Positions 1-64,000 of a DNA stretch of 64,000 nucleotides are shown piece by piece (the first letter of the stretch is position 1; the number at the start of each line of letters is the position of its first letter). Origin of the DNA: an uncultured Elusimicrobia bacterium (GTDB lineage: Bacteria; Elusimicrobiota; Elusimicrobia; 2-01-FULL-59-12); assembly GCA_963702895.1 (NCBI GenBank), contig OY969767.1:2560001-2624000 (forward strand), in the 5' to 3' direction. The position numbers and the translations under genes are program-made. A model generated the notes under the pieces. That model searched no databases and had not been told where the DNA came from. It was given only the letters and a program-made list of their open reading frames with translations.

Positions 1-835
1 CGGCCAGTTTGAAGTTATTGGTCATAAACTGGTAAGTGATGGCGGTGTCGGCATCGTAGTAGCCGATGAGTCGTAAAGGTTTCTTGTATTTCGTCTTGGT
101 GCGTGGGCCTGTAAGCTCAATGGTGCGATCGTACAACAGGCCGTTTTTTAAGGGAATTTCTTGCTGTCCGGTGATGCGGCAGGTGAGGTTGTCTTTGGCA
201 CGGGTGACGAAGAAAGAGCCGAGATCGTCGATCTGACGGTACCAGCCGTAATCCATGTAGCCGCGGTCGAAGACATAGATGCTGTCCGGTTCTAAGGGAA
301 AAAGACGTTTGGCGGCATGGTCGAAGCACTTTCCATCGGTGATGACGGCAAAGGAAGGGATTTGGCCACGCAAGTCCAGTTGGCAATGCAGTTTGATCGC
401 TCCTTTGGCCTGTTTAAAGGTGGCCCAAGGGAAAAGGTTCAGGCACAGTTCCATGTTCGTGGAATCGAAGCAGGTCACTTTGTGTTTAAAACGGAACTGA
501 TGCTTAGGCGCGATGGCTTGGCACCGATCCAGCAGGTGATAGAAGAGCTTTTCCATGATGCGCCAGTCGCGCCCAGCGTTAGCGTCAGCCAGGGTAGAAC
601 GTTTCACTGGCGGCAGCCCCAAGTGATAGAGCTTGGGTTGTTGCGTGCCTAAAGCCGTCTGGATGTCACGCAGGCTTGTTTTACCGCTGGCCTGAGCATA
701 GAGGAGTGTCGTGAGCTGGTTCCAAGTCGAGAATTTTTTAACGTAGGCGTCGCCGCCGAAGCCAGAAACGGCTTGGTCGAACTGATGTCGTGGTAAAAGG
801 AGAAGCAGTTGGTTCATTATGGTGTTAGAATGCAT
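1..835 (-). CDS. IS4-family transposase (DUF4372 + DDE), 3' end runs off the window
   Basis: Manual translation from ATG at 835 (SD GAGGGAGG upstream): MHSNTIMNQLLLLLPRHQFDQ...KKFSTWNQLTTLLYAQASGKTSLRDI...CFDSTNMEL...YVFDRGYMDY. Absent from the ORF track because there is no stop inside the window. Confidence 0.9.
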   Translation of the reverse strand, partial: MHSNTIMNQLLLLLPRHQFDQAVSGFGGDAYVKKFSTWNQLTTLLYAQASGKTSLRDIQTALGTQQPKLYHLGLPPVKRSTLADANAGRDWRIMEKLFYHLLDRCQAIAPKHQFRFKHKVTCFDSTNMELCLNLFPWATFKQAKGAIKLHCQLDLRGQIPSFAVITDGKCFDHAAKRLFPLEPDSIYVFDRGYMDYGWYRQIDDLGSFFVTRAKDNLTCRITGQQEIPLKNGLLYDRTIELTGPRTKTKYKKPLRLIGYYDADTAITYQFMTNNFKLA

Positions 836-927
836 GAGCGAAATCCTCCCTCGGACAGAATGGTTTGCTTGGTCGCAATCATTCTACCGAACCAGGGGGA
901 TTTCGCATTTTTAACCGGACACGAGTG
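1..927 (-). mobile_element. IS4-family insertion sequence, partial; probable left end CACTCGTGTCCGGTTAA at 911-927
   Basis: Transposase plus an end sequence resembling DUF4372-type IS4 termini; the other end lies outside the window, so the boundary is unconfirmed. Confidence 0.7.
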
Positions 928-967
928 GTGATCGTTCATAAAATGATCGCCTCGCCGATTCCTGTCA

Positions 968-1058
968 CGGAGGGAGAGGGATTCGAACCCTCGGTACGGG
1001 TTTTCACCCGTACAGCGGTTTAGCAAACCGCCGCACTAGACCACTATGCGACCCCTCC
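968..1058 (-). tRNA. tRNA-Ser(GCT), long variable arm, CCA not encoded
   Basis: GGAGGGGTCGCATAGTGGTCTAGTGCGGCGGTTT-GCT-AAACCGCTGTACGGGTGAAAACCCGTACCGAGGGTTCGAATCCCTCTCCCTCCG; TATAAT on the minus strand at 1143-1148. Confidence 0.97.
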
Positions 1059-1259
1059 GTGACAGGGACCGATACAAAATCTGCGCCCTGAAGAGACACC
1101 CTCCTTCGGCGGGTCTCTTTAGAGACTATTCGTCTGTGGCGGATTATAACAAAGGCATGCGGTCCGCCCGCTTGCCTGGAGTGCTATGCACACCATCTGC
1201 CAGAGTGTACAATGTGCTCCGGTACTGAGGGATCCTGCTATTCCTACAAGGAGGCTTCT

Positions 1260-1676
1260 ATGCTGAAAGAATTCAAAGAGTTTGCGATGCGCGGCAATGT
1301 GATCGATCTGGCTGTCGGTGTCATCATTGGCGGGGCTTTTGGGAAGATTGTCTCGTCCCTGGTGAACGATGTCCTCATGCCACCCATGGGTCTGTTAATC
1401 GGGAATGTTGATTTTAGCGACCTGGCGTTCAAGCTCAGCTCCCCCATTGGCGACGCCAAGGCCGTGACCATCAATTACGGCCTCTTCATCAACAACGTGA
1501 TCAACTTCGTCATTGTCGCTTTTTCAATCTTCATGGTGATCAAAGCACTCAACAGCATGAAGAAGTCCCAGCCCGCGCCAGCGCCGGCTCCGACAGAAAA
1601 GAATTGCCCGCAATGCTTGATGGTGGTTCCACTCGCCGCCAAGAAGTGCGGCCACTGCACCTCGCCGATCGCTTAA
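1260..1676 (+). CDS. mscL: Large-conductance mechanosensitive channel with C-terminal CxxC...CxxC tail
   Basis: [35 protein letters not shown] signature; AAGGAGG SD before ATG 1260. Confidence 0.96.
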
Positions 1677-1702
1677 TCTTGTATTAGTAAAGGAGATTAC
1701 CC

Positions 1703-2440
1703 ATGAACCGCAAAATACAGCGCGCGACCTGGATGGCCTTGCTCCTCGCGAGCGCCTTCCTCCCCGTCGCCTGGGCTGAAGAAGCCCCCGCGAAACCTTG
1801 GAAGAACACCACCGACGCCGCCGTGGCCAGCACCAACGGCAACAGCAAGAACACCACCACCAGTGTCAAGAACGCTTTTTTATACAAGTGGTCGAAGACA
1901 ACGCTGGAGATCATCGGGGGGGGTCTGGGATCCTCCAGCGGTGATGAGGTGACTTCCGAGCAGTATTTCGCGAATGAAAAAATGACCTACAACTTCACAG
2001 AAAAGAATTATCTCTATGAGCGGTTCTCTTGGGAGAAGAACCGCTTCGCCGGGTTTCGTAACCGGTGGGACGGCTCGGCAGGTCTTGGCCGCAATCTCTT
2101 GAACAAGCCCAAGGACAAACTGGACGGCGAGCTCGGCGCCGGCTATCTCAATGAAGAGCGCATCGACTCGCCCCGGTATGACTTTGCCTCAGGGCGCGCC
2201 TACGCGAAATACGTTCGCCTTTTTAGCGAGACGGCCGATTTCAGCCAGTCTGTCGAATACATTCATAATTTCGATGACACCGACGGCTATCATGTCAACA
2301 CGGAAACCGCGCTCAGGGCAGCCCTTACCACCAAAGTCTCTCTCAAAGTGTCTTACGTCTGGAACCGGGCTGGACAGCCGGCGCCCGGCTACGGCAAAGA
2401 TGACACGAAGGTCCTGGCAGGCTTAAGTTTGACTTTTTAA
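1703..2440 (+). CDS. DUF481/YdiY-like outer-membrane beta-barrel protein
   Basis: Signal peptide, alternating beta-strand pattern, GNSK motif, C-terminal LSLTF; SD AAGGAG. Confidence 0.8.
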   Translation: MNRKIQRATWMALLLASAFLPVAWAEEAPAKPWKNTTDAAVASTNGNSKNTTTSVKNAFLYKWSKTTLEIIGGGLGSSSGDEVTSEQYFANEKMTYNFTEKNYLYERFSWEKNRFAGFRNRWDGSAGLGRNLLNKPKDKLDGELGAGYLNEERIDSPRYDFASGRAYAKYVRLFSETADFSQSVEYIHNFDDTDGYHVNTETALRAALTTKVSLKVSYVWNRAGQPAPGYGKDDTKVLAGLSLTF

Positions 2441-2486
2441 ATCAAAGGCTTCCCCCTGTCGGCCTTCTAGCGCACGACAGGGAGGG

Positions 2487-2768
2487 TTAGAGGATGTCAA
2501 ACGATGGGGAGACCTGAGAGGGCGCTGCCCAGGATGCGACGACCGATTCGACCCTCGAAAGTGGCGGCCCTTCGTTGAGGCGTTCCCGCAGGCTTTGAAG
2601 CCGGGAACGCGGGCCCTGCGCGTAGACTTCAACGGAACCGTCTGGAAGATTGCGGACCCAACCGGTAAGCCCCCATTCGATCGCGACCTCCTGCGTAAAA
2701 TAACGAAATCCTACGCCTTGGACACGGCCTCGAACGACAAGATGAATAGCAGAAATTGGAGGTTGCAT
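2487..2768 (-). CDS. acyP: Acylphosphatase
   Basis: GRVQGVGFRYF...GWVRNLPDGSVE motifs. Confidence 0.95.
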   Translation of the reverse strand: MQPPISAIHLVVRGRVQGVGFRYFTQEVAIEWGLTGWVRNLPDGSVEVYAQGPRSRLQSLRERLNEGPPLSRVESVVASWAAPSQVSPSFDIL

Positions 2769-2776
2769 AAATGATC

Positions 2777-2855
2777 GATCCCGTCCCCATCCCTATAACT
2801 TCTTGAAAGGGACAGTCCCCCGGACGTAAGGGGGACGGTTTTCGCCGGGATGACG
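2777..2855 (-). repeat. Half-unit of GTCATCCCGGCG palindrome carrying a nested 54-bp GTCCCCC...GGGGAC insert
   Basis: Reverse complement closely matches 22739-22818 and 30145-30224. Confidence 0.9.
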
Positions 2856-2882
2856 CCGTTCCCTATGGGTATAGGGCCGGCG

Positions 2883-3239
2883 TCACTTAATGATAGCGAG
2901 TTTTCCTGAGGCGTGGTTGCCTTGGGGATCGATGAGAAGGTAGATGTAAATGCCGGAGGCCACGGCTTCACCGGAACTGTTGGTGCGGTCCCACAGGGCC
3001 TGGCCTGAAGAATCGGCCGTAATGTCCTTGACCAGATGTGCCGCGATCGTGAAGATTTTGACATGGGTCCCCACGGGGATCCCGGCGAATGTGACGAACA
3101 TGCCGGCATGTCGGTCGACCCGCCAGGGGTTCGGGTAGGCTTTGGCGCCGCTCAAAGGAGAGGTGGCCACACGGCCTGCCCAGAGCGGCGAAAGGGCAAA
3201 GCAGAGAGTCAGAACACCCCAAAGAGCAATTTTTTTCAT
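2883..3239 (-). CDS. Secreted protein made of signal peptide plus a single T9SS type-A-like/FlgD-Ig C-terminal domain
   Basis: MKKIALWGVLTLCFALSPLWA then YPNPW...VKIFTIAAHLVK...WDRTN...VASGIYIY...GKLAIIK. Confidence 0.8.
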   Translation of the reverse strand: MKKIALWGVLTLCFALSPLWAGRVATSPLSGAKAYPNPWRVDRHAGMFVTFAGIPVGTHVKIFTIAAHLVKDITADSSGQALWDRTNSSGEAVASGIYIYLLIDPQGNHASGKLAIIK

Positions 3240-3243
3240 GGAA

Positions 3244-4371
3244 TTACCGAGGGATCTCTTCTCCGGCACTCTTGCGGCGCGCCAGATGAGAGTCGTCATC
3301 AGACAGGAGCTGCATGAGCTGCTGATATTCGGGTTCCGTGTCATCTTCTTTGTTCTGGCCAGATCGGACCGTCCGGTGCTTTTTAATGTTCTGATAGTGA
3401 ATCAGGTTCCGCTTCTGTTCCTCGATGGCGCCAAAGCGAACAAGCAGGGAAATGTACTGGGCGTCCCCAAGCTCCCCGTAAGGGGACCAGGCATAAGCCA
3501 GCTCCTGTCCCCAGAGGTGAACGCCAAGCCCGGCCGTCAGCCCGGCGAGCGCGCTCAACTCCTTTAAGGTATCCGTTTTATACCCCATGCGCAAGGACAC
3601 GGCTTCCAGAGGCCGCCACTGTCCGCCCAAATGAAAACTTGCGGGGCCATGCCTGCGATACACAACTTCTGTGGACGCCAGGTAACGGGAGTTCGGACGC
3701 CAGGCTCCTCCCAGCTTCAGAGCGAACGGAAGATCATCCCCCTCGCTAATAAATTTGAGTTTGCTGCCCATATTCACCAAAGAGGCGCCCAACTGGACCT
3801 TATCTGTCCACTGATAATGCCCGGCCAAATCCGCCGCGTAGGCGCTTGCGGAAACATCATCCAACTTGGCGCTGATCATTTTACCCGTGAGGCCAAGAGC
3901 AAGCTTTTCCGTAACGGTCTGGCCATAGGACAAATTATACGAAGCGTAATAGTTTGAGAATTCGTCCGTTAAGGCGCCCGTCTCATCCCGGCCTGTGATG
4001 TCACCGGACCCTAAGTACTGAACAGAGAACCCGATGCCACGATGCGTTTTGGAATCGCGTTGCTTCGCAAAGGGATGCACGTAGCTGACATACTCATAAT
4101 GGATCGCGTCTAAATAGGAGAGATGTTGGCCGGCCAGCTCATGACCGCTTAAGCGGGCAAGTCCTGCCGGGTTCCAGACTGGAGCATAGGCGTTGGTCGC
4201 TAAGGCTGTATACGCCGACCCCAAGGCTGCAGGACCGGCGCCCACCGGGATATCCAGGAATGACGCTCCTTCTTTGCCAGCGGAGGCCATGGCCGGATAG
4301 GACTTCAGGATCATTCCCGCGAGCACGAGGCCGCGCAGGAGATATTTGATGATGATTTTTTTGTTGGTCAT
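3244..4371 (-). CDS. PorV/PorQ-like (UPF0164) outer-membrane protein
   Basis: Signal peptide, GASFLDIPVGAGPAALGSAYTA...WNPAGLA N-terminal motif, beta-barrel pattern. Confidence 0.82.
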   Translation of the reverse strand: MTNKKIIIKYLLRGLVLAGMILKSYPAMASAGKEGASFLDIPVGAGPAALGSAYTALATNAYAPVWNPAGLARLSGHELAGQHLSYLDAIHYEYVSYVHPFAKQRDSKTHRGIGFSVQYLGSGDITGRDETGALTDEFSNYYASYNLSYGQTVTEKLALGLTGKMISAKLDDVSASAYAADLAGHYQWTDKVQLGASLVNMGSKLKFISEGDDLPFALKLGGAWRPNSRYLASTEVVYRRHGPASFHLGGQWRPLEAVSLRMGYKTDTLKELSALAGLTAGLGVHLWGQELAYAWSPYGELGDAQYISLLVRFGAIEEQKRNLIHYQNIKKHRTVRSGQNKEDDTEPEYQQLMQLLSDDDSHLARRKSAGEEIPR

Positions 4372-4542
4372 ATTTTATTCTCCGAACCAAGTCTGACTGA
4401 ATATTGTTAAGCTCATATGACGCGCATGTTAATTCAAAGTAACAATTCATCACTAGCGCGATTGTTATGTAATGTAAAGTAAATTTAAGTTGAGTTAACT
4501 ATTGCTCAGTTTGCTTTGATATATAGATATGAAATGATGCAG

Positions 4543-6627
4543 CTACTTCTGGCGTGGGAGATGCTTTGCGCGGGAGTAATATTTTTTAGCTTCTGCTGGG
4601 TTGGGATTAAGACCTAACCATCCATTTTCATAACACTTACCTAGAAGCTCCATGCCTTCCTTGCTGCCTGCTTCTGCCGCTGCTTTGATCCAATGGAGGG
4701 CTGCCTTATTGCTCTTCTTGACACCCTCTCCCTTGGCATAGAGCTGTCCCAGGCCAAGACAGGCCGCGGCATGGCCTTTCTCGCCTGCTTTTCGGTACCA
4801 CTGGGCGGCTTTGGCCGTGTCGGTCGCAACCCCCACCCCTGTTTCGTACATCACGCCCAGACGATAGGCCGCGTCCAGATTGCCCTGGGCGGCCGCCTGC
4901 GTATACCAATGTGCCGTTTGAGAGAGGTCCTTCGGGAAGCCCTGGCCCAGGTAATACATGGCGCCGACTTTCAGTTGGGATTCGGCGTTGCCCTGACGGG
5001 CAGCCTGTAAATACAACCCGGCGGCTTTGCCGAGGTCTTTTTCGCCCGCCATGCCCGTCTCATAAAGATAGGCGAGCTGCAGTACCGCAGAGAGATTCCC
5101 CTGATCAGCGGCTTTCTTCAACCACACGACAGCCTGACCTGGATTTTTTGCAACACCCAGACCTTCCAAGTACAGTGACGCGAGCTGGACTTGAGCATCG
5201 ACGAGGCCCTCTTCGGCTGCTTTCGTAATCCATTTGGCGGCGGCCACGGGACTTTTCGGCACGCCCTCGCCATTCAGGAGCATGAGGCCATAATAAAATT
5301 GCGCGTCGACATGGCCTTGCTCAGCGGCTTTTCTGAGATACTCTGCCGCCTGCTTCGGGTCCTTGTTGATGCCCGAACCGTTGGCGAGCATCGCTCCCAC
5401 ATAGACTTGGGCTTCGCTAATGCCCTTGTCCGCCGCCTTCTTGTACCATTCTGTCGCTTGAGCTGGGTCTTTCGCGACACCTTCGCCTGTCGCGTACATC
5501 ACAGCAAGATTGTATTGGGCTTCGCCAATGCCCTTCTCGGCCGCCTTGTGATACCACGAGGCGGCGAGGATCGGGTCCTTCGCCACCCCTTGACCTGTGG
5601 CATACATGACGCCTAAAGTGTATTGAGCTTCGGGCATTCCCATTTCCGCTGCCTTTTTAGCGATGGGAAAGGCCTGAGCGGGGTCCTTCGGGAGTCCGAG
5701 GCGATACTGGGCGCGCGCGTCATGCTGAGCGGCAGCTTGTTCATACCATTGACGTGCGGTCGCAGGATCTTTGGCTGCGCCACGCCCGACAGCCACCATC
5801 TCGGCCAGTGCGAATTGCGCGCCCGCATGGCCTTGTTTGGCCGCCGCGAAATACCACTCTGAGGCTTTGACGAGATCCGCCGGGACACTTTCTCCCCTCT
5901 CCAAGATGGACCCAAGGCGGAATTGTGCCGGGGCATATCCCAGATCGGCCGCTTTTTCGATGAGAGCAATGCCGCCTGGCACATCTTTGGCTGTTCCTTC
6001 TCCTGCAATCATCATCTCGGCCAGTACATAGCGGGACTGAACATGGCCCTGATCGGACGCTTTACGGAACCACTCCGCCGCACGGGCAGGATCTTTGGAA
6101 ACGCCAACACCATGTCGATAGAACACGCCAAGCTGGTATTGTGCCTGAGGGTGGTTTTGTTTCGCGGCCTGCTCCATCCACTTAGCCGCTTCCGCGGGAC
6201 TCTTGGGAACGCCGCTTCCTTCGAGGTACTGCGTCGCTAAAGCGAATTGTGAGTCGGTATCGCCCTGGATCGCAGCCAGGCGGTTGTAATAGGCGGCCCG
6301 CTCGGGGTCTCGGGGCACCCCCACACCTTCGCCGTAGAGGCGCCCCATATGATATTGGGCGACGGCTGATCCCTTATCAGCAGCTCGCTGGATGAAAGGA
6401 GCGCCTTTTTTGGGATCCTTGGAGACTCCCTCTCCGTACACATACATCTTGCCGATCGTAAATTCAGCAAACGTATTGCCTTCCTCCGCCATGGGGGTCA
6501 AGAGCTTGAGCGCAGTCTTGAAATCACCGCGAGTATACGCGGACAGCGCGTCGTCCTGGACAGGCTCGGCCGCGTGTAGAGGGATAACAATTGCGCTGAA
6601 GATTAAAATCTGTAAAGCTTTCCGCAT
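4543..6627 (-). CDS. Secreted Sel1-like repeat protein (roughly 18 repeats)
   Basis: Repeated AQYxLGxMYxxGxGVxKDxxxAxxWYxKAAxQG; signal peptide MRKALQILIFSAIVIPLHA from ATG 6627. Confidence 0.92.
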   Translation of the reverse strand: MRKALQILIFSAIVIPLHAAEPVQDDALSAYTRGDFKTALKLLTPMAEEGNTFAEFTIGKMYVYGEGVSKDPKKGAPFIQRAADKGSAVAQYHMGRLYGEGVGVPRDPERAAYYNRLAAIQGDTDSQFALATQYLEGSGVPKSPAEAAKWMEQAAKQNHPQAQYQLGVFYRHGVGVSKDPARAAEWFRKASDQGHVQSRYVLAEMMIAGEGTAKDVPGGIALIEKAADLGYAPAQFRLGSILERGESVPADLVKASEWYFAAAKQGHAGAQFALAEMVAVGRGAAKDPATARQWYEQAAAQHDARAQYRLGLPKDPAQAFPIAKKAAEMGMPEAQYTLGVMYATGQGVAKDPILAASWYHKAAEKGIGEAQYNLAVMYATGEGVAKDPAQATEWYKKAADKGISEAQVYVGAMLANGSGINKDPKQAAEYLRKAAEQGHVDAQFYYGLMLLNGEGVPKSPVAAAKWITKAAEEGLVDAQVQLASLYLEGLGVAKNPGQAVVWLKKAADQGNLSAVLQLAYLYETGMAGEKDLGKAAGLYLQAARQGNAESQLKVGAMYYLGQGFPKDLSQTAHWYTQAAAQGNLDAAYRLGVMYETGVGVATDTAKAAQWYRKAGEKGHAAACLGLGQLYAKGEGVKKSNKAALHWIKAAAEAGSKEGMELLGKCYENGWLGLNPNPAEAKKYYSRAKHLPRQK

Positions 6628-6664
6628 GCGAGTGAGTGTAACAGGACATCCCCTTTGTTTCAAT

Positions 6665-8350
6665 ATGTCCCTGGGGAAATTCGCCAGCTGGCTCTTCGTG
6701 TTGGGGACAAGCATGGTCTCCTTCGCGGAGGCTGCGCCGAAAGTGCGTCGACCCATCAAGCCGGTCGTCGTCCGTGATATCTACGTTGAGCAAAAGAACG
6801 TCTTTGACCCCAACGTTCCCGGCGAAGACATGTGGCTTTTTCGCTGGGCCAACCGGTTTCATATTCAAACCAGGGCCTCCGTGATCCGGCGTGAGCTTCT
6901 GTTTCGCCCGGGGGACCGTTCGGATACGGAGCATATCCAGGAGTCGGAACGTAACCTTCGCGCGCTTCCCTTTATCAAAGACGCAACCCTCCGGCAACGG
7001 GCCAATCCCGACGGCAGTGTCGACTTGACGGTCACCACACAAGACTCCTGGACCACGCAGCCGCAATTCAACGTTTCAAGCGAAGGCGGGCAAACCATCT
7101 ATTCCGCTGGCTTTGAGGAAATCAATCTCCTCGGTTATGGCAAACATTTGTCTTATTTTTATAAGGAAGACGAGGAAGGCGTCGGCCACGAGGTTGGCTA
7201 CAGCGATCCGCAATTCCTGAACACGCGCTGGCGCTTCACCTCTTCTTTTGAGGACATACCAACGGGCGACGAGGAGACCGTGAATCTGGACCATCCCTTT
7301 TACTCTCTGACCACGCGCGTCGCGGGCGGCGTTCCTTTGAACCGCTCCCGGCGCATGGAGAAAATCTTAGAAGACGGTGTGGAAGTCAGCCGACATGAGC
7401 ACGACCATCTCGAGATGCGCCCCTACACGGGCCTTTGGGTGAACCGTGACCCCTTAAATGTTTGGCGCCTCACGCTCACCTATCGTTACACCGAGGATTT
7501 CTATCAGTCCGAAGCCGCCACGCTCCCGAGCTATCTTCCTTCCAACCAAGCTCTTTCAGGCCCTATCTTGGCCGCCACGTTTACGCAGTCGGACTTTATC
7601 AAAGAGACCTTCATCGACAAAACGGGCCGGACGGAAGATATCAACCTCGGTCATGAGGCGCAGGCAGGGGTAGGTTATGTGGGAAGAACTCTCGGCGCGA
7701 CGGAAAATTCCATCCCCTTTTCGGTGAACGACGCGTTTGGTTTTGGAAATCGCAGGACCGGCTTTGGACTCATGTCCTTTGGCACCTCGAGCCGCTATTA
7801 CCTCTATTCCGATGGGCAAACGGGTGGTAGACTCATGAACGCTCTTTATTTCGCTAATTTCAATTACTATCGCCACCTGCGAAAGGACTTCCCCATGACG
7901 GGTGTCCTCCACGCCGAATCGGCTTATGTCCAAAACCCGGACGTGGAAAACCTTTTAACTTTGGGCGGGAATTCCGGCTTACGTGGATTTAAGAATGACT
8001 TCATGACCGGCAATAAAAGTCTCTTGATGAACTTGGAAACACGCTTTTACTATCCAAAAGAGGTGTTCCATTTAGCTTACGTGGGGGGCGCTGCCTTTAT
8101 CGACGCGGGCCAAGTTCAGCCGCAAGGGTATTCTTTCACCCGCCAGGATTTCCACGCCAACGTGGGGGTGGGCATGCGCTTTGGCCTGACCCGCTCCGCC
8201 GAAGGAACGGTGCTCCGCGTGGATCTCGCCTATGCCCTAGGCCCTATCCAGCAATCCAATCGATGGATTCTGTCCGTCTCCTCCGCTCAAGGCTTCAAGC
8301 GCGAGGCCAATACCTATAAAAACTTCGTCTCCGCCAAATCGACGCAGTAG
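6665..8350 (+). CDS. Omp85/BamA-TamA family outer-membrane protein with one POTRA-like domain
   Basis: TRASVIRRELLF...ESERNLRAL POTRA motif; GGNSGLRGF and GVGMRF barrel motifs; start chosen at MSLGKF to avoid overlapping the Sel1 gene. Confidence 0.85.
   Translation: MSLGKFASWLFVLGTSMVSFAEAAPKVRRPIKPVVVRDIYVEQKNVFDPNVPGEDMWLFRWANRFHIQTRASVIRRELLFRPGDRSDTEHIQESERNLRALPFIKDATLRQRANPDGSVDLTVTTQDSWTTQPQFNVSSEGGQTIYSAGFEEINLLGYGKHLSYFYKEDEEGVGHEVGYSDPQFLNTRWRFTSSFEDIPTGDEETVNLDHPFYSLTTRVAGGVPLNRSRRMEKILEDGVEVSRHEHDHLEMRPYTGLWVNRDPLNVWRLTLTYRYTEDFYQSEAATLPSYLPSNQALSGPILAATFTQSDFIKETFIDKTGRTEDINLGHEAQAGVGYVGRTLGATENSIPFSVNDAFGFGNRRTGFGLMSFGTSSRYYLYSDGQTGGRLMNALYFANFNYYRHLRKDFPMTGVLHAESAYVQNPDVENLLTLGGNSGLRGFKNDFMTGNKSLLMNLETRFYYPKEVFHLAYVGGAAFIDAGQVQPQGYSFTRQDFHANVGVGMRFGLTRSAEGTVLRVDLAYALGPIQQSNRWILSVSSAQGFKREANTYKNFVSAKSTQ
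8291..8350 (+). repeat. Direct repeat copy 1 (att-like; last 60 bp of the Omp85 gene)
   Basis: 58/60 identical to 11516-11575. Confidence 0.95.
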
Positions 8351-8537
8351 GGCCTAAGTTAAACCATGGGCCTATTGGTTTTAGCCCGCCTGCCCACTTA
8401 TCCACCGTCGAAGACACCTTAGAATTGAATGTGTGTCGAACGTGCGCGCGTAGCGCGTCAGGTGTTAACTTCCAATCGCTCCCAAACGCGACCGCCGCCG
8501 GTCCAAAACGCTTCTCGACGCGATAGCCCCACGGTAA

Positions 8538-10352
8538 CCCAAATAATCCGATAAGCCACCCCTGACGTCATCCCCCGCGGCCGTCAGCGGGGGATCCATC
8601 GACGGCCTTGGTGTAGGTGTTGGTGGCGGGATCGAAGACGAAGGGTTTCACTTATTGGGTGAAAAATGAGGGGTCAACACAGGAGGCTTTGAAAAAGGGT
8701 GCAGCGCGTGATTTTACAGCGACGCGCAGAGGCAATAAAATACCTCGCAAGCCAGAGTGGAATCTGAACTGCGAGGTGCTTTTATGTTACTGAAGAACTT
8801 GGACGTATACAAGGTCTCGACGACGGATCAAGCGGTGACGAGTTTTGCAGGGCTGCCGTTGTTGTTGGGGACGGCACGGAGCCTGGGGTTGGAGGAGCGG
8901 CTCAATGCGCTGCCGGTGAAGGAGCGGGCGCGGGGATACGATCCTGCCGAGAGTATTTTGGGGTTGATGGGATCGATCCAGGCGGGCGGGGAAGCGCTCG
9001 AAGACATCGGGCTGCTGCAAGGGGACGAGGGGATACGGCGCTTGCTGGGGGATTTTCCGGCAGCGAACACGTTGGGCGAATTTCTTCGGCGTTTTGGGCG
9101 CAAGACGATTCATGGGTTGGGATGGGTCCAGCTCAAGACGGCGGCGAAGGTGATCCGGGCCTGCGAGCTGTCTATTGTGACGATCGATATCGACGCTTAT
9201 TTTTTGGAGTCACAGAAGGAAGGCGTCTTGATGAATTACGATGGACTGGAAGGGTATTGTCCGGTGATGGTCAGTTGCGCGGAGCTGAAGATGCCGCTGG
9301 CCGGGGCGTTTCGGGCAGGCAATGCGAGCCCGATGGCGAACCTGGCGAGTTTGTTGCGGCGGGTCTTGCGGCAGTTTTCCGGTTTGCGGATGAGGGCGCG
9401 CTCAGACAGCGCGGGGTATCAGGCGAAGGTGGTTCGGGAATTGGATCGGGCCGGGGTGGACTTCACCATCACGGCGCGCAAGGATGATGCCGTTTTGGAA
9501 GCGATTCGGTCGATTCCGGAGAAGGCCTGGAAGAAGTACAACTCGCCGGTCTATCCCCATAAGGGATCTGAGATTGCCGAGACGGTGCATGCTTTTGGGG
9601 AGGCGGACAAGGATATCGCCGCATTTCGGTTGGTCGTGGTGCGCTGGCAGCAGGAGCCGCAAGGCGAGCTTTTCGATAAGGAGCACTTTGAATACCATGC
9701 GGTGGCGACGCGGTTCACATGGGAACCGGGATTGGTTCTGCAATTTCACCGTAACCGGCAGGATGGGTCGGAGAACGTGAACCGGGAGATGAAGAGCGAG
9801 GGTGGGTTTGGATTATCCAAGCTGCCGTGCCGGGATTTTATGGCCAATGCCGCCTATTTCCAGATCGCGATGTTGGCGTCGGTGGTCACGGCAGCCTTCA
9901 AGCATTTGGTTCTGCCGAAAGCCTGGCAGAGCTTCACGATCCAGACGCTGCGGCACCGGCTGATCCGCTTGGCCGGGACAGTGTGCCGGAAGTCGCGCTA
10001 TCTGTGGTTAAAGATTCCGGAAAACTACCCGTTCCGGCGGGTTTTTGAAGAGGCGCGCTATGGCGTGTTGGGGCTGTCTGTGGTGATCGCGTCTACCGGT
10101 TGATTGACGGGACGGCGACACCGAAGGCATCGACGGAGGGAAAGAACCGAACAGAGGGTCGGAGCGGCGAAAACTGCCGCAAAAGGCCGACAATTGATCA
10201 GACGGTAGTCTGAACCGCCTCCGAGGGAAGCCAAGGGTACCCGAAGCAGGCGAGAAACCTGGTCGCCGCGGCGACCGAGCGGTGAAAAATTGGGACCTAT
10301 GTGTGGCCTACGTCAAAACGCAGCGCTGCAGAAAATTACCGGAGCTTTTGGG
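8538..10352 (+). mobile_element. Complete IS1380-family element with 7-bp target duplication ACGGTAA
   Basis: IRL CCCAAATAATCCGATAA (from 8538) vs reverse complement of IRR CCCAAAAGCTCCGGTAA (to 10352), 13/17 match; ACGGTAA at 8531-8537 and 10353-10359. Confidence 0.88.
8784..10103 (+). CDS. IS1380-family transposase (DDE_Tnp_1_4)
   Basis: TSFAGL, TIDIDA, FRAGNA, RSDSAGY, ENVNREMK...LPCRDFMANAAYF, TLRHRLIRLAG; SD GAGGTG before ATG 8784. Confidence 0.93.
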   Translation: MLLKNLDVYKVSTTDQAVTSFAGLPLLLGTARSLGLEERLNALPVKERARGYDPAESILGLMGSIQAGGEALEDIGLLQGDEGIRRLLGDFPAANTLGEFLRRFGRKTIHGLGWVQLKTAAKVIRACELSIVTIDIDAYFLESQKEGVLMNYDGLEGYCPVMVSCAELKMPLAGAFRAGNASPMANLASLLRRVLRQFSGLRMRARSDSAGYQAKVVRELDRAGVDFTITARKDDAVLEAIRSIPEKAWKKYNSPVYPHKGSEIAETVHAFGEADKDIAAFRLVVVRWQQEPQGELFDKEHFEYHAVATRFTWEPGLVLQFHRNRQDGSENVNREMKSEGGFGLSKLPCRDFMANAAYFQIAMLASVVTAAFKHLVLPKAWQSFTIQTLRHRLIRLAGTVCRKSRYLWLKIPENYPFRRVFEEARYGVLGLSVVIASTG

Positions 10353-10408
10353 ACGGTAAGAATTCGCTGGCACACCCACGCCCTCAAGACATATGCTTAG
10401 CTCTTCCT

Positions 10409-11440
10409 ATGCACCTGCGCCCACCATCCGCGCTTCAAAGGGTCGCCGCCCTCGGCGCCGTGGTCGCGATGCTGGCCGCGTGTGCCACTGACACCAGTAT
10501 GCATCGGACTCTGCAAGAGATGCAGGACTACGACGCCTACATCGCCAGTCGCGAGGCATTTCTTGCGAAGTACCCACAATCCGCGTATGCGACCAAGGTC
10601 CGCGACGAGATTATTCGCGGGGCTGCAGCGAGTGGCGATTTCGCCACGTTTCGGCGCTGGTTTGAGCGTCTTCCCGAGCCCGAGCGCAAGGATGCCCTGC
10701 GAAGTGGCCTCTGGAGAGCCGTCGAAGGGTGGCAATTCAATATGCGGCCGGATAAGACGTTGCGCCAATCTGAACTGACGAGAGCCGCCTTCATCCGCGA
10801 ACTTGGAAAGATGGGGTTAGATGTTCGCGACGCCTGCAAGCCATATCGGAGCGGCGGTCAAAACCTCTTCGAGAATCCTAAGCTGTACGAGGAACAGCCT
10901 ATACTGCTCGGTATCCTTGTCAAAATGGGTGCGGAACCAAATTACTGGCTTTCAAGAGCGATCGAAGACAATAGCATTGGCCTCGTGGAGGTTCTCCTTG
11001 AGCATGGCGCCCAAGCCAACGGAGTCGGAAGAGGCGGAGAGCCTCTGCTGATCGGGGCCTCTCGTCGAAACCAAGCCAAGATGGTGTCGCTCCTTCTCGC
11101 TCACGGCGCCGACGCCAACATACGCTGGAAAGACCAGACACCCCTAAAAGCAGTTGTCGGCCTCTGCGGCCAATACGAGGGCCTCCGCCCGCTGGAGATT
11201 CTTCAAGGTGCATCCCCGAAGCCACTTGAGCCTTCCCCCGCCCTCGTGAAGGCCCTACTGGATGCCGGGGCGAAGGCGGCGGACGTCGCCATCCCTAAGC
11301 CGGCGGAGCTACAGCGCTCCATGGAGATCATCACAGGCGATGGTAAGTCTAGGGTCAATGTGTCCACTCCAGTGAAGACCACGCCCGCATGCGAGGATGT
11401 GGCTCGGCTACTACAGAACGCTAGGTTGAGGCAGCGCTGA
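10409..11440 (+). CDS. Lipoprotein with ankyrin repeats
   Basis: Lipobox-like MLAAC; VEVLLEHGAQAN, VSLLLAHGADAN, QTPL, VKALLDAGA. Confidence 0.8.
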   Translation: MHLRPPSALQRVAALGAVVAMLAACATDTSMHRTLQEMQDYDAYIASREAFLAKYPQSAYATKVRDEIIRGAAASGDFATFRRWFERLPEPERKDALRSGLWRAVEGWQFNMRPDKTLRQSELTRAAFIRELGKMGLDVRDACKPYRSGGQNLFENPKLYEEQPILLGILVKMGAEPNYWLSRAIEDNSIGLVEVLLEHGAQANGVGRGGEPLLIGASRRNQAKMVSLLLAHGADANIRWKDQTPLKAVVGLCGQYEGLRPLEILQGASPKPLEPSPALVKALLDAGAKAADVAIPKPAELQRSMEIITGDGKSRVNVSTPVKTTPACEDVARLLQNARLRQR

Positions 11441-11515
11441 ATACACGACTGAGACAAGAACTATGCCCAGATCCTTGCCTGTACTGCACGGGGACGCTCC
11501 ATCTCCTCCTCGCCC

Positions 11516-11575
11516 GGCTTCAAGCGCGAGGCCAATACCTATAAAAACTTCGTCTCCGCCAAATCAACGCAGTAA
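11516..11575 (+). repeat. Direct repeat copy 2 (displaced 3' end of the Omp85 gene)
   Basis: Encodes GFKREANTYKNFVSAKSTQ*, identical to the Omp85 C-terminus. Confidence 0.95.
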
Positions 11576-11627
11576 AGGAACTTATGGCAACGTCTGACAT
11601 GGCCGGTGCTGTCTGTTGAAAATACGA

Positions 11628-13907
11628 TTACTTCCTCAAGGACTGAATGTGCTGCGCCAGGGCGGGATCAGGCGCGAGCTCTAAAGCGCGCTGGTAGTAT
11701 CCTGCAGCCAGGCCCGGGTTCGCAAGGACGCGCTCGGCAAAACTGGCCAGCTCGATCCAGCGAGCCGGGAGGAGGGGGTTCATCTCGACAGATTTTAAAT
11801 AAAGCTCGTGGATGCGATAAGACCCCTGGCTCGCGGAGGGAGATAGTGCAAGGTGGTGCGCGACCAGATACGGGAGGTCGGGATTTTTGGGGTCCAGGAC
11901 CATCAGTTTCTGAAAACAATCAGCGGCCTCCGTGAAGCGGCCTGTTAAAGAGCAAATCATCCCGACGTAATAGAGTCCGGAGGTGCTTTTCCCCCTCCCC
12001 ATGGCGGCCCTGCAAACAGGTTCAATTTTACGCAAATCCTCTTCTTTCAAACGACCCTTTTTCGCGAGCGCGTTGTATTGGGCTGAACAGGCGGCGTCCA
12101 ATCCCGGTCCATAGGAAGGGGCGGTTTTCATGAGAAGGTCTGCGACCTCCAGGGCCTCTTCGGTGTGGCCTGTGATATTGAGCCCCGCAATGAATTGAGA
12201 CAGCCCCTGCGCCGCCATCGCATGGAAGCCCGTGAGCAGCGAGGCCTCTTGAAGAATGGCATGGGCCTGGCGGAGAACCGGCTCGAGCGCGCTTGCCGGC
12301 ATGGGCGGGATATCCTCCCGGTAGCCTTTCTTGAGGAAAATGGTGCTGACTTCATCCAGATAGACGAGCCGCCAATCGGGAACGCCCAGGATCCAAAACA
12401 GAAAAGACCGCCATATCGTCGACGGATGGAGGATCACGACGGCCTGGAAATCGTAGGCTGCGTCTTCCGAGGTGAATTGACTGGGGGTCTCCAAAATGGC
12501 GATCTGTCGCCTGTAATGCTCCGGTGAATAAACCTCGACATAACGGCTGTCAATATAGGGACGAAAGCGGGCATCTTCCCACAGCATCTGATTGGTGAAA
12601 TCGGAGTCTGCAAAAGTTCTGGCCTCCACGAGATTTTTTTCGATGAGATAGCGGCAGGCTTTTTCAGGAAGGGTGAAGGGCGTGAGCCCGAGACCGGTCA
12701 AGAGTCCCTTGTTGAGCCTGAACAGATTCGTCCACATCCCCGCCGCAAACAAAAGCGAAAGAAAGACTGGGACGAACGTGACCCGGCGAATCACCTGAGC
12801 AGCGCCTAGGCGCGACAAGACAGGAAGGAGTTTTGGGAACAACCACCCATGAAGGCCGCGCGCCAGAGCCAAGAGCGCAAACGGCAGAATGAGAAAATAA
12901 GCCTGAATGATATTGCGCAGCATCAGCTCCCCAAAATAGAGGGTAAAAAGGAGAAGGACCGAATAGCCTTCACCAAGCGCACGCCTCCCGGCCCGCCAGG
13001 ACATGAGACCCAGCACCGCAAGGATCCCCCAGAAGATTTGTCCCTGCAGGGTGTTCCATGCGGGATTTCCTTCGCCAATGGTTCGCGTAAACATCGGATT
13101 CTGGGTCACTTCGTACAAATTGAGCGGGTAGCTCGCGCCCGCCAAGCCCCGCGGGTTCACAAGACAGGCCAGAACGACCAGAATCAAGATCATCGTCATC
13201 GGGAGTCGGTCTGGGTAAGGCTGTGAGGGCGCTTTGAACAGGCACGAGATCCACGCGGCCCCCGCGAGGGCGATCCCCAGAACAAACATGCCATGGGTGT
13301 TCACCCAGATCAGCTGTAAGACGGGGAGCAAGAGCAAGAAGCGAAATCCTCGATGCTCCTGGAACGCCTTGACCAAGACCAGGATAAAGGCAGCGGAGAG
13401 GATCTGACTGCATGTCTCCGGCCTGGGGACCCAGCGTGAGGAAATAATCGGAAGGAGCAAGATCAGCGCTGAAAATCCAAAAAGACGTTCCAGTGCGGCA
13501 CGGGAGGGTCGATCAAGTGTGACCGCCTGTAGGGATGACTTCTCGCGGGATTTGCCTGCCACGGACTGCCTGAGCGGATCCTGAACGCGATCGATCAGCA
13601 GACAAGCGGAGAGCCAGGAGAGGACCAGAGCCCCTCCCGCAAGGAGGGAGTGGAAAACAGTGGTGCCGGCGTAACCTGCGATCCTGGAAGCTGTATAAAG
13701 GAGCACTTCGTAACCCCAGGTGATGTCCATCCAGGGACGTCCATAAAACGTAAAAGAAAAGGGATCCATCTTGGGCACCCGTGCGTGTTCCCAGATCCAC
13801 CGGCCTGTCGCCAGATGCCAGAAGAAGTCCGTGTCGTTGATCGTCGTATGCGAGGCAAGCAAGACCAGCGCCATCAAGGCGACAGAAGATCGCAAGGTTG
13901 TTTTCAT
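11628..13907 (-). CDS. Polytopic membrane protein (GT-C-like) with C-terminal TPRs
   Basis: DTDFFWHLATGRWI...DPFSF, WVNTHG, YIDSR motifs; many TM helices; ATGA overlap with the upstream gene. Confidence 0.75.
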   Translation of the reverse strand: MKTTLRSSVALMALVLLASHTTINDTDFFWHLATGRWIWEHARVPKMDPFSFTFYGRPWMDITWGYEVLLYTASRIAGYAGTTVFHSLLAGGALVLSWLSACLLIDRVQDPLRQSVAGKSREKSSLQAVTLDRPSRAALERLFGFSALILLLPIISSRWVPRPETCSQILSAAFILVLVKAFQEHRGFRFLLLLPVLQLIWVNTHGMFVLGIALAGAAWISCLFKAPSQPYPDRLPMTMILILVVLACLVNPRGLAGASYPLNLYEVTQNPMFTRTIGEGNPAWNTLQGQIFWGILAVLGLMSWRAGRRALGEGYSVLLLFTLYFGELMLRNIIQAYFLILPFALLALARGLHGWLFPKLLPVLSRLGAAQVIRRVTFVPVFLSLLFAAGMWTNLFRLNKGLLTGLGLTPFTLPEKACRYLIEKNLVEARTFADSDFTNQMLWEDARFRPYIDSRYVEVYSPEHYRRQIAILETPSQFTSEDAAYDFQAVVILHPSTIWRSFLFWILGVPDWRLVYLDEVSTIFLKKGYREDIPPMPASALEPVLRQAHAILQEASLLTGFHAMAAQGLSQFIAGLNITGHTEEALEVADLLMKTAPSYGPGLDAACSAQYNALAKKGRLKEEDLRKIEPVCRAAMGRGKSTSGLYYVGMICSLTGRFTEAADCFQKLMVLDPKNPDLPYLVAHHLALSPSASQGSYRIHELYLKSVEMNPLLPARWIELASFAERVLANPGLAAGYYQRALELAPDPALAQHIQSLRK

Positions 13908-15097
13908 GAGCCTCTTTTCGCGCCTGGCTTGTACTCCGGGGGCCACAGGGTGAAAAGCCCGTCTTCTTTCAGGTCCGGCTCAAACAGGCGCCGGATGCAG
14001 ACATTGTCTCCCTGGCAAGGCGTGGTCTCGGCGATGTGCAGACAGGGGGAGCATGGAATTTTTTGATAAAGAATTTCTTCGTGAATGTTCGCAAGGGGGT
14101 CCAGGCGCGTGCTCGGGTCTGTCGGCCCCCAGAAGGAGACGCAGGGCACTCCGAGCAGGCGCGCCAGGTGCGTGAGCCCGGAATCGATGCCCCAGAATTC
14201 CTCGGCGCTGGCCAGGAGCGTGAGCGAGTCCGGCAAGGACAAGGCACCGCAACGGTGGGAGCAGGCCAGGTCTTGGCGGTCGGCTTTGAGAAGTGTCATC
14301 GTCTGCTCCGCCAAGTCGCGCTCCGCGCTTGCGCCAAGAAAGATCACCTCCGCGCGCGTGCCGCGCGGGAGGCGGCTCATGATGAAAGTTTTCCATTGGG
14401 ATGCGCTCAGCATCCGTTCCTTGCCGAAATCCGAGCATCCCTGGCCCACCGCGATTCGACGCACTCCCGTGGGAGGGGCGGCCTCGGGCAGGGCAAGTCG
14501 CGCGCGCAGATGCTGCCGGCTCTGGTCCCAAGACGCCGGTTCCGCCCCTAAAAGGCGCGTGATCTGCGCATAGAAGAGGTAGGCGGCAGAGGTGCGATTA
14601 AAGAAAATGAGGTGGGTGTTGAGATACTTGCGCCAGTAGACATTTTCAAGATAAAACCCGATACGGTTTCGTGCCATCGTCAAGAGTGAAAAGATGGTGG
14701 AAAGACGGCTGTAGACTTCGAGATCGATCAGGACATCCGCCCCAAGACACGCAGACCAGGCCCGCGCGCAGGACCATAAGAGGCGCAGGAGCGACCGCTC
14801 GTCAAGCACTTGGATCTTGTCGAAGACACCCAGCACCTCCGCAAAAGGGCGAACAGAACCAGAAGTCACAAGGACCAAGCTCGCCGTGGGATATCGCTTC
14901 CGGAGGCCCAGAATGGACGGGAAGGCCAACACAAGGGAACCGCCCCCTTGGTACTTGAAGTAAGCGATGGTCTGGATATGGTCGAGTGAGCGGCGGCGGC
15001 GTAAGACCTTGCCCAGCATCCAAGTGGCGGGACGCAGGAACAACAGAAGCGCTCCGCCCAGATAAGAGTCAATCCATCTTTTTTGATGAAACGTCAT
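13904..15097 (-). CDS. Glycosyltransferase family 9 (heptosyltransferase-like)
   Basis: GIDSGLTHLARLLGVPCVSFWGPTDP and CSPC...C...C motifs. Confidence 0.88.
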   Translation of the reverse strand: MTFHQKRWIDSYLGGALLLFLRPATWMLGKVLRRRRSLDHIQTIAYFKYQGGGSLVLAFPSILGLRKRYPTASLVLVTSGSVRPFAEVLGVFDKIQVLDERSLLRLLWSCARAWSACLGADVLIDLEVYSRLSTIFSLLTMARNRIGFYLENVYWRKYLNTHLIFFNRTSAAYLFYAQITRLLGAEPASWDQSRQHLRARLALPEAAPPTGVRRIAVGQGCSDFGKERMLSASQWKTFIMSRLPRGTRAEVIFLGASAERDLAEQTMTLLKADRQDLACSHRCGALSLPDSLTLLASAEEFWGIDSGLTHLARLLGVPCVSFWGPTDPSTRLDPLANIHEEILYQKIPCSPCLHIAETTPCQGDNVCIRRLFEPDLKEDGLFTLWPPEYKPGAKRGS

Positions 15098-15940
15098 TTA
15101 GCCTTCCCGGGCAAACAGCAGGCCCATCTCCCCTATATTGAATGGAATTGGGATTCGAAATGAAAGTCCTGTCCTGAGAGAAACCTCATTTTGCGGTCCG
15201 GCCCAGTGTCTGAAATGATGCCAAAGCATTTTCCAGGAAGTCCACTTCGCTGGATAAAAGCGTTTTTTTAAGAAAAACCCGTAAGGCCTCAAAAAGAATT
15301 CAAGACCCTGTTGGGACCAGTGAAACCGATGGTCGGAAAGACGATGCGGCCAAAAGCGTCCCATCACGCGCTCGGAAAAACATCCCGCCTCCGGAGCAAC
15401 GATCAAGAGCTCGGAGCGCTGCGCGCTGGGAATCATCCATTCCACAAAGGCGCGGGGTCGATCCAAATGCTCAAAACTGTCGGCAAAGATCCAGAGGTCC
15501 ACATTCTCCGGGAATTGCGGCGGCAAGCGGGAAGCCAGGAACAGCCGGTCTGCCGGAACACCCAACTGCTGAGCGCGGGAGAGATGGTCCTCCGAGGCTT
15601 CAATGCCATAGACAGAACGGGCCCGGCCCGCCAGGTCCATCAGGGTCCATCCTCCGCCAAAACCGACTTCGCAAACGCTTTTTTGCGACAAATCCAGGGC
15701 AAGCTGAGAAAGCCAGTGGCGGTGTGTGCGCGCTTTCAAGTGGCCTTCCTCGGGATCATCGTGGCTTCTTTGGGAAGCATAGGAGGCGTCGTAGGAAACG
15801 CTGGCGCGGCAGGCTTGCAGGTCCCAAAAGGAGCCGCAGGCCGGGCAAACTCTGCGCGCGGCGCTCACGGAGAGGCTGTTCGATGCATGGCCGCACAGAA
15901 GCTCGGCAGCCGGAGAAACAGAATGTTCTTGGGCTGTCAT
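15098..15940 (-). CDS. Class I SAM-dependent methyltransferase
   Basis: VCEVGFGGG motif I, DSFEHLDRP, N-terminal CxxC. Confidence 0.8.
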   Translation of the reverse strand: MTAQEHSVSPAAELLCGHASNSLSVSAARRVCPACGSFWDLQACRASVSYDASYASQRSHDDPEEGHLKARTHRHWLSQLALDLSQKSVCEVGFGGGWTLMDLAGRARSVYGIEASEDHLSRAQQLGVPADRLFLASRLPPQFPENVDLWIFADSFEHLDRPRAFVEWMIPSAQRSELLIVAPEAGCFSERVMGRFWPHRLSDHRFHWSQQGLEFFLRPYGFFLKKRFYPAKWTSWKMLWHHFRHWAGPQNEVSLRTGLSFRIPIPFNIGEMGLLFAREG

Positions 15941-15975
15941 TTTAGTGCACCATGCCCCCTATGTGGGCCAGGCCT

Positions 15976-17337
15976 TTATTCAAGAGTGATGCGCGAAAAT
16001 CCAAGGGAGGGCCGAAGCGCCTCGGGGATAACGACGGAGCCGTCCGCTTGCTGGAAGTTCTCAAGGATCGCTGCGAACGTGCGGCCGACGGCGACCCCGG
16101 AACCATTTAAGGTGTGCACAAACTCTTTTTTTCCATCAGCGCGTTTGAACTTGATATTCATGCGCCGTGCCTGAAAATCGGTGAAGGTGGAACAGGAGGA
16201 GATTTCGCGCCACCTCCCCTTCCTCTGTCCCGCGTCCTGTGTCCCGCGTCCCGCGCCTGTCCTGGACTCTGGACGCGAGACTCGGGACTCGGGACCGTCC
16301 TCGGAGGGTTCACCCGGCATCCACACTTCCAAGTCATAGGTCTTGGCGGAGGCAAACCCCAGGTCCCCCGTACACAAAGCGACGACGCGGTAAGGGATTT
16401 TGAGCTTGTCGAGGATTTTTTCTGCGCTTGCCGTGATCAGCTCCAGCGCTTGAAGGGAGTCCTCGGGCTTTACAAACTGGACGAGCTCCACTTTGTTGAA
16501 CTGGTGGTTGCGGATGAGTCCCTTCGTGTCCTGCCCGTAGGACCCCGCCTCGCGCCGGAAGCAGGAGGAATAGCACACGTATTTTTTGGGGAGGTCTTTC
16601 TCATCGAGCACCTCGTCCCGGTGGAGATTGGTGACCGAGACTTCGGCGGTCGGGATGAGATACAGGTTGTCCCGCTCAACGCGGAAGAGCTCTTCTTCAA
16701 AGCGGGGGAGTTGTCCTGTCCCTTGCATGGATTGAGGTGTGACCAGATACGGCGCAAAGATCTCGGTATAGCCGTGCTCCTGGGTATGGACATCGAGCAT
16801 GAAGGTGATGAGCGCGCGCTCGAGCGCTGCTCCCTGGCCCTTAAGCACGGGAAATCCCGAACCCGAGAGCTTCACCCCAGACTTAAAGTCGAGGATGCCC
16901 AACGCCTCGCCGATCTCCAGATGCGATTGAGGGACAAAACCGAACTCCGTTTTTTTGCCGACCTCACGCAGGACTTTATTGTCGGCCGCTTCAGCCCCCA
17001 CGGGAACCGAAGCGTCCGGCATGTTATTGAGGCGCAAAAGAAGATCGTTGAGTTTGGGGTCGATCTCGGCGAGCTGAGCTTCGAGGACTTTGATTTCCCC
17101 CTTTTTGAATTCCACCTCTTTCAGGAGGGGCGCGACGTCCCCTTTCTGGGCCTTCACGCGTCCAATTTGGTCGGCGGACTTGTTGCGCGCGGCCTGCAGG
17201 CGCTCGAGCTCCGCCAGAACCTGACGACGCTCGCCATCCAGGACATAGAGAGTGCCGATATCGAGCTTCGAGCGGCGATGAACGAGCATCTGCTCGAGGG
17301 CTTTCCTGTTTTCGCGGATCCACCGTATGTCAAGCAT
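15976..17337 (-). CDS. serS: Seryl-tRNA synthetase with a ~30-aa repeat-derived insertion
   Basis: MLDIRWIRE, YLIPTAEV, CFRREAGS, HQFNKVE, EISSCS, HTLNGSG. Confidence 0.98.
   Translation of the reverse strand: MLDIRWIRENRKALEQMLVHRRSKLDIGTLYVLDGERRQVLAELERLQAARNKSADQIGRVKAQKGDVAPLLKEVEFKKGEIKVLEAQLAEIDPKLNDLLLRLNNMPDASVPVGAEAADNKVLREVGKKTEFGFVPQSHLEIGEALGILDFKSGVKLSGSGFPVLKGQGAALERALITFMLDVHTQEHGYTEIFAPYLVTPQSMQGTGQLPRFEEELFRVERDNLYLIPTAEVSVTNLHRDEVLDEKDLPKKYVCYSSCFRREAGSYGQDTKGLIRNHQFNKVELVQFVKPEDSLQALELITASAEKILDKLKIPYRVVALCTGDLGFASAKTYDLEVWMPGEPSEDGPESRVSRPESRTGAGRGTQDAGQRKGRWREISSCSTFTDFQARRMNIKFKRADGKKEFVHTLNGSGVAVGRTFAAILENFQQADGSVVIPEALRPSLGFSRITLE
16219..16308. repeat. Heptamer tandem-repeat hairpin (GTCCCGC/GGGACGC type) in frame in serS
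   Basis: Coding strand GTCCCGA GTCCCGA GTCTCGC GTCCAGA GTCC...GGGACGC GGGACAC AGGACGC GGGAC. Confidence 0.9.
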
Positions 17338-17376
17338 CAGGAGCCTCCGAGGGCATCATGAAGGGGATTATAGATA

Positions 17377-17958
17377 TTAGGGGGAGAGGCGGGCGATCTT
17401 CCATGAGCCATCCGTCTTCGTGTAGAGAAAGCGGTCATGCAGGCGGCTGGCACGGCTGCGCCAGAATTCAATTTTTCTTGGGAGGATGCGGACGCCGGTC
17501 CAATGGGGCGGGCGCGGCACGGGCCCCACGCCGAACTTGAGAGCATATTTCGCCACGTCCTTCAAAAGGAGAGCGCGACTGGGAAGAGGCTCACTTTGCT
17601 GAGAAGCCCAGGCCCCCAGTTGCGCCAGACGCGGACGGGTTTCCCAATAAACGTCCGCCTCTCCATCGGAAACAACCTCGGTCTCTCCCTGGATGCGCAC
17701 CTGGCGCTCGAGCGGCACCCAATGAAAAGTCAAGGCTGCTTGAGGTGTCTTGGCGAGGGCCTGGCCCTTCACGGAATGCAGATTGGTATAGAACACGAAA
17801 CCGCGCTCGTCAAAGTCTTTGAGCAACACCATCCGCCCATCCGGGAAACCCTCGAGATCCACCGTCGAGAGGCAGGCGGCCGTCGCGTCCTCGATGCCTT
17901 TCGTGTGCCGCGCCGCCTCAAACCACGCCTTAAATTGTTCGACCGGATTGATCTTCAT
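17377..17958 (-). CDS. pdxH: Pyridoxamine 5'-phosphate oxidase
   Basis: RMVLLK, FYTN, RQVRIQG, AWASQQS, IEFW...RLHDR. Confidence 0.96.
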   Translation of the reverse strand: MKINPVEQFKAWFEAARHTKGIEDATAACLSTVDLEGFPDGRMVLLKDFDERGFVFYTNLHSVKGQALAKTPQAALTFHWVPLERQVRIQGETEVVSDGEADVYWETRPRLAQLGAWASQQSEPLPSRALLLKDVAKYALKFGVGPVPRPPHWTGVRILPRKIEFWRSRASRLHDRFLYTKTDGSWKIARLSP

Positions 17959-18033
17959 GAGAGCCTAGATTATACACGCCGAGAATATTCGATTGATCGA
18001 ATTCTATCGTCGCTGATGCCCGGACTTGATTGT

Positions 18034-18143
18034 CCCCCTCTCCCGCCGTGAGGCGGGAGAGGCTCAGGGTGAGGGCACGCTCGTTAAGCTCGACGAATAT
18101 CTGCCCTCACCCCCGCCCTCTCCCACGTTCCGCGGGAGAGGGA
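18034..18143. repeat. CCCTCTCCC...GGGAGAGGG...GGGTGAGGG double-hairpin palindromic repeat
   Basis: About 41 bp of the reverse complement (18102-18142) is identical to 25828-25868. Confidence 0.9.
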
Positions 18144-18194
18144 GATAATGGGCAAGCCGCGTTGCCGGAAACCTCGAAGACAAGGGAGGCGCGT

Positions 18195-18935
18195 TTAAAT
18201 GATTTCGACGGAGGATTCGGGGACCCAGCCGCGAAGGCCTTCCCGCGGCACGCCGATTTGGCGCCAGCCCTGAATGGGCTCTTGCTCCTCCAGGATGATG
18301 ACGCGATGTCCTTCCGGCACCGTAAAGTTGGCAGGGTACGTGGTGCTCGGTCCGCTGCGCACTTCCGCGACGGAAGACACCACAACCCCGCGCGGATGCT
18401 CCAGAACATAGATCCTGGCGGCAAGCCATGCGGCTGACATCAAAAACAGAATTCCGGCCAGCGCCGAGAGCTCCGCCCGCAACAGGGGCCGACCGGCCAG
18501 CGCGAAACCAAACCCCACTCCCAGAACGAGAAAAAGCAATGACACGAGCACCGTCCAGGTGTTGATCGAAAGAAAATAGAAGATCCGCCAGGCGAGCAGC
18601 ACGAGCGCGCTTGAAGGAAGCCGCGGGTCGCCCGCCTTGGACGTGGCGAGACCGAGATTGTAGATCACATCGGACTGACTGGAATTCATGCGGAAAGCTC
18701 TTTCATAGTGAAGAATGGCCTTCCCCCATTGACCCTGACGATAATAGGCATTGCCCAGATTGTATTCGAGAACCCAGTGCTTCTGCCCGGCCTGAGCCGC
18801 TGTCTCATACTGCTGCGCGCTTTCGGCAAACTTTCCTCCCGCGTAGAGCGTATGGCCCGCCTGAAAAGGATCCCCCGCGGCGACGGCCAAGGAGGGAGCT
18901 GAGAGCAAGGCGCAGAGCAGAATCAATTTTTCCAT
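18195..18935 (-). CDS. batE: BatE-like TPR + SH3 membrane protein
   Basis: Signal peptide, YNLGNAYYR TPR, two TM helices, VRSGP...GWVP SH3-like tail; ATG overlaps the batD end. Confidence 0.85.
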   Translation of the reverse strand: MEKLILLCALLSAPSLAVAAGDPFQAGHTLYAGGKFAESAQQYETAAQAGQKHWVLEYNLGNAYYRQGQWGKAILHYERAFRMNSSQSDVIYNLGLATSKAGDPRLPSSALVLLAWRIFYFLSINTWTVLVSLLFLVLGVGFGFALAGRPLLRAELSALAGILFLMSAAWLAARIYVLEHPRGVVVSSVAEVRSGPSTTYPANFTVPEGHRVIILEEQEPIQGWRQIGVPREGLRGWVPESSVEII

Positions 18936-20932
18936 TGAACTTCCTTTTCCACTTCTTCCAGGACATGGCTCACCCGCTCCAGAGAGGACCGAATATCCTC
19001 GGCTTGAACCTGCGCTGGCGCGAACTGATAAAGATCGAGCGTTTCCCAAATGTTGCGGATCTTTTCGCCGGAATGATCGCTTAAGCCCCGCGCTTTGAGG
19101 GCATCGACAATCTGCTTCAGGGACCTCGTGCGCGTGCCGATCCCGAGTTTGGCGGCAAGATATTCCTGCAGCACATTGGCCAGGTGGCTGCCGGCTCCCT
19201 TCATGTCCCGACGGGACAAGCACTCTTCGGTCTTTCGGATATCGCCCTGGGCTCGTTCAAAGGCCTTCCGAAATCTGTATAAGGCGGTGTTGGACATAAA
19301 AAGCCGGAAGTAGAGACGCGCCGCTCCACCGAGAGCGAGCAGCCCGACCAGAATAAGGTGAAGCACCCTGTACCAGGTTCTTCGGTACAGTGGTTCGCCC
19401 GCGGACGAGATCGAATCCGGGGTGTGAATGTAGCGGATATCCTCCCCCAGTCTCTTGATCCCTGGCTGGGCGAATCCGGAAAGCGGCGCCCCGGATGCCC
19501 CAGCGGGACCCACGACCCCCATGGAGCCGTCCGGTGCGGGCGACACATGGACCACCAGGGGTCGCGAGCGTGCGGTGCGATAAGCATGCTCGGAAAGGTC
19601 AAAATACGTAAAGGAAATCTGCGGGATCGTGAGATCACCCGAAGCCGTGGGAATGAGAACGGTCTTGAACACCTTGGAGCCTTCCACGGTGCCCTCTTTT
19701 TTCTCGATGTTGGTGGCCGCGCTCGCGTCAAAGGTGCGGAAATTGGTGAGGGACGGAAGCGGCAGGTCAGGGATCGACTTGATATGCCCGCGCCCCGCGA
19801 TCGTCAAGGAGAGCGTGAGCGGCTGGCCCACGGCAATTTTGGGCTTGTCGACCTGCGCGGACAGAGAGTAGGTTCCGACCGCGCCGCTAAAATCCGCAGG
19901 CTTCGGCGACGGGAGGGCCTTGACGTGGATGGAGATGGGTTCGGTGCGCAGCTCCTTTTCTTCGCCCCGGCCAAAAAATTGTGCAAAGAAATTGCTCCCA
20001 AAAGGATCCGTGCCGAAATTCTCGAGGTTCACGTTCAAACGCGCCGAACCGATCTGCGACTTTCCAGGCGCGCTCGGGAAAAGAGCGGTGCGGACCTCCG
20101 TGACGTTATAGGGCATCCCTTTGTAGCTGGTCGTAAAATTGCGCTGGGGCGGAAGGTCTTCCGTCCAGAAGCCTGTCATCTCAGGCGGCTGATAGCGGGG
20201 CTGGCTGAGCAGTGGCACACGGTTGAAGAGCCTGAACGTAAAGACAAGCGGTTCGCCGACATAAACAGACGCCTTATCGACTGTCCCCGCGATAAAGACA
20301 GCGTGTGCTCCTTGTCCTGGAGGGGCCGGGCGCGCGGCGCCTTCGGGACGCGCAGAACCTTGGACCGCAGAAGGATCGCCGCGCGTCACCACCAAGGCGA
20401 GCGCGGAAGATTCCACGGTTTGTCCCTGCTCGCTCACGCGCACGGGGGGAATGTTGAACTGCCCTTCTTTCGAAGGCGTCAGGACAAAATTATGCGTGAC
20501 GTTGGAAGACGCTTTGCCATTGATCCAGGTAAAGTTCTGAGAACGCCCGGCGTTGTAAACCTGAAAATCCGGCAGAGCCGGCAATTGCGGGTCCGGCAGA
20601 TTGCCGCCCGCGCCCGAAACGGTGACGGAAAGCACAGCCTGTTCGGTTGTGGTGATTGGGTTGCGATCGAGACTCGCCGAGACCTGCAGGTCACCCGCTT
20701 GAGCATGGCCTGCACAAACGATCAGCCATCCCGCCATCATCAGTGGCGGGACGAATCGGCGAACCGGCGAACCGGCGAACCGGGGACACGGCGTCACGGA
20801 GTAACGGTGTATCGGGGTATCGGGGTATCGGCTGTGACTCCGATACTCCGATACTCCGACACCCCGACACCGGTTTTCCGCCGATACGCCGACGCGCCGA
20901 CTCGCCGATTCGATCCTGTTACCAGTCTTCAT
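18923..20932 (-). CDS. batD: BatD oxygen-tolerance family protein
   Basis: BatD Ig-like repeats (VDKASVYVGEP, FSGAVG); MKTGN start overlaps the batC end DEDW*. Confidence 0.88.
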   Translation of the reverse strand: MKTGNRIESASRRVGVSAENRCRGVGVSEYRSHSRYPDTPIHRYSVTPCPRFAGSPVRRFVPPLMMAGWLIVCAGHAQAGDLQVSASLDRNPITTTEQAVLSVTVSGAGGNLPDPQLPALPDFQVYNAGRSQNFTWINGKASSNVTHNFVLTPSKEGQFNIPPVRVSEQGQTVESSALALVVTRGDPSAVQGSARPEGAARPAPPGQGAHAVFIAGTVDKASVYVGEPLVFTFRLFNRVPLLSQPRYQPPEMTGFWTEDLPPQRNFTTSYKGMPYNVTEVRTALFPSAPGKSQIGSARLNVNLENFGTDPFGSNFFAQFFGRGEEKELRTEPISIHVKALPSPKPADFSGAVGTYSLSAQVDKPKIAVGQPLTLSLTIAGRGHIKSIPDLPLPSLTNFRTFDASAATNIEKKEGTVEGSKVFKTVLIPTASGDLTIPQISFTYFDLSEHAYRTARSRPLVVHVSPAPDGSMGVVGPAGASGAPLSGFAQPGIKRLGEDIRYIHTPDSISSAGEPLYRRTWYRVLHLILVGLLALGGAARLYFRLFMSNTALYRFRKAFERAQGDIRKTEECLSRRDMKGAGSHLANVLQEYLAAKLGIGTRTRSLKQIVDALKARGLSDHSGEKIRNIWETLDLYQFAPAQVQAEDIRSSLERVSHVLEEVEKEVQWKN
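20752..20912. repeat. Nested octamer tandem-repeat hairpin in the batD 5' coding region
   Basis: CGAATCGG CGAACCGG CGAACCGG...GTATCGGG...CCGATACT CCGATACT...TCGCCGATTCG. Confidence 0.92.
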
Positions 20933-21659
20933 CTCGTGTAGGCACTCCTGGCTTGGCTGCTTGCTGATTCCCTTTCTTCTTCTCATTGGAAGCGGCGGCG
21001 GAAAGAAGCCTCTCCGCATCTTCCTTGCTCATTCCGCCTTCGCGCGAGGCTTCGGCGGACGAGTTGTCCTTCTTTCCGGATGACGCGCCTTTGTTCTGAT
21101 CCTGCTTGGGCGGCTTGCCCGCCGAAGCTTTAGCGGAGGCGGGAGGGTTTTTCATCGCCTTGAGCGCAACGCCCAAATTATACTTTGCGTCCTCGTCTTG
21201 CGGGTTGGCGCGCAGGCTGTCTTTGAAAGCCTCGACGGCTTCTTCCCACTTGCCCTGATAAAAGAGGGCGTTCCCCCGATTGTAGTGGCTCGCGCCGCGC
21301 AGGATGGGGTTGGCCGATTTGGCTGCTTCAGTAAAGGAAACCTCTGCTTTCGGGAATTCCCCCATCATCATCGTGGCGTCCCCGGCGTTGAAGTGGAGGA
21401 TGGCGGAATACGGCGCATCAATGAGGCCGTCCTGATAGAGCTCGAGCGCCCTCTCGTAATGGCCATTCTTAAACTGGCGGTTGCCTTCCTTGAGCTGAGA
21501 CGGGGAGGCGCCAAAAGCAGGGGGCAGGGGGCACAGGAGAGGGAACAGGAGAAAAATGCCAAAGCAGACCGACGAAAGCAAAGAATGGAAAGCAGAGCGT
21601 TTTGCTTTCGCTTCTCTGCTTTCGTTTCTCTGCTTTGATCGTTCAGCTTTCCTGTCCAA
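20919..21659 (-). CDS. batC: BatC-like TPR protein (TTG start, uncertain)
   Basis: HYNRGNALF, DAKYNL, MSKEDAERLL and C-terminal EDW. Confidence 0.85.
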   Translation of the reverse strand: MDRKAERSKQRNESREAKAKRSAFHSLLSSVCFGIFLLFPLLCPLPPAFGASPSQLKEGNRQFKNGHYERALELYQDGLIDAPYSAILHFNAGDATMMMGEFPKAEVSFTEAAKSANPILRGASHYNRGNALFYQGKWEEAVEAFKDSLRANPQDEDAKYNLGVALKAMKNPPASAKASAGKPPKQDQNKGASSGKKDNSSAEASREGGMSKEDAERLLSAAASNEKKKGNQQAAKPGVPTRDEDW

Positions 21660-21699
21660 GGCCGTTCCCTTTCCCCTTTCCCCTGTCCTCTATTCCCTG
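21518..21699. repeat. Nested heptamer hairpins (AGGGGAA outer, AAAGCAG inner) spanning the batB stop and batC signal peptide
   Basis: Purine-rich and pyrimidine-rich 7-bp repeat arms that are reverse complements of each other. Confidence 0.85.
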
Positions 21700-22709
21700 A
21701 CCATGGTCTTCCATCCCTGCTCCGGGATCACGAGGCTCGCAAGCAAAAGCAGAAGGCCCAGCGCGAGCGGCCACTGATATCGGTTTTCAAACCGGTTAAA
21801 AAGGCGCGACTTCTGATCGCCCTGCTCAAGCGCTTCCAGGCGCCGAACGAGCTCATCGACCTCATCTCCGACGGGGCTCGCCCGCAGATAGTGGCCGCCT
21901 GTTTCCTGCGCCAGATCGAGCAGCGTCTTCTCATCCAGACGGCTCAGCACCACGTCTCCTTTTTTATCACGTTTATAGCCCGCGCGATGGCCCTGGACAT
22001 CGATGACCGGGATAGGCTCTCCCTGCGGAGTGCCGATTCCGATGGGAAAAATCTTCACTCCCGCCTTGGCCGCTTCCTTGGCGGCGCCTCGAGGATCGCT
22101 CTTATGATCTTCGCCGTCCGTGAGGAGCACGAGGACACGGTGTTGCCCTTCGCCGGCCCGCAGGCCCTTGGCCGTCACGCGGATGGCATCTCCAAGGACC
22201 GTGCCTGGGATGGGAACGGTGCCGGTATCCACCGTTTCCAGGATATCCTTGGCCGCATTCTCATCCACCGTGAGCGGGCACTGCACATAGGCCTGACCGG
22301 CGAAGGCGATGATCCCGATGCGGCTTCCGGCAAGCCGGTCGATGAGCTGCCCTAAAATCAATTTGGCATGCGCCATACGGCTGGGCTTAAAGTCCTCCGC
22401 CTGCATGGACAGCGAGCAGTCGACCGCGATAAAGATATCCAGCCCCTTCTGCTTGTATTCGACGAGTTTCGAGCCAATGAGGGGGCCCGCTAGAGCGATC
22501 ACGAGGAACAAAAGCCCCGTCGTTCGCAAGTGCTCGGTCAAGCGTCTGCGGCGCTCGAGAGCCTCCGGCAGCATGCGCGCGATCGTCGACGGCTCTCCCA
22601 GGATCTGAAAGGCCTTCCTTCGCCTGCGCCGCAGCAATCCGTGGCCGATCGAAAGAGCCGCGACCGCCGCCAGCCATAGAAACATCGAAGGATAAGCGAA
22701 ATAGTTCAT
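21690..22709 (-). CDS. batB: BatB-like VWA domain protein
   Basis: DCSLSM MIDAS, FAG...CPLT, LTDGEDH, GIGTPQGEPIP. Confidence 0.9.
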   Translation of the reverse strand: MNYFAYPSMFLWLAAVAALSIGHGLLRRRRRKAFQILGEPSTIARMLPEALERRRRLTEHLRTTGLLFLVIALAGPLIGSKLVEYKQKGLDIFIAVDCSLSMQAEDFKPSRMAHAKLILGQLIDRLAGSRIGIIAFAGQAYVQCPLTVDENAAKDILETVDTGTVPIPGTVLGDAIRVTAKGLRAGEGQHRVLVLLTDGEDHKSDPRGAAKEAAKAGVKIFPIGIGTPQGEPIPVIDVQGHRAGYKRDKKGDVVLSRLDEKTLLDLAQETGGHYLRASPVGDEVDELVRRLEALEQGDQKSRLFNRFENRYQWPLALGLLLLLASLVIPEQGWKTMVRE

Positions 22710-22738
22710 CTATTCCTCATCATTTAGATCGCTTACGC

Positions 22739-22953
22739 CGTCATTCCGGCGAAAGCCGTCCCCCTTACGACCGGGGGACTGTCCCTTCCTATGATCTCTA
22801 GGGATGGGGACGGAATCCAGAACAGCATCGACGAACTGGACCCCGGGTCTCCACAAGACCGGCGACCCTCCGCCACACGACAGGCGGAGAGCGCCGGGTG
22901 TGTGGCGCTCGGCCCGCCGGATGTGTGGAGGGCCGGCTTTCGCCGGGGTGACG
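22739..22953 (+). repeat. GTCATTCCGGCG...GCCGGGGTGACG palindrome with two nested inserts
   Basis: Base element plus a 54-bp insert at 22758-22811 and a further hairpin insert at about 22845-22934. Confidence 0.9.
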
Positions 22954-22963
22954 ACTTTGGAAC

Positions 22964-23956
22964 TCATGGAACGGTCCTCCAGATCGTCAGCTTCAATCCG
23001 TAGCCTGCACACAAAAGCATCATCGCGAAGAGAAGCCATCCCAAGTAGTGATCGCGATATTCCCGGATCGAGGGCCCTTTGATCTCTGTTTTTTCCAGGC
23101 TGTCGATCTCCTGATAGATAGCGTCAAACTCTTTGGTACTGGCGGCACGGTAATATCGGCCGCCGGTCGCGCGGGCAATGTCTTCGAGTCCTGGCTCATC
23201 CAGATCCTCCGGGACGGGAACCAGTTGTTTTCCCCAAACGGTGTCTACGGGAATGACGGATTGTCCGCGTATGCCCACGCCGATCGTGTAAATCCGGATG
23301 CCGAGGCCCGCCGCGGCTTTGGCCGCGGTGGCGGGATCGATTTCGCCAGAATTCGACCGTCCGTCGGTCACAAGAATAATCACCTTGCTCTTGGCGGTGG
23401 AACGCTTCAGATGATGAGCGGCGGTCGCGATCGCTGTTCCGATCGCGGTGTTTTCCGTGGAGGTGATACCGACTTCGACCTGGTCCAGAAACTCCAGGAG
23501 CGCCCCATAATCGAGCGTCATGGGACATTGCAAGAGGGACACCCCCGCGAAGGCCACCAGGCCAATCCGGTCAAACTGCCGGTGCGAAATGAACGTCTTG
23601 GTCGCCTGCTTGGCGACCGCCATGCGGTCCTTGGGATTAAAGTCCAGCGCCCGCATGGACCCCGAGGTATCGAGCGCCGCGATGATGTCAATGCCGCGAG
23701 CTTTGGCCTCATCGCCCTTCATGACGGTCCTCGGCCGGGCCAGCGCCACGATGGCCAGTGCCAGCCCCCCATAGACCAGGAACTCTGGCACCTTCCGGAA
23801 GCGCGTCCGCCAGGTGACGGGCAAGGGCGAAAGGATCTGCAGGTGCGGAAACGGCAGGCGCGCGACATACGCTGCTGTTTTTTTCTCGCGAAGCGCGATG
23901 ATCAGCCCCAGTGGCACAAGCAGAAGGAAAGCCATCGGATTTCCAAAATTCATCAT
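22964..23956 (-). CDS. batA: BatA-like VWA domain protein
   Basis: ALARP, DTSGSM, DRIGLVAF, TDGRSNSG, IYTIGVG. Confidence 0.92.
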   Translation of the reverse strand: MMNFGNPMAFLLLVPLGLIIALREKKTAAYVARLPFPHLQILSPLPVTWRTRFRKVPEFLVYGGLALAIVALARPRTVMKGDEAKARGIDIIAALDTSGSMRALDFNPKDRMAVAKQATKTFISHRQFDRIGLVAFAGVSLLQCPMTLDYGALLEFLDQVEVGITSTENTAIGTAIATAAHHLKRSTAKSKVIILVTDGRSNSGEIDPATAAKAAAGLGIRIYTIGVGIRGQSVIPVDTVWGKQLVPVPEDLDEPGLEDIARATGGRYYRAASTKEFDAIYQEIDSLEKTEIKGPSIREYRDHYLGWLLFAMMLLCAGYGLKLTIWRTVP

Positions 23957-23971
23957 ATTCCTTTACCCTGT

Positions 23972-24052
23972 CGTCACCCCGGCGGATTGTAAGCCGGGGT
24001 CTATCATGGATGTTAAATGCCACGGTGGATCCCGGCGTTCGCCGGGATGACG
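23972..24052. repeat. GTCA(C/T)CCCGGCG palindrome, simple form
   Basis: CGTCACCCCGGCGGATTGTAAGCCGGGG...GGATCCCGGCGTTCGCCGGGATGACG. Confidence 0.9.
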
Positions 24053-24080
24053 GCAAAAACAGAAACGCGGAATGAGGTTC

Positions 24081-24959
24081 CTATGCATTGTTTCGCTCAG
24101 GTCTCGTATTCTCCACAAACGCAACTGCGATTTTATGAGCCAGCGTTGCCTCGGTGGTATCCGGACGGAGCTTGGCGAATTTTACCAGGTCGCAGATCTC
24201 CAGAAGATCCTTCAGTTCAACCTGGTTTTGCATGGGTAATTCCTGAACCCGGCGAAGGTCACGCATGAGTTCGCTCGTGGTGCGCTCGAGCGCCGGTGTC
24301 TGGAAAGCTCCTTCGATATAGGCACGGACAATCTCGGAAAGCGCGATGTAGAACTCCTTGATCTTTCCGCTCGCCAGCCAGTCGCTCCGCAACAGGTCCT
24401 CCAGTTTCTGCATTGCGTCGATGTCCGCGGGGACAGGGGGAGGCGGCGGCGGGCCCTGAAGCGCTCGCTTCCGCTTGCGCCAGAGCAGGAAGCCGACAGC
24501 GCAGAGCAGCGCCGCGGCAAGGAACCACCACCCAGGAGACCAAGCGGTGGGGCCGATGACGCCTTTGATGCCGCGAATGTCGTTTGTGTCTTTGGGGCCG
24601 GGCGGGACCTCTTCGATCGTGACGGTGAGCGGCGGGGTTGTGAGCGTATGGGCTTTGCCCATGGGGTCGCGATAGTTGAGGTCAAGGCCCGGCAAGGTCT
24701 GTTGCCCTGTCGTAAAGTTTTGCAGGGTCGCCTGGAAGCGCTCCACGGCTTTGTCCCCCGACAACTCGGCCGCCAAGCGCGTGCTGGCATAAACTTCAAA
24801 GGTGCCGAGGCTCTTTGAGAATTGAGGGGCGTCCACCTGAAGCGCCTGATGGTGAGTCACGCGAATGGAGAGATTGACCAAATCTCCGAGTTTGGCGGTG
24901 GAGGGATCCACCTGGGCCTGAACTGACGGCGCTTCGATGTCAGCGAAATCGTTTGACAC
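24081..24959 (-). CDS. Bat-operon membrane protein (BatD-like N-domain, DUF4381-like)
   Basis: DIRGIKG, TM helix, ERTTSE, CDLVKFAK; position in the operon. Confidence 0.75.
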   Translation of the reverse strand: MSNDFADIEAPSVQAQVDPSTAKLGDLVNLSIRVTHHQALQVDAPQFSKSLGTFEVYASTRLAAELSGDKAVERFQATLQNFTTGQQTLPGLDLNYRDPMGKAHTLTTPPLTVTIEEVPPGPKDTNDIRGIKGVIGPTAWSPGWWFLAAALLCAVGFLLWRKRKRALQGPPPPPPVPADIDAMQKLEDLLRSDWLASGKIKEFYIALSEIVRAYIEGAFQTPALERTTSELMRDLRRVQELPMQNQVELKDLLEICDLVKFAKLRPDTTEATLAHKIAVAFVENTRPERNNA

Positions 24960-25815
24960 GGTTTTGGAAGAAGCGGAGAAGCGGGATCACAAAGGACTTC
25001 TCCGTGGTCAGGACAATATGGTCAATGCCGTGACGCGCCAGCAGCTCATCCAGAGACTTCTGGCGAAGCATGGCCTCTTTGGCAAAGCGCGAACGCACGG
25101 CTTGATCGGAGGTATCCAGACAAAGCCTTCGGCTGCTCTCGGCATCGCGCCACTCCAGAAGCCCTGCAGGAGGAAGGGTCGCTTCCCGTGGGTCGCGGAC
25201 TTGAAGAGCGACCAGATCATGGCGTTTGGCTGTCACCGCCAGGAGTCGCTCATCCACGTCATAAAAGTCGGACAAGAGAAAGACAACGGCTTTCCTCTTG
25301 AGCACACGGTTGAGATACCGGAGGGCCTCCTCCATGTGCGTCGCCTGTCGACGAGGAGAAAAATCCAGAATCTCGCGCACGAGTCGCAAGGTATGGAGCC
25401 GCCCTTTCTGGGGACGTACAAATTTTTCCACATGATCCGAAAAGAGGCAAAGCCCCACCTTGTCGTTGTTGCGCATCGCTGAAAACCCGAGCACCGCGGC
25501 CACTTCGGCGGCGAGCTCCGACTTCCACTTGAGCGCGGTGCCGAAGCGCAGGCTCGCGCTGCCATCGATCATGAGCATGACCGTCATTTCGCGTTCGGCA
25601 ACAAATTTCTTCACGTAGGGATGGCCCATGCGCGCGGTGACGTTCCAGTCGATCGAGCGCACCTCGTCGCCGGGGACATACTCGCGCACCTCCGCGAACT
25701 CCATGCCCAGGCCGCGGAACACCGACCCGTACTGGCCCGAGAACACCTCGTTCACGAGCCGGCGGGTCTTAATTTCTAATCGATGGACTTGACTGAGCAG
25801 TTCGCGTGTCAACAT
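24940..25815 (-). CDS. DUF58 domain protein
   Basis: GLGMEFAEVREYVPGDEVRSIDWNVTAR signature. Confidence 0.93.
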   Translation of the reverse strand: MLTRELLSQVHRLEIKTRRLVNEVFSGQYGSVFRGLGMEFAEVREYVPGDEVRSIDWNVTARMGHPYVKKFVAEREMTVMLMIDGSASLRFGTALKWKSELAAEVAAVLGFSAMRNNDKVGLCLFSDHVEKFVRPQKGRLHTLRLVREILDFSPRRQATHMEEALRYLNRVLKRKAVVFLLSDFYDVDERLLAVTAKRHDLVALQVRDPREATLPPAGLLEWRDAESSRRLCLDTSDQAVRSRFAKEAMLRQKSLDELLARHGIDHIVLTTEKSFVIPLLRFFQNRVKRFR

Positions 25816-25825
25816 GGGATTTAGT

Positions 25826-25922
25826 CCCCCTCTCCCGCGGAACGTGGGAGAGGGCGGGGGTGAGGGCACGACCAGCATGGGCCCTCATCCCAACCTTCTC
25901 CCGCGCTAACGCGGGAGAAGGA
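25826..25922. repeat. CCCTCTCCC/GGGAGAGGG double-hairpin repeat, second copy
   Basis: Matches 18034-18143 in inverted orientation. Confidence 0.9.
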
Positions 25923-25925
25923 GGT

Positions 25926-26915
25926 TTAAGGCACCTCCACAGCAGCAAAAAGTCTGTTCACGACGTCTTCGGAAGTGGTGTTTTCGGCTTCCGCCTCATA
26001 CGTCAGGAGCACGCGGTGCCGCAGGACGTCCGGCCCGACGGCTTTGACGTCCTCCGGCGTCACATAGCCTCGTCCCTGCAGGAAGGCGTAGGCTTTGGCC
26101 GCCTGGGTCATGCAGAGGGTCGCCCGGGGAGAACCGCCGTAAGCGATCAGAGGCTTCAAAGCTTCCAACTTGAACTTTTCCGGGTAGCGTGAGGCGAAGA
26201 CAAGGTCCAGAATATAGTTCTTGAGTTTCTCATCGACATAGATCTCGTTGACCGTCTCGCGCGCGGCCAGGATTTCCCTCGGATGGACCACCGGCTTGAT
26301 GTCGATCGCTCTCCCCGTGGTCATGCGGTCCAGGATCATGCGCTCCTCATCCCGGCTCGGGTAATTCACCTTGAGCTTGAGCATGAAGCGGTCCACCTGG
26401 GCTTCCGGCAAGGGGTAGGTCCCCTCCTGCTCGATCGGGTTCTGGGTCGCCAGCACCAAAAAGGGCTCCGGCAAAGGGAACGTCTGTTCGCCGATCGTCA
26501 CCTGGTGTTCCTGCATCGCCTCCAGGAGCGCGCTTTGGACCTTGGAAGGGGCGCGGTTGATCTCGTCCGCCAATAACAGATTGGTGAAAAGGGGACCTTT
26601 CTTAACGGTAAATTGATTGTCCCTGGGGTTGTAGATTTGAGTCCCGATAAGATCGGCCGGCAGCAGGTCCGGGGTAAATTGAATGCGCGAAAACTGCGTG
26701 TCCACGGCTCTGGCGAGCGTACGCACCGCCAGAGTTTTCGCCAGGCCCGGTACGCCCTCGAGAAGCACATGACCATCTGCCAAAAGCCCGATCAGCATGC
26801 GCTCGATCAGGTAATCCTGACCCACAATGACGCGTCCGATTTCCTGCTTGAGCGCCTGTACGAAGACGCTCGCCTGTTTCACTTTCTCATGAATCGCTCG
26901 AATACTTTGGTCCAT
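25926..26915 (-). CDS. moxR: MoxR-family AAA+ ATPase
   Basis: EGVPGLAKT, RIQFTPDLLPAD, DEINRAP, ATQNPIEQEGTYPLPEAQVDRF; SD AGGAGG. Confidence 0.96.
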   Translation of the reverse strand: MDQSIRAIHEKVKQASVFVQALKQEIGRVIVGQDYLIERMLIGLLADGHVLLEGVPGLAKTLAVRTLARAVDTQFSRIQFTPDLLPADLIGTQIYNPRDNQFTVKKGPLFTNLLLADEINRAPSKVQSALLEAMQEHQVTIGEQTFPLPEPFLVLATQNPIEQEGTYPLPEAQVDRFMLKLKVNYPSRDEERMILDRMTTGRAIDIKPVVHPREILAARETVNEIYVDEKLKNYILDLVFASRYPEKFKLEALKPLIAYGGSPRATLCMTQAAKAYAFLQGRGYVTPEDVKAVGPDVLRHRVLLTYEAEAENTTSEDVVNRLFAAVEVP

Positions 26916-26969
26916 CGTTGTCACCCTCCTTGATGGGTGTGGGATGTAACTTAAGCGATTGCCTCCAGC

Positions 26970-27055
26970 CGTCATCCCGGCGGATTGTTAGCCGGGATCC
27001 ATCACGTCTTATCGCATCCAGGATAGACCCCGGCTTACGACATGCCGGGGTGACG
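26970..27055. repeat. GTCATCCCGGCG palindrome, simple form
   Basis: CGTCATCCCGGCGGATTGTTAGCCGGGATCC...GACCCCGGCTTACGACATGCCGGGGTGACG. Confidence 0.9.
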
Positions 27056-27134
27056 TCATAGACAAGTCTCTCATTTTTCGCCCCGCCTCTTCCTTCATCC
27101 TCTCTGGGATAGCATTATTTATATAATGCCGCGC

Positions 27135-28481
<1,347 letters not shown>

Positions 28482-28582
28482 TCCCTTGTACGGCAGCGCA
28501 GACCGAACAGCTCCCATCGCCGCCGCCTGAGCGCAACGGTCACCCCTCACTTGAGCTGATAGGCTTTTTGTACGATTGCCGC

Positions 28583-30088
28583 ATGCCAAAAAATGGAGGA
28601 CTAGTACCCCAAGCGACTCTCCTGCTGCGTTCTGTAATGGCCGTGACCTTGGCACTCGCTCTCGCGCGGCCAGGCCTGGCCGAGGAAGAGGAACTTCGTC
28701 CCACGCCCCCGACCCCTGCTCAGCGCAAGCAGATCAAGAATGAGCACAAGCCGCGCAAAGCGCCCGCCAAACAAATTAAAGACATCGAACGAAAGTTTAA
28801 GCGGGCCATCAAAAACACATCGCCCAATCCCAAGGTCCAGGGGACTGACCTATCACCCATGCCGCCAAGCGCCCCGGAGATGCCCAAGGCCCCCCAAATG
28901 CCACCTCAGCCTTCCAAAACCGAAAGGTTCTTGGGGGCAGCCGCCAAGGTGCTGACCAAGTCGTGGGGGTCTAACATCTTTGTATGGCTGCCCGCCATTT
29001 CGACCGACCCGAACACGGGCCCCACGATGGGGATCATGCCGGTGCTCGTTCTCGCCGATCAGCAGAACCGGACCATTCGTCATTTGCTGGCTCCATCCTA
29101 TACCTACAATTCCCTCTTTGGTCAAACGGGGACTGTCCGCTATTACTGGTATCCGACCGCTTCGAGCCAGCTTTATACCGTCGGCAGTTACTCCGAGCAC
29201 ACGAACCGCGAACTGAAAGCGCGCTACGAGAACCCTGCTCTCATGGACGGGACCGTCTACCTTCGCGCGGAGATGTATAACAATGTCAATGGATCGAAAC
29301 GATTTTTTGGTCTTGGGCCGCAGTCGGTCGAATCAAACGAATCCGGTTATACCGCCAATAATAGTGTGGAGAGTGTCCGCATAGGAGTGAACTTTGCTCG
29401 TTCCTGGCGAGCCACCTTCGGACAGCGCTTCCGGAGAACGGCCACGGAAGACAACATCATCCCAGACATCCCGGATGCGGCGACGCAATTCCCGGGACTC
29501 CCTGGCGTTGGAACGCAAAGAACCTCGGCGCTTGAATTCCGGCTCCTGTGGGACACGCGCGACCTGCCGATCACGCCTTCCCGGGGGAGTTCCGGCGAAC
29601 TCTTTGCGGAGACCACGAGCGGCAATTTAGGGAGTGATTCGGAATTCATCCGCTATGGCCTTGAAGGAAAACATTTATTTGCCTGGAAGAGCCCCAAACA
29701 CCGGACGATTGTGCACAGCCTCTATGAATGGGCCAATGGCCCGGACATCCCGTTTTATGAACTCCCCTCTTTAGGCGGCCGCGAGACGCTGCGCGGCTAC
29801 GGCGAAGGGCGTTTCGTGGACCGTGGACGCTTCGTCTTCAACGTTGAGCATCGCATCACCATGGCGTCCCTGGCTCTGATGGGCATTCAAACCAACTTTG
29901 AGGTGGCGCCCTTCTTCGATATCGGCTCCGTCTTTCCTACGCTGCCGGAAGCCCAGAGCAAGAACTTCCGGCCCGTCTATGGCGGAGCGTTTCGCGCGGC
30001 CGTGAAGCCCAATGTCGTTGGCGATGTCGAGGTCGGCGTCGGCCAGGAAGGCATCGCCGTCTTTGTGGATATCAGTTACCCCTTCTAA
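28583..30088 (+). CDS. Omp85/BamA-TamA family barrel with Pro-rich N-terminus, no clear POTRA
   Basis: LGGRETLRGYGEGRF, C-terminal ISYPF, signal peptide. Confidence 0.82.
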   Translation: MPKNGGLVPQATLLLRSVMAVTLALALARPGLAEEEELRPTPPTPAQRKQIKNEHKPRKAPAKQIKDIERKFKRAIKNTSPNPKVQGTDLSPMPPSAPEMPKAPQMPPQPSKTERFLGAAAKVLTKSWGSNIFVWLPAISTDPNTGPTMGIMPVLVLADQQNRTIRHLLAPSYTYNSLFGQTGTVRYYWYPTASSQLYTVGSYSEHTNRELKARYENPALMDGTVYLRAEMYNNVNGSKRFFGLGPQSVESNESGYTANNSVESVRIGVNFARSWRATFGQRFRRTATEDNIIPDIPDAATQFPGLPGVGTQRTSALEFRLLWDTRDLPITPSRGSSGELFAETTSGNLGSDSEFIRYGLEGKHLFAWKSPKHRTIVHSLYEWANGPDIPFYELPSLGGRETLRGYGEGRFVDRGRFVFNVEHRITMASLALMGIQTNFEVAPFFDIGSVFPTLPEAQSKNFRPVYGGAFRAAVKPNVVGDVEVGVGQEGIAVFVDISYPF

Positions 30089-30144
30089 CCGGGAATTTTC
30101 ACTTGAGTTTATCCTATCCTCTGAGCATCGTGCGCTTTTTAGTC

Positions 30145-30332
30145 CGTCATCCCGGCGGACGCCGTCCCCCTTACGTCCGGGGGACTGTCCCTTCCTATGA
30201 TCTCTAGGGATGGGGACGGGATCCAGAACATCGTCGATGGACTGGACCCCGACTTTCGTCGGGGTGACGTCAACAGAAGATCCCAGGCTAACGTAGGGAT
30301 GTCGGCCCGGCGCGTTGTTGGCTGGGATGACG
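30145..30332 (+). repeat. GTCATCCCGGCG palindrome with the 54-bp nested insert, followed by an extra arm
   Basis: 30145-30269 closely matches 22739-22953 minus its second insert; an additional GGGATGACG arm ends at 30332. Confidence 0.88.
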
Positions 30333-30334
30333 AC

Positions 30335-30991
30335 TTAGCGGGTTGTGCGGGGGATGTTGAGAAGCGAGACCCGATCTGAGGAGACGAGCGGAGAGCGCTG
30401 CCACACAAAGCGGACCGATCCCTCCGGACGTACAGCGCGGTCGATAAAGAGCTCGGCGGTATCAGATTCTGTGCTCCAGCGACGGACAGGGCTCGAGGGC
30501 CGGGCGCTCACGATGGGCTTCTCGACCATCGAAGCTCTCCCGAAGAGCTCCTGGACGGGTCGCCGGAAATCATCCAGCAGGTTCTCATCCGATGCATGGA
30601 CCCGAATGTCCAGGGCCTGAAGGGTCGCACTTTGACGGTTCTCGCTGGGATAAAAAAAGTAATAGCCGTTCCCCTGGCCCGTAATAATTTCGCAGCGATA
30701 GATCCAAGTCTCTTTTTTCTCCGGGCGGTCGCAGTCTGCCATCTCCCGGCCCCCCCATTGCTCAAAGCTCGTCTTGCGAAGGCCGAGGTGCACAAGTCCC
30801 TTGAACTCGACGAGGAGTTCGTTCCGCTGCGAGAGGGAAAGGGGAAGGGCCGGGCTCTGGGATTTTTTGCTGACGTCCAGCGGCGCATAGGAAGCGCCGG
30901 CCGTTGAAAGTTTGGGCTCTGCGGCCCCAGCCAACATCGGCCACATCAGGACGACCAGGGCCAGGAGCCTCCGCGCAAAAGCGTGACGCAT
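30335..30991 (-). CDS. Hypothetical secreted protein
   Basis: Signal peptide MRHAFARRLLALVVLMWPMLAGA; lies directly downstream of the DUF883 gene. Confidence 0.7.
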   Translation of the reverse strand: MRHAFARRLLALVVLMWPMLAGAAEPKLSTAGASYAPLDVSKKSQSPALPLSLSQRNELLVEFKGLVHLGLRKTSFEQWGGREMADCDRPEKKETWIYRCEIITGQGNGYYFFYPSENRQSATLQALDIRVHASDENLLDDFRRPVQELFGRASMVEKPIVSARPSSPVRRWSTESDTAELFIDRAVRPEGSVRFVWQRSPLVSSDRVSLLNIPRTTR

Positions 30992-30999
30992 GGGGAAAA

Positions 31000-31332
31000 T
31001 TAGTCTCGGTCCCTTGAAAGGAGCGCTCCGATAATGACCCCCACCAGAAGCGTCAGGCCCATCGCGCGCGCGGGATGCTTCTTCACGGCCTTCTGGGCGT
31101 CCTCCCAGAGCTCTTCGCCCTGGTCGCGCAGATCATCCACCGCATTCAAGCCACTCGCGCGGGCTTCGTCCCATACCTGACGGCCTCTTTTTCGCGCAGC
31201 CTCCAGGACATCCTCGCCTTTTTCTTTGGCCAGTTCCGCCGCTTTGGCCATTTCGCGACGTCCTTGTTCCAGAAGTTCCTGGGCTTTTTCCATCGTGACT
31301 TTCCAGTCATCGTGACCATTTGATTCACGCAT
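31000..31332 (-). CDS. DUF883/ElaB-YqjD family protein
   Basis: Charged helical body, VKKHP...GVIIGALL C-terminal TM helix; SD GGAGG. Confidence 0.85.
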   Translation of the reverse strand: MRESNGHDDWKVTMEKAQELLEQGRREMAKAAELAKEKGEDVLEAARKRGRQVWDEARASGLNAVDDLRDQGEELWEDAQKAVKKHPARAMGLTLLVGVIIGALLSRDRD

Positions 31333-31494
31333 TGAATTCCTCCAGCGAGTCTGTTGTCGTGTGCGGCTTCAATTGTATGTCAGTATTTCGTCTGAAAGTC
31401 AATGATATTTAGAGAGGCCGAAAGGTCCCACGAAGGGAAAGTCCACACATGGGATTATCGACGAATTTTCGCATGAATTTGATATTCTTCCACC

Positions 31495-32811
31495 ATGCGA
31501 CTTGGGCTCGTTTTGCTCGCCATCTCCGCTCGGATCATCGGGCCCCTCCCCTGTGGGGCCAGTATTCTTCCGTCAGCCGATCAGACGGCGACCTTTGTAG
31601 TCCCTGGCCAGGAAGGGATGCACCGGGAACTCATCCCCGCCCACATCGCCATCGTCCATTGCTCCTACGAATTGGAGGTCGTGGCCCCTGGCACAACGTT
31701 TGGCTTTGATATTGTAGGGTCCGGCTTTACGGAAGCGTTCTACAAGATTATTTCGGTCGACGCGAATGCTCTTGATATCACGATCAAGAACCTGCGCCTT
31801 GTTACGGCGAATCAAATCCACGGCCAGATCGAGGTCGGGACCGAAGCCACAACACAATATATCCGACCCCTCGTGATCATCCGGGGCCTGCCGGTCTTCC
31901 GAGCGCCGGAACCTTTTGGGGTCGTCCGTTTTGGCGAAGTGCTGGATATCGAACTTGCTTCCATCAACGATTCGGGTCAATGGGGGCGATTCCGCGTCAC
32001 GACCAACCTCGATCAAGAACTGTTCAGAAAGTTCCGCCTCGAGCCGACCCATGCGTCTCTTGAAATCTCCGGGCTTAAGCCAGCGTATCCCTTTTTCATC
32101 AACGGTGTCGTCACGATTGGCGAGGGGCTCCGGCATGGCCAATACGGCATCATCGCCTATTCGGGCAAACGGGAGATTTTCCGACAGGTCCCGCTCGTGG
32201 ATGTGGTCAAGCCCACGGTCGGCAGGACGGGAACCATTCATAAAGTCGAGGCTCCCGAGAAAGCCCACCGACCGGGCGATGCTCTCGATCTGCTCATCGC
32301 GGGGAGTGCCTATGCCCCCGACGTGGCGTCTCTATTGACGCTTCGTATCTCCCCTTTCGCTATGGGGGACGCCAAGATCACCTATGTGTCCGCCGGGCTC
32401 TTGCAGGCGTCGCTGAGGATCCCTTCTGAGGCGCCGGTCGGCATTTATGATGTGAGTGTTTTAGCCCAGGGCAAGCTCTTGCATGAGCAGCGCAGTGTCT
32501 TTGGGATTGTTCCACCCAACTGGCTGGGCGCAGTCAAATCGGTCGGTGCGCTGATGGCGGGCCAAACCGGACAAATCACCATTCTCGGGAGGGATATCAC
32601 CGAGGATTACGCTGCGCGGCTGCGGCTGGGCGCGGACACCGAAGGTTTAACGATCTCGAACCTGCGCAGGCAAAGCCCTACGGCGCTGATCGCTGACATC
32701 CGTGTGGCCCCGGATGTCGCTCCCGGAGACTACATCATTCATGTCTTGGAGGGTGATCGTGAGCTCAAGATCCCGCGTGGGAACATCGTCAAGGTGACAG
32801 GCTCCCCCTGA
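31495..32811 (+). CDS. Secreted protein with repeated Ig-like domains
   Basis: Signal peptide; repeated IxGxxF...(A/V)PxGxY(D/I)V segments. Confidence 0.7.
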   Translation: MRLGLVLLAISARIIGPLPCGASILPSADQTATFVVPGQEGMHRELIPAHIAIVHCSYELEVVAPGTTFGFDIVGSGFTEAFYKIISVDANALDITIKNLRLVTANQIHGQIEVGTEATTQYIRPLVIIRGLPVFRAPEPFGVVRFGEVLDIELASINDSGQWGRFRVTTNLDQELFRKFRLEPTHASLEISGLKPAYPFFINGVVTIGEGLRHGQYGIIAYSGKREIFRQVPLVDVVKPTVGRTGTIHKVEAPEKAHRPGDALDLLIAGSAYAPDVASLLTLRISPFAMGDAKITYVSAGLLQASLRIPSEAPVGIYDVSVLAQGKLLHEQRSVFGIVPPNWLGAVKSVGALMAGQTGQITILGRDITEDYAARLRLGADTEGLTISNLRRQSPTALIADIRVAPDVAPGDYIIHVLEGDRELKIPRGNIVKVTGSP

Positions 32812-33214
32812 AGGCTCCGAACCGCGTGAGCGGCCAGAAGCGGCGCGTGAGAACACCCACGATTTCGGCGCGGGGGACGGGACCCCACCGCCGACTGTCC
32901 AGACTGTCATCGCGAGCGTCCCCCAGAACGCAATAGACGCCTTCTCCCAAAGTCCAATCGTAATCAGGCATGGGTTGAAGGTATGTCGCGGCCTCAATAT
33001 AAGGTTCATCAACGTGCTTCCCATCGACCAGAACCCTGCCAGCCCGAAGCGCGACGTGTTCGCAGGGCAGGCCGAGCACGCGCTTCACAGATAGACCCGA
33101 CTTCTTGATGAGGACGATTTCCCCGCGTCGCAAGGGCGCGCGCTGGAGGGCCCAGAACACATCTCCGGGCTTGAGGGCGGGCAACATGCTTCGTCCGCGA
33201 ACGCGGACGAGCAT
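32789..33214 (-). CDS. sodX: S26 peptidase, putative Ni-SOD maturation protease
   Basis: GRSMLPAL, VKRV, LGDARDDSLDSRRWG; immediately downstream of sodN. Confidence 0.85.
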   Translation of the reverse strand: MLVRVRGRSMLPALKPGDVFWALQRAPLRRGEIVLIKKSGLSVKRVLGLPCEHVALRAGRVLVDGKHVDEPYIEAATYLQPMPDYDWTLGEGVYCVLGDARDDSLDSRRWGPVPRAEIVGVLTRRFWPLTRFGAFRGSLSP

Positions 33215-33217
33215 GGA

Positions 33218-33667
33218 TTACTTCTTGGCCGCGGCGACGGCCTTGTGGAACATGTCCGCGATGCGTGCGACGGCGATTTGGAGCTCTTCGGCTTTGGCCA
33301 GGTCGACGTTTTGCTTGCAGTAGGACAGGAGCTTGGCCGTGTTCCAGAAAGTGTTGTGCAGCTCAGGGAACATCTCGAGATGTTGCGGTTTAAAAAAGTC
33401 TGTCCAGAGAATGAGGATCTCGGTTTTGCAGAGGCGTGCGTGCTCTTCCTTCACCTGCACCATGCGCGTGACCGTATTTTCGTAGGCACGCTGCTCTTCT
33501 GGTTTCGCGCTGGCGGCAGGCACAGGCAAATCCATGATCTTTTTGGTCAAGGAAAGGACCGTCTTGGCCGCGATTTGCGCGGAAGCCGGGTCATACACAC
33601 CACAAGGGACGTCACAATGCGCATCAACCGTCTCTACGGTGAACCAACGGGCCATGTGCTTGAGCAT
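33218..33667 (-). CDS. sodN: Nickel superoxide dismutase
   Basis: Propeptide then Ni-hook HCDVPCGVYDP; ILWTDFFKP; SD AAGGAG; TATAAT at 33701-33706. Confidence 0.96.
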   Translation of the reverse strand: MLKHMARWFTVETVDAHCDVPCGVYDPASAQIAAKTVLSLTKKIMDLPVPAASAKPEEQRAYENTVTRMVQVKEEHARLCKTEILILWTDFFKPQHLEMFPELHNTFWNTAKLLSYCKQNVDLAKAEELQIAVARIADMFHKAVAAAKK

Positions 33668-33886
33668 AAAGGTCTCCTTTTTCTTGGTTTTGACGAACTC
33701 ATTATATACCGGTTTTGGGTGTGCTTTTAGCGCCATCGGCCGGATTTTCAAGGCCAGCGGGCAAACGTCTTTTTCGTCAGAGATGATGGCCCTGCAAATT
33801 CATCCAAGTTCACATCTCTTAACTTCCCGTGACCTCGCGTAAACGGCATTGCATTCGGCGGCTGGGCAAGCTATCTAGAGAGTGCT

Positions 33887-34375
33887 ATGTGGAAGCTCTG
33901 GGTTCTTGTTGCGGTGATCTCCTTCCTTGGCGCCCCTTCGCAAGCCGCCAGAGACGCGTCCTGTGGAACGAACCAAACCAAAGTGATCGAGGCCCGAGCG
34001 CAGTGCGTCGACAAGGGAGGTATTAGCATTGGCGCCGAGAGTGAAGGGGACCCCCGATTGGCCTGCCTGGAAAGCAAAACCGTTCAGAGCCGATGCGGCC
34101 AGGATGGGAGCCTCGCTCGCTTGCGGGCGTTCCAGCGCTGGCTGAAGCAGGTGAAAGAGTTTGAGGCGTTATGCTCCTCCGGTGGAGGATCTTTTTCCTA
34201 TGAGGATCCTCATTTCGTTGAGCCTTCCAATGAATCCTATTGCCGCCAGGCTGTGCCAAGAGCGAGTTCCAACATGTTCGAAGAAACCTTGTGTAATTTC
34301 GAAAGCGCCTGCCCGCCGGTCAAAGTCTCTTGTGAGCACGCTTGTTCGGAAACACCCGTCGCTTCTTTATTCTAA
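33887..34375 (+). CDS. Cys-rich secreted protein (10 Cys)
   Basis: Signal peptide MWKLWVLVAVISFLGAPSQA. Confidence 0.7.
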   Translation: MWKLWVLVAVISFLGAPSQAARDASCGTNQTKVIEARAQCVDKGGISIGAESEGDPRLACLESKTVQSRCGQDGSLARLRAFQRWLKQVKEFEALCSSGGGSFSYEDPHFVEPSNESYCRQAVPRASSNMFEETLCNFESACPPVKVSCEHACSETPVASLF

Positions 34376-35646
34376 GGAATGCGGGAAGAGGAAGCTTTGA
34401 TGGGGTGGGGGCTTGCCGCCGTCAGCTCTTGGGCAATGAAGGACGCTCCGATGACTTGTTTGGTCGAGTCCAGGATGGGGGCCACGCGAACAAAAGCTCG
34501 TACGGAGCGCCCATTTTTGGCCTGATGGACGGTCTCAAAAGGCATGATGCGCTCACCCTTGCGTAAGCGCATGAGATTGAGAATCATCTCGGTTTTGCCA
34601 ACTCCATCGGTTAGGATTTCGATGGGACTCCCCTTCACTTCTTCTGCCGAATAACCGTAGAGCCTTTGCGCGCCTTTGTTCCAGCTCAGAATTTTACCCT
34701 CTAAATTATGGCTGATGATCGCATCCCCTGAGGATTCGACGAGAGCGGCGAGGTGATAGACAAGATTTTCTGAGCGCGCAAGCACTTGGATGAGCCGCCC
34801 CACGGCCTGGGAGAGTCGCCCCACCTCATCCGATGCCCAATGATCTGGAACGCGCGAGAGATCCCCCGTTGAGGCGGCCTCAACAGACTGCAAGATGTCC
34901 ACCAGCGGCTTGGCAATCTCCGTGCGGGTTCGCACATGCGCCATGAAGGCGAGCCCCCCCGCCCCAAACAACAGGAAGGTCATCAGGATGGGATACAGGA
35001 TGGCCCTCGGCGACGCTTCGGTGACTTGTTGACCGGCCCCCAGCGCTTTTTCCAAGGACTCTTTCCTGCTCACAAAGCGCTCATACGCTTGCTGAGCTTG
35101 ACTTTCGGCCCGCTGAACCGTGCTCGCCTGCTGCTTGTACTCCTCGATTTGCGCGCGCGGCAGATCGATTTTGCGGCGGGAGCGCTGCACCAGAAGTTCC
35201 AACGAAGCGTCCAGCGTCTGTGTTGCCATGGCCAGAGATTTCCTTGCCAGGGTGGTCTCGAGCTCTGCCTCGAGCAAATTGACAGAGGCGTCTCGCAAAG
35301 ACTGATGGGCCAGTTGGAGATTGGCCGCCGCTTCCTTATTGCCATCCTGGGTGAGCTGGGCGCTCAGCTTAGCAACGAGTTCGCTCACCTGCTTGCCTTC
35401 GTCCTTGACCCGTTCCAGCGATTTGGCGTCATGGGTCTGCCGGTAAGAACACAGCGCGGCATAGATTCCCTGAATGTGCATTTTGGCGTCCAGAAGGGTG
35501 TCCGGCGCCGCAGGCGAGGGATTCACGGAAGAGCGGAACGCAAGCCAAAAGAGGACCCCGATCGCTGAAAACAGAGTGCCGGCAAAACACAGGGACCAGC
35601 GGGACTTGCTCAGAATAGAGCGCGATTGATGGAGTGGTTTTCTCAC
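34372..35646 (-). CDS. Membrane sensor with HAMP and PAS domains, no output domain
   Basis: Two TM helices, DEVGRL HAMP, LAALVESSGDAII...WNKGAQRLYGYSAEEVKG PAS. Confidence 0.85.
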   Translation of the reverse strand: MRKPLHQSRSILSKSRWSLCFAGTLFSAIGVLFWLAFRSSVNPSPAAPDTLLDAKMHIQGIYAALCSYRQTHDAKSLERVKDEGKQVSELVAKLSAQLTQDGNKEAAANLQLAHQSLRDASVNLLEAELETTLARKSLAMATQTLDASLELLVQRSRRKIDLPRAQIEEYKQQASTVQRAESQAQQAYERFVSRKESLEKALGAGQQVTEASPRAILYPILMTFLLFGAGGLAFMAHVRTRTEIAKPLVDILQSVEAASTGDLSRVPDHWASDEVGRLSQAVGRLIQVLARSENLVYHLAALVESSGDAIISHNLEGKILSWNKGAQRLYGYSAEEVKGSPIEILTDGVGKTEMILNLMRLRKGERIMPFETVHQAKNGRSVRAFVRVAPILDSTKQVIGASFIAQELTAASPHPIKASSSRIP

Positions 35647-35748
35647 GCCCTATACCTAACAAGCTCAAAGAGTCGGTTCAACAATTATTTACATGGGAGA
35701 CGCTATGCGAATATTCGTGTCGATAAATAGATGCTATTGTGACGTAAA

Positions 35749-36105
35749 TTATTGGTCAAGCAATTCGTTAATTATGCGGACGAGCTGGGGTGGGTCTACG
35801 GGCTTGGTGAGAACGCGGTTTACGGATGCCTCGCAGGGCGGTATATCATGACTTTGCTGGCCGGTCAGCAGGATGACTTTTAACTTTGGACAGAGGCGCC
35901 GTAACTCGAATGCCAGCTGATTGCCTTGGGTGTCGGGCAGGCTGTAATCCAGAATGGCCAAATCCACGGACTTCCGGCCAATCTGTTCTTTGGCCGAGGC
36001 GGCCGAATCGGCCTTCGTGATCAGAAAACCCGCATCCTCCAGCACGTCCGCGGCGGTTTCGAGGATGTTCGGGTCATCATCGACAAGGAGGACCGAGATC
36101 GCCAC
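35749..36105 (-). CDS. Stand-alone response regulator receiver
   Basis: VLLVDDD, ILDYSLP, LLTG, TKPVD; GTG start at 36105. Confidence 0.88.
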   Translation of the reverse strand: MAISVLLVDDDPNILETAADVLEDAGFLITKADSAASAKEQIGRKSVDLAILDYSLPDTQGNQLAFELRRLCPKLKVILLTGQQSHDIPPCEASVNRVLTKPVDPPQLVRIINELLDQ

Positions 36106-36109
36106 CGGT

Positions 36110-37522
36110 TTATTTCCGATTCTTCTTTGCGGGGGCTCGAATGGCCCGCAGTGCGACATCCGCGCCAGGCACTTTTTCTTCCCGGGCGCGCTGGAGCGCG
36201 GGGATGGCGGGGCGCGCCCGGGTCCCCAGGTGCATCAGGACGTGGGCCGCGCGACTGCGAACGTCGATGTCTTTGTCTTGCTGGACCAGATGCATCATCG
36301 AATAGACTACGGCTTCGTCGAAAAGACCGACCAGCCCTAAAACATTCTCCGCGCAGAGGGCCGTGTCATCATCGCGCCTTAAATCGCCTATTAAGAGGGC
36401 GGTGGAGACGCGGTCCCACGCGCCTGATTCAATAAGGGTTCCGGCGGCCCGGCAGCGCACGCCCGGATCGACGTCCCTTTGTGCGCGAGCGACCTTCAGC
36501 AGAATCTCTGGCGAGCTCTGCCCGCTTCGTCGGAGCGCTTCGAGGCCCAATCGACGAACCTGGGGCTCCTGATCGCGCATCATCCTTAAAATCAAGGGAA
36601 GAGACTTACGTCCGTGCGAGACATTTTTCCTGAGGGTCTTTGCCGCTTCCAGACGCACAGCGGGCAGGCTGGCATGAAGCGCACCGCCTAAGACGGTTTC
36701 AGGGTTTGCTTCTGGTGTTTGGGGGAGCTCCAACGCTTTCGCAAGGGAGTCGCGCGTGTTGTGATCGGGATCGCGGCTTAGCGCCGTCAAGACAGCCTGG
36801 ATGGTCTCGGGCGTTCGGACGCCGGAGAGCGCGAGCACATGGGCCGCTTTACGCCGGACTTCGACAGACCCGCTCTCGAGAAGTTCGATCACCGCGGGAT
36901 GAACGCTCGGGACCCCTGAAGCAAGCGAAGCCAGGGCTTCCTCAAAGCAACCCGGCGTAACGTCCTGCTGCTTAAGATACCCCAACAGAAGAGGCACCGC
37001 CTCCTTCGCGACGGGCCCCATTTTCCCTATGGAGATGGCGGATTCGCAGCGAACCGTTTCGCGCGGGTCTTGAAGAGACCGTAAAAGAGAGGGGAGCTGC
37101 TGCGCGTCGGGCGCGCCAATTTCCGAGAGGGCTACGCGCGCGGCCTGCGCCACGTCCTTTTCTTTAGCGCTGACGCACTGAAGAAGAAATGGAATCGCTT
37201 GCTGGGCGGAAGGGCCGATGAGGGCGAGCGAAATGGCCGCCCATTTCTTCTCAAAGGCATTGTCTTGCTGCAAGGCGGGGATGAGCTTGCTGGCGACACT
37301 CCTTTTCCGGTCCGCGTCGAGCCCGAGGAGCTCCTGCTGGGCCCGTTTCCGAATGGGCTCATTCTGGGACACGAGCCTCTGCTCAATGGGGACGGTGCTG
37401 CGGAAGAGATAGTCATTGCCAGCGATAATCCAGACGAGAGCAACCAGGACACCGAGCTGCAGCAAGGCAAATCCGATAAAACGCTTGGTAATGAGACGAG
37501 ACGAAGAAGCGAGAGGGCTCAA
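36110..37522 (-). CDS. HEAT-repeat protein with N-terminal TM helix
   Basis: Repeated VRxxAAxxL(G) and AIP.L motifs. Confidence 0.85.
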   Translation of the reverse strand: MSPLASSSRLITKRFIGFALLQLGVLVALVWIIAGNDYLFRSTVPIEQRLVSQNEPIRKRAQQELLGLDADRKRSVASKLIPALQQDNAFEKKWAAISLALIGPSAQQAIPFLLQCVSAKEKDVAQAARVALSEIGAPDAQQLPSLLRSLQDPRETVRCESAISIGKMGPVAKEAVPLLLGYLKQQDVTPGCFEEALASLASGVPSVHPAVIELLESGSVEVRRKAAHVLALSGVRTPETIQAVLTALSRDPDHNTRDSLAKALELPQTPEANPETVLGGALHASLPAVRLEAAKTLRKNVSHGRKSLPLILRMMRDQEPQVRRLGLEALRRSGQSSPEILLKVARAQRDVDPGVRCRAAGTLIESGAWDRVSTALLIGDLRRDDDTALCAENVLGLVGLFDEAVVYSMMHLVQQDKDIDVRSRAAHVLMHLGTRARPAIPALQRAREEKVPGADVALRAIRAPAKKNRK

Positions 37523-37525
37523 GGG

Positions 37526-38122
37526 CTATTCGGGTCTTGCGGCTTTGGATACGCGTTCGATTTGTGCAGCGTAGAGCTCCTTGCCCACATAGCGAACGAT
37601 GAGCTCATCGTTGTAGCCCAGCTCATCGATGCCGATCGCTTTCCCATTGTCAACGATCAGACTGCTGGGATCGTAAGTGAGTTCGATATTGAAGCCGCCC
37701 TCGACCACCAGGCGGAGGGTTCTTGGATCATAACTTTTTGAGAGAAGTTTTCCTCGCACCTCATTGAGTCTCAAGCGCTGCGTCATGGGCGTTAAAACGC
37801 CCGTCTTAGGGGCTGGCTTAGGGGTCGCTTTCGCGGGTTGTTCCGCCGGGGAAACGGGCGGCGCGGTTTCTTGGTGCGGGATTGGATCCACTTCCTTTGT
37901 GGTGGTCGTCGATGCTTCTATTTCGGGCTCTTCGATGGGCTTGTCTGTCTTGGCGGACGGTGCCCAGCGGTCAGCGTCTGCGGAAGCGTCGCGTGCTGCG
38001 GCTTTGTCCACCTCCCGCGTGGAGTCCTCGACCTCCGGCGGTTTCTTTTCGAGAGCGGATGCCGCAAGAGCCGCCCAAGGGCTCAGCAAGAGGCCCCCCA
38101 TGATCAACCAGATTTTTTTCAT
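37526..38122 (-). CDS. Hypothetical secreted protein with low-complexity linker and small beta domain
   Basis: Signal peptide MKKIWLIMGGLLLSPWAALA. Confidence 0.72.
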   Translation of the reverse strand: MKKIWLIMGGLLLSPWAALAASALEKKPPEVEDSTREVDKAAARDASADADRWAPSAKTDKPIEEPEIEASTTTTKEVDPIPHQETAPPVSPAEQPAKATPKPAPKTGVLTPMTQRLRLNEVRGKLLSKSYDPRTLRLVVEGGFNIELTYDPSSLIVDNGKAIGIDELGYNDELIVRYVGKELYAAQIERVSKAARPE

Positions 38123-38164
38123 ATTAAGACGTCTTAGGCTTCTTATCAGAAACCTCTCTTTTTA

Positions 38165-38560
38165 TCAAGTATTTCTTGATTCCCGGCGCCTTAGAATGGC
38201 GGCGATGCGGGCTGCGAGTTCCTGTGGATCAAAGGGTTTCACGAGATAATCATCGGCTCCTGCGGAGAGAACTTCCACTTTTTCCCTCGGTTGACCTTTG
38301 GCGGTGAGAAAGAGAAACGGCACGTCGTTCTGCTCCGCCCGAAGGCGGCGGCAAAACGTCAATCCATCAACGCGCGGCATGACCACATCGCAAACGATGA
38401 TATGGGGCTGAAAATCCGCGATCGCTTCATGGGCCGCCTGACCATCGCAAGCGGTTTTCACGTTGTATCCCTGGCGCTCCAGACGTAACGTGAGAAGCTC
38501 CACGATCATGGGGTCATCGTCGACGAGCAGCAGCCGCCATGGCGAAGCGCCCGGAGGCAT
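38165..38560 (-). CDS. Response regulator receiver (OmpR-type receiver without DNA-binding domain)
   Basis: LLVDDD, DVVMPRVDG, LTAK, GADDYLVKPF. Confidence 0.9.
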   Translation of the reverse strand: MPPGASPWRLLLVDDDPMIVELLTLRLERQGYNVKTACDGQAAHEAIADFQPHIIVCDVVMPRVDGLTFCRRLRAEQNDVPFLFLTAKGQPREKVEVLSAGADDYLVKPFDPQELAARIAAILRRRESRNT

Positions 38561-40026
38561 CAGCTTTCCTCCGATGAAAAGACCTTCTTGAAATAATCGG
38601 CTTCCTGCGCGGCATCTTCTGGAAATGCGGTCACGCTGTAAGTGAGAGACGCTCCTGATCGCTGGAGCCGCCGGGCGAGGTCTTTTCTGGCCGTTTCCAG
38701 CACGTGGTTGGCGATCCTCTCCGCCTCGCGCTTGACCGTGCTTTGCAACCCGACATAGAGGGCATCAACGTCTCTGACCACAAGATCGCTCATGCGTCCC
38801 GTAGAACGCCGCACCAAGTTCTCGAGCTCGCTCAAGAGCCCCGCCATCTCGAGGCTCTCTTTCGAATCCTCCCCTTGTAATTGGAAAGTCACGGCGGAGA
38901 GGCTCCCGCCCCGCCTTGCCACATCATGAAAAAGCGTCGAGAGTTGTTCAAGAAAGACGGTCCGTCCTGATTGCCTTGGCAGAGCAAACACGATGCGGGA
39001 GCCTTGGCCAGCCCCGCCACTTTCTGCCCAAATACGACCCTTATGAAGTTCGACAATGCCGCGCGAGATGGACAGCCCAAGCCCTGTACCTTTTTCGCCC
39101 GTAAAGGAGGCGTGCCCCAACTGCTCAAATTTCACAAAGATCTTCTCCAGGTCCTGCTGGGAGATGCCGATGCCGGTGTCCGAAACGCAGCACACCGCCT
39201 CGTTGGGGTGACTGATGATTTCAATCTGAATATGCCCCTTTTCCGTGTATTTGAAGGAATTGCCCACCAGGTTGGTGACGACTTGGACAATTCGGTCGCG
39301 GTCGGCATAGACGCTCACGGGCCCTGCGGGCGTTGTGACACGGAGGTCGATCCTGCGATCTTCTGAGAGCGCCTGAAAGGCGCTCGCGACATCGCGCGCG
39401 ATCGCACTCATATCGAGACGCTGGCGCTTCAGTGTGATTTTCCCGGATTCGATCTTGGAGATGTCTAAGAGGTCGTCGATCATCCTCCCCATGCGCTCAA
39501 TGCCTGAGAGCGCCAGCGTCAAAGCGCGCTTCTGGGCCTCATTGATTTCTCCTCTTAGGCCTTCCGAGACCTGAGAGATCCCTTCACGAATCACCGTCAT
39601 GGGCGTGCGAAGCTCGTGCGAGACATTCGTGACAAACTCCTGCTGCAGGTTCTGGAGGCGCTTGCGTTCCTCGATATCGTGAAAAAGCAGGCAGGCCAGT
39701 TCCCGGTCATCGGGCTTGACCCGATAGGCGACGATGTCCACTTGGACGGCGCGCCCCGTTCCGGACTGCACTTGGAACTCGAAGGCGAAATGACCACTCG
39801 TGCGGATTTCTTTCCAAAGCTCCTTCCATAGAACGGGGACCATTTCCGGCGCGATGTGAAAGATGTCCAGACGGAAGAGCTGCTCGGGGCTCTGGCCGAG
39901 CGTCCGCAAGGCGCTCTCGTTGGCGAAGAGGGCATGCCCCTCCGTATCGAGACATAAGAGGCCCTCTGAGGTTTTCTCCGCCACGAAATGAGAGAGGGCC
40001 ATTTTTTCTTGCGCGGAAAGGGTCAT
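38560..40026 (-). CDS. PAS sensor histidine kinase with degenerate GGDEF-like C-terminus
   Basis: VSHELRTPM H-box, NLVGNSFKY, DTGIGI, GTGLGL; ATGA overlap gives start 40026. Confidence 0.92.
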   Translation of the reverse strand: MTLSAQEKMALSHFVAEKTSEGLLCLDTEGHALFANESALRTLGQSPEQLFRLDIFHIAPEMVPVLWKELWKEIRTSGHFAFEFQVQSGTGRAVQVDIVAYRVKPDDRELACLLFHDIEERKRLQNLQQEFVTNVSHELRTPMTVIREGISQVSEGLRGEINEAQKRALTLALSGIERMGRMIDDLLDISKIESGKITLKRQRLDMSAIARDVASAFQALSEDRRIDLRVTTPAGPVSVYADRDRIVQVVTNLVGNSFKYTEKGHIQIEIISHPNEAVCCVSDTGIGISQQDLEKIFVKFEQLGHASFTGEKGTGLGLSISRGIVELHKGRIWAESGGAGQGSRIVFALPRQSGRTVFLEQLSTLFHDVARRGGSLSAVTFQLQGEDSKESLEMAGLLSELENLVRRSTGRMSDLVVRDVDALYVGLQSTVKREAERIANHVLETARKDLARRLQRSGASLTYSVTAFPEDAAQEADYFKKVFSSEES

Positions 40027-40406
40027 GGGGTCAGGCTTTTGGGTTTCCTTGATAAATACCGGCGAGCCAGCTGCATCAATTCCTTGGGGTCCCAGGGTTT
40101 GGTGAGATAGGCGTCTGCTCCGCACGCTTTCCCATATTCTTCCTGCAGCGGCTGGGAGCATCCGGTCAGGATGATGATAGGGATGGCCTTGGTGCGTCTT
40201 TCGGCTTTGAGTGTTCTGCACAACTCCCAGCCATCGATCTTCGGGATTCGAATGTCCAGCAGGATGAGATCGGGTTTTCGGAGGGCTTGGAGGAACCCGT
40301 CGTCCCCATCGTGGGCTTCGACGACTTCGTAGCCAGCCTTGGTAAAACGAAAGCGCAGCATTTCAAGGGCATGCGGATCATCCTCGATCAAAAGGATTTT
40401 AGCCAT
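40023..40406 (-). CDS. Stand-alone response regulator receiver
   Basis: ILLIEDD, DLILLD, ILTG, TKPWD. Confidence 0.9.
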   Translation of the reverse strand: MAKILLIEDDPHALEMLRFRFTKAGYEVVEAHDGDDGFLQALRKPDLILLDIRIPKIDGWELCRTLKAERRTKAIPIIILTGCSQPLQEEYGKACGADAYLTKPWDPKELMQLARRYLSRKPKSLTP

Positions 40407-40450
40407 GGCTTCCCTAATATAGGGCGGGCCCCGGCGATTTTCAAGGCCAT

Positions 40451-41194
40451 TTATTGCTGGGATGGGCCCACAAAAGCTTCGCGGCTGATGCGGAGATTGT
40501 CAAAGACGGCCTTCGAATTGGCTTTGGTGAAAATTCCCAACTGCCCTGGCCTGACGTGGCCTTTCGTTGCCCCGCCCATCACAAGCTGTTTATCCAAGAC
40601 CACGGTGTAGTTCTGGTGGGTAAACACCATGCGAAGATCGTGCCATGTGTAAGGAGTGATGATCACGCCCCGACGATCGACAATTTTACGCTTGCCGCGC
40701 TTCACCCGATAGAGCGTACAGGCGTCTTCTCGTGAGCTGGCTTCGAGAGCGAGGTAATTTTTAGAGTCCTCGTACAGGTAGAGGATCCCGATGGTCTGGT
40801 CATCATCGGTCGAAAGCGTTTTGAAGAACACGGCGACCTCCCCGTGCTCGAGCCGACTCTCCGCCAGCAAGACAATCGCAGCGTGATCTCCAGGGTTGGC
40901 GCTGCCGCTTTGCGCCAGAACATGGGGCCGCGAAGGGGCATCGCGAGCTTCCTTGATTTCCCATTGGGCCTCCGGAGCTTCGCCGAGCGCGGCGATGGTA
41001 AAACGGGGAGGGGGAGGACCGGGGCGTTCTTGGTCAAAATTGAACACCGTCATGGGGGCTGGGAGAGCGTTCTTCGGCAGAGCCGACTCTTCGACGAGCT
41101 TGTATTCTCGCCCCATGGCAAGCGATGCGCAAAGGCCTGCCACAAGCGCGAGTCCGAACGAAGGAAGAGAGACCTTAACTCTTTTTTCTGTCAT
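40451..41194 (-). CDS. Secreted DUF1080/concanavalin-like domain protein
   Basis: Signal peptide, WHDLR, GQLGIFTKANS...FDNLRI. Confidence 0.65.
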   Translation of the reverse strand: MTEKRVKVSLPSFGLALVAGLCASLAMGREYKLVEESALPKNALPAPMTVFNFDQERPGPPPPRFTIAALGEAPEAQWEIKEARDAPSRPHVLAQSGSANPGDHAAIVLLAESRLEHGEVAVFFKTLSTDDDQTIGILYLYEDSKNYLALEASSREDACTLYRVKRGKRKIVDRRGVIITPYTWHDLRMVFTHQNYTVVLDKQLVMGGATKGHVRPGQLGIFTKANSKAVFDNLRISREAFVGPSQQ

Positions 41195-42503
41195 GGATTA
41201 GGTAGAAAGGAATACAGGCCGCCATCATGCCGATGCCGCCGAGGGCGGCGTTTCGGTCGTTGCGGATTTCGTGAAAGACCATCCAAAGAACCGTCACAAT
41301 GAAAAGAAAGGGTAGCACAGGATACCCCCAGGCCTTGTAGGGGCGCGGTAAATCAGGCTGGGTCCTGCGCAAATGATAGAGAGCGCTCACGGTGACGGCA
41401 TTGATGAGAAGGCTTGGGACGGTCACATAGTCGTCCAGTAGCCTGTAGAAATGGGAATGGTCAAGCCCGCCCCAGAGCGCAAGCACAGCCGCCCAGAGGG
41501 TGATAAAGAGAATGGCATTGGACGGCGTCCGAAAGCGTGGATGCACAGCGCCAAACAAAGGCATAAGATCGCCTCGCTCGGCCATCGCAAAGGGAATGCG
41601 CGGCGCCGTCAAGAGGGTTGCATTCAGACATCCCAGAATAGAAAAGGCAATAAAGAATGAAACTCCGTTGGCGATCGTGGGAGAAAACATCCTGCTTGCC
41701 GCTTCCTTGGCGATGGCAATCACCCCTCGCATCTCCCCGGACGGCATGGCGTAGAGATAAACCACGTTGAGCAAGAGATAAAGGACCGCCGTGAGAAGAA
41801 CGCCGCTCAAAAGGGAAACCGGTATGGTGCGTTCGGGGTTCTTGACTTCACTGCCCACGTACACGGTGGCATTCCAGCCGCTATAAGTGTACATGATGGG
41901 GATGAGCGCCATGGCGAGGCCCTCGAGGAGGGGAGGGGAGGACCCTGGGGCCAGACGGAAGAGGGGCTCTGCATTCGAGAGGCTGCCTTGGCCCAGAGCT
42001 GCGCCTATGGCGGCAAAGCCAAGGATCGCGACAACTTTGATGGTCGTAATGGCGTCAACAACACCCGCACCCACTTTGACCCCGAGATAATTGAGCGCTC
42101 CAAAGAAAAGGATCAATCCAACCGCGGTGATTTGGACATAAAGCGGATTTTGGATGCCTGCGTATTTCGTAAACCCGACCGCCAGAATAGCAATGGTGCC
42201 GGACTGGGTGATAAACGTCGCGGACCACCCATAAAGAAATCCCCAAAAAGGGCCGTAGGCCTCACGCAAGAATTGGTAATTCCCCCCGGCTCGGGGGTAG
42301 GCCGCGCCGAGCTCCGCGTAAGAAAGCGCCCCAGCCAACGCCAGCATGGCCCCTAGGACCCAAGCGAGGAGAACCCAGCCGCTGGTCGGCAAGAGCGTGG
42401 AAATGCGGCCTGGCGTCGTAAATATACCCACGCCAATCATGTTGCCGATCACGAGCATCGTGCAGGAAAAGAGGCCCAAAGCTCTACGTAACTCGTAACT
42501 CAA
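41175..42503 (-). CDS. APC-family amino acid permease
   Basis: GNMIGVGIF, YAELG...PRAGG, YSGWN, EVKNP, RPYKAWGYP. Confidence 0.93.
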   Translation of the reverse strand: MSYELRRALGLFSCTMLVIGNMIGVGIFTTPGRISTLLPTSGWVLLAWVLGAMLALAGALSYAELGAAYPRAGGNYQFLREAYGPFWGFLYGWSATFITQSGTIAILAVGFTKYAGIQNPLYVQITAVGLILFFGALNYLGVKVGAGVVDAITTIKVVAILGFAAIGAALGQGSLSNAEPLFRLAPGSSPPLLEGLAMALIPIMYTYSGWNATVYVGSEVKNPERTIPVSLLSGVLLTAVLYLLLNVVYLYAMPSGEMRGVIAIAKEAASRMFSPTIANGVSFFIAFSILGCLNATLLTAPRIPFAMAERGDLMPLFGAVHPRFRTPSNAILFITLWAAVLALWGGLDHSHFYRLLDDYVTVPSLLINAVTVSALYHLRRTQPDLPRPYKAWGYPVLPFLFIVTVLWMVFHEIRNDRNAALGGIGMMAACIPFYLIHDRKKS

Positions 42504-42565
42504 TGTTTACGCTCCGTTCATATCTCTGTAACAGGCTCGCGCTACACTCTTCTTAGGAGAGCCCC

Positions 42566-42658
42566 ATGAACTTCTTCGCTCTTACAGGACTGTGGATTGG
42601 CGTGGGCCTTGTGGCGCTAGGGTTTTCCCTCGCCAGCAACCTTCTCCACCTAAAATAA
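42566..42658 (+). CDS. 30-aa single-TM small protein MNFFALTGLWIGVGLVALGFSLASNLLHLK
   Basis: TACACT at 42543-42548, SD AGGAG, hydrophobic ORF, downstream terminator. Confidence 0.6.
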   Translation: MNFFALTGLWIGVGLVALGFSLASNLLHLK

Positions 42659-42685
42659 TCCCAACGACCCTTCTTAACGAATGAA

Positions 42686-42720
42686 GCGGTCGCCAGACGC
42701 ATGGCGACCGCCTTCTTTAT
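42686..42720 (+). terminator. Intrinsic terminator-like hairpin
   Basis: GCGGTCGCCA-GACGCA-TGGCGACCGC followed by CTTCTTTAT. Confidence 0.7.
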
Positions 42721-42958
42721 ATTAAAACTGGTCAATTATTGGAACTGAAAACCACATCTCTATCGTTCTAAGGACCTCTGGCCTTCCAAGGCAATAAAAA
42801 AACCCGGCGTTCTCATGCCGGGATCTCTAAAACCAGGGGTCTATGAATTTCGAATGACAGATTGAGTTTAACAGGACTCGGTCCACTCGACAAGGCCCAA
42901 GATAGGCCTAAAGATTGAGATCTTCAAAAAGACTGATGCTGAATGAAAATATGAAAAT

Positions 42959-43523
42959 TTACACAGCGATGAGGGCTCTGGGGCTCGCTGGCCAGCCATA
43001 CTCGTCCTTGGGGAGTCCATAGGTCGGTGGCCGGTAGAGCTCTTCCAGAGAACGAGAGATGAAATTCCCCTCGTAGAGGTCATTTCGGACAAAAAACGCA
43101 TTGGCACCACGGCTTTCACATCCCGCGGTTGATGTTTTCCGCGGTCACAAAAGCTTGCTTGATGTGCAGCGGAGGGTTCGGCGCAGGGTCCATCAGAAGG
43201 CCAGTCCATCCCTGTTTTTCCATAAGGAGCCGCGTATTGCGCTCCGCCCCGTCTTCCACACCAAACTCCACCGCATACTTAGGCCCTGGCCCCAGGCGCC
43301 GGAGAATGGCCTGGAGAATGCCATCTTCTCCATGCTGTGAATACCACTTCGCTTCAAAGCGCGAGAGGTCCCCAAGCGGGCCCAAGCGTACGGCGGGGAG
43401 AAGGATGCGGCACCGGAGTCTCTGGAGCGCCTCGATCGCTGCTCTGGCGATGAGCAACAGGGACCATATCCCAGAGCCACGCCGAACTCGCGCTTTCATG
43501 AAATGACGGATGTGGTTCATCAT
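42959..43523 (-). pseudogene. FkbM-like methyltransferase-family pseudogene with internal deletion and frameshift
   Basis: YSQHGEDG...VEFGVEDG...VTAENIN jumps into another frame reading GCESRGANAFFVRNDL...LYRPPTYG...*; the central LLSIDIDG-type core expected for this family is missing. Confidence 0.75.
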
Positions 43524-43575
43524 GGCGGAAAAGAGAGCCGCAAGGCCCAAGCTCTATGGCGCGACACCCAGGGGG

Positions 43576-46074
43576 CTATTTCTTTAAGGGCAATTCTTCT
43601 TGTTTATCTTCTTCGTCTTCGGTGGCGAGCGGCGTGATGGCCGCGAGCTTGTCTTCCTGCTCCTGGCGAACGAGGCGAACACCCTGGGCATTGCGGCCAA
43701 TGATCGAAACTTCTTTGGCGGCCAGGCGTATGCTCATGCCTTTTTCTGTCATCAGCATGACGTCGTCGCCATCGTTCGCCTTAATGAGGCCTACCACAGG
43801 GCCGTTGCGGTCGGTGGTCTTAATATTGATCACACCATGGCCGCCGCGGGACTGCAATCGGTATTCGTCGATGTCGGTGCGTTTGCCGAAGCCGTGTTCG
43901 GTCGCAATTAAAATGGTGTCTTTGGCTCCGACCGCTTCCATGCCTACCACGCGGTCGCTCTTGCCCAGCTTGATGCCGCGCACCCCCATGCCCGCTCGGC
44001 CAATGGGGCGTACATCCTCTTCCTTAAAGCGGATGGCCAGACCTTCGCGCGTGCCAATAATAATTTGAGACTTACCATCGGTATGCTTGACGCCGATCAG
44101 GCTGTCGCCTTCATCGAGCCTAATCGCGATAATGCCGCCGCGGCGGGGGTTGGCAAATTCCGTGAGTGGAGTTTTTTTGACCGTGCCATGCATCGTGCCC
44201 ATGAAGAGGAAATCCTCTTTATTGTCCTTTGGCTCAAAGGAGTCAACTGGGATGGCCGCCGTGATTTTTTCTCCCTGTTCCGAGAGTTGAATGAAATTGG
44301 CGATGGACTTGCCCTTGGACGCGCGCCCCGCTTCGGGGATCTCATAGACCCGCGTCCAGTAGACCCGACCCTTGTTCGTAAACAGGAGCAGATAAGCGAG
44401 GGTGTTCGTCACAAAGAGTTGTTCAACATAATCCTCTTCGCGCGTGGTCATGCCCGTAACACCCTTGCCGCCGCGCCGCTGGGCGCGGTAAGCGGTCACG
44501 GGCAAGCGCTTGACATAGCCCGCATGCGAGAAGGTCACCACCACCTCTTCATGGGCCACGAGGTCCTCGATCTCCATCTCTTCGGCGGCGGCTGTGATCT
44601 TCGTGCGGCGCTCATCCCCATATTTTTCGTTGAGTTCCTTGAGCTCGGCTTGAATGATGGCCAGCACCTTGCGGGCATCCGCCAGGATCCCCTGGAGGCG
44701 CGCGATGGTTTTGAGGAGCTCCTCATATTCGTCTTCGATCTTCTTGCGCTCAAGGCCCGTGAGCTGCTGCAAGCGCATGTCGAGGATGGCCTGGGCCTGG
44801 ATGCGCGTCAGGCTAAAGTTTTCCATCAGACGCAGCCGCGCGGCATCGGTGTCTTTGGACTCACGGATGGTCTTGATGATCTTATCGAGATGGTCGAGGG
44901 CGATTTTCAAGCCCTCCAGTATGTGGGCGCGCGCCTCGGCCCGGGCCAGCTCATACTTCGTGCGGCGGACCACGACTTCTTTGCGGTGCTCGACGTACCA
45001 GTGGATCATTTCCCGCATCGAAAGGACCTTGGGTTTCCCGCTCACCAAAGCCAGCATGATCACGCCAAAGGAAGTCTGAAGGGCCGTGTGCTTGAAAAGT
45101 TGGTTGAGGACGATCTGGGCGTTCCCTTCGCGCTTGATTTCGATCACGACGCGGATGCCGTCGCGGTCCGATTCGTCTCGAATGTCAGAGATGTCATCGA
45201 CCCTCTTGTCCCGCACAAGGTTCGCGATGGACTCAATAAGAGAGGTCTTGTTCACCTGGTAGGGTATTTCGTTGATGATGATGGCCTGCCTGCCGCCGCG
45301 GATGTCCTCGATTTCGGTCTTGGCGCGAATCACCACGGACCCGCGGCCCGTCTCGAAGTAGTCCTTGATGCCTTGGCGGCCCATGAGGAAGCCCGCGGTT
45401 GGGAAGTCTGGCCCCTTGATAATCTTGAGGAGCTCGGCCGTCGTGATCTCGGGGTTTTCGATGTAGGCGGCAATGCCGTTACAGACCTCCGAAAGATTAT
45501 GCGGCGGCATGTTGGTCGCCATGCCTACGGCGATGCCGGCCGATCCATTCACCAAGAGATTGGGGAGCTTGGCGGGGAGCACCAAGGGCTCGGTCATCGA
45601 GCCGTCGTAGTTGGGCCCATAAGCGACCGTTTCTTTATCGATATCGCCGAGCACTTCATCGGCAATCGCGCCCAGGCGCACCTCGGTGTAGCGCATGGCG
45701 GCGGGCGGGTCCCCGTCGACCGAGCCGAAATTCCCCTGACCGTCGACAAGCGTATAGCGAAGCGAAAAGTCTTGCACCATGCGGACCATGGCATCATAGA
45801 CCGCGACATCTCCATGAGGATGGAATTTACCCAAGACGTCTCCGACCACGCGTGCGCTTTTCTTATAAGCGGAGCGGTGGGTAAGCCCCATCTCCTTCAT
45901 GGCAAAAAGGATCCGGCGATGCACAGGCTTAAAGCCGTCTCGCACGTCGGGCAAGGCGCGGCCCACGATCACGCTCATCGCGTAATTGATATAGGACGAC
46001 TTCATCTCGTCTTCGATGTTCCGCGGGATGATCCGGTCGCTGGGTTCGGGCGGGAGTGTGGGTGTTTGGGCCAT
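43576..46074 (-). CDS. gyrA: DNA gyrase subunit A
   Basis: [21 protein letters not shown], GyrA-box QRRGGKG. Confidence 0.99.
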
Positions 46075-46077
46075 ACG

Positions 46078-48860
<2,783 letters not shown>

Positions 48861-48862
48861 TC

Positions 48863-50005
48863 CTACACCCTCATCGGCATAATGACGGAGAGCATGTCGG
48901 CATCGCCGACAGGCCGGATGACGCCGGGGTTTAAGGCCGTGGACAGTTCGAGCCAGACCTGGCTGGCATCCGAGTTTTTGAGGACATCCAGAACAAACTG
49001 TGGATTGAAGGCGATCTCAAGACCCGGCCCTGTGTAGTCGACAGGCAGCTCATCTTCCACTTCCACGCGCCCTTGGGCCGCCCCTTTGGCGCGAAGTTTG
49101 CCGTTTTCTAGCGAAAAGCGAACCGCGCCTCCGCGGTCCCCTGATCCTAACGCAGCGCGCTGGGTCATCATGAGAAGATCTTTGGCCGCGAGTTGGACTT
49201 TGGTTTCAGAGGATTTAGGGATTACCTGCTCATAATTCGGGAAGTTACCATCAATGAGTCTGGAGATGACGATGGTTTCTCCTATTTTGAAAGCGACTTG
49301 ATTTTCTGTAACACTCACCTTGATCGTATCCGTCCCCAGCCCCTCCGAGACAAGCAAGCGCTCCACCTCTCGGATCGCTTTCGAGGGGATAATCACGGCA
49401 ATCACCATTTTCTTCTCCTGCACCGGAGAGGCTTTATAGGCGAGCCGGCGCCCATCGGTGGCCACCATACGCGCCGTCCCCTTATCCAGCATAAAGAATA
49501 CGCCGTTGAGAATATAACGCGTCTCATCTGTGGAGGCCGCATAAGCCGTCTTTCGAATCATCTCAAGGAGTGTTTTTGCTTCTATCGTGACGGCATGATC
49601 TTCTGGGAACTCTGGCAAAACCGGGAAGTCTTCTTTGGGAAGCCCCAAAAGGACACATCGCGTCTTCCCGGACTTCAACTCCATCCGTGTGCCCTCTTCT
49701 GTAACGATACGAATTTCCTGATTTTCTGGAAGTGTTTTGACAAAATCGCAAAAGGTGCGCGCCGGAATGGTTAAGGCTCCTTCTTTTACGATTTCTGCTT
49801 TAATCAGACAGCGAACGCCCACCTCAAGATCCGTCGCCGCGAGTTTAAGTTGGTTGGTTTTAGTCTCAATTAAAATATTTGAAAGGACGGGGAGTGTGCT
49901 TTTGGAAGAAACGGCAGACTGGACAATTTGTATGCCTTTGAGGAGCTCCGCTTTTGAGCAAACGATCTGCATAGAAGTTTTAAGGACGTTCTCAGTTGTT
50001 ACCAT
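48863..50005 (-). CDS. dnaN: DNA polymerase III beta clamp (alternative start 49972)
   Basis: TLPVLSN, ATDLE, VATDGRRL, GNFPNY, VIMPMR. Confidence 0.98.
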   Translation of the reverse strand: MVTTENVLKTSMQIVCSKAELLKGIQIVQSAVSSKSTLPVLSNILIETKTNQLKLAATDLEVGVRCLIKAEIVKEGALTIPARTFCDFVKTLPENQEIRIVTEEGTRMELKSGKTRCVLLGLPKEDFPVLPEFPEDHAVTIEAKTLLEMIRKTAYAASTDETRYILNGVFFMLDKGTARMVATDGRRLAYKASPVQEKKMVIAVIIPSKAIREVERLLVSEGLGTDTIKVSVTENQVAFKIGETIVISRLIDGNFPNYEQVIPKSSETKVQLAAKDLLMMTQRAALGSGDRGGAVRFSLENGKLRAKGAAQGRVEVEDELPVDYTGPGLEIAFNPQFVLDVLKNSDASQVWLELSTALNPGVIRPVGDADMLSVIMPMRV

Positions 50006-50194
50006 ATTGTATTAAAAATCGTAGTAGTATCCGTAGGGAGTTGGATAGTGGGTATAACCTCTGGCGCCGATCGAAAAAAGCACAACATCAAAAACTTCCA
50101 ACATCCCATGCATGAAGAACATCCTACGAACAACCCTGCTAATTTATCCCCACAATCCACACCAGGGAACCTTATCCACGCCACTTAGGACTTA
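50006..50194. promoter_or_regulatory. Putative oriC: DnaA boxes, DnaA-trio-like repeat and AT-rich tract
   Basis: TTATCCCCA 50144-50152, CAATCCACA 50153-50161, TTATCCACG 50172-50180, inverted TGGGTATAA 50049-50057; GTAGTAGTATCCGTAG 50021-50036; AT-rich 50006-50019. Confidence 0.85.
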
Positions 50195-51565
50195 TTAAGA
50201 TTTTGTTCCTGAGCGGATCTCTTGAATGATCTTGTTCACGAGGGCTGTAAAAAAAGGGTCCTGCTCCAGGCGGCTCTTCACTTTTTGGGTCGCGTGCATG
50301 ACCGTGGTGTGATCTTTCCCGCCAAAACATTCACCGATCTGCGTGGTGGACATATCGGTTAGCGTTCGGGTCAGGTACATCGCGATCTGGCGCGGGAAAG
50401 CGATGGCGTCTGTACGCCGCTTGGACCGCATGTCGTGAAGTTCCAGATGATAATGATGGGCTACCACTTCCTGAATCTTTTCAATGGAAACTGGGGCCGC
50501 CGCGTCTTCGCGGGCCATCACGTCACGCAGCACCGCCATCGCAGAGTCCACGGTCAGAGGGATGCCGGTCAGCGACGCATGAGCCACCACGCGCGTCAAA
50601 GACCCTTCTAGCTCCCGGATGTTGGAGCGAATGTGGCTTGCCAGAAAGAGCAACACATCATCCGGCACAAAAAGACTCTCCGCTTCCGCCTTATCACGCA
50701 AGATCGCGATGCGCGTCTCAAGCTCCGGCGCCTGGATGTCCGCCACGACCCCCCATTCAAAGCGGGTGATCAGACGCTCCTGTAGGGTAGGGATCTCCTT
50801 CGGAGGCCGGTCGCTTGTGATCACGATCTGTTTACGGGAGTCATAGAGGGTATTAAAGGTATAGAAAAACTCTTCCTGGGAACTTTCCTTATTAACGAGG
50901 AACTGAATATCATCAATCAGGAGGCAATCAAGCCCACGGTATTTCTGGCGGAACTGATTCATCTTCTCAAATCGAAGCGAATCGATAAATTCATTGATAA
51001 ATTTCTCAGAGGAAGTGTAGAGCACGCGCGCGCGGGGGTTGGCCTGCAAGATGTGATGGCCAATCGCATGCATCAAATGGGTTTTCCCAAGCCCCACCCC
51101 ACCATAGAGGAAGAGAGGGTTGTAGGCCTTGCCAGGGTCCTTCGCGACAGCCTGGGAAGCGGCTTGGGCAAATCGGTTCGAGTGGCCTACCACAAAGGTG
51201 TCAAACGTATAGCGGGAGTTTAAGTACGTTTCGATGGAAGGCCCCGCAGGCGCGGAGGTCGTTACGGAGGCAGGCGCCGGGACTGATGCTGGCGACTGGA
51301 GGAGCTCCTCGACCGGTCGAAGGACGGTAAAGGAGAGGGCAATGGACTGGCCAGAGCGCTCTTTTAAAAGGGTCTCAATATTAGATTGGTAATGATCGCG
51401 CAGCCAATCCGCGAAGAAGGTGTTCGGGACCTGAACAACCAGACGTCCCCCTTCCAAAGAGATGGCTTTTACGGGTCGAAACCACAAATCGAACGATTCG
51501 TCGTTCATTTGCGGCTTCAAAACGGACAAGACATCTTCCCACAAATTCTCTACGACTACAGTCAT
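50195..51565 (-). CDS. dnaA: Chromosomal replication initiator
   Basis: YNPLFLYGGVGLGKTHL, LIDDIQF, NIRELEG, GGKDHTTV; SD GGAG before ATG 51565. Confidence 0.99.
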   Translation of the reverse strand: MTVVVENLWEDVLSVLKPQMNDESFDLWFRPVKAISLEGGRLVVQVPNTFFADWLRDHYQSNIETLLKERSGQSIALSFTVLRPVEELLQSPASVPAPASVTTSAPAGPSIETYLNSRYTFDTFVVGHSNRFAQAASQAVAKDPGKAYNPLFLYGGVGLGKTHLMHAIGHHILQANPRARVLYTSSEKFINEFIDSLRFEKMNQFRQKYRGLDCLLIDDIQFLVNKESSQEEFFYTFNTLYDSRKQIVITSDRPPKEIPTLQERLITRFEWGVVADIQAPELETRIAILRDKAEAESLFVPDDVLLFLASHIRSNIRELEGSLTRVVAHASLTGIPLTVDSAMAVLRDVMAREDAAAPVSIEKIQEVVAHHYHLELHDMRSKRRTDAIAFPRQIAMYLTRTLTDMSTTQIGECFGGKDHTTVMHATQKVKSRLEQDPFFTALVNKIIQEIRSGTKS

Positions 51566-51609
51566 GTAAAACTCACTCCATCCGGGAATAGAACAGGAAG
51601 GACGTAAAA

Positions 51610-52470
51610 TTAATCGCGCCGTATTGTAGACGTTGGCGTACGGGTTGTCAAATCTGTTTCTCGACGGAAAATGGACCAAGGAACAGCCAATCGCGCGTAA
51701 TCCGCAAGGCCAATGGTTTCAGCGCGCAGACTTGGACGGATGCCGTGCAGAGCCAGCCATTTTTCAACTTCGGCGCGCTGGCAGCCGCAATGAAAAGCGA
51801 GGCTGTTGGCAATCGTTTTACGGCGGTGCGCGAACGCCCCATGGGCAAGATCAAAAAAGGCGGCCACGCCTTCATGGCCTATCAGAGGTTTTGTTTTTCG
51901 GCGCAGGCGAATGACGCTGGAGCTAACCCGCGGCGGCGGCAGGAACGCTCCAGGTTTCACCGCACAGACCATTTCCGTGTCCGCGAAGAGCTGGACCGCC
52001 AGGGTCAGGATCCCATAGTCGCGCGATCCTTCCCGGGCAACGATGCGTTCCGCGACTTCGCGCTGGATGAGAAACACGCCGATCTGCCACCCTGGCCAAG
52101 CCATAATCTTTTCAAAGATGGGAGACGTGATGGAATACGGCAGGTTCCCCAGGACCTTCAGCGGCCTCCCCGGCGCGTGAGGCAGAGCAGGATCTTGTGC
52201 CAGGACGGCCAGGTCCACCTTCAAGATATCGGCGTGAATAATTTGGACCCCAGGAGTGCCTTCCAGCCGTTTTTGCAGGCCTGACGCGAGCGCCTCATCA
52301 AGCTCTACAGCGATCAGGCGGCCTACGCGCTCAGAAAGAGGGAGGGTGAGGACCCCTTTGCCAGGGCCGATTTCCAGCGCGGCGTCTTCTCTCGAAAGTT
52401 CAGCCGCCGCCAGGATGCTGTTCACCACCTTGGGGTCGCGAAGGAAATGCTGGCCGAGCCGTTGTCTCAC
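51610..52470 (-). CDS. rsmA: 16S rRNA dimethyladenosine transferase
   Basis: LGQHFL, LEIGPGKG, GNLPYSIT, QREVAER, RRKT. Confidence 0.97.
   Translation of the reverse strand: MRQRLGQHFLRDPKVVNSILAAAELSREDAALEIGPGKGVLTLPLSERVGRLIAVELDEALASGLQKRLEGTPGVQIIHADILKVDLAVLAQDPALPHAPGRPLKVLGNLPYSITSPIFEKIMAWPGWQIGVFLIQREVAERIVAREGSRDYGILTLAVQLFADTEMVCAVKPGAFLPPPRVSSSVIRLRRKTKPLIGHEGVAAFFDLAHGAFAHRRKTIANSLAFHCGCQRAEVEKWLALHGIRPSLRAETIGLADYARLAVPWSIFRRETDLTTRTPTSTIRRD
51623..51651 (-). promoter_or_regulatory. Sigma70 promoter for dnaA inside the rsmA 3' end
   Basis: TTGACA (51646-51651), 17-bp spacer, TACAAT (51623-51628). Confidence 0.85.
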
Positions 52471-53354
52471 AACACCAGGGGCATGCGACTCGTGCCTTTG
52501 GAGTATTGAGCGGCGAGCAGGATCGCCTCGACCATCGGGCGGGCATCTGCTTTGCCTTTCCCGGCGATATCGTAGGCGGTGCCGTGACCTGGAGAAGTCC
52601 TTATAAAGGGAAGACCAAGCGTCACATTGACCAAGCTCTCAGCCGCGTAAAGTTTGAGCGGAATCATGCCCTGGTCGTGATAGGCGGCCAGCGCCATGTC
52701 ATAGCGCCCCTGCGCCATGCGAACAAAGGCCGTATCCGATGGGACAGGACCCGCGACAGGGATCCCTTTTCTCTTCAGCAGCACCATGGCCGGTCTATAC
52801 AACGAGCGCTCTTCTTTGCCCAGGATCCCGCCGTCTCCCGCGTGCGGGTTCACGCCGCAAGCGACCAGGCGCGGCCGATCGATCGCGGCATGGGCCCTCA
52901 GAAAGCGATAGCCTAGCTCAGCGGCACGGACAATCAGCCTGGAGCTCAAATTCCTTGAGACCTCTCGGAGCGGGAGGTGTCGGGTGAGGAGGATGGCGCG
53001 CATCTTTTTCGAGACCATCAGCATGGCATAGTCTCGGGAGCCACTTTCCTGGGCCAGCCATTCCGTGTGCCCCGGGAAGCCATGTCCAGCTAATTGAAAG
53101 GCCTCTTTGGAAACAGGAGCGGTGACGAGGGCCCTGGCTTGACCGCTTCTCACAAGATCCAATCCACGGCGAAGGGCCTCCAGGGCGACTCGCCCGCCTT
53201 CGCGTGACGGACGCCCCATTTTGACGCGAATGGAGCGTCCCAGGATAACAGGGATGCAAAGGCGGTGAACCCGTGGATCACGCAGAGCCTTGGCGATGAT
53301 CTCAGGTCCAATTCCGGCAGGGTCTCCCAGCGTGATGGCGATGGTGGGCTTCAT
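52467..53354 (-). CDS. pdxA: 4-hydroxythreonine-4-phosphate dehydrogenase
   Basis: GDPAGIGPE, GHTE, NPHAGD, YHDQG, RTSPGHGTA. Confidence 0.96.
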   Translation of the reverse strand: MKPTIAITLGDPAGIGPEIIAKALRDPRVHRLCIPVILGRSIRVKMGRPSREGGRVALEALRRGLDLVRSGQARALVTAPVSKEAFQLAGHGFPGHTEWLAQESGSRDYAMLMVSKKMRAILLTRHLPLREVSRNLSSRLIVRAAELGYRFLRAHAAIDRPRLVACGVNPHAGDGGILGKEERSLYRPAMVLLKRKGIPVAGPVPSDTAFVRMAQGRYDMALAAYHDQGMIPLKLYAAESLVNVTLGLPFIRTSPGHGTAYDIAGKGKADARPMVEAILLAAQYSKGTSRMPLVL

Positions 53355-53365
53355 GAAAGATGGGT

Positions 53366-53447
53366 GTGATTAAGTAATGAAGTGATTGGGCGATTCAGAG
53401 GAGAGGTCCCATCCCCTAATCACGAAATCACCCAATCGCCGAATAAC
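53366..53447. repeat. Octamer tandem-repeat hairpin, intergenic
   Basis: GTGATTAA GTAATGAA GTGATTGG GCGATT...AATCACGA AATCACCC AATCGCCG AATAAC. Confidence 0.82.
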
Positions 53448-53450
53448 GTC

Positions 53451-54506
53451 CTAGTCGAAGCTGTTGATTTTAATGTCGGCTTTGGAGCGTAGTTCCTTGA
53501 CATAGGACTCAAAGCGCTTAGCGCCGCGCTGCTGGAAGAGATACTCACGCAAATCATCTTTGACGTCCTCCAGCGACATCTTGGTAGCGGCCTTTTTCTC
53601 CTGGACTTGAATGATGTGATAGCCAAAGTCCGTGGCGACGATATCCGACACTTGGCCCACCTCCAGGGCAAAGGCGGCCTTGTCAAACGCCGGCACCATA
53701 TCACCACGAGAGAAATAGCCGAGATCGCCGCCACGCTGCTTGGATCCAGGATCCTCGGAGTATTTCTTGGCCAGATCAGCAAAATCCTCGCCTTTTTTGA
53801 GACGCGACTGGACATCCTTGATTTTCTTGATGGCCTCTTCCTTTTCTGCCGTAGAGGCACCGGGGGGCACACGAATGAGGACGTGGCGCGCGCGCGCCCT
53901 CTCCGTAAAGCGGCGCTCCATGGCCTTGGCGAGCTGTTTGAGCTCCTCAATTTCGCTTGGCGTATGATTGCCGGGGATGGGCTTGTCCTTCAGGATAGCG
54001 ACGAGCGTCTCATAGAGGGACGTGATTTCTTCTTCAGAAGGAGGCGTGACCTTCGCTTTGACTTCTTGGTCAATGAGCTTGATCGTCGCCAGCTGTTCCT
54101 GGAGATGCTTGCGGAACTCTTCGTTCGTCATCCCCTCTTTTTCGAGCTCTTTATTGAATTCCTGTTCTGTGGCAAAGCGCCCACGGACCTTTTTCACGCC
54201 ATCATCCACCTCGAGTTGGCTCACCCGGATGCCCTTCTTTTTGGATTCCTCCACCAGCAGGCGGTCATCGATCATCTGATCAAGAATCCGCTTTTTGATG
54301 TCGGCAATGCGCTCCGGCGTCTGTTCGGCCGGGGGGGTGCCTTTCTTGAACTGCTCAAGGATTGGAGCGGCGTTCTTCTCAAATTCGGAGAGCATGATGC
54401 CTTGGGCGTTAACCGTCGCAAGCGTTCGGTCCAGGACTTTCGCCTGAGCAGGCAGGCCGCCAAAGATGAGACAAAGAAGGCTGACAGTTAGACAATTATT
54501 TTTCAT
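53451..54506 (-). CDS. surA: SurA-like parvulin peptidyl-prolyl isomerase
   Basis: Signal peptide, DRTLATVN, ARHVLI, FADLAKKYSED...GGDLG, FGYHII; upstream of pdxA-rsmA. Confidence 0.88.
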   Translation of the reverse strand: MKNNCLTVSLLCLIFGGLPAQAKVLDRTLATVNAQGIMLSEFEKNAAPILEQFKKGTPPAEQTPERIADIKKRILDQMIDDRLLVEESKKKGIRVSQLEVDDGVKKVRGRFATEQEFNKELEKEGMTNEEFRKHLQEQLATIKLIDQEVKAKVTPPSEEEITSLYETLVAILKDKPIPGNHTPSEIEELKQLAKAMERRFTERARARHVLIRVPPGASTAEKEEAIKKIKDVQSRLKKGEDFADLAKKYSEDPGSKQRGGDLGYFSRGDMVPAFDKAAFALEVGQVSDIVATDFGYHIIQVQEKKAATKMSLEDVKDDLREYLFQQRGAKRFESYVKELRSKADIKINSFD

Positions 54507-55386
54507 GACGTTTGGTTTCCTCCAGCGATAGGCGCAACATCGCCCGCTCGTCCACCTGAACCCCTAATAGCGCTTGCTGCTTGTCAACCCATGCGTCAAA
54601 CTTCGAGCGCTCCAGTTTAGCCCGAATCTCCTCCTTGACCTCCGCCAAAGGCTGAGCAGGCAGGGCTTTTTCTCCAAGCTTCTTAATGATATGAAATCCG
54701 AACTGTGTCTTGACGATCCCGGAAACCGCTCCGACCTTGAGCTTAAAAACCGCGTCTTCGAATTCCGGGACAAGGGCCCCTCGCCGGAAAGGGCTCAGTT
54801 TCCCCCCGCGCACAGCCGTGGCCGGGTCTTTGGACATTTGCTTGGCAACACGCTCAAACGACTCTTGGGCCCGCAAGCGGGCCATCGCTTTGCGCGCGTC
54901 GCCTTCCGAACTCAGGAGAATATGGCTGGCCGTGATCTCGACGGGCTTGGCATATTCATCCAAGCGCTCGTTGTAATATTTTTCCACCTCTGTGTCCGAA
55001 ACGGCCAGGTCTGTTGTTCTGAGGCGTCGCAGGACGCTATCGATCTGAAGCGTGTCCTGGTAGTCGCGTAAACGCTGCGCGGCATCTTTCTTATAGTTCG
55101 CCAAGGCCTGTCGATAAGCCGGTTCCTTGGGGATGCCCAATTTTGCCGATTCAGCGAGGAGCACTTTCTCGCGAATGAGGAGATTCAGAAATTGTCGGCG
55201 GCCGTCCGCGGTAGCGGCGTATTGCCGATAGGCAGCGGGAGCCTCATCGAGTCGAGAGCGCAAGTCATCCTCCGTTATGGGAAGAGCTCCGACCCTCGCG
55301 AGCGAAGGCTTTTCCGAACGCTGGCAGGCGCCCGAGAAAAACCCCGATACAACAAAGAAAAGGATCCAAAAGACGGCCTGATTCAT
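54496..55386 (-). CDS. PpiC-type peptidyl-prolyl isomerase lipoprotein (PrsA-like)
   Basis: SGAC lipobox-like, ASHILL, GGKL, TQFGFHII. Confidence 0.88.
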   Translation of the reverse strand: MNQAVFWILFFVVSGFFSGACQRSEKPSLARVGALPITEDDLRSRLDEAPAAYRQYAATADGRRQFLNLLIREKVLLAESAKLGIPKEPAYRQALANYKKDAAQRLRDYQDTLQIDSVLRRLRTTDLAVSDTEVEKYYNERLDEYAKPVEITASHILLSSEGDARKAMARLRAQESFERVAKQMSKDPATAVRGGKLSPFRRGALVPEFEDAVFKLKVGAVSGIVKTQFGFHIIKKLGEKALPAQPLAEVKEEIRAKLERSKFDAWVDKQQALLGVQVDERAMLRLSLEETKRHEK

Positions 55387-55647
55387 GTCCGGGACTATAT
55401 CAAATTGAGCCGTAGACGATAATAACCATTTTGCGCGCCCATGAACCCCCCCCTTCGTTGTCCAGGGCGGAGGGAGCAGCGGGAGCGGCCCGCTTTCTCA
55501 CACAGCCAGGCGTAGCTGAAGAAGCACTTGAGCGCCGGCTAAAAGGGAAAGCTCGCCCGGCTGGAGTGACCATCAGCCAATGGTCTAGAATAAGTCTTGC
55601 AAGAGCCTTGGGGATGAAGGCTCGAATTCCAGAGGTTCAAGGAGAGC

Positions 55648-56472
55648 GTGATGAGACAGTGGCTGGGGCCTTTCCTTCCGGCGGAGCATGGAGCTTGGGG
55701 TGTCTGGTTTTCTTCCCTTCTGTTAGGGGTCTTGGCTGTCGGTTTTCATATCGTGGCCACCCCGTCGATTTTACTTGCTTCGCTGGGCTTGCTTCTTCTT
55801 CGCAATCCCGTTTTGCGGTGGATGCGTTCCGGACCGTTGCGGTCCCCCGGGACCAGTCTCAGAACATTCCCTTGGGCCGGGTGGATTTTCTGTGTGACAC
55901 TCATCGGCCTGGGAGCGATTCCGCTCCTTTGGCTGCAACGCTGGTTCCTGTGCGTTCCGGCCCTGATCGCGGGGGTTGCGCTCGTGGTGGAAGCGCGATC
56001 ACGCAAATCGGACCCGCGCTCACGGATGGTCACAGAAGTGTTGAATAGCCTCGCGGTCTCTTCGGTCGCTCCGGCCACGGCCTATGCCGCCAGCGGCACA
56101 CTCGGCTGGATTGAGCTCACTCTGTGGGTTCTCTGTGCTCTTTACTTTGGCGTGACGACCCTGGATGTGCGTTGGAGAGTCTTGCGTCTTTACCAGAATC
56201 AAAGCCTGGCCCCAGCGGAACGGGTCGAGCAAGCAGGTCGGGAACGTTTCGTCGCGGCAGGCATAGGCATTGCCGTGGCACTCCTCTATGGGATATGGGC
56301 ACCGGTCTCAGGAGCGCTCTTCTTGTCCTTCGTCCCCCGGGCCCTTCGGTTCTTCCGCGCTGTCGGTCCAGGCCAAGTGCTGCCACGGGGAATCCGACGG
56401 CTGGGTTGGCAAGAAGTCATGCATTCCTTGCTCTTCGTTGTGATGAGTGCGGCCCTCATCCGCTGGTCGTAA
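55648..56472 (+). CDS. YwiC-like family membrane protein
   Basis: PAEHGAW N-terminal motif, multiple TM helices, RRLGWQE; SD AAGGAG. Confidence 0.82.
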   Translation: MMRQWLGPFLPAEHGAWGVWFSSLLLGVLAVGFHIVATPSILLASLGLLLLRNPVLRWMRSGPLRSPGTSLRTFPWAGWIFCVTLIGLGAIPLLWLQRWFLCVPALIAGVALVVEARSRKSDPRSRMVTEVLNSLAVSSVAPATAYAASGTLGWIELTLWVLCALYFGVTTLDVRWRVLRLYQNQSLAPAERVEQAGRERFVAAGIGIAVALLYGIWAPVSGALFLSFVPRALRFFRAVGPGQVLPRGIRRLGWQEVMHSLLFVVMSAALIRWS

Positions 56473-56490
56473 CCATTGTTTCCTTATGGA

Positions 56491-59400
56491 TTAGCGGAGT
56501 GATCCAAACAGGTCCCGGAGATAACGCAGTGGACCGCTGGATTCATAGGCTTGTCGTTCGAGGATCAGCGTAAAAGGAGGGCCCGGTTTAAAGCGTAAGC
56601 CGGAACGCTCCTGGGCGAGTTGCACCAGACGCGCGGGAGCAAGCGGTGTATTTTGGAGAAACCTGATCTCAAGCGAGGAAGGTTTCTGGACAATGCCATC
56701 AATACCCAGATCTCGGGCCGCCATGCGGAGCTCGGAGACTTCCAAAAGCGTTTGCGCTTCGTTCGGGAGAGAACCAAAGCGGTCTTCGAGCTCCCCTTTG
56801 ACCGCGGAAAGCGCTTCGGAGCCCATTGCGGACACCAGTTTCTTGTAGAAAAGGACGCGCAATTCTTCGCTGGGCATGTATTCCGCTGGCAAAAAGGCAT
56901 GCACGGAGAGGTCCAGGCTGGGGAATCGCACAGGCGGAGGCGCGACCTCCCCTTTGAGACGCGACATTTCTTCCTGCAGGAGTTGAGCGTAGAGATCGAG
57001 ACCCACGGCGGCAATGTGGCCATGCTGCTGCTGTCCTAAAAGGTTGCCCGCGCCACGGATCTCCATGTCGCGCACGGCCAGTCGGTAGCCGCTGCCCAGC
57101 TCCGTAAACTCCCGCAGCGCTTCAAGGCGGGCCCTCGCCTCCTGAGTGAGCGGGACCGACGGCGAATAGAACAGGTAACAGAACGCCTTTTGCCGTTCTC
57201 GTCCCACGCGGCCCCTGAGCTGATAGAGTTGGGAGAGGCCAAAGTCTTCCGCTTCCTCGACGATCAAGGTGTTCGCCGATGGGATGTCGATGCCGGACTC
57301 GATGATCGTGGTGGCCAGTAAGACCTCGTGTTTTCGGTGCGTGAACTCCCACATCACTTTTTCGATCGCGGGGCCCGCCATCTGCCCATGCACGACCCCG
57401 ATGGAGACCCCCGGGAGGAGCTGTTTGAGGAAATGCAGTCGCGTATGAAGAGACTGCACGCGGTTGTGAACGTAAAAAACCTGGCCTTTGCGTTCCAGCT
57501 CCTTTTGGATGGCCTGGAACACCACCGCATCCTCGTAGGGGCCGACATGTGTCGTAATAGGGAGGCGTCCTACAGGCGGTGACTCAATGATGGAAAGCTC
57601 CCGCATGCCGGACAAGGCAAACGAAAGCGTTCGGGGGATGGGGGTCGCCGTTAGGGTCAGGACATCCAGGCGCTCCCGCAGTTTTTTGATCTGCTCCTTA
57701 TGCTTGACGCCAAAGCGGTGCTCCTCATCGATGATCAAAAGCCCCAGATCATGAAACAGCACATCCTTTTGCAGCAGCTTATGGGTCCCCACCACAATGT
57801 CCAAGGCCCCTGAGACAAGCGCGGCGAGCGTCTCCTTTTCCTCTTTGGCGGACTGAAAGCGCGAAAGCATCCCAATACGCGCAGGGTAGTCGGCGAAGCG
57901 CTCGGTAAAGGTCCGGAAGTGCTGCTCGGCAAGGATCGTTGTCGGCACGAGCACCGCGACCTGCTTGGAGTCCGTGATCGCCTTCATGGAAGCGCGCATC
58001 GCGACTTCCGTTTTGCCGTATCCCACGTCTCCCAGGATGAGGCGATCCATCGGCTTGGTGGACTCCATATCCGCTTTGACTTCCGCAATGGCCCTCGCTT
58101 GGTCCAGGGTCTCTTCATAAAGGAAAGAGCTGGCAAATTCCTGCTCCAAGTGCGAATCCGCGGGGAAGGCATGGCCCGGCAGCGCTGCCCGCGCGGCATG
58201 AAGCTTGAGAAGGTCCCGCGCCAACTCCTGGATGCTTTCTTTGACGCGGGCTTTCACGCGTTCCCAGCTGGACGTATCGAGCGATGAGAGTCGAGGCGAA
58301 CCTCCTTCCGAACCGGAATACTTTTGGACTTGTTTAAAGTCGTACAAAGGGACATAGAGACGGTCGCCCTTCGCGTATTCAAGCTTGAGGTATTCTGCAT
58401 CGTGTCCACCGGCATGCAGGAGCTCAAGGCCGCGGTAGCGGCCAATCCCGTAATACTCATGCACCGCGTAATCGCCGGGGCGTAAGTCCTGGATTTCTCG
58501 GAGCGCTCCACCGCCTTTAAATTTCGGGAGACGCGGGCGGTGGCGATAGCGACCGAAAATCTCGGAGTTGGTCACGACGAAAAGTCTCGCGTCTTGGGCC
58601 CCGCGTCTTGCATCCGAAGACAGACTCGAGACTTTGGATTCGGGACGCGAGACAAAAAATCCAGAACGGAGCGGCCCTACGAGAAACTCCATACCCTTCG
58701 TGCCATGCGAGCCCAAGCGTTCTTCCAGAAGCTCCTGGAGGCGCTCGCTTTCGCCGGCGTTGTGGCTGAAGAAGAGGACCCTGCGATGATCCGCTACCGC
58801 TTTGCGCGCCTCTTGCGCGGCGAGTTCGATACCGGACACAAGACCCGTCGTGGACTTGAATCCCAAGTCCATTGCACCGGGAGGCGGCAGCCCGCGGTAA
58901 ATGATCGTACCGGCGAGCGGGCGAGTCGGCGAGCCGGCGCGAGGCGATTCCGTTATGTCGCCGGTCCGCCGATTCGCCGATCCGCCGTCCCGGGGATCGA
59001 TCTCGTCCCAAAACCACACCACTCCCTCCGGGACGAATTCGGCGAGATGACCGGCAGGCTTGTTTTCCTTGAACGGGAAAAGCTTTTGTGGCCCGAGGTA
59101 GACTTCAGACCGCTGAGTACCCGGGCTGAAAGTTCGGACTGATTCGAGCGTATCACCATCAAAAAGAAGCCGCCAGGGCTTCTCTATGGAGGAGGGCCAG
59201 ATATCGACCACCTCGCCACGGACGGCGATCTCCCCTTCCATTTCCACCATATCGGTCCGGGAGTAACCCCCTTGAGCGAGTCTCTCAAGGAGTTGTGTCC
59301 GCGGATAGAGTTGACCCGGGCGCAGTTCCAGCGTCAAGCCTTGGAGCTGCGTTGGTGTGTAGACCTGTTTTTCAAAAGAGCCCTGGGAACAAAGAAGAAT

Positions 59401-59712
59401 CGCATGTTTTTCTTGCGCCCATTGCCCCAGCGCCGCAATGCGTGCGGCTTCATCCAGTTCAGGCAGGTAAATGACAGGGGAGCGCTCCGTTGCCGGCAAG
59501 AGCGAATCCCAAGCTTCGATGTCCGCAGAAAGTCCCTCGGCTTCCAAGTCCTCCGTTGTGATGACGACAACGGATTGACGCAGCGCTCGGGCGAGCGTCG
59601 AAAGGAAATACCCTTTGCTTCCGGCGGGAAGGCCTGAGAGGTGGAGCGGCCCGCTTTCGCGCAGATCGGAGAGAAGGGATGGAGGGATCCAGCAAGGATC
59701 GACGGCACTCAT
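56491..59712 (-). CDS. mfd: Transcription-repair coupling factor with two repeat-derived insertions
   Basis: HEYYGIGRY CarD-like domain, GDVGYGKTEVA, DEEHRFG, ATPIPRT, QLRGRVGR, DMEIRGAGNLLG. Confidence 0.98.
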   Translation of the reverse strand: MSAVDPCWIPPSLLSDLRESGPLHLSGLPAGSKGYFLSTLARALRQSVVVITTEDLEAEGLSADIEAWDSLLPATERSPVIYLPELDEAARIAALGQWAQEKHAILLCSQGSFEKQVYTPTQLQGLTLELRPGQLYPRTQLLERLAQGGYSRTDMVEMEGEIAVRGEVVDIWPSSIEKPWRLLFDGDTLESVRTFSPGTQRSEVYLGPQKLFPFKENKPAGHLAEFVPEGVVWFWDEIDPRDGGSANRRTGDITESPRAGSPTRPLAGTIIYRGLPPPGAMDLGFKSTTGLVSGIELAAQEARKAVADHRRVLFFSHNAGESERLQELLEERLGSHGTKGMEFLVGPLRSGFFVSRPESKVSSLSSDARRGAQDARLFVVTNSEIFGRYRHRPRLPKFKGGGALREIQDLRPGDYAVHEYYGIGRYRGLELLHAGGHDAEYLKLEYAKGDRLYVPLYDFKQVQKYSGSEGGSPRLSSLDTSSWERVKARVKESIQELARDLLKLHAARAALPGHAFPADSHLEQEFASSFLYEETLDQARAIAEVKADMESTKPMDRLILGDVGYGKTEVAMRASMKAITDSKQVAVLVPTTILAEQHFRTFTERFADYPARIGMLSRFQSAKEEKETLAALVSGALDIVVGTHKLLQKDVLFHDLGLLIIDEEHRFGVKHKEQIKKLRERLDVLTLTATPIPRTLSFALSGMRELSIIESPPVGRLPITTHVGPYEDAVVFQAIQKELERKGQVFYVHNRVQSLHTRLHFLKQLLPGVSIGVVHGQMAGPAIEKVMWEFTHRKHEVLLATTIIESGIDIPSANTLIVEEAEDFGLSQLYQLRGRVGRERQKAFCYLFYSPSVPLTQEARARLEALREFTELGSGYRLAVRDMEIRGAGNLLGQQQHGHIAAVGLDLYAQLLQEEMSRLKGEVAPPPVRFPSLDLSVHAFLPAEYMPSEELRVLFYKKLVSAMGSEALSAVKGELEDRFGSLPNEAQTLLEVSELRMAARDLGIDGIVQKPSSLEIRFLQNTPLAPARLVQLAQERSGLRFKPGPPFTLILERQAYESSGPLRYLRDLFGSLR
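58584..58653. repeat. Heptamer hairpin (same family as the serS insert) in frame in mfd
   Basis: GTCTCGC GTCTTGG GCCCCGC GTCTTGC...GAGACTT TGGATTC GGGACGC GAGAC. Confidence 0.88.
58910..58987. repeat. Octamer hairpin (same family as the batD outer repeat) in frame in mfd
   Basis: CCGGCGAG CGGGCGAG TCGGCGAG CCGGCG...TCGCCGGT CCGCCGAT TCGCCGAT CCGCCG. Confidence 0.88.
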
Positions 59713-61340
59713 CGACTGAGCTTCAAAACGCGTAAATCGGCAACACGGACGCGGTCGGGACTGTCCGTGCCTGCGGCCGCAAAGATATACCGGGCAGGCT
59801 CTGGCTCCATCGGAAGACAGGAAAAGAAAGCTTCACCTTTCACATTGGTGATCGCTGTCCCTTGCCGCTCGCCAAAGCCAATGGGGCTAAAACAGCCGTA
59901 ATACACTTTCCGTTTGTCGATCGGATGACGGGACCCATCCTGAACGCGGACCACGAATTCCAACGTCCCATTTTTGGGGGTCGAGGACCGGGGTTCGACG
60001 CTGATGGATTCTTGGGGAACTCCCGCAAGAAATGAAATCTCCTTGGCGGCGAGGACCGACTCGTTTTTGTCGAACGCCTGCAGCATCACGCTCTGGCGAC
60101 TTTTCGCCAGTTTAGGAAGTTTGATAAATCCCTGGAACCAGCCGCGCCTTGAGCCGTCCAGAAGCGCCCAATCACCGTGATTGAGGCTATAGCGCACAGA
60201 CTTGACCTTCTCAGACGTGGTGACCTGGATGCTGATCGGCCCCTCAATCGGATATGAGTGGTTTGCCTTCGGCTCGATGGGAATCAAATGGTGGTACGTG
60301 GTGACGTCGCGATAAATTTGTCGGGGCACGCCGTTCATGTCCTGAGGGCTATCGGTCGGGATGCCCAAGATGCCGTTCCATTCCCAGGGTTCGTTGTCAT
60401 GAACGTCTGGATCTTTGGGGTAGTGCCAGGTATCAATCCAAGACACGAGCACACCCCCCTGCGCATGGCCTTCCACAAGAGCGCGCAGGCTCTCCAGATC
60501 TTTGAGGCTTTGATCGTATTCGCTCAGGCCTCCGTGGCCGCCGAAGGCCGTTTGGCTCGCTTCTGAGACGGCGTAGCCCCCCGTTTCCCCGATGATCAAA
60601 GGCTTGCTTTGAGCTGCGCTGTCCGCAAACCAGCGCGTCATGCCCGCCATCCCCATCGCCTGCACAAGCGACTTTGGCCAAAAGCCGAATAGGTTCATCG
60701 TGACAAAATCGAAATGCTGGTGGTCCATGAAAGCCAGCGGCGGCCAGCTGTCCATCGAGACAGGGCGCGGGTCGATCTCTTGGACCGCGCGCTTGAGACG
60801 CCGGAAAAATTGCTCGGTCTCCCCCACCCCTGTTTCAAGAACAGCTTGCGGCGCAGGCTCGGTCATAAGCAGGTAGCCCAGCACATTGTCAGCGCTCTTC
60901 GATTGCTCCGCCACCCCGCGCGCCTGCGCGATGGCGCTTTGCTGGTTGTGGGGATCGGAAAAGTCCTGTTTAGGGTCTAGCCAAACCCCTTGCAGCACCA
61001 TCAGACCATGGGCTTTGGCGAGCGAGAGCTCATCCGGTCCTAGGGCATCCCAGGTCCGCACGACATTGAAGTGGGCTTTCTTGATACGCTCGAAATCCAT
61101 TTTCGTGTAACGGTAATTGGTGTCGGTGTAGGACACGCCCGGACGCTGATGCGGTCGCCAGGGCGCATAGCCCACGCCTCGCACGAAGAAGGGCTCGCCG
61201 TCAACATAAAACCGGCCCTCACGGATTTCAACGCGACTTGATCCGAGCACGAGCGAAGAGTGAAGGGCGAAGAGGAATAGGAGCAGAACCCAACGAGCGC
61301 CCTTCGCCCTTCTCCCTTCTGCTGAAATGCGTCTGTTCAT
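59709..61340 (-). CDS. Secreted glycoside hydrolase-like protein (GH2-type TIM barrel plus Ig-like domains)
   Basis: FYVDGEPFFVRGVGY, FNVVRTW, MTEP, IIGETGG. Confidence 0.75.
   Translation of the reverse strand: MNRRISAEGRRAKGARWVLLLFLFALHSSLVLGSSRVEIREGRFYVDGEPFFVRGVGYAPWRPHQRPGVSYTDTNYRYTKMDFERIKKAHFNVVRTWDALGPDELSLAKAHGLMVLQGVWLDPKQDFSDPHNQQSAIAQARGVAEQSKSADNVLGYLLMTEPAPQAVLETGVGETEQFFRRLKRAVQEIDPRPVSMDSWPPLAFMDHQHFDFVTMNLFGFWPKSLVQAMGMAGMTRWFADSAAQSKPLIIGETGGYAVSEASQTAFGGHGGLSEYDQSLKDLESLRALVEGHAQGGVLVSWIDTWHYPKDPDVHDNEPWEWNGILGIPTDSPQDMNGVPRQIYRDVTTYHHLIPIEPKANHSYPIEGPISIQVTTSEKVKSVRYSLNHGDWALLDGSRRGWFQGFIKLPKLAKSRQSVMLQAFDKNESVLAAKEISFLAGVPQESISVEPRSSTPKNGTLEFVVRVQDGSRHPIDKRKVYYGCFSPIGFGERQGTAITNVKGEAFFSCLPMEPEPARYIFAAAGTDSPDRVRVADLRVLKLSR
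61245..61323. repeat. Heptamer hairpin forming the signal-peptide region of the GH2-like gene
   Basis: Coding strand GGGAGAA GGGCGAA GGGCG...TTCGCCC TTCACTC TTCGCTC. Confidence 0.82.
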
Positions 61341-61933
61341 TTTTTTCTCATGAGCAGGCTGTAGCTCTTTGGCTTTCGGGGGCCTTCGAACACCCCTTCC
61401 CGTAGCTTGAGGATATGAAATCCTGGGCGAAAGAGCTCCTCCAGCTCTTGTCGCGAAAAACGGAAGGGACCTTCGGTCCCCGGCTCTTGGTCACTAAAGA
61501 CTCTCAGCCCATAGAGACCTCCCGCGCGAAGGACACGCTTGACTTCGGCGATCGCCTGGGGACGATCTTCCGGCGACAGGACATGAAAACACCCACGGTC
61601 ATAAGCGAAGTCAATGAACTGATCTTCTACAGGAATTTGTCGGATGTCGCCGATTTGGAAAAACCCAAAGACGCCCGCTGCAGAAGCGGTTTCGCGCGCC
61701 AAGGCGATCGCTGCGGGACTGATATCGATACCGATGACGTTAAAGCCCTGCTGGATCAAGTAGACGGCATCATGACCGGGACCCGTTCCCATATCCAAGG
61801 CCTGGCCCACCGGGATCTCGCCGGAACGGACCCAGCGGACCAAGTCCGGGTCCGGCCCTCCGGAGTTCCACGGCAAATCCCCAGGAGGGGTTTTAAGATA
61901 CACATCCTCCCAATGCTCGTCGTTAAAAGGCAC
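61337..61933 (-). CDS. Class I SAM methyltransferase (TPMT-like)
   Basis: ALDMGTGPG, GIDISP, YDRGCFH. Confidence 0.88.
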   Translation of the reverse strand: MPFNDEHWEDVYLKTPPGDLPWNSGGPDPDLVRWVRSGEIPVGQALDMGTGPGHDAVYLIQQGFNVIGIDISPAAIALARETASAAGVFGFFQIGDIRQIPVEDQFIDFAYDRGCFHVLSPEDRPQAIAEVKRVLRAGGLYGLRVFSDQEPGTEGPFRFSRQELEELFRPGFHILKLREGVFEGPRKPKSYSLLMRKK

Positions 61934-62348
61934 GGCGGTGTTCCTGATAGATGCATTTGTTCATCACCACCTGGAGGCCGGCAGATCGCGCCCGGTTCGC
62001 GGCTGCATTATGAACAATGCCTTGCTGCATCCAAATCACTTTGGCCTTCTTGGCGATCGCTTCCTCCACAATGGCAGGTACGGCGGACGGCTCCCGGAAG
62101 AGGTCGACAATATCGACGGGCTCGGGGATCTCGCTTAAGCTTTTGTAGCACTTGTCTCCCAGGATTTCAGTATGCCCAGGGTTCACCGGGATCACTTTGT
62201 AGCCGTGTTCCTTGAGATAAATCGAAATCCAATGCGACGGCCGCTCAGGCTTCAGTGACGCGCCAATCACCGCGATCACTCTCGATTCTCGGAGGATCCT
62301 TGCGATCTCTTCGGGAGCCGCGTTTTCTTTCGGGAATTCACATTCCAT
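61923..62348 (-). CDS. CoA-binding protein (YccU-like)
   Basis: IAVIGAS, VIPVNP, VDIVDLFR, WMQQG, VVMNKC. Confidence 0.9.
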   Translation of the reverse strand: MECEFPKENAAPEEIARILRESRVIAVIGASLKPERPSHWISIYLKEHGYKVIPVNPGHTEILGDKCYKSLSEIPEPVDIVDLFREPSAVPAIVEEAIAKKAKVIWMQQGIVHNAAANRARSAGLQVVMNKCIYQEHRRAF

Positions 62349-62504
62349 ACGAAATTCTTTCAAGTCAGAATAAACAGACGGCGGAATAGACGGACGTCAG
62401 AAAAACCGACACAGCGGCCATCATGAATCGAATCCTGCCTCCAGGCATTTCCGCCTCTTGTATAGCCCGCCGTCCGCTTTTTCTGCCCCCCGTCTTTTCT
62501 GTGG

Positions 62505-63902
62505 TCACTTGAATGTTAATTTTACCGCGGTTTCGATGTGGGGTGTGTGCGGGAATAAATCCACCGGCTGAATTTCCTGAGCCCAATAACCGCCTTTCGT
62601 CAGAACGCCAAGATCCCGGGCGAGGGTCGCGGGGTCGCAGGAGACGTAAACGAGGGGAGAGGGGCGAAGGGCGACGAGCGACTTCAGAACCGAAGGCGTG
62701 CAGCCGGAGCGCGGCGGATCGACCACGACCGCCAGAGGCCTTCGGTCGTGAGCAAGGCCTCCCAGGAAGGCCTCCGCGGACTTCGCGATAAAGCGGGCGT
62801 TATCAATGTTGTTAAGCTCGGCATTCATTTCGGCATCACGGAAGGCTGCCGGGAATTCCTCCACTCCGCCGACCTCCTGAAAGCCGTCGGCGAGCCACAA
62901 AGCGATGGTTCCAACGCCGGTGTAGAGGTCCAGGAGCCGCTCGCCGCGCCCCGCCATCCCTTGGATCACGTTATAGAGGATCTCCGCCTGCGGGCTGTTC
63001 ACCTGGAAGAAGGCGCCCGGCGAGAGCCGAAAGCGCAGCCTCCCGAGCCGCTCTTCCAAATAATCCTGGCCATGAATCTTTCGCCACTGGCTTCCGAGGA
63101 TCACGTTCGTGCGAGCGGGCTGGATGTTCTGGTGAATGGCGACGAGGTTAGGACATTCTCGAATAAGGACTGGGATGATCTCTCTTTCTTTGGCAAAAGA
63201 AGGGTCGCGCGTGACCAGGATGAGCATAGCCTTGCCGTCCTGGGACGTGCGAAGCAGAAGGTGCCGGATCCATCCAAGATGCCGTTTGGGATCATAGGCA
63301 TGCACGCCCAGCTTTTTGAACAGCTCCAGCGTTCGTTGGATGATCTTCACTGACAGCTCCGACTGCACCAGACAATCCTCGACGGGCACGATGTCATGCG
63401 ACCCTTCGCTGTAGAAGCCGGAAATGAGCGCCTGCCCGTTCCAGCCCACGGGTTGCTGCACCTTGTTGCGATAACGCCAGGGATCTTTCATGCCCAAAAC
63501 AGGCTTGACGGTGATGCCGGAGAGTCCCCCCAGGCGCTCCAGGGTTTCCTGAACAATGGCTCTCTTGGCTTCCAGCTGGGAGGGGTAGGGCAGGTGTTGC
63601 CAGGAGCAACCGCCGCACCAAAGACCAGGGACGACAGATGAGGAGCCAGAGATGACGGACGAGGAACCGGGAACACGAAAGTGATAAGGGCAAGGAGGGT
63701 CGACTCGCGCGCCGGAGGACTCCGTGATTTTTAGAATGCGCGCGCGCGCGAAACGTTTGCGGAGGTCTGTGATCTGCGCTTCGAGGGTGTCGCCGGGAGC
63801 CGCGTAGGGGACAAAGACAACCCTTCCTTCCGTGCGGGCAACACCTTCCCCCCCGCTCGACAAGCGCTCAATACGAAGACGTATGCGTTCACCTTGACGC
63901 AT
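62505..63902 (-). CDS. rlmD: 23S rRNA m5U1939 methyltransferase with insertion in the Fe-S motif
   Basis: TRAM domain, CGGC, AFFQVN, VVDPPRSG, YVSCDPATLARD, DLFPHTPHIE. Confidence 0.95.
   Translation of the reverse strand: MRQGERIRLRIERLSSGGEGVARTEGRVVFVPYAAPGDTLEAQITDLRKRFARARILKITESSGARVDPPCPYHFRVPGSSSVISGSSSVVPGLWCGGCSWQHLPYPSQLEAKRAIVQETLERLGGLSGITVKPVLGMKDPWRYRNKVQQPVGWNGQALISGFYSEGSHDIVPVEDCLVQSELSVKIIQRTLELFKKLGVHAYDPKRHLGWIRHLLLRTSQDGKAMLILVTRDPSFAKEREIIPVLIRECPNLVAIHQNIQPARTNVILGSQWRKIHGQDYLEERLGRLRFRLSPGAFFQVNSPQAEILYNVIQGMAGRGERLLDLYTGVGTIALWLADGFQEVGGVEEFPAAFRDAEMNAELNNIDNARFIAKSAEAFLGGLAHDRRPLAVVVDPPRSGCTPSVLKSLVALRPSPLVYVSCDPATLARDLGVLTKGGYWAQEIQPVDLFPHTPHIETAVKLTFK
63624..63679. 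repeat. Single-arm heptamer tandem repeat in frame in rlmD
   Basis: ACCAGGG ACGACAG ATGAGGA GCCAGAG ATGACGG ACGAGGA ACCGGGA ACACGAA. Confidence 0.75.
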
Positions 63903-63929
63903 TCGTCTATTCTACTTATGAAGAGGACG

Positions 63930-64000
63930 TTAGGAGATTTTTGGGGGTTCCGGCTGGATCACTTTCAGGGTTTCTTCGACGTCGGGTTTCAGGCTGCTTT
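63930..64000 (-). CDS. 3' end of an unidentified gene (partial)
   Basis: Open frame ...SLKPDVEETLKVIQPEPPKIS* up to the window edge. Confidence 0.4.
   Translation of the reverse strand, partial: SSLKPDVEETLKVIQPEPPKIS

Follow-up and report, generated by a model that had tools for sequence, protein, structure and literature searches.

Repeat arrays in the window

The window, as the analysed stretch of 64,000 nucleotides is called here, belongs to the genome of an uncultured Elusimicrobiota bacterium. It contains eight arrays of tandem 7- or 8-base units, all at the places reported by the first-pass annotation. As described there, unit families recur and arrays nest within one another (octamers in batD, heptamers at batB/batC); the two-arm layout also stands for the other arrays, but rlmD has one arm. 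The features are as follows:

16227..16295, minus strand: heptamer hairpin of the GTCCCGC family in the SerRS gene (serS)
20752..20912, minus strand: nested octamer hairpins in batD, outer CGGCGAAC family and inner GTATCGGA family, in frame
21517..21698, minus strand: nested heptamer hairpins, outer GGGAAAG and inner AAAGCAG, across the batB stop codon and the batC signal peptide
53365..53444, no strand assigned: octamer hairpin in the surA-pdxA intergenic spacer, GTGATT-type unit with stop codons (spacer comparison, folding)
58584..58653, minus strand: degenerate heptamer hairpin of the GTCCCGC family in mfd (length comparison)
58912..58992, minus strand: octamer hairpin of the CGGCGAG family in mfd (comparison, folding)
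61251..61320, minus strand: heptamer hairpin of the AAGGGCG family in the "GH2-like" gene (signal-peptide comparison, folding)
63621..63677, minus strand: single degenerate heptamer arm in rlmD (length comparison)

Six of the window hairpins fold with z-scores between -2.3 and -6.8, the mfd hairpin at 58584 folds weakly (-1.7), and the rlmD arm does not fold as a hairpin (+0.9). Another tandem-repeat match in rlmD (62652-62682, C-terminal) was rejected as an insertion, since orthologues are equally long there. Empty sites in relatives support the earlier idea of a dispersed, lineage-specific element that adds peptide segments: the serS hairpin adds a net 66 nt to the 42-nt state of three relatives, the mfd segment with the 58584 hairpin is 174 nt long, 60 nt more than the 114 nt of four relatives, and the rlmD arm adds 57 nt relative to G003, the closest relative. 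The surA-pdxA spacer segment is 120 nt long, versus 29–54 nt in four relatives. That the element is actively generated, as had also been proposed, has only indirect support, and the mfd hairpin at 58912 has a similar counterpart in G003; the other relatives carry REP-like hairpins or nothing at that site. A metagenome scan for strain-level variants gave nothing above 80% identity.

The serS hairpin is translated as a disordered loop, residues 347-370 of SerRS having AlphaFold pLDDT values below 50 between the strands 332-340 and 375-385. The batD array sits in the leader, after a conserved overlapping ATG (20932) and before the hydrophobic core. It is no assembly artefact: a 253-nt contig of run X1, a single DNA run that contains 8% of the words and may not be independent of the assembly, covers 20707-20959 with zero differences. 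The hairpin of the "GH2-like" gene (the label of the first-pass annotation; NCBIfam gave no match) encodes the basic n-region of the signal peptide and part of its hydrophobic core. Among the seven coding cases, all of which had been said to keep the frame, six do so, the exception being batB/batC. The batB-batC stretch is 330 nt long (0 mod 3), versus 2 mod 3 in 8/8 relatives, and the coupled start of batC is therefore lost; the gene would have to start at TTG 21659, inside the arm, unless there is a one-base assembly error there.

Genome-wide set and arm architecture

The arrays exceed chance throughout the genome, with 244 of period 7 and 229 of period 8, versus 19, 33, 25 and 22 for the control periods 5, 10, 11 and 13. 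An inverted partner or self-palindromic sequence was found for 252 of the 342 stronger arrays (random controls, 1/342). There are 166 hairpin loci, 59 of which (about one-third) lie inside 46 genes, including serS, ileS, valS, proS, dnaX and mfd. Well over a dozen unit families are represented, octamers among them, and a few repeat families dominate each genome. The density of arrays inside genes is 0.20 of that in the rest of the genome; frame and stop filters by themselves would give about 0.14.

The typical arm has four units and part of a fifth; four units are found in 34 of 74 arms of the main octamer family and in 75 of 126 runs of at least three units. Their polarity is fixed, with only 3 of 237 paired arms reversed. 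The members of the main octamer family are not duplicates of one another: the median longest shared stretch is 26, versus 25.8 in unit-shuffled controls, and long shared loops are restricted to paralogues, tandem copies or duplicated blocks, so that no direct trace of copying is seen. Adenine-specific (DGR-like) variation was rejected by eye, as heptamer families also vary at C and G.

Frame, stop codons and strand bias

The internal sites have lengths that are all multiples of 3 and stop-free: 26/26 anchored loci in serS, 8/8 in cinA, 3/3 in rlmD and 10/10 at each of two mfd sites. The data do not support a reading of frame-keeping as a property of the element; it is explained by survivorship, through selection on the translated inserts, because none of the 21 loci of stop-bearing unit families lies inside a gene, versus 51 of 129 for the others (p 1e-4), and the loops of relatives hold other hairpins. 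A TAA-bearing variant is found among the units of the sense 5' arm in 4 cases out of 54, and among those of the mirror arm in 23 out of 64. The in-gene inserts occupy tolerant loops or signal peptides, in which relatives have other repeat families or REP-like hairpins, and even unrelated REP-like hairpins are in frame at matching spots. At a given site each relative has nothing, another family or an unrelated REP-like hairpin, and this varying occupancy is the pattern of tolerated insertions. In the batD signal peptide, a different repeat family rebuilds the signal in nearly every relative. The genome also shows that essential genes are steadily supplied with new stretches of protein sequence.

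The sense strand is the one that folds more weakly, both in hairpins within genes (46 vs 11) and at junctions (60 vs 21), the control giving 135 vs 154. The bias varies between families, being 30:3 for the main octamer family and 24:13 for the main heptamer family, and two purine/pyrimidine hairpins of the window show the opposite direction. An origin in replication strand was rejected, as the bias tracks transcription on both strands and is also present in lagging-strand genes (26 vs 11). Biased repair of extruded hairpins is a possible source.

Four-helix-bundle cassettes

The genome contains ten cassettes for a four-helix-bundle protein (TIGR02436/PF05635), nine of them with detectable arms, in the order repeat arm, small gene, inverted arm. 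All ten are located between protein or tRNA genes and none in rRNA. The PF05635 gene lies inside the inverted arms of the cassettes; the window hairpins carry no such gene. The three cassettes compared with relatives were gained at gene junctions that are empty there: the gltB|gltD junction is empty in 6/6 syntenic relatives (a seventh is not syntenic), and the argB|argD and livF|cinA cassettes are each absent from the orthologous junction in 7/7 relatives.

The gene-less arrays of this genome are for the most part built from units found in its own cassettes. Away from the cassettes, 201 of 317 arrays differ from a resident cassette unit at one position at most, whereas nine random foreign cassettes gave a mean of 14 and a maximum of 29, so that the suspected link to TIGR02436 genes holds in this genome; GxxExxY genes, also named as candidates, were not found in the 98%-complete genome. 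Within the window, a clear resident cassette exists only for the serS hairpin, whose unit is the arm unit of the cassette at G000:497149, for the mfd 58584 hairpin and for the inner batD hairpin, whose unit agrees with the arm units of the G000:730107 cassette. The serS hairpin of the relative G008 is likewise built from the unit of G008's own cassette. Among ten relatives with fragmented assemblies, 3 of 41 host-site arrays matched a resident cassette (permutation 4.2, p 0.58), or 3 of 24 versus 2.4 after collapsing. Related proteins have related units in four well-supported clades of a 47-protein tree, as judged by eye, a covariation that does not prove recognition because cassette and arm are inherited together.

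The idea that a hairpin is the footprint of a lost cassette was rejected: in none of 13 syntenic pairs, two of them weak matches, was a relative's cassette site held here by a gene-less hairpin of the same unit (34 of 39 cassettes, 5 left out). Cassettes could land in pre-existing hairpins. The only significant PDB match of the four-helix-bundle protein is XCC0516 (2gsc, five chains, E 6e-14), which has been described as a homopentamer (PMC4990558). A promoter-like motif is found upstream of 31 of 49 cassettes, versus 28 of 1992 genes, and most cassettes have it in common with recA, at which it is present in 8/9 genomes of the family and in 0/21 outside it.

Origin of the hairpins

At the level of sequence, the evidence points to a mobile-DNA system behind both hairpins and cassettes. 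The hairpins would be its gene-less members and the four-helix-bundle (TIGR02436/PF05635) cassettes its gene-bearing members, a reading to which we assign a probability of about 0.5. The protein, a pentamer by homology, would grip a single-stranded arm over four to five units, and host enzymes would place short arm-loop-arm pieces at new sites; recombination or repair enzymes are suggested by the promoter-like motif that cassettes share with recA. Slippage could afterwards reshuffle the units, and selection would remove all but those copies whose translation does no harm and whose mRNA pairs weakly. With the purine arm first, a hairpin would encode Lys/Arg and then, in its mirror arm, Phe/Leu/Ser/Cys, and could therefore serve as an export signal.

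It is also possible, if not our preferred view, that the arrays grew in place from short seeds, by local slippage expansion and template switching, and that four-helix-bundle genes settle in or target common hairpins. Loops and unit order are unique to each copy, neighbouring units resemble each other above chance level (17% vs 11%), the two tuf copies differ in arm length and single arms exist (rlmD), all of which suit such growth, as do the failure to find a mobilizing enzyme and the negative resident-cassette test in relatives. Template switching, however, predicts that an arm resembles its partner, and own-arm unit identity is below that between loci (3.9% vs 11.3%, p ~0.0015); growth in place also leaves unexplained the fixed polarity, the sharp four-unit mode and the few dominant families per genome, and the empty sites are clean, without a seed. 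Sites maintained by the host, for regulation, for nucleoid proteins or as regulatory RNAs, the kind of role put forward for paired arrays in Geobacter metallireducens (PMC2700814), seem unlikely: core unit positions do recur while loops differ, and the strand bias follows transcription, but occupancy is not conserved among relatives.

Copies of the classical MITE or REP type, mobilized by an IS or RAYT transposase or by a group II intron reverse transcriptase, with the copies decaying since then, are quite unlikely. An IS1380 gene is present in the window, and a short remnant of a Y1 transposase and three genes for reverse transcriptase occur in the genome, but copies have no loop or internal sequence in common, and inspection of empty/filled sites by eye revealed no consistent target duplication, in relatives about 70–85% identical in protein. 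Examination of the Y1/RAYT and reverse transcriptase genes found no enzyme in the genome that moves the hairpins: Y1/RAYT is represented only by the 84-aa remnant, the reverse transcriptase genes are of equal length and resemble a group II intron start upstream (by eye), and the stretches inspected around either contain no such arms. Finally, excision of the inserts from mRNA, giving proteins without them, is very improbable; protein family and stem layout do resemble ORF-bearing 23S intervening sequences excised by RNase III, but that cutting is not religated (PMC4990558), every internal site examined is free of stops and has a length divisible by 3, sense-strand stops are purged and arms encode needed signal-peptide cores.

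Within the reading of hairpins and cassettes as one mobile system, a bolder and rather doubtful proposition is that of a new class of mobile DNA: a pentameric four-helix-bundle protein that itself lacks nuclease and integrase would count four to five units, hairpins would be built afresh under a stress promoter shared with recA, and each protein variant would seed its own family. If true, such a class would supply new loops and ready-made signal peptides, and would account together for the excess of heptamer repeats in bacteria, the function of S23p/PF05635 and the origin of ORF-bearing rRNA intervening sequences. Heptamer repeats and S23p/four-helix-bundle proteins have both been without explanation so far; with the arm words of ten cassettes covering about two-thirds of the arrays, both questions are directly testable, by matched and mismatched binding and through the promoter.

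Relation to known repeats

Dispersed heptamer arrays are familiar from the STRRs of cyanobacteria. In Xanthomonas (GGGAATC) and Nostoc (G-rich), dispersed heptamer arrays with a preference for four units often form convergent inverted pairs, and some of the arrays are within genes (Rehm et al. 2015, PMC4692102). In Geobacter metallireducens, runs of four tandem heptamers occur at 49 places, both inside genes and between them, and arrays of four octamers and of five heptamers are paired across the two strands with varying spacing (Aklujkar et al. 2009, PMC2700814); 7/8-base arrays inside genes are thus already in print. The arrays described here are likewise dispersed, of 7 or 8 bases, often of four units and often in inverted pairs. 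Those of Geobacter were read as regulator binding sites or regulatory RNAs, unlike here; the main text of that paper does not contain "helix bundle", and its passages on the arrays give no empty-site or frame analysis. The accounts of Xanthomonas and Nostoc describe one G-rich family per genome, read as quadruplexes and mostly intergenic, whereas more than a dozen families, octamers included, are present here, with units that differ by eye from GGGAATC and GGACCGG.

Rickettsia palindromic elements are sequence families of 105-146 bp with terminal inverted repeats, and a Yersinia MITE has been reported as part of a signal peptide (Delihas 2008, PMC2229807). As there, stem-loops are inserted in frame and translated inside conserved proteins, with empty orthologous sites; unlike those elements, the hairpins consist of tandem units, share neither loop nor unit order, and have no conserved internal sequence, the longest shared stretch equalling the unit-shuffled null. 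The Coxiella 23S intervening sequence has an S23p (PF05635) gene inside its stem, preceded by tandem heptamers (PMC4990558), an arrangement repeated in the cassettes; these are instead flanked by protein genes, and many have a promoter-like motif of their own; the gene-less hairpins are, judging by their reading frames, translated and not excised. Beyond this Coxiella element, we found no published link of such arrays to four-helix-bundle cassettes. In contrast to REP/REPIN systems, no intact RAYT flanked by a conserved 20–40-bp palindrome was found. REP-like hairpins of a different type lie on either side of a DUF559 gene.

Inverted arrays across the genome

All eight 7/8-bp arrays claimed in the window by the first-pass annotation are present, and the observation was real and correctly seen. 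Genome-wide, arrays of period 7 or 8 outnumber those of periods 5, 10, 11 and 13 roughly tenfold, and 252 of the 342 stronger arrays are self-palindromic or come with an inverted partner (versus 1 control). Merging of the arrays yields 166 hairpin loci, 59 of them within genes (46 genes) and 83 at co-oriented junctions, a class that counts gene ends too; the remainder are convergent (12), divergent (11) or unplaced (1). Within each family the arms keep their polarity (3 of 237 paired arms are reversed), and mixed-family clusters number 27 of 228. A short GC-rich hairpin is nested in heptamer hairpins at the distant loci G000:C1:544142, 975625 and 2224476 (G000:C1 being the contig of the genome under study), and the cinA insert of a relative (locus L111) holds a similar one. 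At the start of an amino-acid transporter gene, a heptamer in two exact copies (window 42487-42501) is too short to judge.

Proposed relation to four-helix-bundle cassettes

We regard the hairpins, with a probability of about 0.5, as putative non-autonomous members of a system of cassettes, each composed of a repeat arm, a small four-helix-bundle gene (TIGR02436/PF05635) and an inverted arm; the copies would then have been filtered by selection. Ten such genes are found in the genome, nine with detectable arms. Among the 317 arrays away from cassettes, 201 have at most one mismatch to a resident cassette unit, versus a mean of 14 and a maximum of 29 for nine foreign cassettes used as a control. 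This bears out, for this genome, the earlier suggestion that TIGR02436 genes may be flanked by the hairpins' units; no GxxExxY gene, the other type suggested, was found in the genome. Other findings speak against the link. Several window families have no resident cassette with a matching unit; in the relatives, arrays at host sites agree with the cassettes of their own genome no more often than expected by chance (3/41, p 0.58); and none of 13 cassette sites of relatives, checked in the genome under study, holds a gene-less hairpin of the same unit.

The three cassettes tested are absent from the orthologous junctions of 6/6, 7/7 and 7/7 relatives, and all ten relatives carry four-helix-bundle genes, 39 altogether. 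In a tree of 47 of these proteins, with two short rows omitted, related proteins go with related units in four starred clades, as judged by eye. The five-chain structure of XCC0516 is the only significant solved relative of the protein, whose family we take to be akin to DGR Avd. At one gene junction (G000:C1:1185167-1185484; locus L066), the cassettes of this genome and of the relative G001 differ in clade and unit, which suggests repeated colonisation. In a sensor-kinase cluster, two genes meet in a clean stop/start overlap (window 40023-40026), and this junction holds a diverged four-helix-bundle gene in three relatives of different genera (L132, L133 and L134).

Comparable elements have been described in other bacteria. 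Arrays of four heptamers within genes and paired octamer arrays in Geobacter (PMC2700814), as well as heptamers in inverted pairs with a preference for four units in Xanthomonas (PMC4692102), are as found here. In-frame palindromes, and a signal peptide derived from a MITE (PMC2229807), resemble our hairpins, and the Coxiella intervening sequence, in which heptamers adjoin an S23p gene (PMC4990558), resembles the cassettes. In the literature searched, mostly outside subscription journals, we found no paper connecting dispersed hairpins with four-helix-bundle cassettes. The interest of the system lies in the hairpin generator and in this testable link.

Anatomy of the copies

The main octamer family was analysed in 37 hairpins, after dropping 5 paralogous copies from 42. 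The modal arm has four units (34 of 74 arms); unit identity is lower between an arm and its own partner (3.9%) than between arms at different loci (11.3%), and adjacent units are alike in 17% of cases versus 11% by chance. Different loci have no more sequence in common than unit-shuffled controls, and the copies are therefore either old and scrambled or else built individually. Long common loops belong to the two tuf copies, paralogous genes, tandem copies or duplicated blocks. Growth of the arrays in situ is a possible, if tentative, alternative to membership of the cassette system.

Of the two strands, that of the mRNA has the weaker fold in 46 in-gene hairpins and the antisense strand in 11; the corresponding counts are 60 and 21 for junction hairpins, and 135 and 154 for the control. 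The bias extends to lagging-strand genes (26 versus 11), is greatest in the main octamer family (30:3), and is compatible with either counter-selection of strong stems in the mRNA or biased repair.

Arrays in signal peptides

Period-7/8 arrays, counted at a score of 8 or more, occupy the leader of batD in 12/14 loci (two of these loci identical), of batC in 7/16, of batE in 5/11 and of the GH2-like gene in 5/9; none was found in the surA leader in 5 loci. Which repeat family fills the leaders varies between genomes. In 16 of 18 strongly skewed hairpins the purine arm leads, and it is translated into Lys/Arg, the mirror arm giving Phe/Leu/Ser/Cys. A crude hydropathy test finds a hydrophobic N-terminus at 12 of the 16 gene starts whose array is skewed, versus 704 of 1685 lacking an array and 16 of 47 whose array is balanced (p 0.01).

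The recA-type motif

A promoter-like motif, with the consensus TGAATA-N14-GCATCTAA, lies upstream of 31 of 49 cassettes, against a background of 28/1992 genes and 10/3000 random windows. In this genome it is also found upstream of recA (G000:C1:1328866), toxin-antitoxin-like genes and a Y1-transposase remnant; sites other than recA number about 30. It precedes recA in 8/9 family genomes versus 0/21 outside the family. Several sigma factors are encoded (9 matches). We infer that the motif is an alternative-sigma stress promoter, presumably resembling those of sigma-E; it could be the signature of a stress regulon peculiar to the family, and gives a lead to the timing of the system. The hairpins are unlikely to be host regulatory sites, and a classical transposase is a still more doubtful source. 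The window contains an annotated gene of this kind:

8757-10103, IS1380 family transposase gene

Host sites and the reading frame

At the serS site, 57 of the 58 anchored SerRS that are more distant have a turn of 6 residues; among family members the site measures 6, 14, 18, 34, 36 or 38 residues; the relative G008 has there an octamer hairpin unlike that of the genome under study. In the AlphaFold model (mean pLDDT 86.4), the insert is a low-confidence loop joining two strands, the rest being confident. The mfd, rlmD and cinA sites are empty in some relatives and elsewhere hold other tandem families or REP-like hairpins, every length being a multiple of 3. Such sites are tolerant sinks for hairpin elements of any type. 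The claim that all arrays keep the frame stands for six of the seven coding cases, those of serS, mfd and rlmD included, and fails at the batB/batC junction, with a length of 0 mod 3 here versus 2 mod 3 in 8/8 relatives. There, batC (window 21646-21692) is without the relatives' overlapping start and in frame with batB beyond a TAG, which points either to a restart at TTG or to a single-base error of the assembly. The N-terminus of cinA (G000:C1:2081333-2082715; L060) is the translated downstream arm of a cassette, and the gene also contains an internal hairpin. A DUF559 gene (G000:C1:1904956-1905273) is flanked by REP-like hairpins of a type that, by eye, occupies the batC leader and mfd loops of relatives; it looks like a parallel gene-plus-hairpin system.

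After dropping 16 loci from one paralogue cluster, stop-bearing unit families lie within genes at 0/21 loci versus 51/129 for other families. The variant of the main octamer unit that contains TAA accounts for 4/54 units in the arm reading TAA on the mRNA versus 23/64 in the mirror arm, and 14/57 at junctions, being depleted only where the mRNA reads TAA. Six-frame openness is 69% of frames in in-gene hairpins versus 41% in junction hairpins. The depletion of stops indicates that frame-keeping is ordinary selection on translated inserts, which argues against their removal from RNA; with stop codons thus purged, RNA excision is very improbable.

Genome and gene models

The genome is a single contig of 2.72 Mb (57% GC, 98% complete), and the arrays are almost certainly not an artefact. 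The closest named relatives of its SerRS are Elusimicrobiota. Window genes were labelled from NCBIfam, except batD and the GH2-like gene, which have no match there and keep their first-pass names. Genome-wide models came from a simple gene caller (2208 genes, 87% coding), with approximate starts; outside the window, ileS, valS, proS, dnaX, gltD, argD, cinA and others, recA excepted, were named by reading translations. The cumulative GC skew reaches its minimum at around position 660 of the contig, some 110 kb away from dnaA (window 50195-51679). Reverse transcriptases are encoded by three genes that do not differ in length (G000:C1:230277, 463860 and 1962540) and are by appearance group II intron copies.

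Follow-up and report, generated by a model that had tools for sequence, protein, structure and literature searches.

What is, by comparison with relatives, the former start codon of batB still overlaps the stop codon of batA and now opens an 85-codon frame, which crosses a palindrome of the CGTC-REP/SRM type and ends directly before the present batB start; across the genome, open frames behind such old starts that end at the start of the next gene occur in excess. On balance, we favour the reading that the old batB start likely carries ribosomes through the hairpin to the new batB start, and that the open frame has been kept by selection, as judged from the sequence of this and related genomes. 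Positions refer to the window, the stretch of 64,000 nucleotides of contig OY969767.1 from an uncultured Elusimicrobia bacterium, except where a coordinate of its genome (G000) is given.

The bridge ORF, delimited from the sequence, congener comparison and coding score, lies on the minus strand (22967..22710, 258 nt, ATG to TAG, 85 stop-free codons). Upstream of it lies batA (22964..23956, minus strand; 330 aa) and downstream batB (21690..22709, minus strand; 339 aa), both recognised by ORF and Pfam as encoding VWA proteins; the start of BatB, MNYFAYPSM, was also found in congeners. BatA-N and VWA domains were matched by Pfam in both proteins, within a MoxR/DUF58/Bat operon, and the names batA and batB fit. 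The bridge ATG (22967) overlaps the batA stop (22966-22964) in the context ccATGA, sharing TGA with it, and the bridge TAG directly abuts the batB ATG at 22709, with bridge and batB in the same frame. This anatomy, with an ATGA start and 85 codons read through a 215-bp repeat to a TAG before batB and in its frame, had been put forward in an earlier note on this DNA and is borne out by the sequence. The spacing from stop to start is -4 (ATGA) at the upstream end and 0 (TAG-ATG) at the downstream end, and both lie within the range of about -4 to +3 that section 6 of PMC12548453, in the part of the text available, gives as optimal for coupling.

Each end of the bridge is preceded by a Shine-Dalgarno sequence. 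A GGAGG within the 3' end of batA (22976..22980, minus strand), 8 nt 5' of the bridge ATG, gave a duplex of -9.3 kcal/mol with the anti-Shine-Dalgarno sequence taken from the 16S end of the same genome, and was presumably the ribosome-binding site of the ancestral batB. The present batB has a GAGGA (22714..22718, minus strand; duplex -5.6 kcal/mol) that overlaps the final bridge codons. A small local hairpin of -6.8 kcal/mol was predicted at this site, and its opening energy of 8.3 against a genome median of 8.9 denotes ordinary accessibility. One fold had suggested long-range pairing that would hide the batB Shine-Dalgarno until the bridge is translated; this was rejected, as the site stayed paired with the left flank held open, and the ordinary local opening energy also counts against it. 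The possibility that the TAG is an assembly error or a reassigned codon was likewise rejected, since TAG ends 445 of the 2252 called genes and was present in one contig from an independent DNA run, which covered 22484-22749 at depth 2 with 5 differences, none of them in the TAG or the 3' flank. No contig extended across the whole insert in four DNA runs, each with a small share of the organism, and a look for RNA runs containing it found none listed.

The history of the junction was read from relatives. BatB was found in 36 of the 41 genomes searched and 30 junction loci were fetched, one of which was the window's own; with locus L025 left out, as its piece held no batA, 28 were scored. The batA stop lay at most 4 nt from the batB start in 24 of these 28, in 14 cases as NTGA (ATGA or GTGA), and it overlapped the batB start in all three congeners. 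In a tree of BatA and BatB the window's genome was nested in its genus as sister to G003 (100/99). Because relatives have the overlap and G000 is nested within the genus, ATG 22967 is on this comparative evidence the ancestral batB start and not a new one, a point that the earlier note had missed, and the 258 nt behind it were gained in this lineage. Four other relatives carried unrelated inserts at the same junction. The overlap start was kept in three of them, with frames ending at +4 (G006), +4 (G012) and -15 (G004) from the batB start and unrelated peptides; in G008 the overlap start was lost and there was no bridge.

The insert is a palindrome enlarged by nested modules. Its outer inverted arms (22953-22930 and 22762-22739) span 215 bp, its fold reached -146 kcal/mol (z -7.9), and 181 blastn matches were found in the genome. 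With the modules removed, both arms read CGTCA-stem-GAAA-stem, end in CCAG and stand head to head as a dimer. This arrangement corresponds to CGTC-tagged REPs, described in the available text of PMC3733652 as having an unpaired CGTC end, a stem of 8-9 bp, a loop of 4-5 nt and a CCA tail. Both arms match the degenerate pattern of the Ssn-related motif (SRM) published in PMC11893778 with modules removed, neither as it stands; the genome holds 147 matches to this pattern, where one shuffle gave 24. The left arm (first part 22933..22953, minus strand; last 7 nt at 22842-22836, past module B) is, without its modules, identical at 28/28 nt to the SRM 5' of a GIY-YIG gene (G000:543291), and the right arm (22739..22820, minus strand; 22820-22811 plus 22756-22739, split by module C) is identical, without its module, at 28/28 nt to the SRM 3' of that gene (G000:543645).

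Module B (22843..22932, minus strand), in the left arm, measures 90 nt and consists of a 48-nt hairpin module with module B2 nested in it; of its 29 copies in the genome, 27 are 48 or 90 nt net, and the two exceptions lie in convergent gaps. Comparison of copies placed B2, a 42-nt double hairpin, at 22868..22909 (minus strand). It is 42 nt long in 7/7 carrying copies and missing from 15, and a contig from another run skips exactly those 42 nt. Module C, a double hairpin in the right arm (22757..22810, minus strand), is 54 nt long in 6/6 copies. All three lengths (48, 42 and 54 nt) are multiples of three, and 4/4 partial configurations were open in the bridge frame; because the same lengths recur in untranslated contexts, they are a trait of the family and do not prove selection at this locus. 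Contigs of other organisms commonly carry the module-free form. A further CGTC composite with module C in common (about 92% identical over 108 nt) lies in the window at 30139-30330. Rfam gave only a sub-threshold microRNA match on the insert (E 0.8), which was rejected, and a pattern search for an intrinsic terminator or internal promoter within it was negative.

A likely source of the repeat is present in the same genome. A 96-aa GIY-YIG ORF at G000:543339 has an SRM on each side, and a second small GIY-YIG gene at 554279 likewise lies between such arms. As described in the available portion of PMC11893778, NTS/SRM motifs go with Ssn GIY-YIG nucleases, with cleavage of single-stranded DNA. 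One of the SRM-flanked genes was, by tblastn, about 57% identical to Neisseria and rhizobial GIY-YIG proteins; a search of the PDB for relatives of the GIY-YIG protein found none. The two cassettes (L173, G000:C1:543291-543645, and L170, G000:C1:554228-554590) are likely autonomous partners of the repeat, and the insert would be a gene-less derivative of such an SRM-flanked, Ssn-like cassette. L173 lies between what we take, from their sequence, to be a cysteine desulfurase-like and an mnmA-like gene. Other small GIY-YIG genes (G000:C1 near 580617, 1700967, 1813193 and 1813505) adjoin tRNA genes or partial tRNA copies, and one of this group, situated in an rRNA spacer, has an internal TGA.

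Open frames behind overlap starts were then counted across the genome, using 2252 genes from a self-trained, home-made gene caller and scoring repeat-bearing gaps of 50-600 nt. Repeats that began over 60 nt past the stop were left out of this first comparison and of the two that follow. Of 53 co-oriented gaps with an overlap start, 41 had a frame from that start that crossed the repeat; where such a start was lacking, the corresponding frame did so in 26 of 132 gaps, and in convergent gaps, used as a control, each frame crossed it in 17-20 of 74. In 22 of the 53 the frame extended the next gene at its N-terminus. Of the remaining 31, 14 were bridges with an end within -12..+11 of the next start; the controls gave 18 of 132, and the shuffle expectation for the former had a mean of 6.9 and a maximum of 12 in 300. 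CGTC dimers alone were open in 12 of 14 cases with an overlap start and 12 of 32 without (p 0.004), and many unrelated repeat families in the genome showed the same open-frame outcome.

An ortholog test, meant to avoid our own start calls, drew on 2.20 Mb of G004 together with smaller portions of G006 and G007. Among 700 orthologous junctions, 156 had at least 40 nt extra in the window's genome; the 85 that were uncoupled in the shorter genome were left out, 71 were coupled in the relative, and an insert limit of 350 nt left 70. The overlap start had been lost at 32 of these ancestrally coupled junctions and one had been kept at 38. Of the start-keeping junctions, 35/38 were open (20 bridges, recO-glyQ among those found, and 15 N-terminal extensions) against 21.5 expected, with P 1e-8 to be read in the light of windows set after the data were seen, some non-independent paralogous junctions and an ancestral state taken mostly from one relative. 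Reciprocal inserts in the relatives were open in 14 of 16 cases against 9.8 expected (P 0.003). In a weak control, junctions that are not coupled in the relative were likewise open in 10 of 15 cases.

These counts are consistent with a filter that acts on the frame. A palindrome of the CGTC-REP/Ssn type would have landed just behind the ATGA that joined the batA stop and the batB start. An insert in such a place would part the next gene from its ribosome-binding site, and inserts that break the frame would be purged unless the old start is lost. Survivors would then be of three kinds: those in which the old start has gone and translation of the next gene begins independently, those in which the frame runs into the next gene as an extension, and those in which it ends at the new start, as at batB. 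There, ribosomes finishing batA would restart at the old ATG, translate the bridge while melting the hairpin, stop at the TAG and reinitiate on the adjacent batB ATG; later insertions of the 48, 42 and 54 nt modules would have been tolerated because the frame was kept.

The earlier note had proposed that selection keeps ribosomes moving through the structured insert so as to preserve coupling and avoid polarity, and had suggested comparison with the random expectation across intra-operon copies. That comparison, made at overlap starts and in the ortholog test, came out above chance and supports selection on the frame. Translation across the insert is, however, not generally required: a strict need for the relay is countered because batB has its own Shine-Dalgarno, because those of bridged genes are no weaker than those of unbridged genes (p 0.78), and because nearly half of the junctions have lost the old start, these 32 of 70 being joined here by the unbridged insert of G008. 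Avoidance of polarity is possible, since rho is present in the genome, and is less favoured than coupling.

A protective function of this kind can be put in its own right, namely that the frame is open to protect the message: ribosomes arriving from the strong old site must not stop in the hairpin, where unprotected RNA would be exposed to termination by Rho or to decay, and batB is served by its own Shine-Dalgarno. In E. coli, REP-dependent stalling occurs within about 15 nt of a stop, and here the arm starts 10 nt past the batA stop; this, the presence of rho and the ordinary accessibility of the batB Shine-Dalgarno speak for such protection. The ends of the bridges, however, gather at the next start (18 of 26 within -7..+4, near the range optimal for coupling) and not merely beyond the hairpin, untranslated structured inserts are tolerated at the 32 of 70 junctions without the old start, and the insert lacks an intrinsic-terminator pattern, so that we regard protection of the message as an unlikely explanation.

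Somewhat less probable again is that the bridge is a relic, the repeat having entered the 5' end of batB as an open N-terminal extension that was later cut off by the TAG because BatB begins with a membrane anchor, with leftover translation that is needless. The bridge is in the batB frame both here and in G004, 23 N-terminal extensions occur in the ortholog sets, and the batB-batC junctions of relatives that carry inserts are all extensions. Cleavable signal peptides, as judged by eye with no validated predictor, were seen in about 9 of 15 extended genes and in 0 of 20 bridged ones, which also fits such a history. Against it, 8 of 26 bridges, as well as those of G006 and G012 at batA-batB, terminate at an NTGA in a different frame from the next gene, which excludes them as relics of fusion, and the strong Shine-Dalgarno and the ATG have been retained. 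A relic may nevertheless describe the history of this locus alongside present coupling.

A further account is chance: the ATG was left over in front of a palindrome rich in GC and poor in stops, and the resulting open frame has no function. The palindrome is 63% GC and is crossed whole by two of three sense frames, CGTC dimers show about two of six frames open whatever the context, and 23% of 200 dinucleotide shuffles produced a frame whose end fell in the interval -25..+20 around the batB start (shuffle p ~0.23). Thus the open frame at batA-batB alone is not beyond chance and the excess is visible only across loci; the bridge is ordinary as a single ORF and a member of a statistically solid class. 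The excess at class level across the genome, the bridging of 3/3 other start-keeping inserts at batA-batB and the placing of the stop exactly at the batB start nevertheless make chance a doubtful explanation. The peptide itself looks non-coding, with a coding score per codon of -0.10 (batA and batB: 0.36-0.38) and no Pfam or NCBIfam match, and would be a by-product; that its 85 residues act as a small protein within the Bat complex is very improbable despite an intact ORF with a good Shine-Dalgarno inside the operon, since the peptide is lacking in congeners, the bridges of relatives at this junction encode unrelated peptides and the same repeat is read in other frames elsewhere in the genome.

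Neighbouring junctions carry repeats of several kinds. A second bridge in the operon (window 24088-23963, minus strand) has an ATG that overlaps the stop of the DUF4381 gene by 8 nt and runs for 41 codons through a CGTC/SRM dimer, stopping 6 nt short of the batA ATG; in G006 this junction carries a bridged insert of independent origin. From the ancestral batD ATG, which overlaps the batC stop (window 20932-20740, minus strand), the frame continues through some 60 codons of 7/8-mer hairpin repeats that extend the protein before the signal peptide, and relatives have different repeats at the same place. At batB-batC (window 21690-21500, minus strand), purine-rich and pyrimidine-rich repeats appear to encode part of the hydrophobic N-terminus of BatC, and the overlap start present in 8/8 family relatives is lost. 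The ORF at window 15976-17337 (minus strand), which from its motifs we take to be seryl-tRNA synthetase, has an in-frame, repeat-like insert near its C-terminal motif. Another hairpin family, of the CCCTCTCCC...GGGAGAGGG type, occupies the moxR-DUF58 and batE-pdxH gaps (window 25925-25816 and 18194-17959, minus strand) without an overlap start. The family ATGACCCC.. / ..GGTGGGGTGA (G000:C1 near 1072007, 2138627, 2350716 and 2411033) brings its own start, an SD-like sequence and NTGA; it looks more MIRU-like than the CGTC repeat, and a similar element lies at batA-batB in G012.

Taken more broadly, it is possible, and we propose it tentatively, that in this lineage a general filter makes several families of unrelated, untargeted micro-repeats transparent to translation, leaving only open frames, as relay or extension, behind surviving overlap starts. 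Under the same joint proposal, relay ORFs would belong to cytoplasmic and signal-anchor proteins and signal-peptide extensions to exported ones, and modules evolved in threes would let an Ssn-linked palindrome go on growing within operons with the ribosome relay intact. With the present counts, the idea attached to MIRUs, so far argued from anatomy, gains a signature by which selection for translational coupling can be measured: where a natural insertion meets an ancestrally overlapped junction, the old start is lost or its frame stays open as far as the next gene. Some 20 natural relay ORFs in one genome form a set on which reinitiation and independent initiation can be tested against each other. 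Annotators should regard small ORFs of this kind, and unexpected N-terminal extensions, as scars of repeats; for the CGTC-REP family, an Ssn-like nuclease cassette is a likely source.

Several known systems resemble the arrangement in part. Rickettsia palindromic elements (RPE) are repeats read in frame inside proteins. The repeats of this genome are similarly translated as in-frame N-terminal extensions at other junctions (15 of 38, and batD), whereas at batA-batB a TAG ends the frame and there is no join to BatB; RPE are mentioned in the available text of PMC3733652. The short ORFs of integron attC and attI1 sites (ORF-11, ORF-17 and attC ORFs), which run through palindromic recombination sites and which the available part of PMC8876359 presents as proposed to melt the hairpin and let ribosomes reinitiate at the next gene, share with the bridge a passage through a palindrome and a peptide sequence of little weight; in contrast, no integron, integrase or cassette array is present here, and it is a host start codon, left over from before, that opens the bridge. 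With CGTC-REP/Ssn elements, so far as the available text of PMC3733652 and PMC11893778 describes them, the insert has in common the CGTC end, short stem, head-to-head dimer and SRM-fitting arms. Those portions deal with REPs in or near ORFs and with cleavage of single-stranded DNA, whereas the frame-neutral nested modules and relay ORFs belong to the present case. Relay ORFs in repeats of the REP or SRM type were not described in the main text of the open literature searched, which gave only MIRUs and integrons as parallels.

The closest parallel is the MIRU (mycobacterial interspersed repetitive unit; Supply et al. 1997), in the available text of PMC12548453 an operon repeat at a start codon whose short ORF couples its neighbours with little disturbance of expression. 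The batA-batB insert is likewise a repeat at a start codon within an operon, with a short ORF from the upstream stop to the downstream start. Measured against that portion of the source, it differs in that the repeat is a CGTC/SRM palindrome and in that start codons are not targeted, since, of the 54 CGTC dimers that lie in co-oriented gaps, 14 stand behind an overlap start, a share close to the background for gaps of 60-400 nt (110 of 514). The CGTC arms lie 0-57 nt from the upstream stop, and 32 of the 54 dimers have no upstream start. By the same partial description, MIRUs differ also in their built-in ORF: copies of the present repeat are read in different frames or in none, and the start and stop of the bridge lie in locus-specific flanks of 10 and 29 nt. 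The downstream spacing is that of TAG-ATG, 0 instead of -4, and functionally similar. As far as that account of MIRUs goes, the batA-batB insert would thus work like a MIRU but is not one: the relay of ribosomes is known from mycobacterial repeats, and here it is met with in an unrelated repeat, as a filter that shows across the genome.
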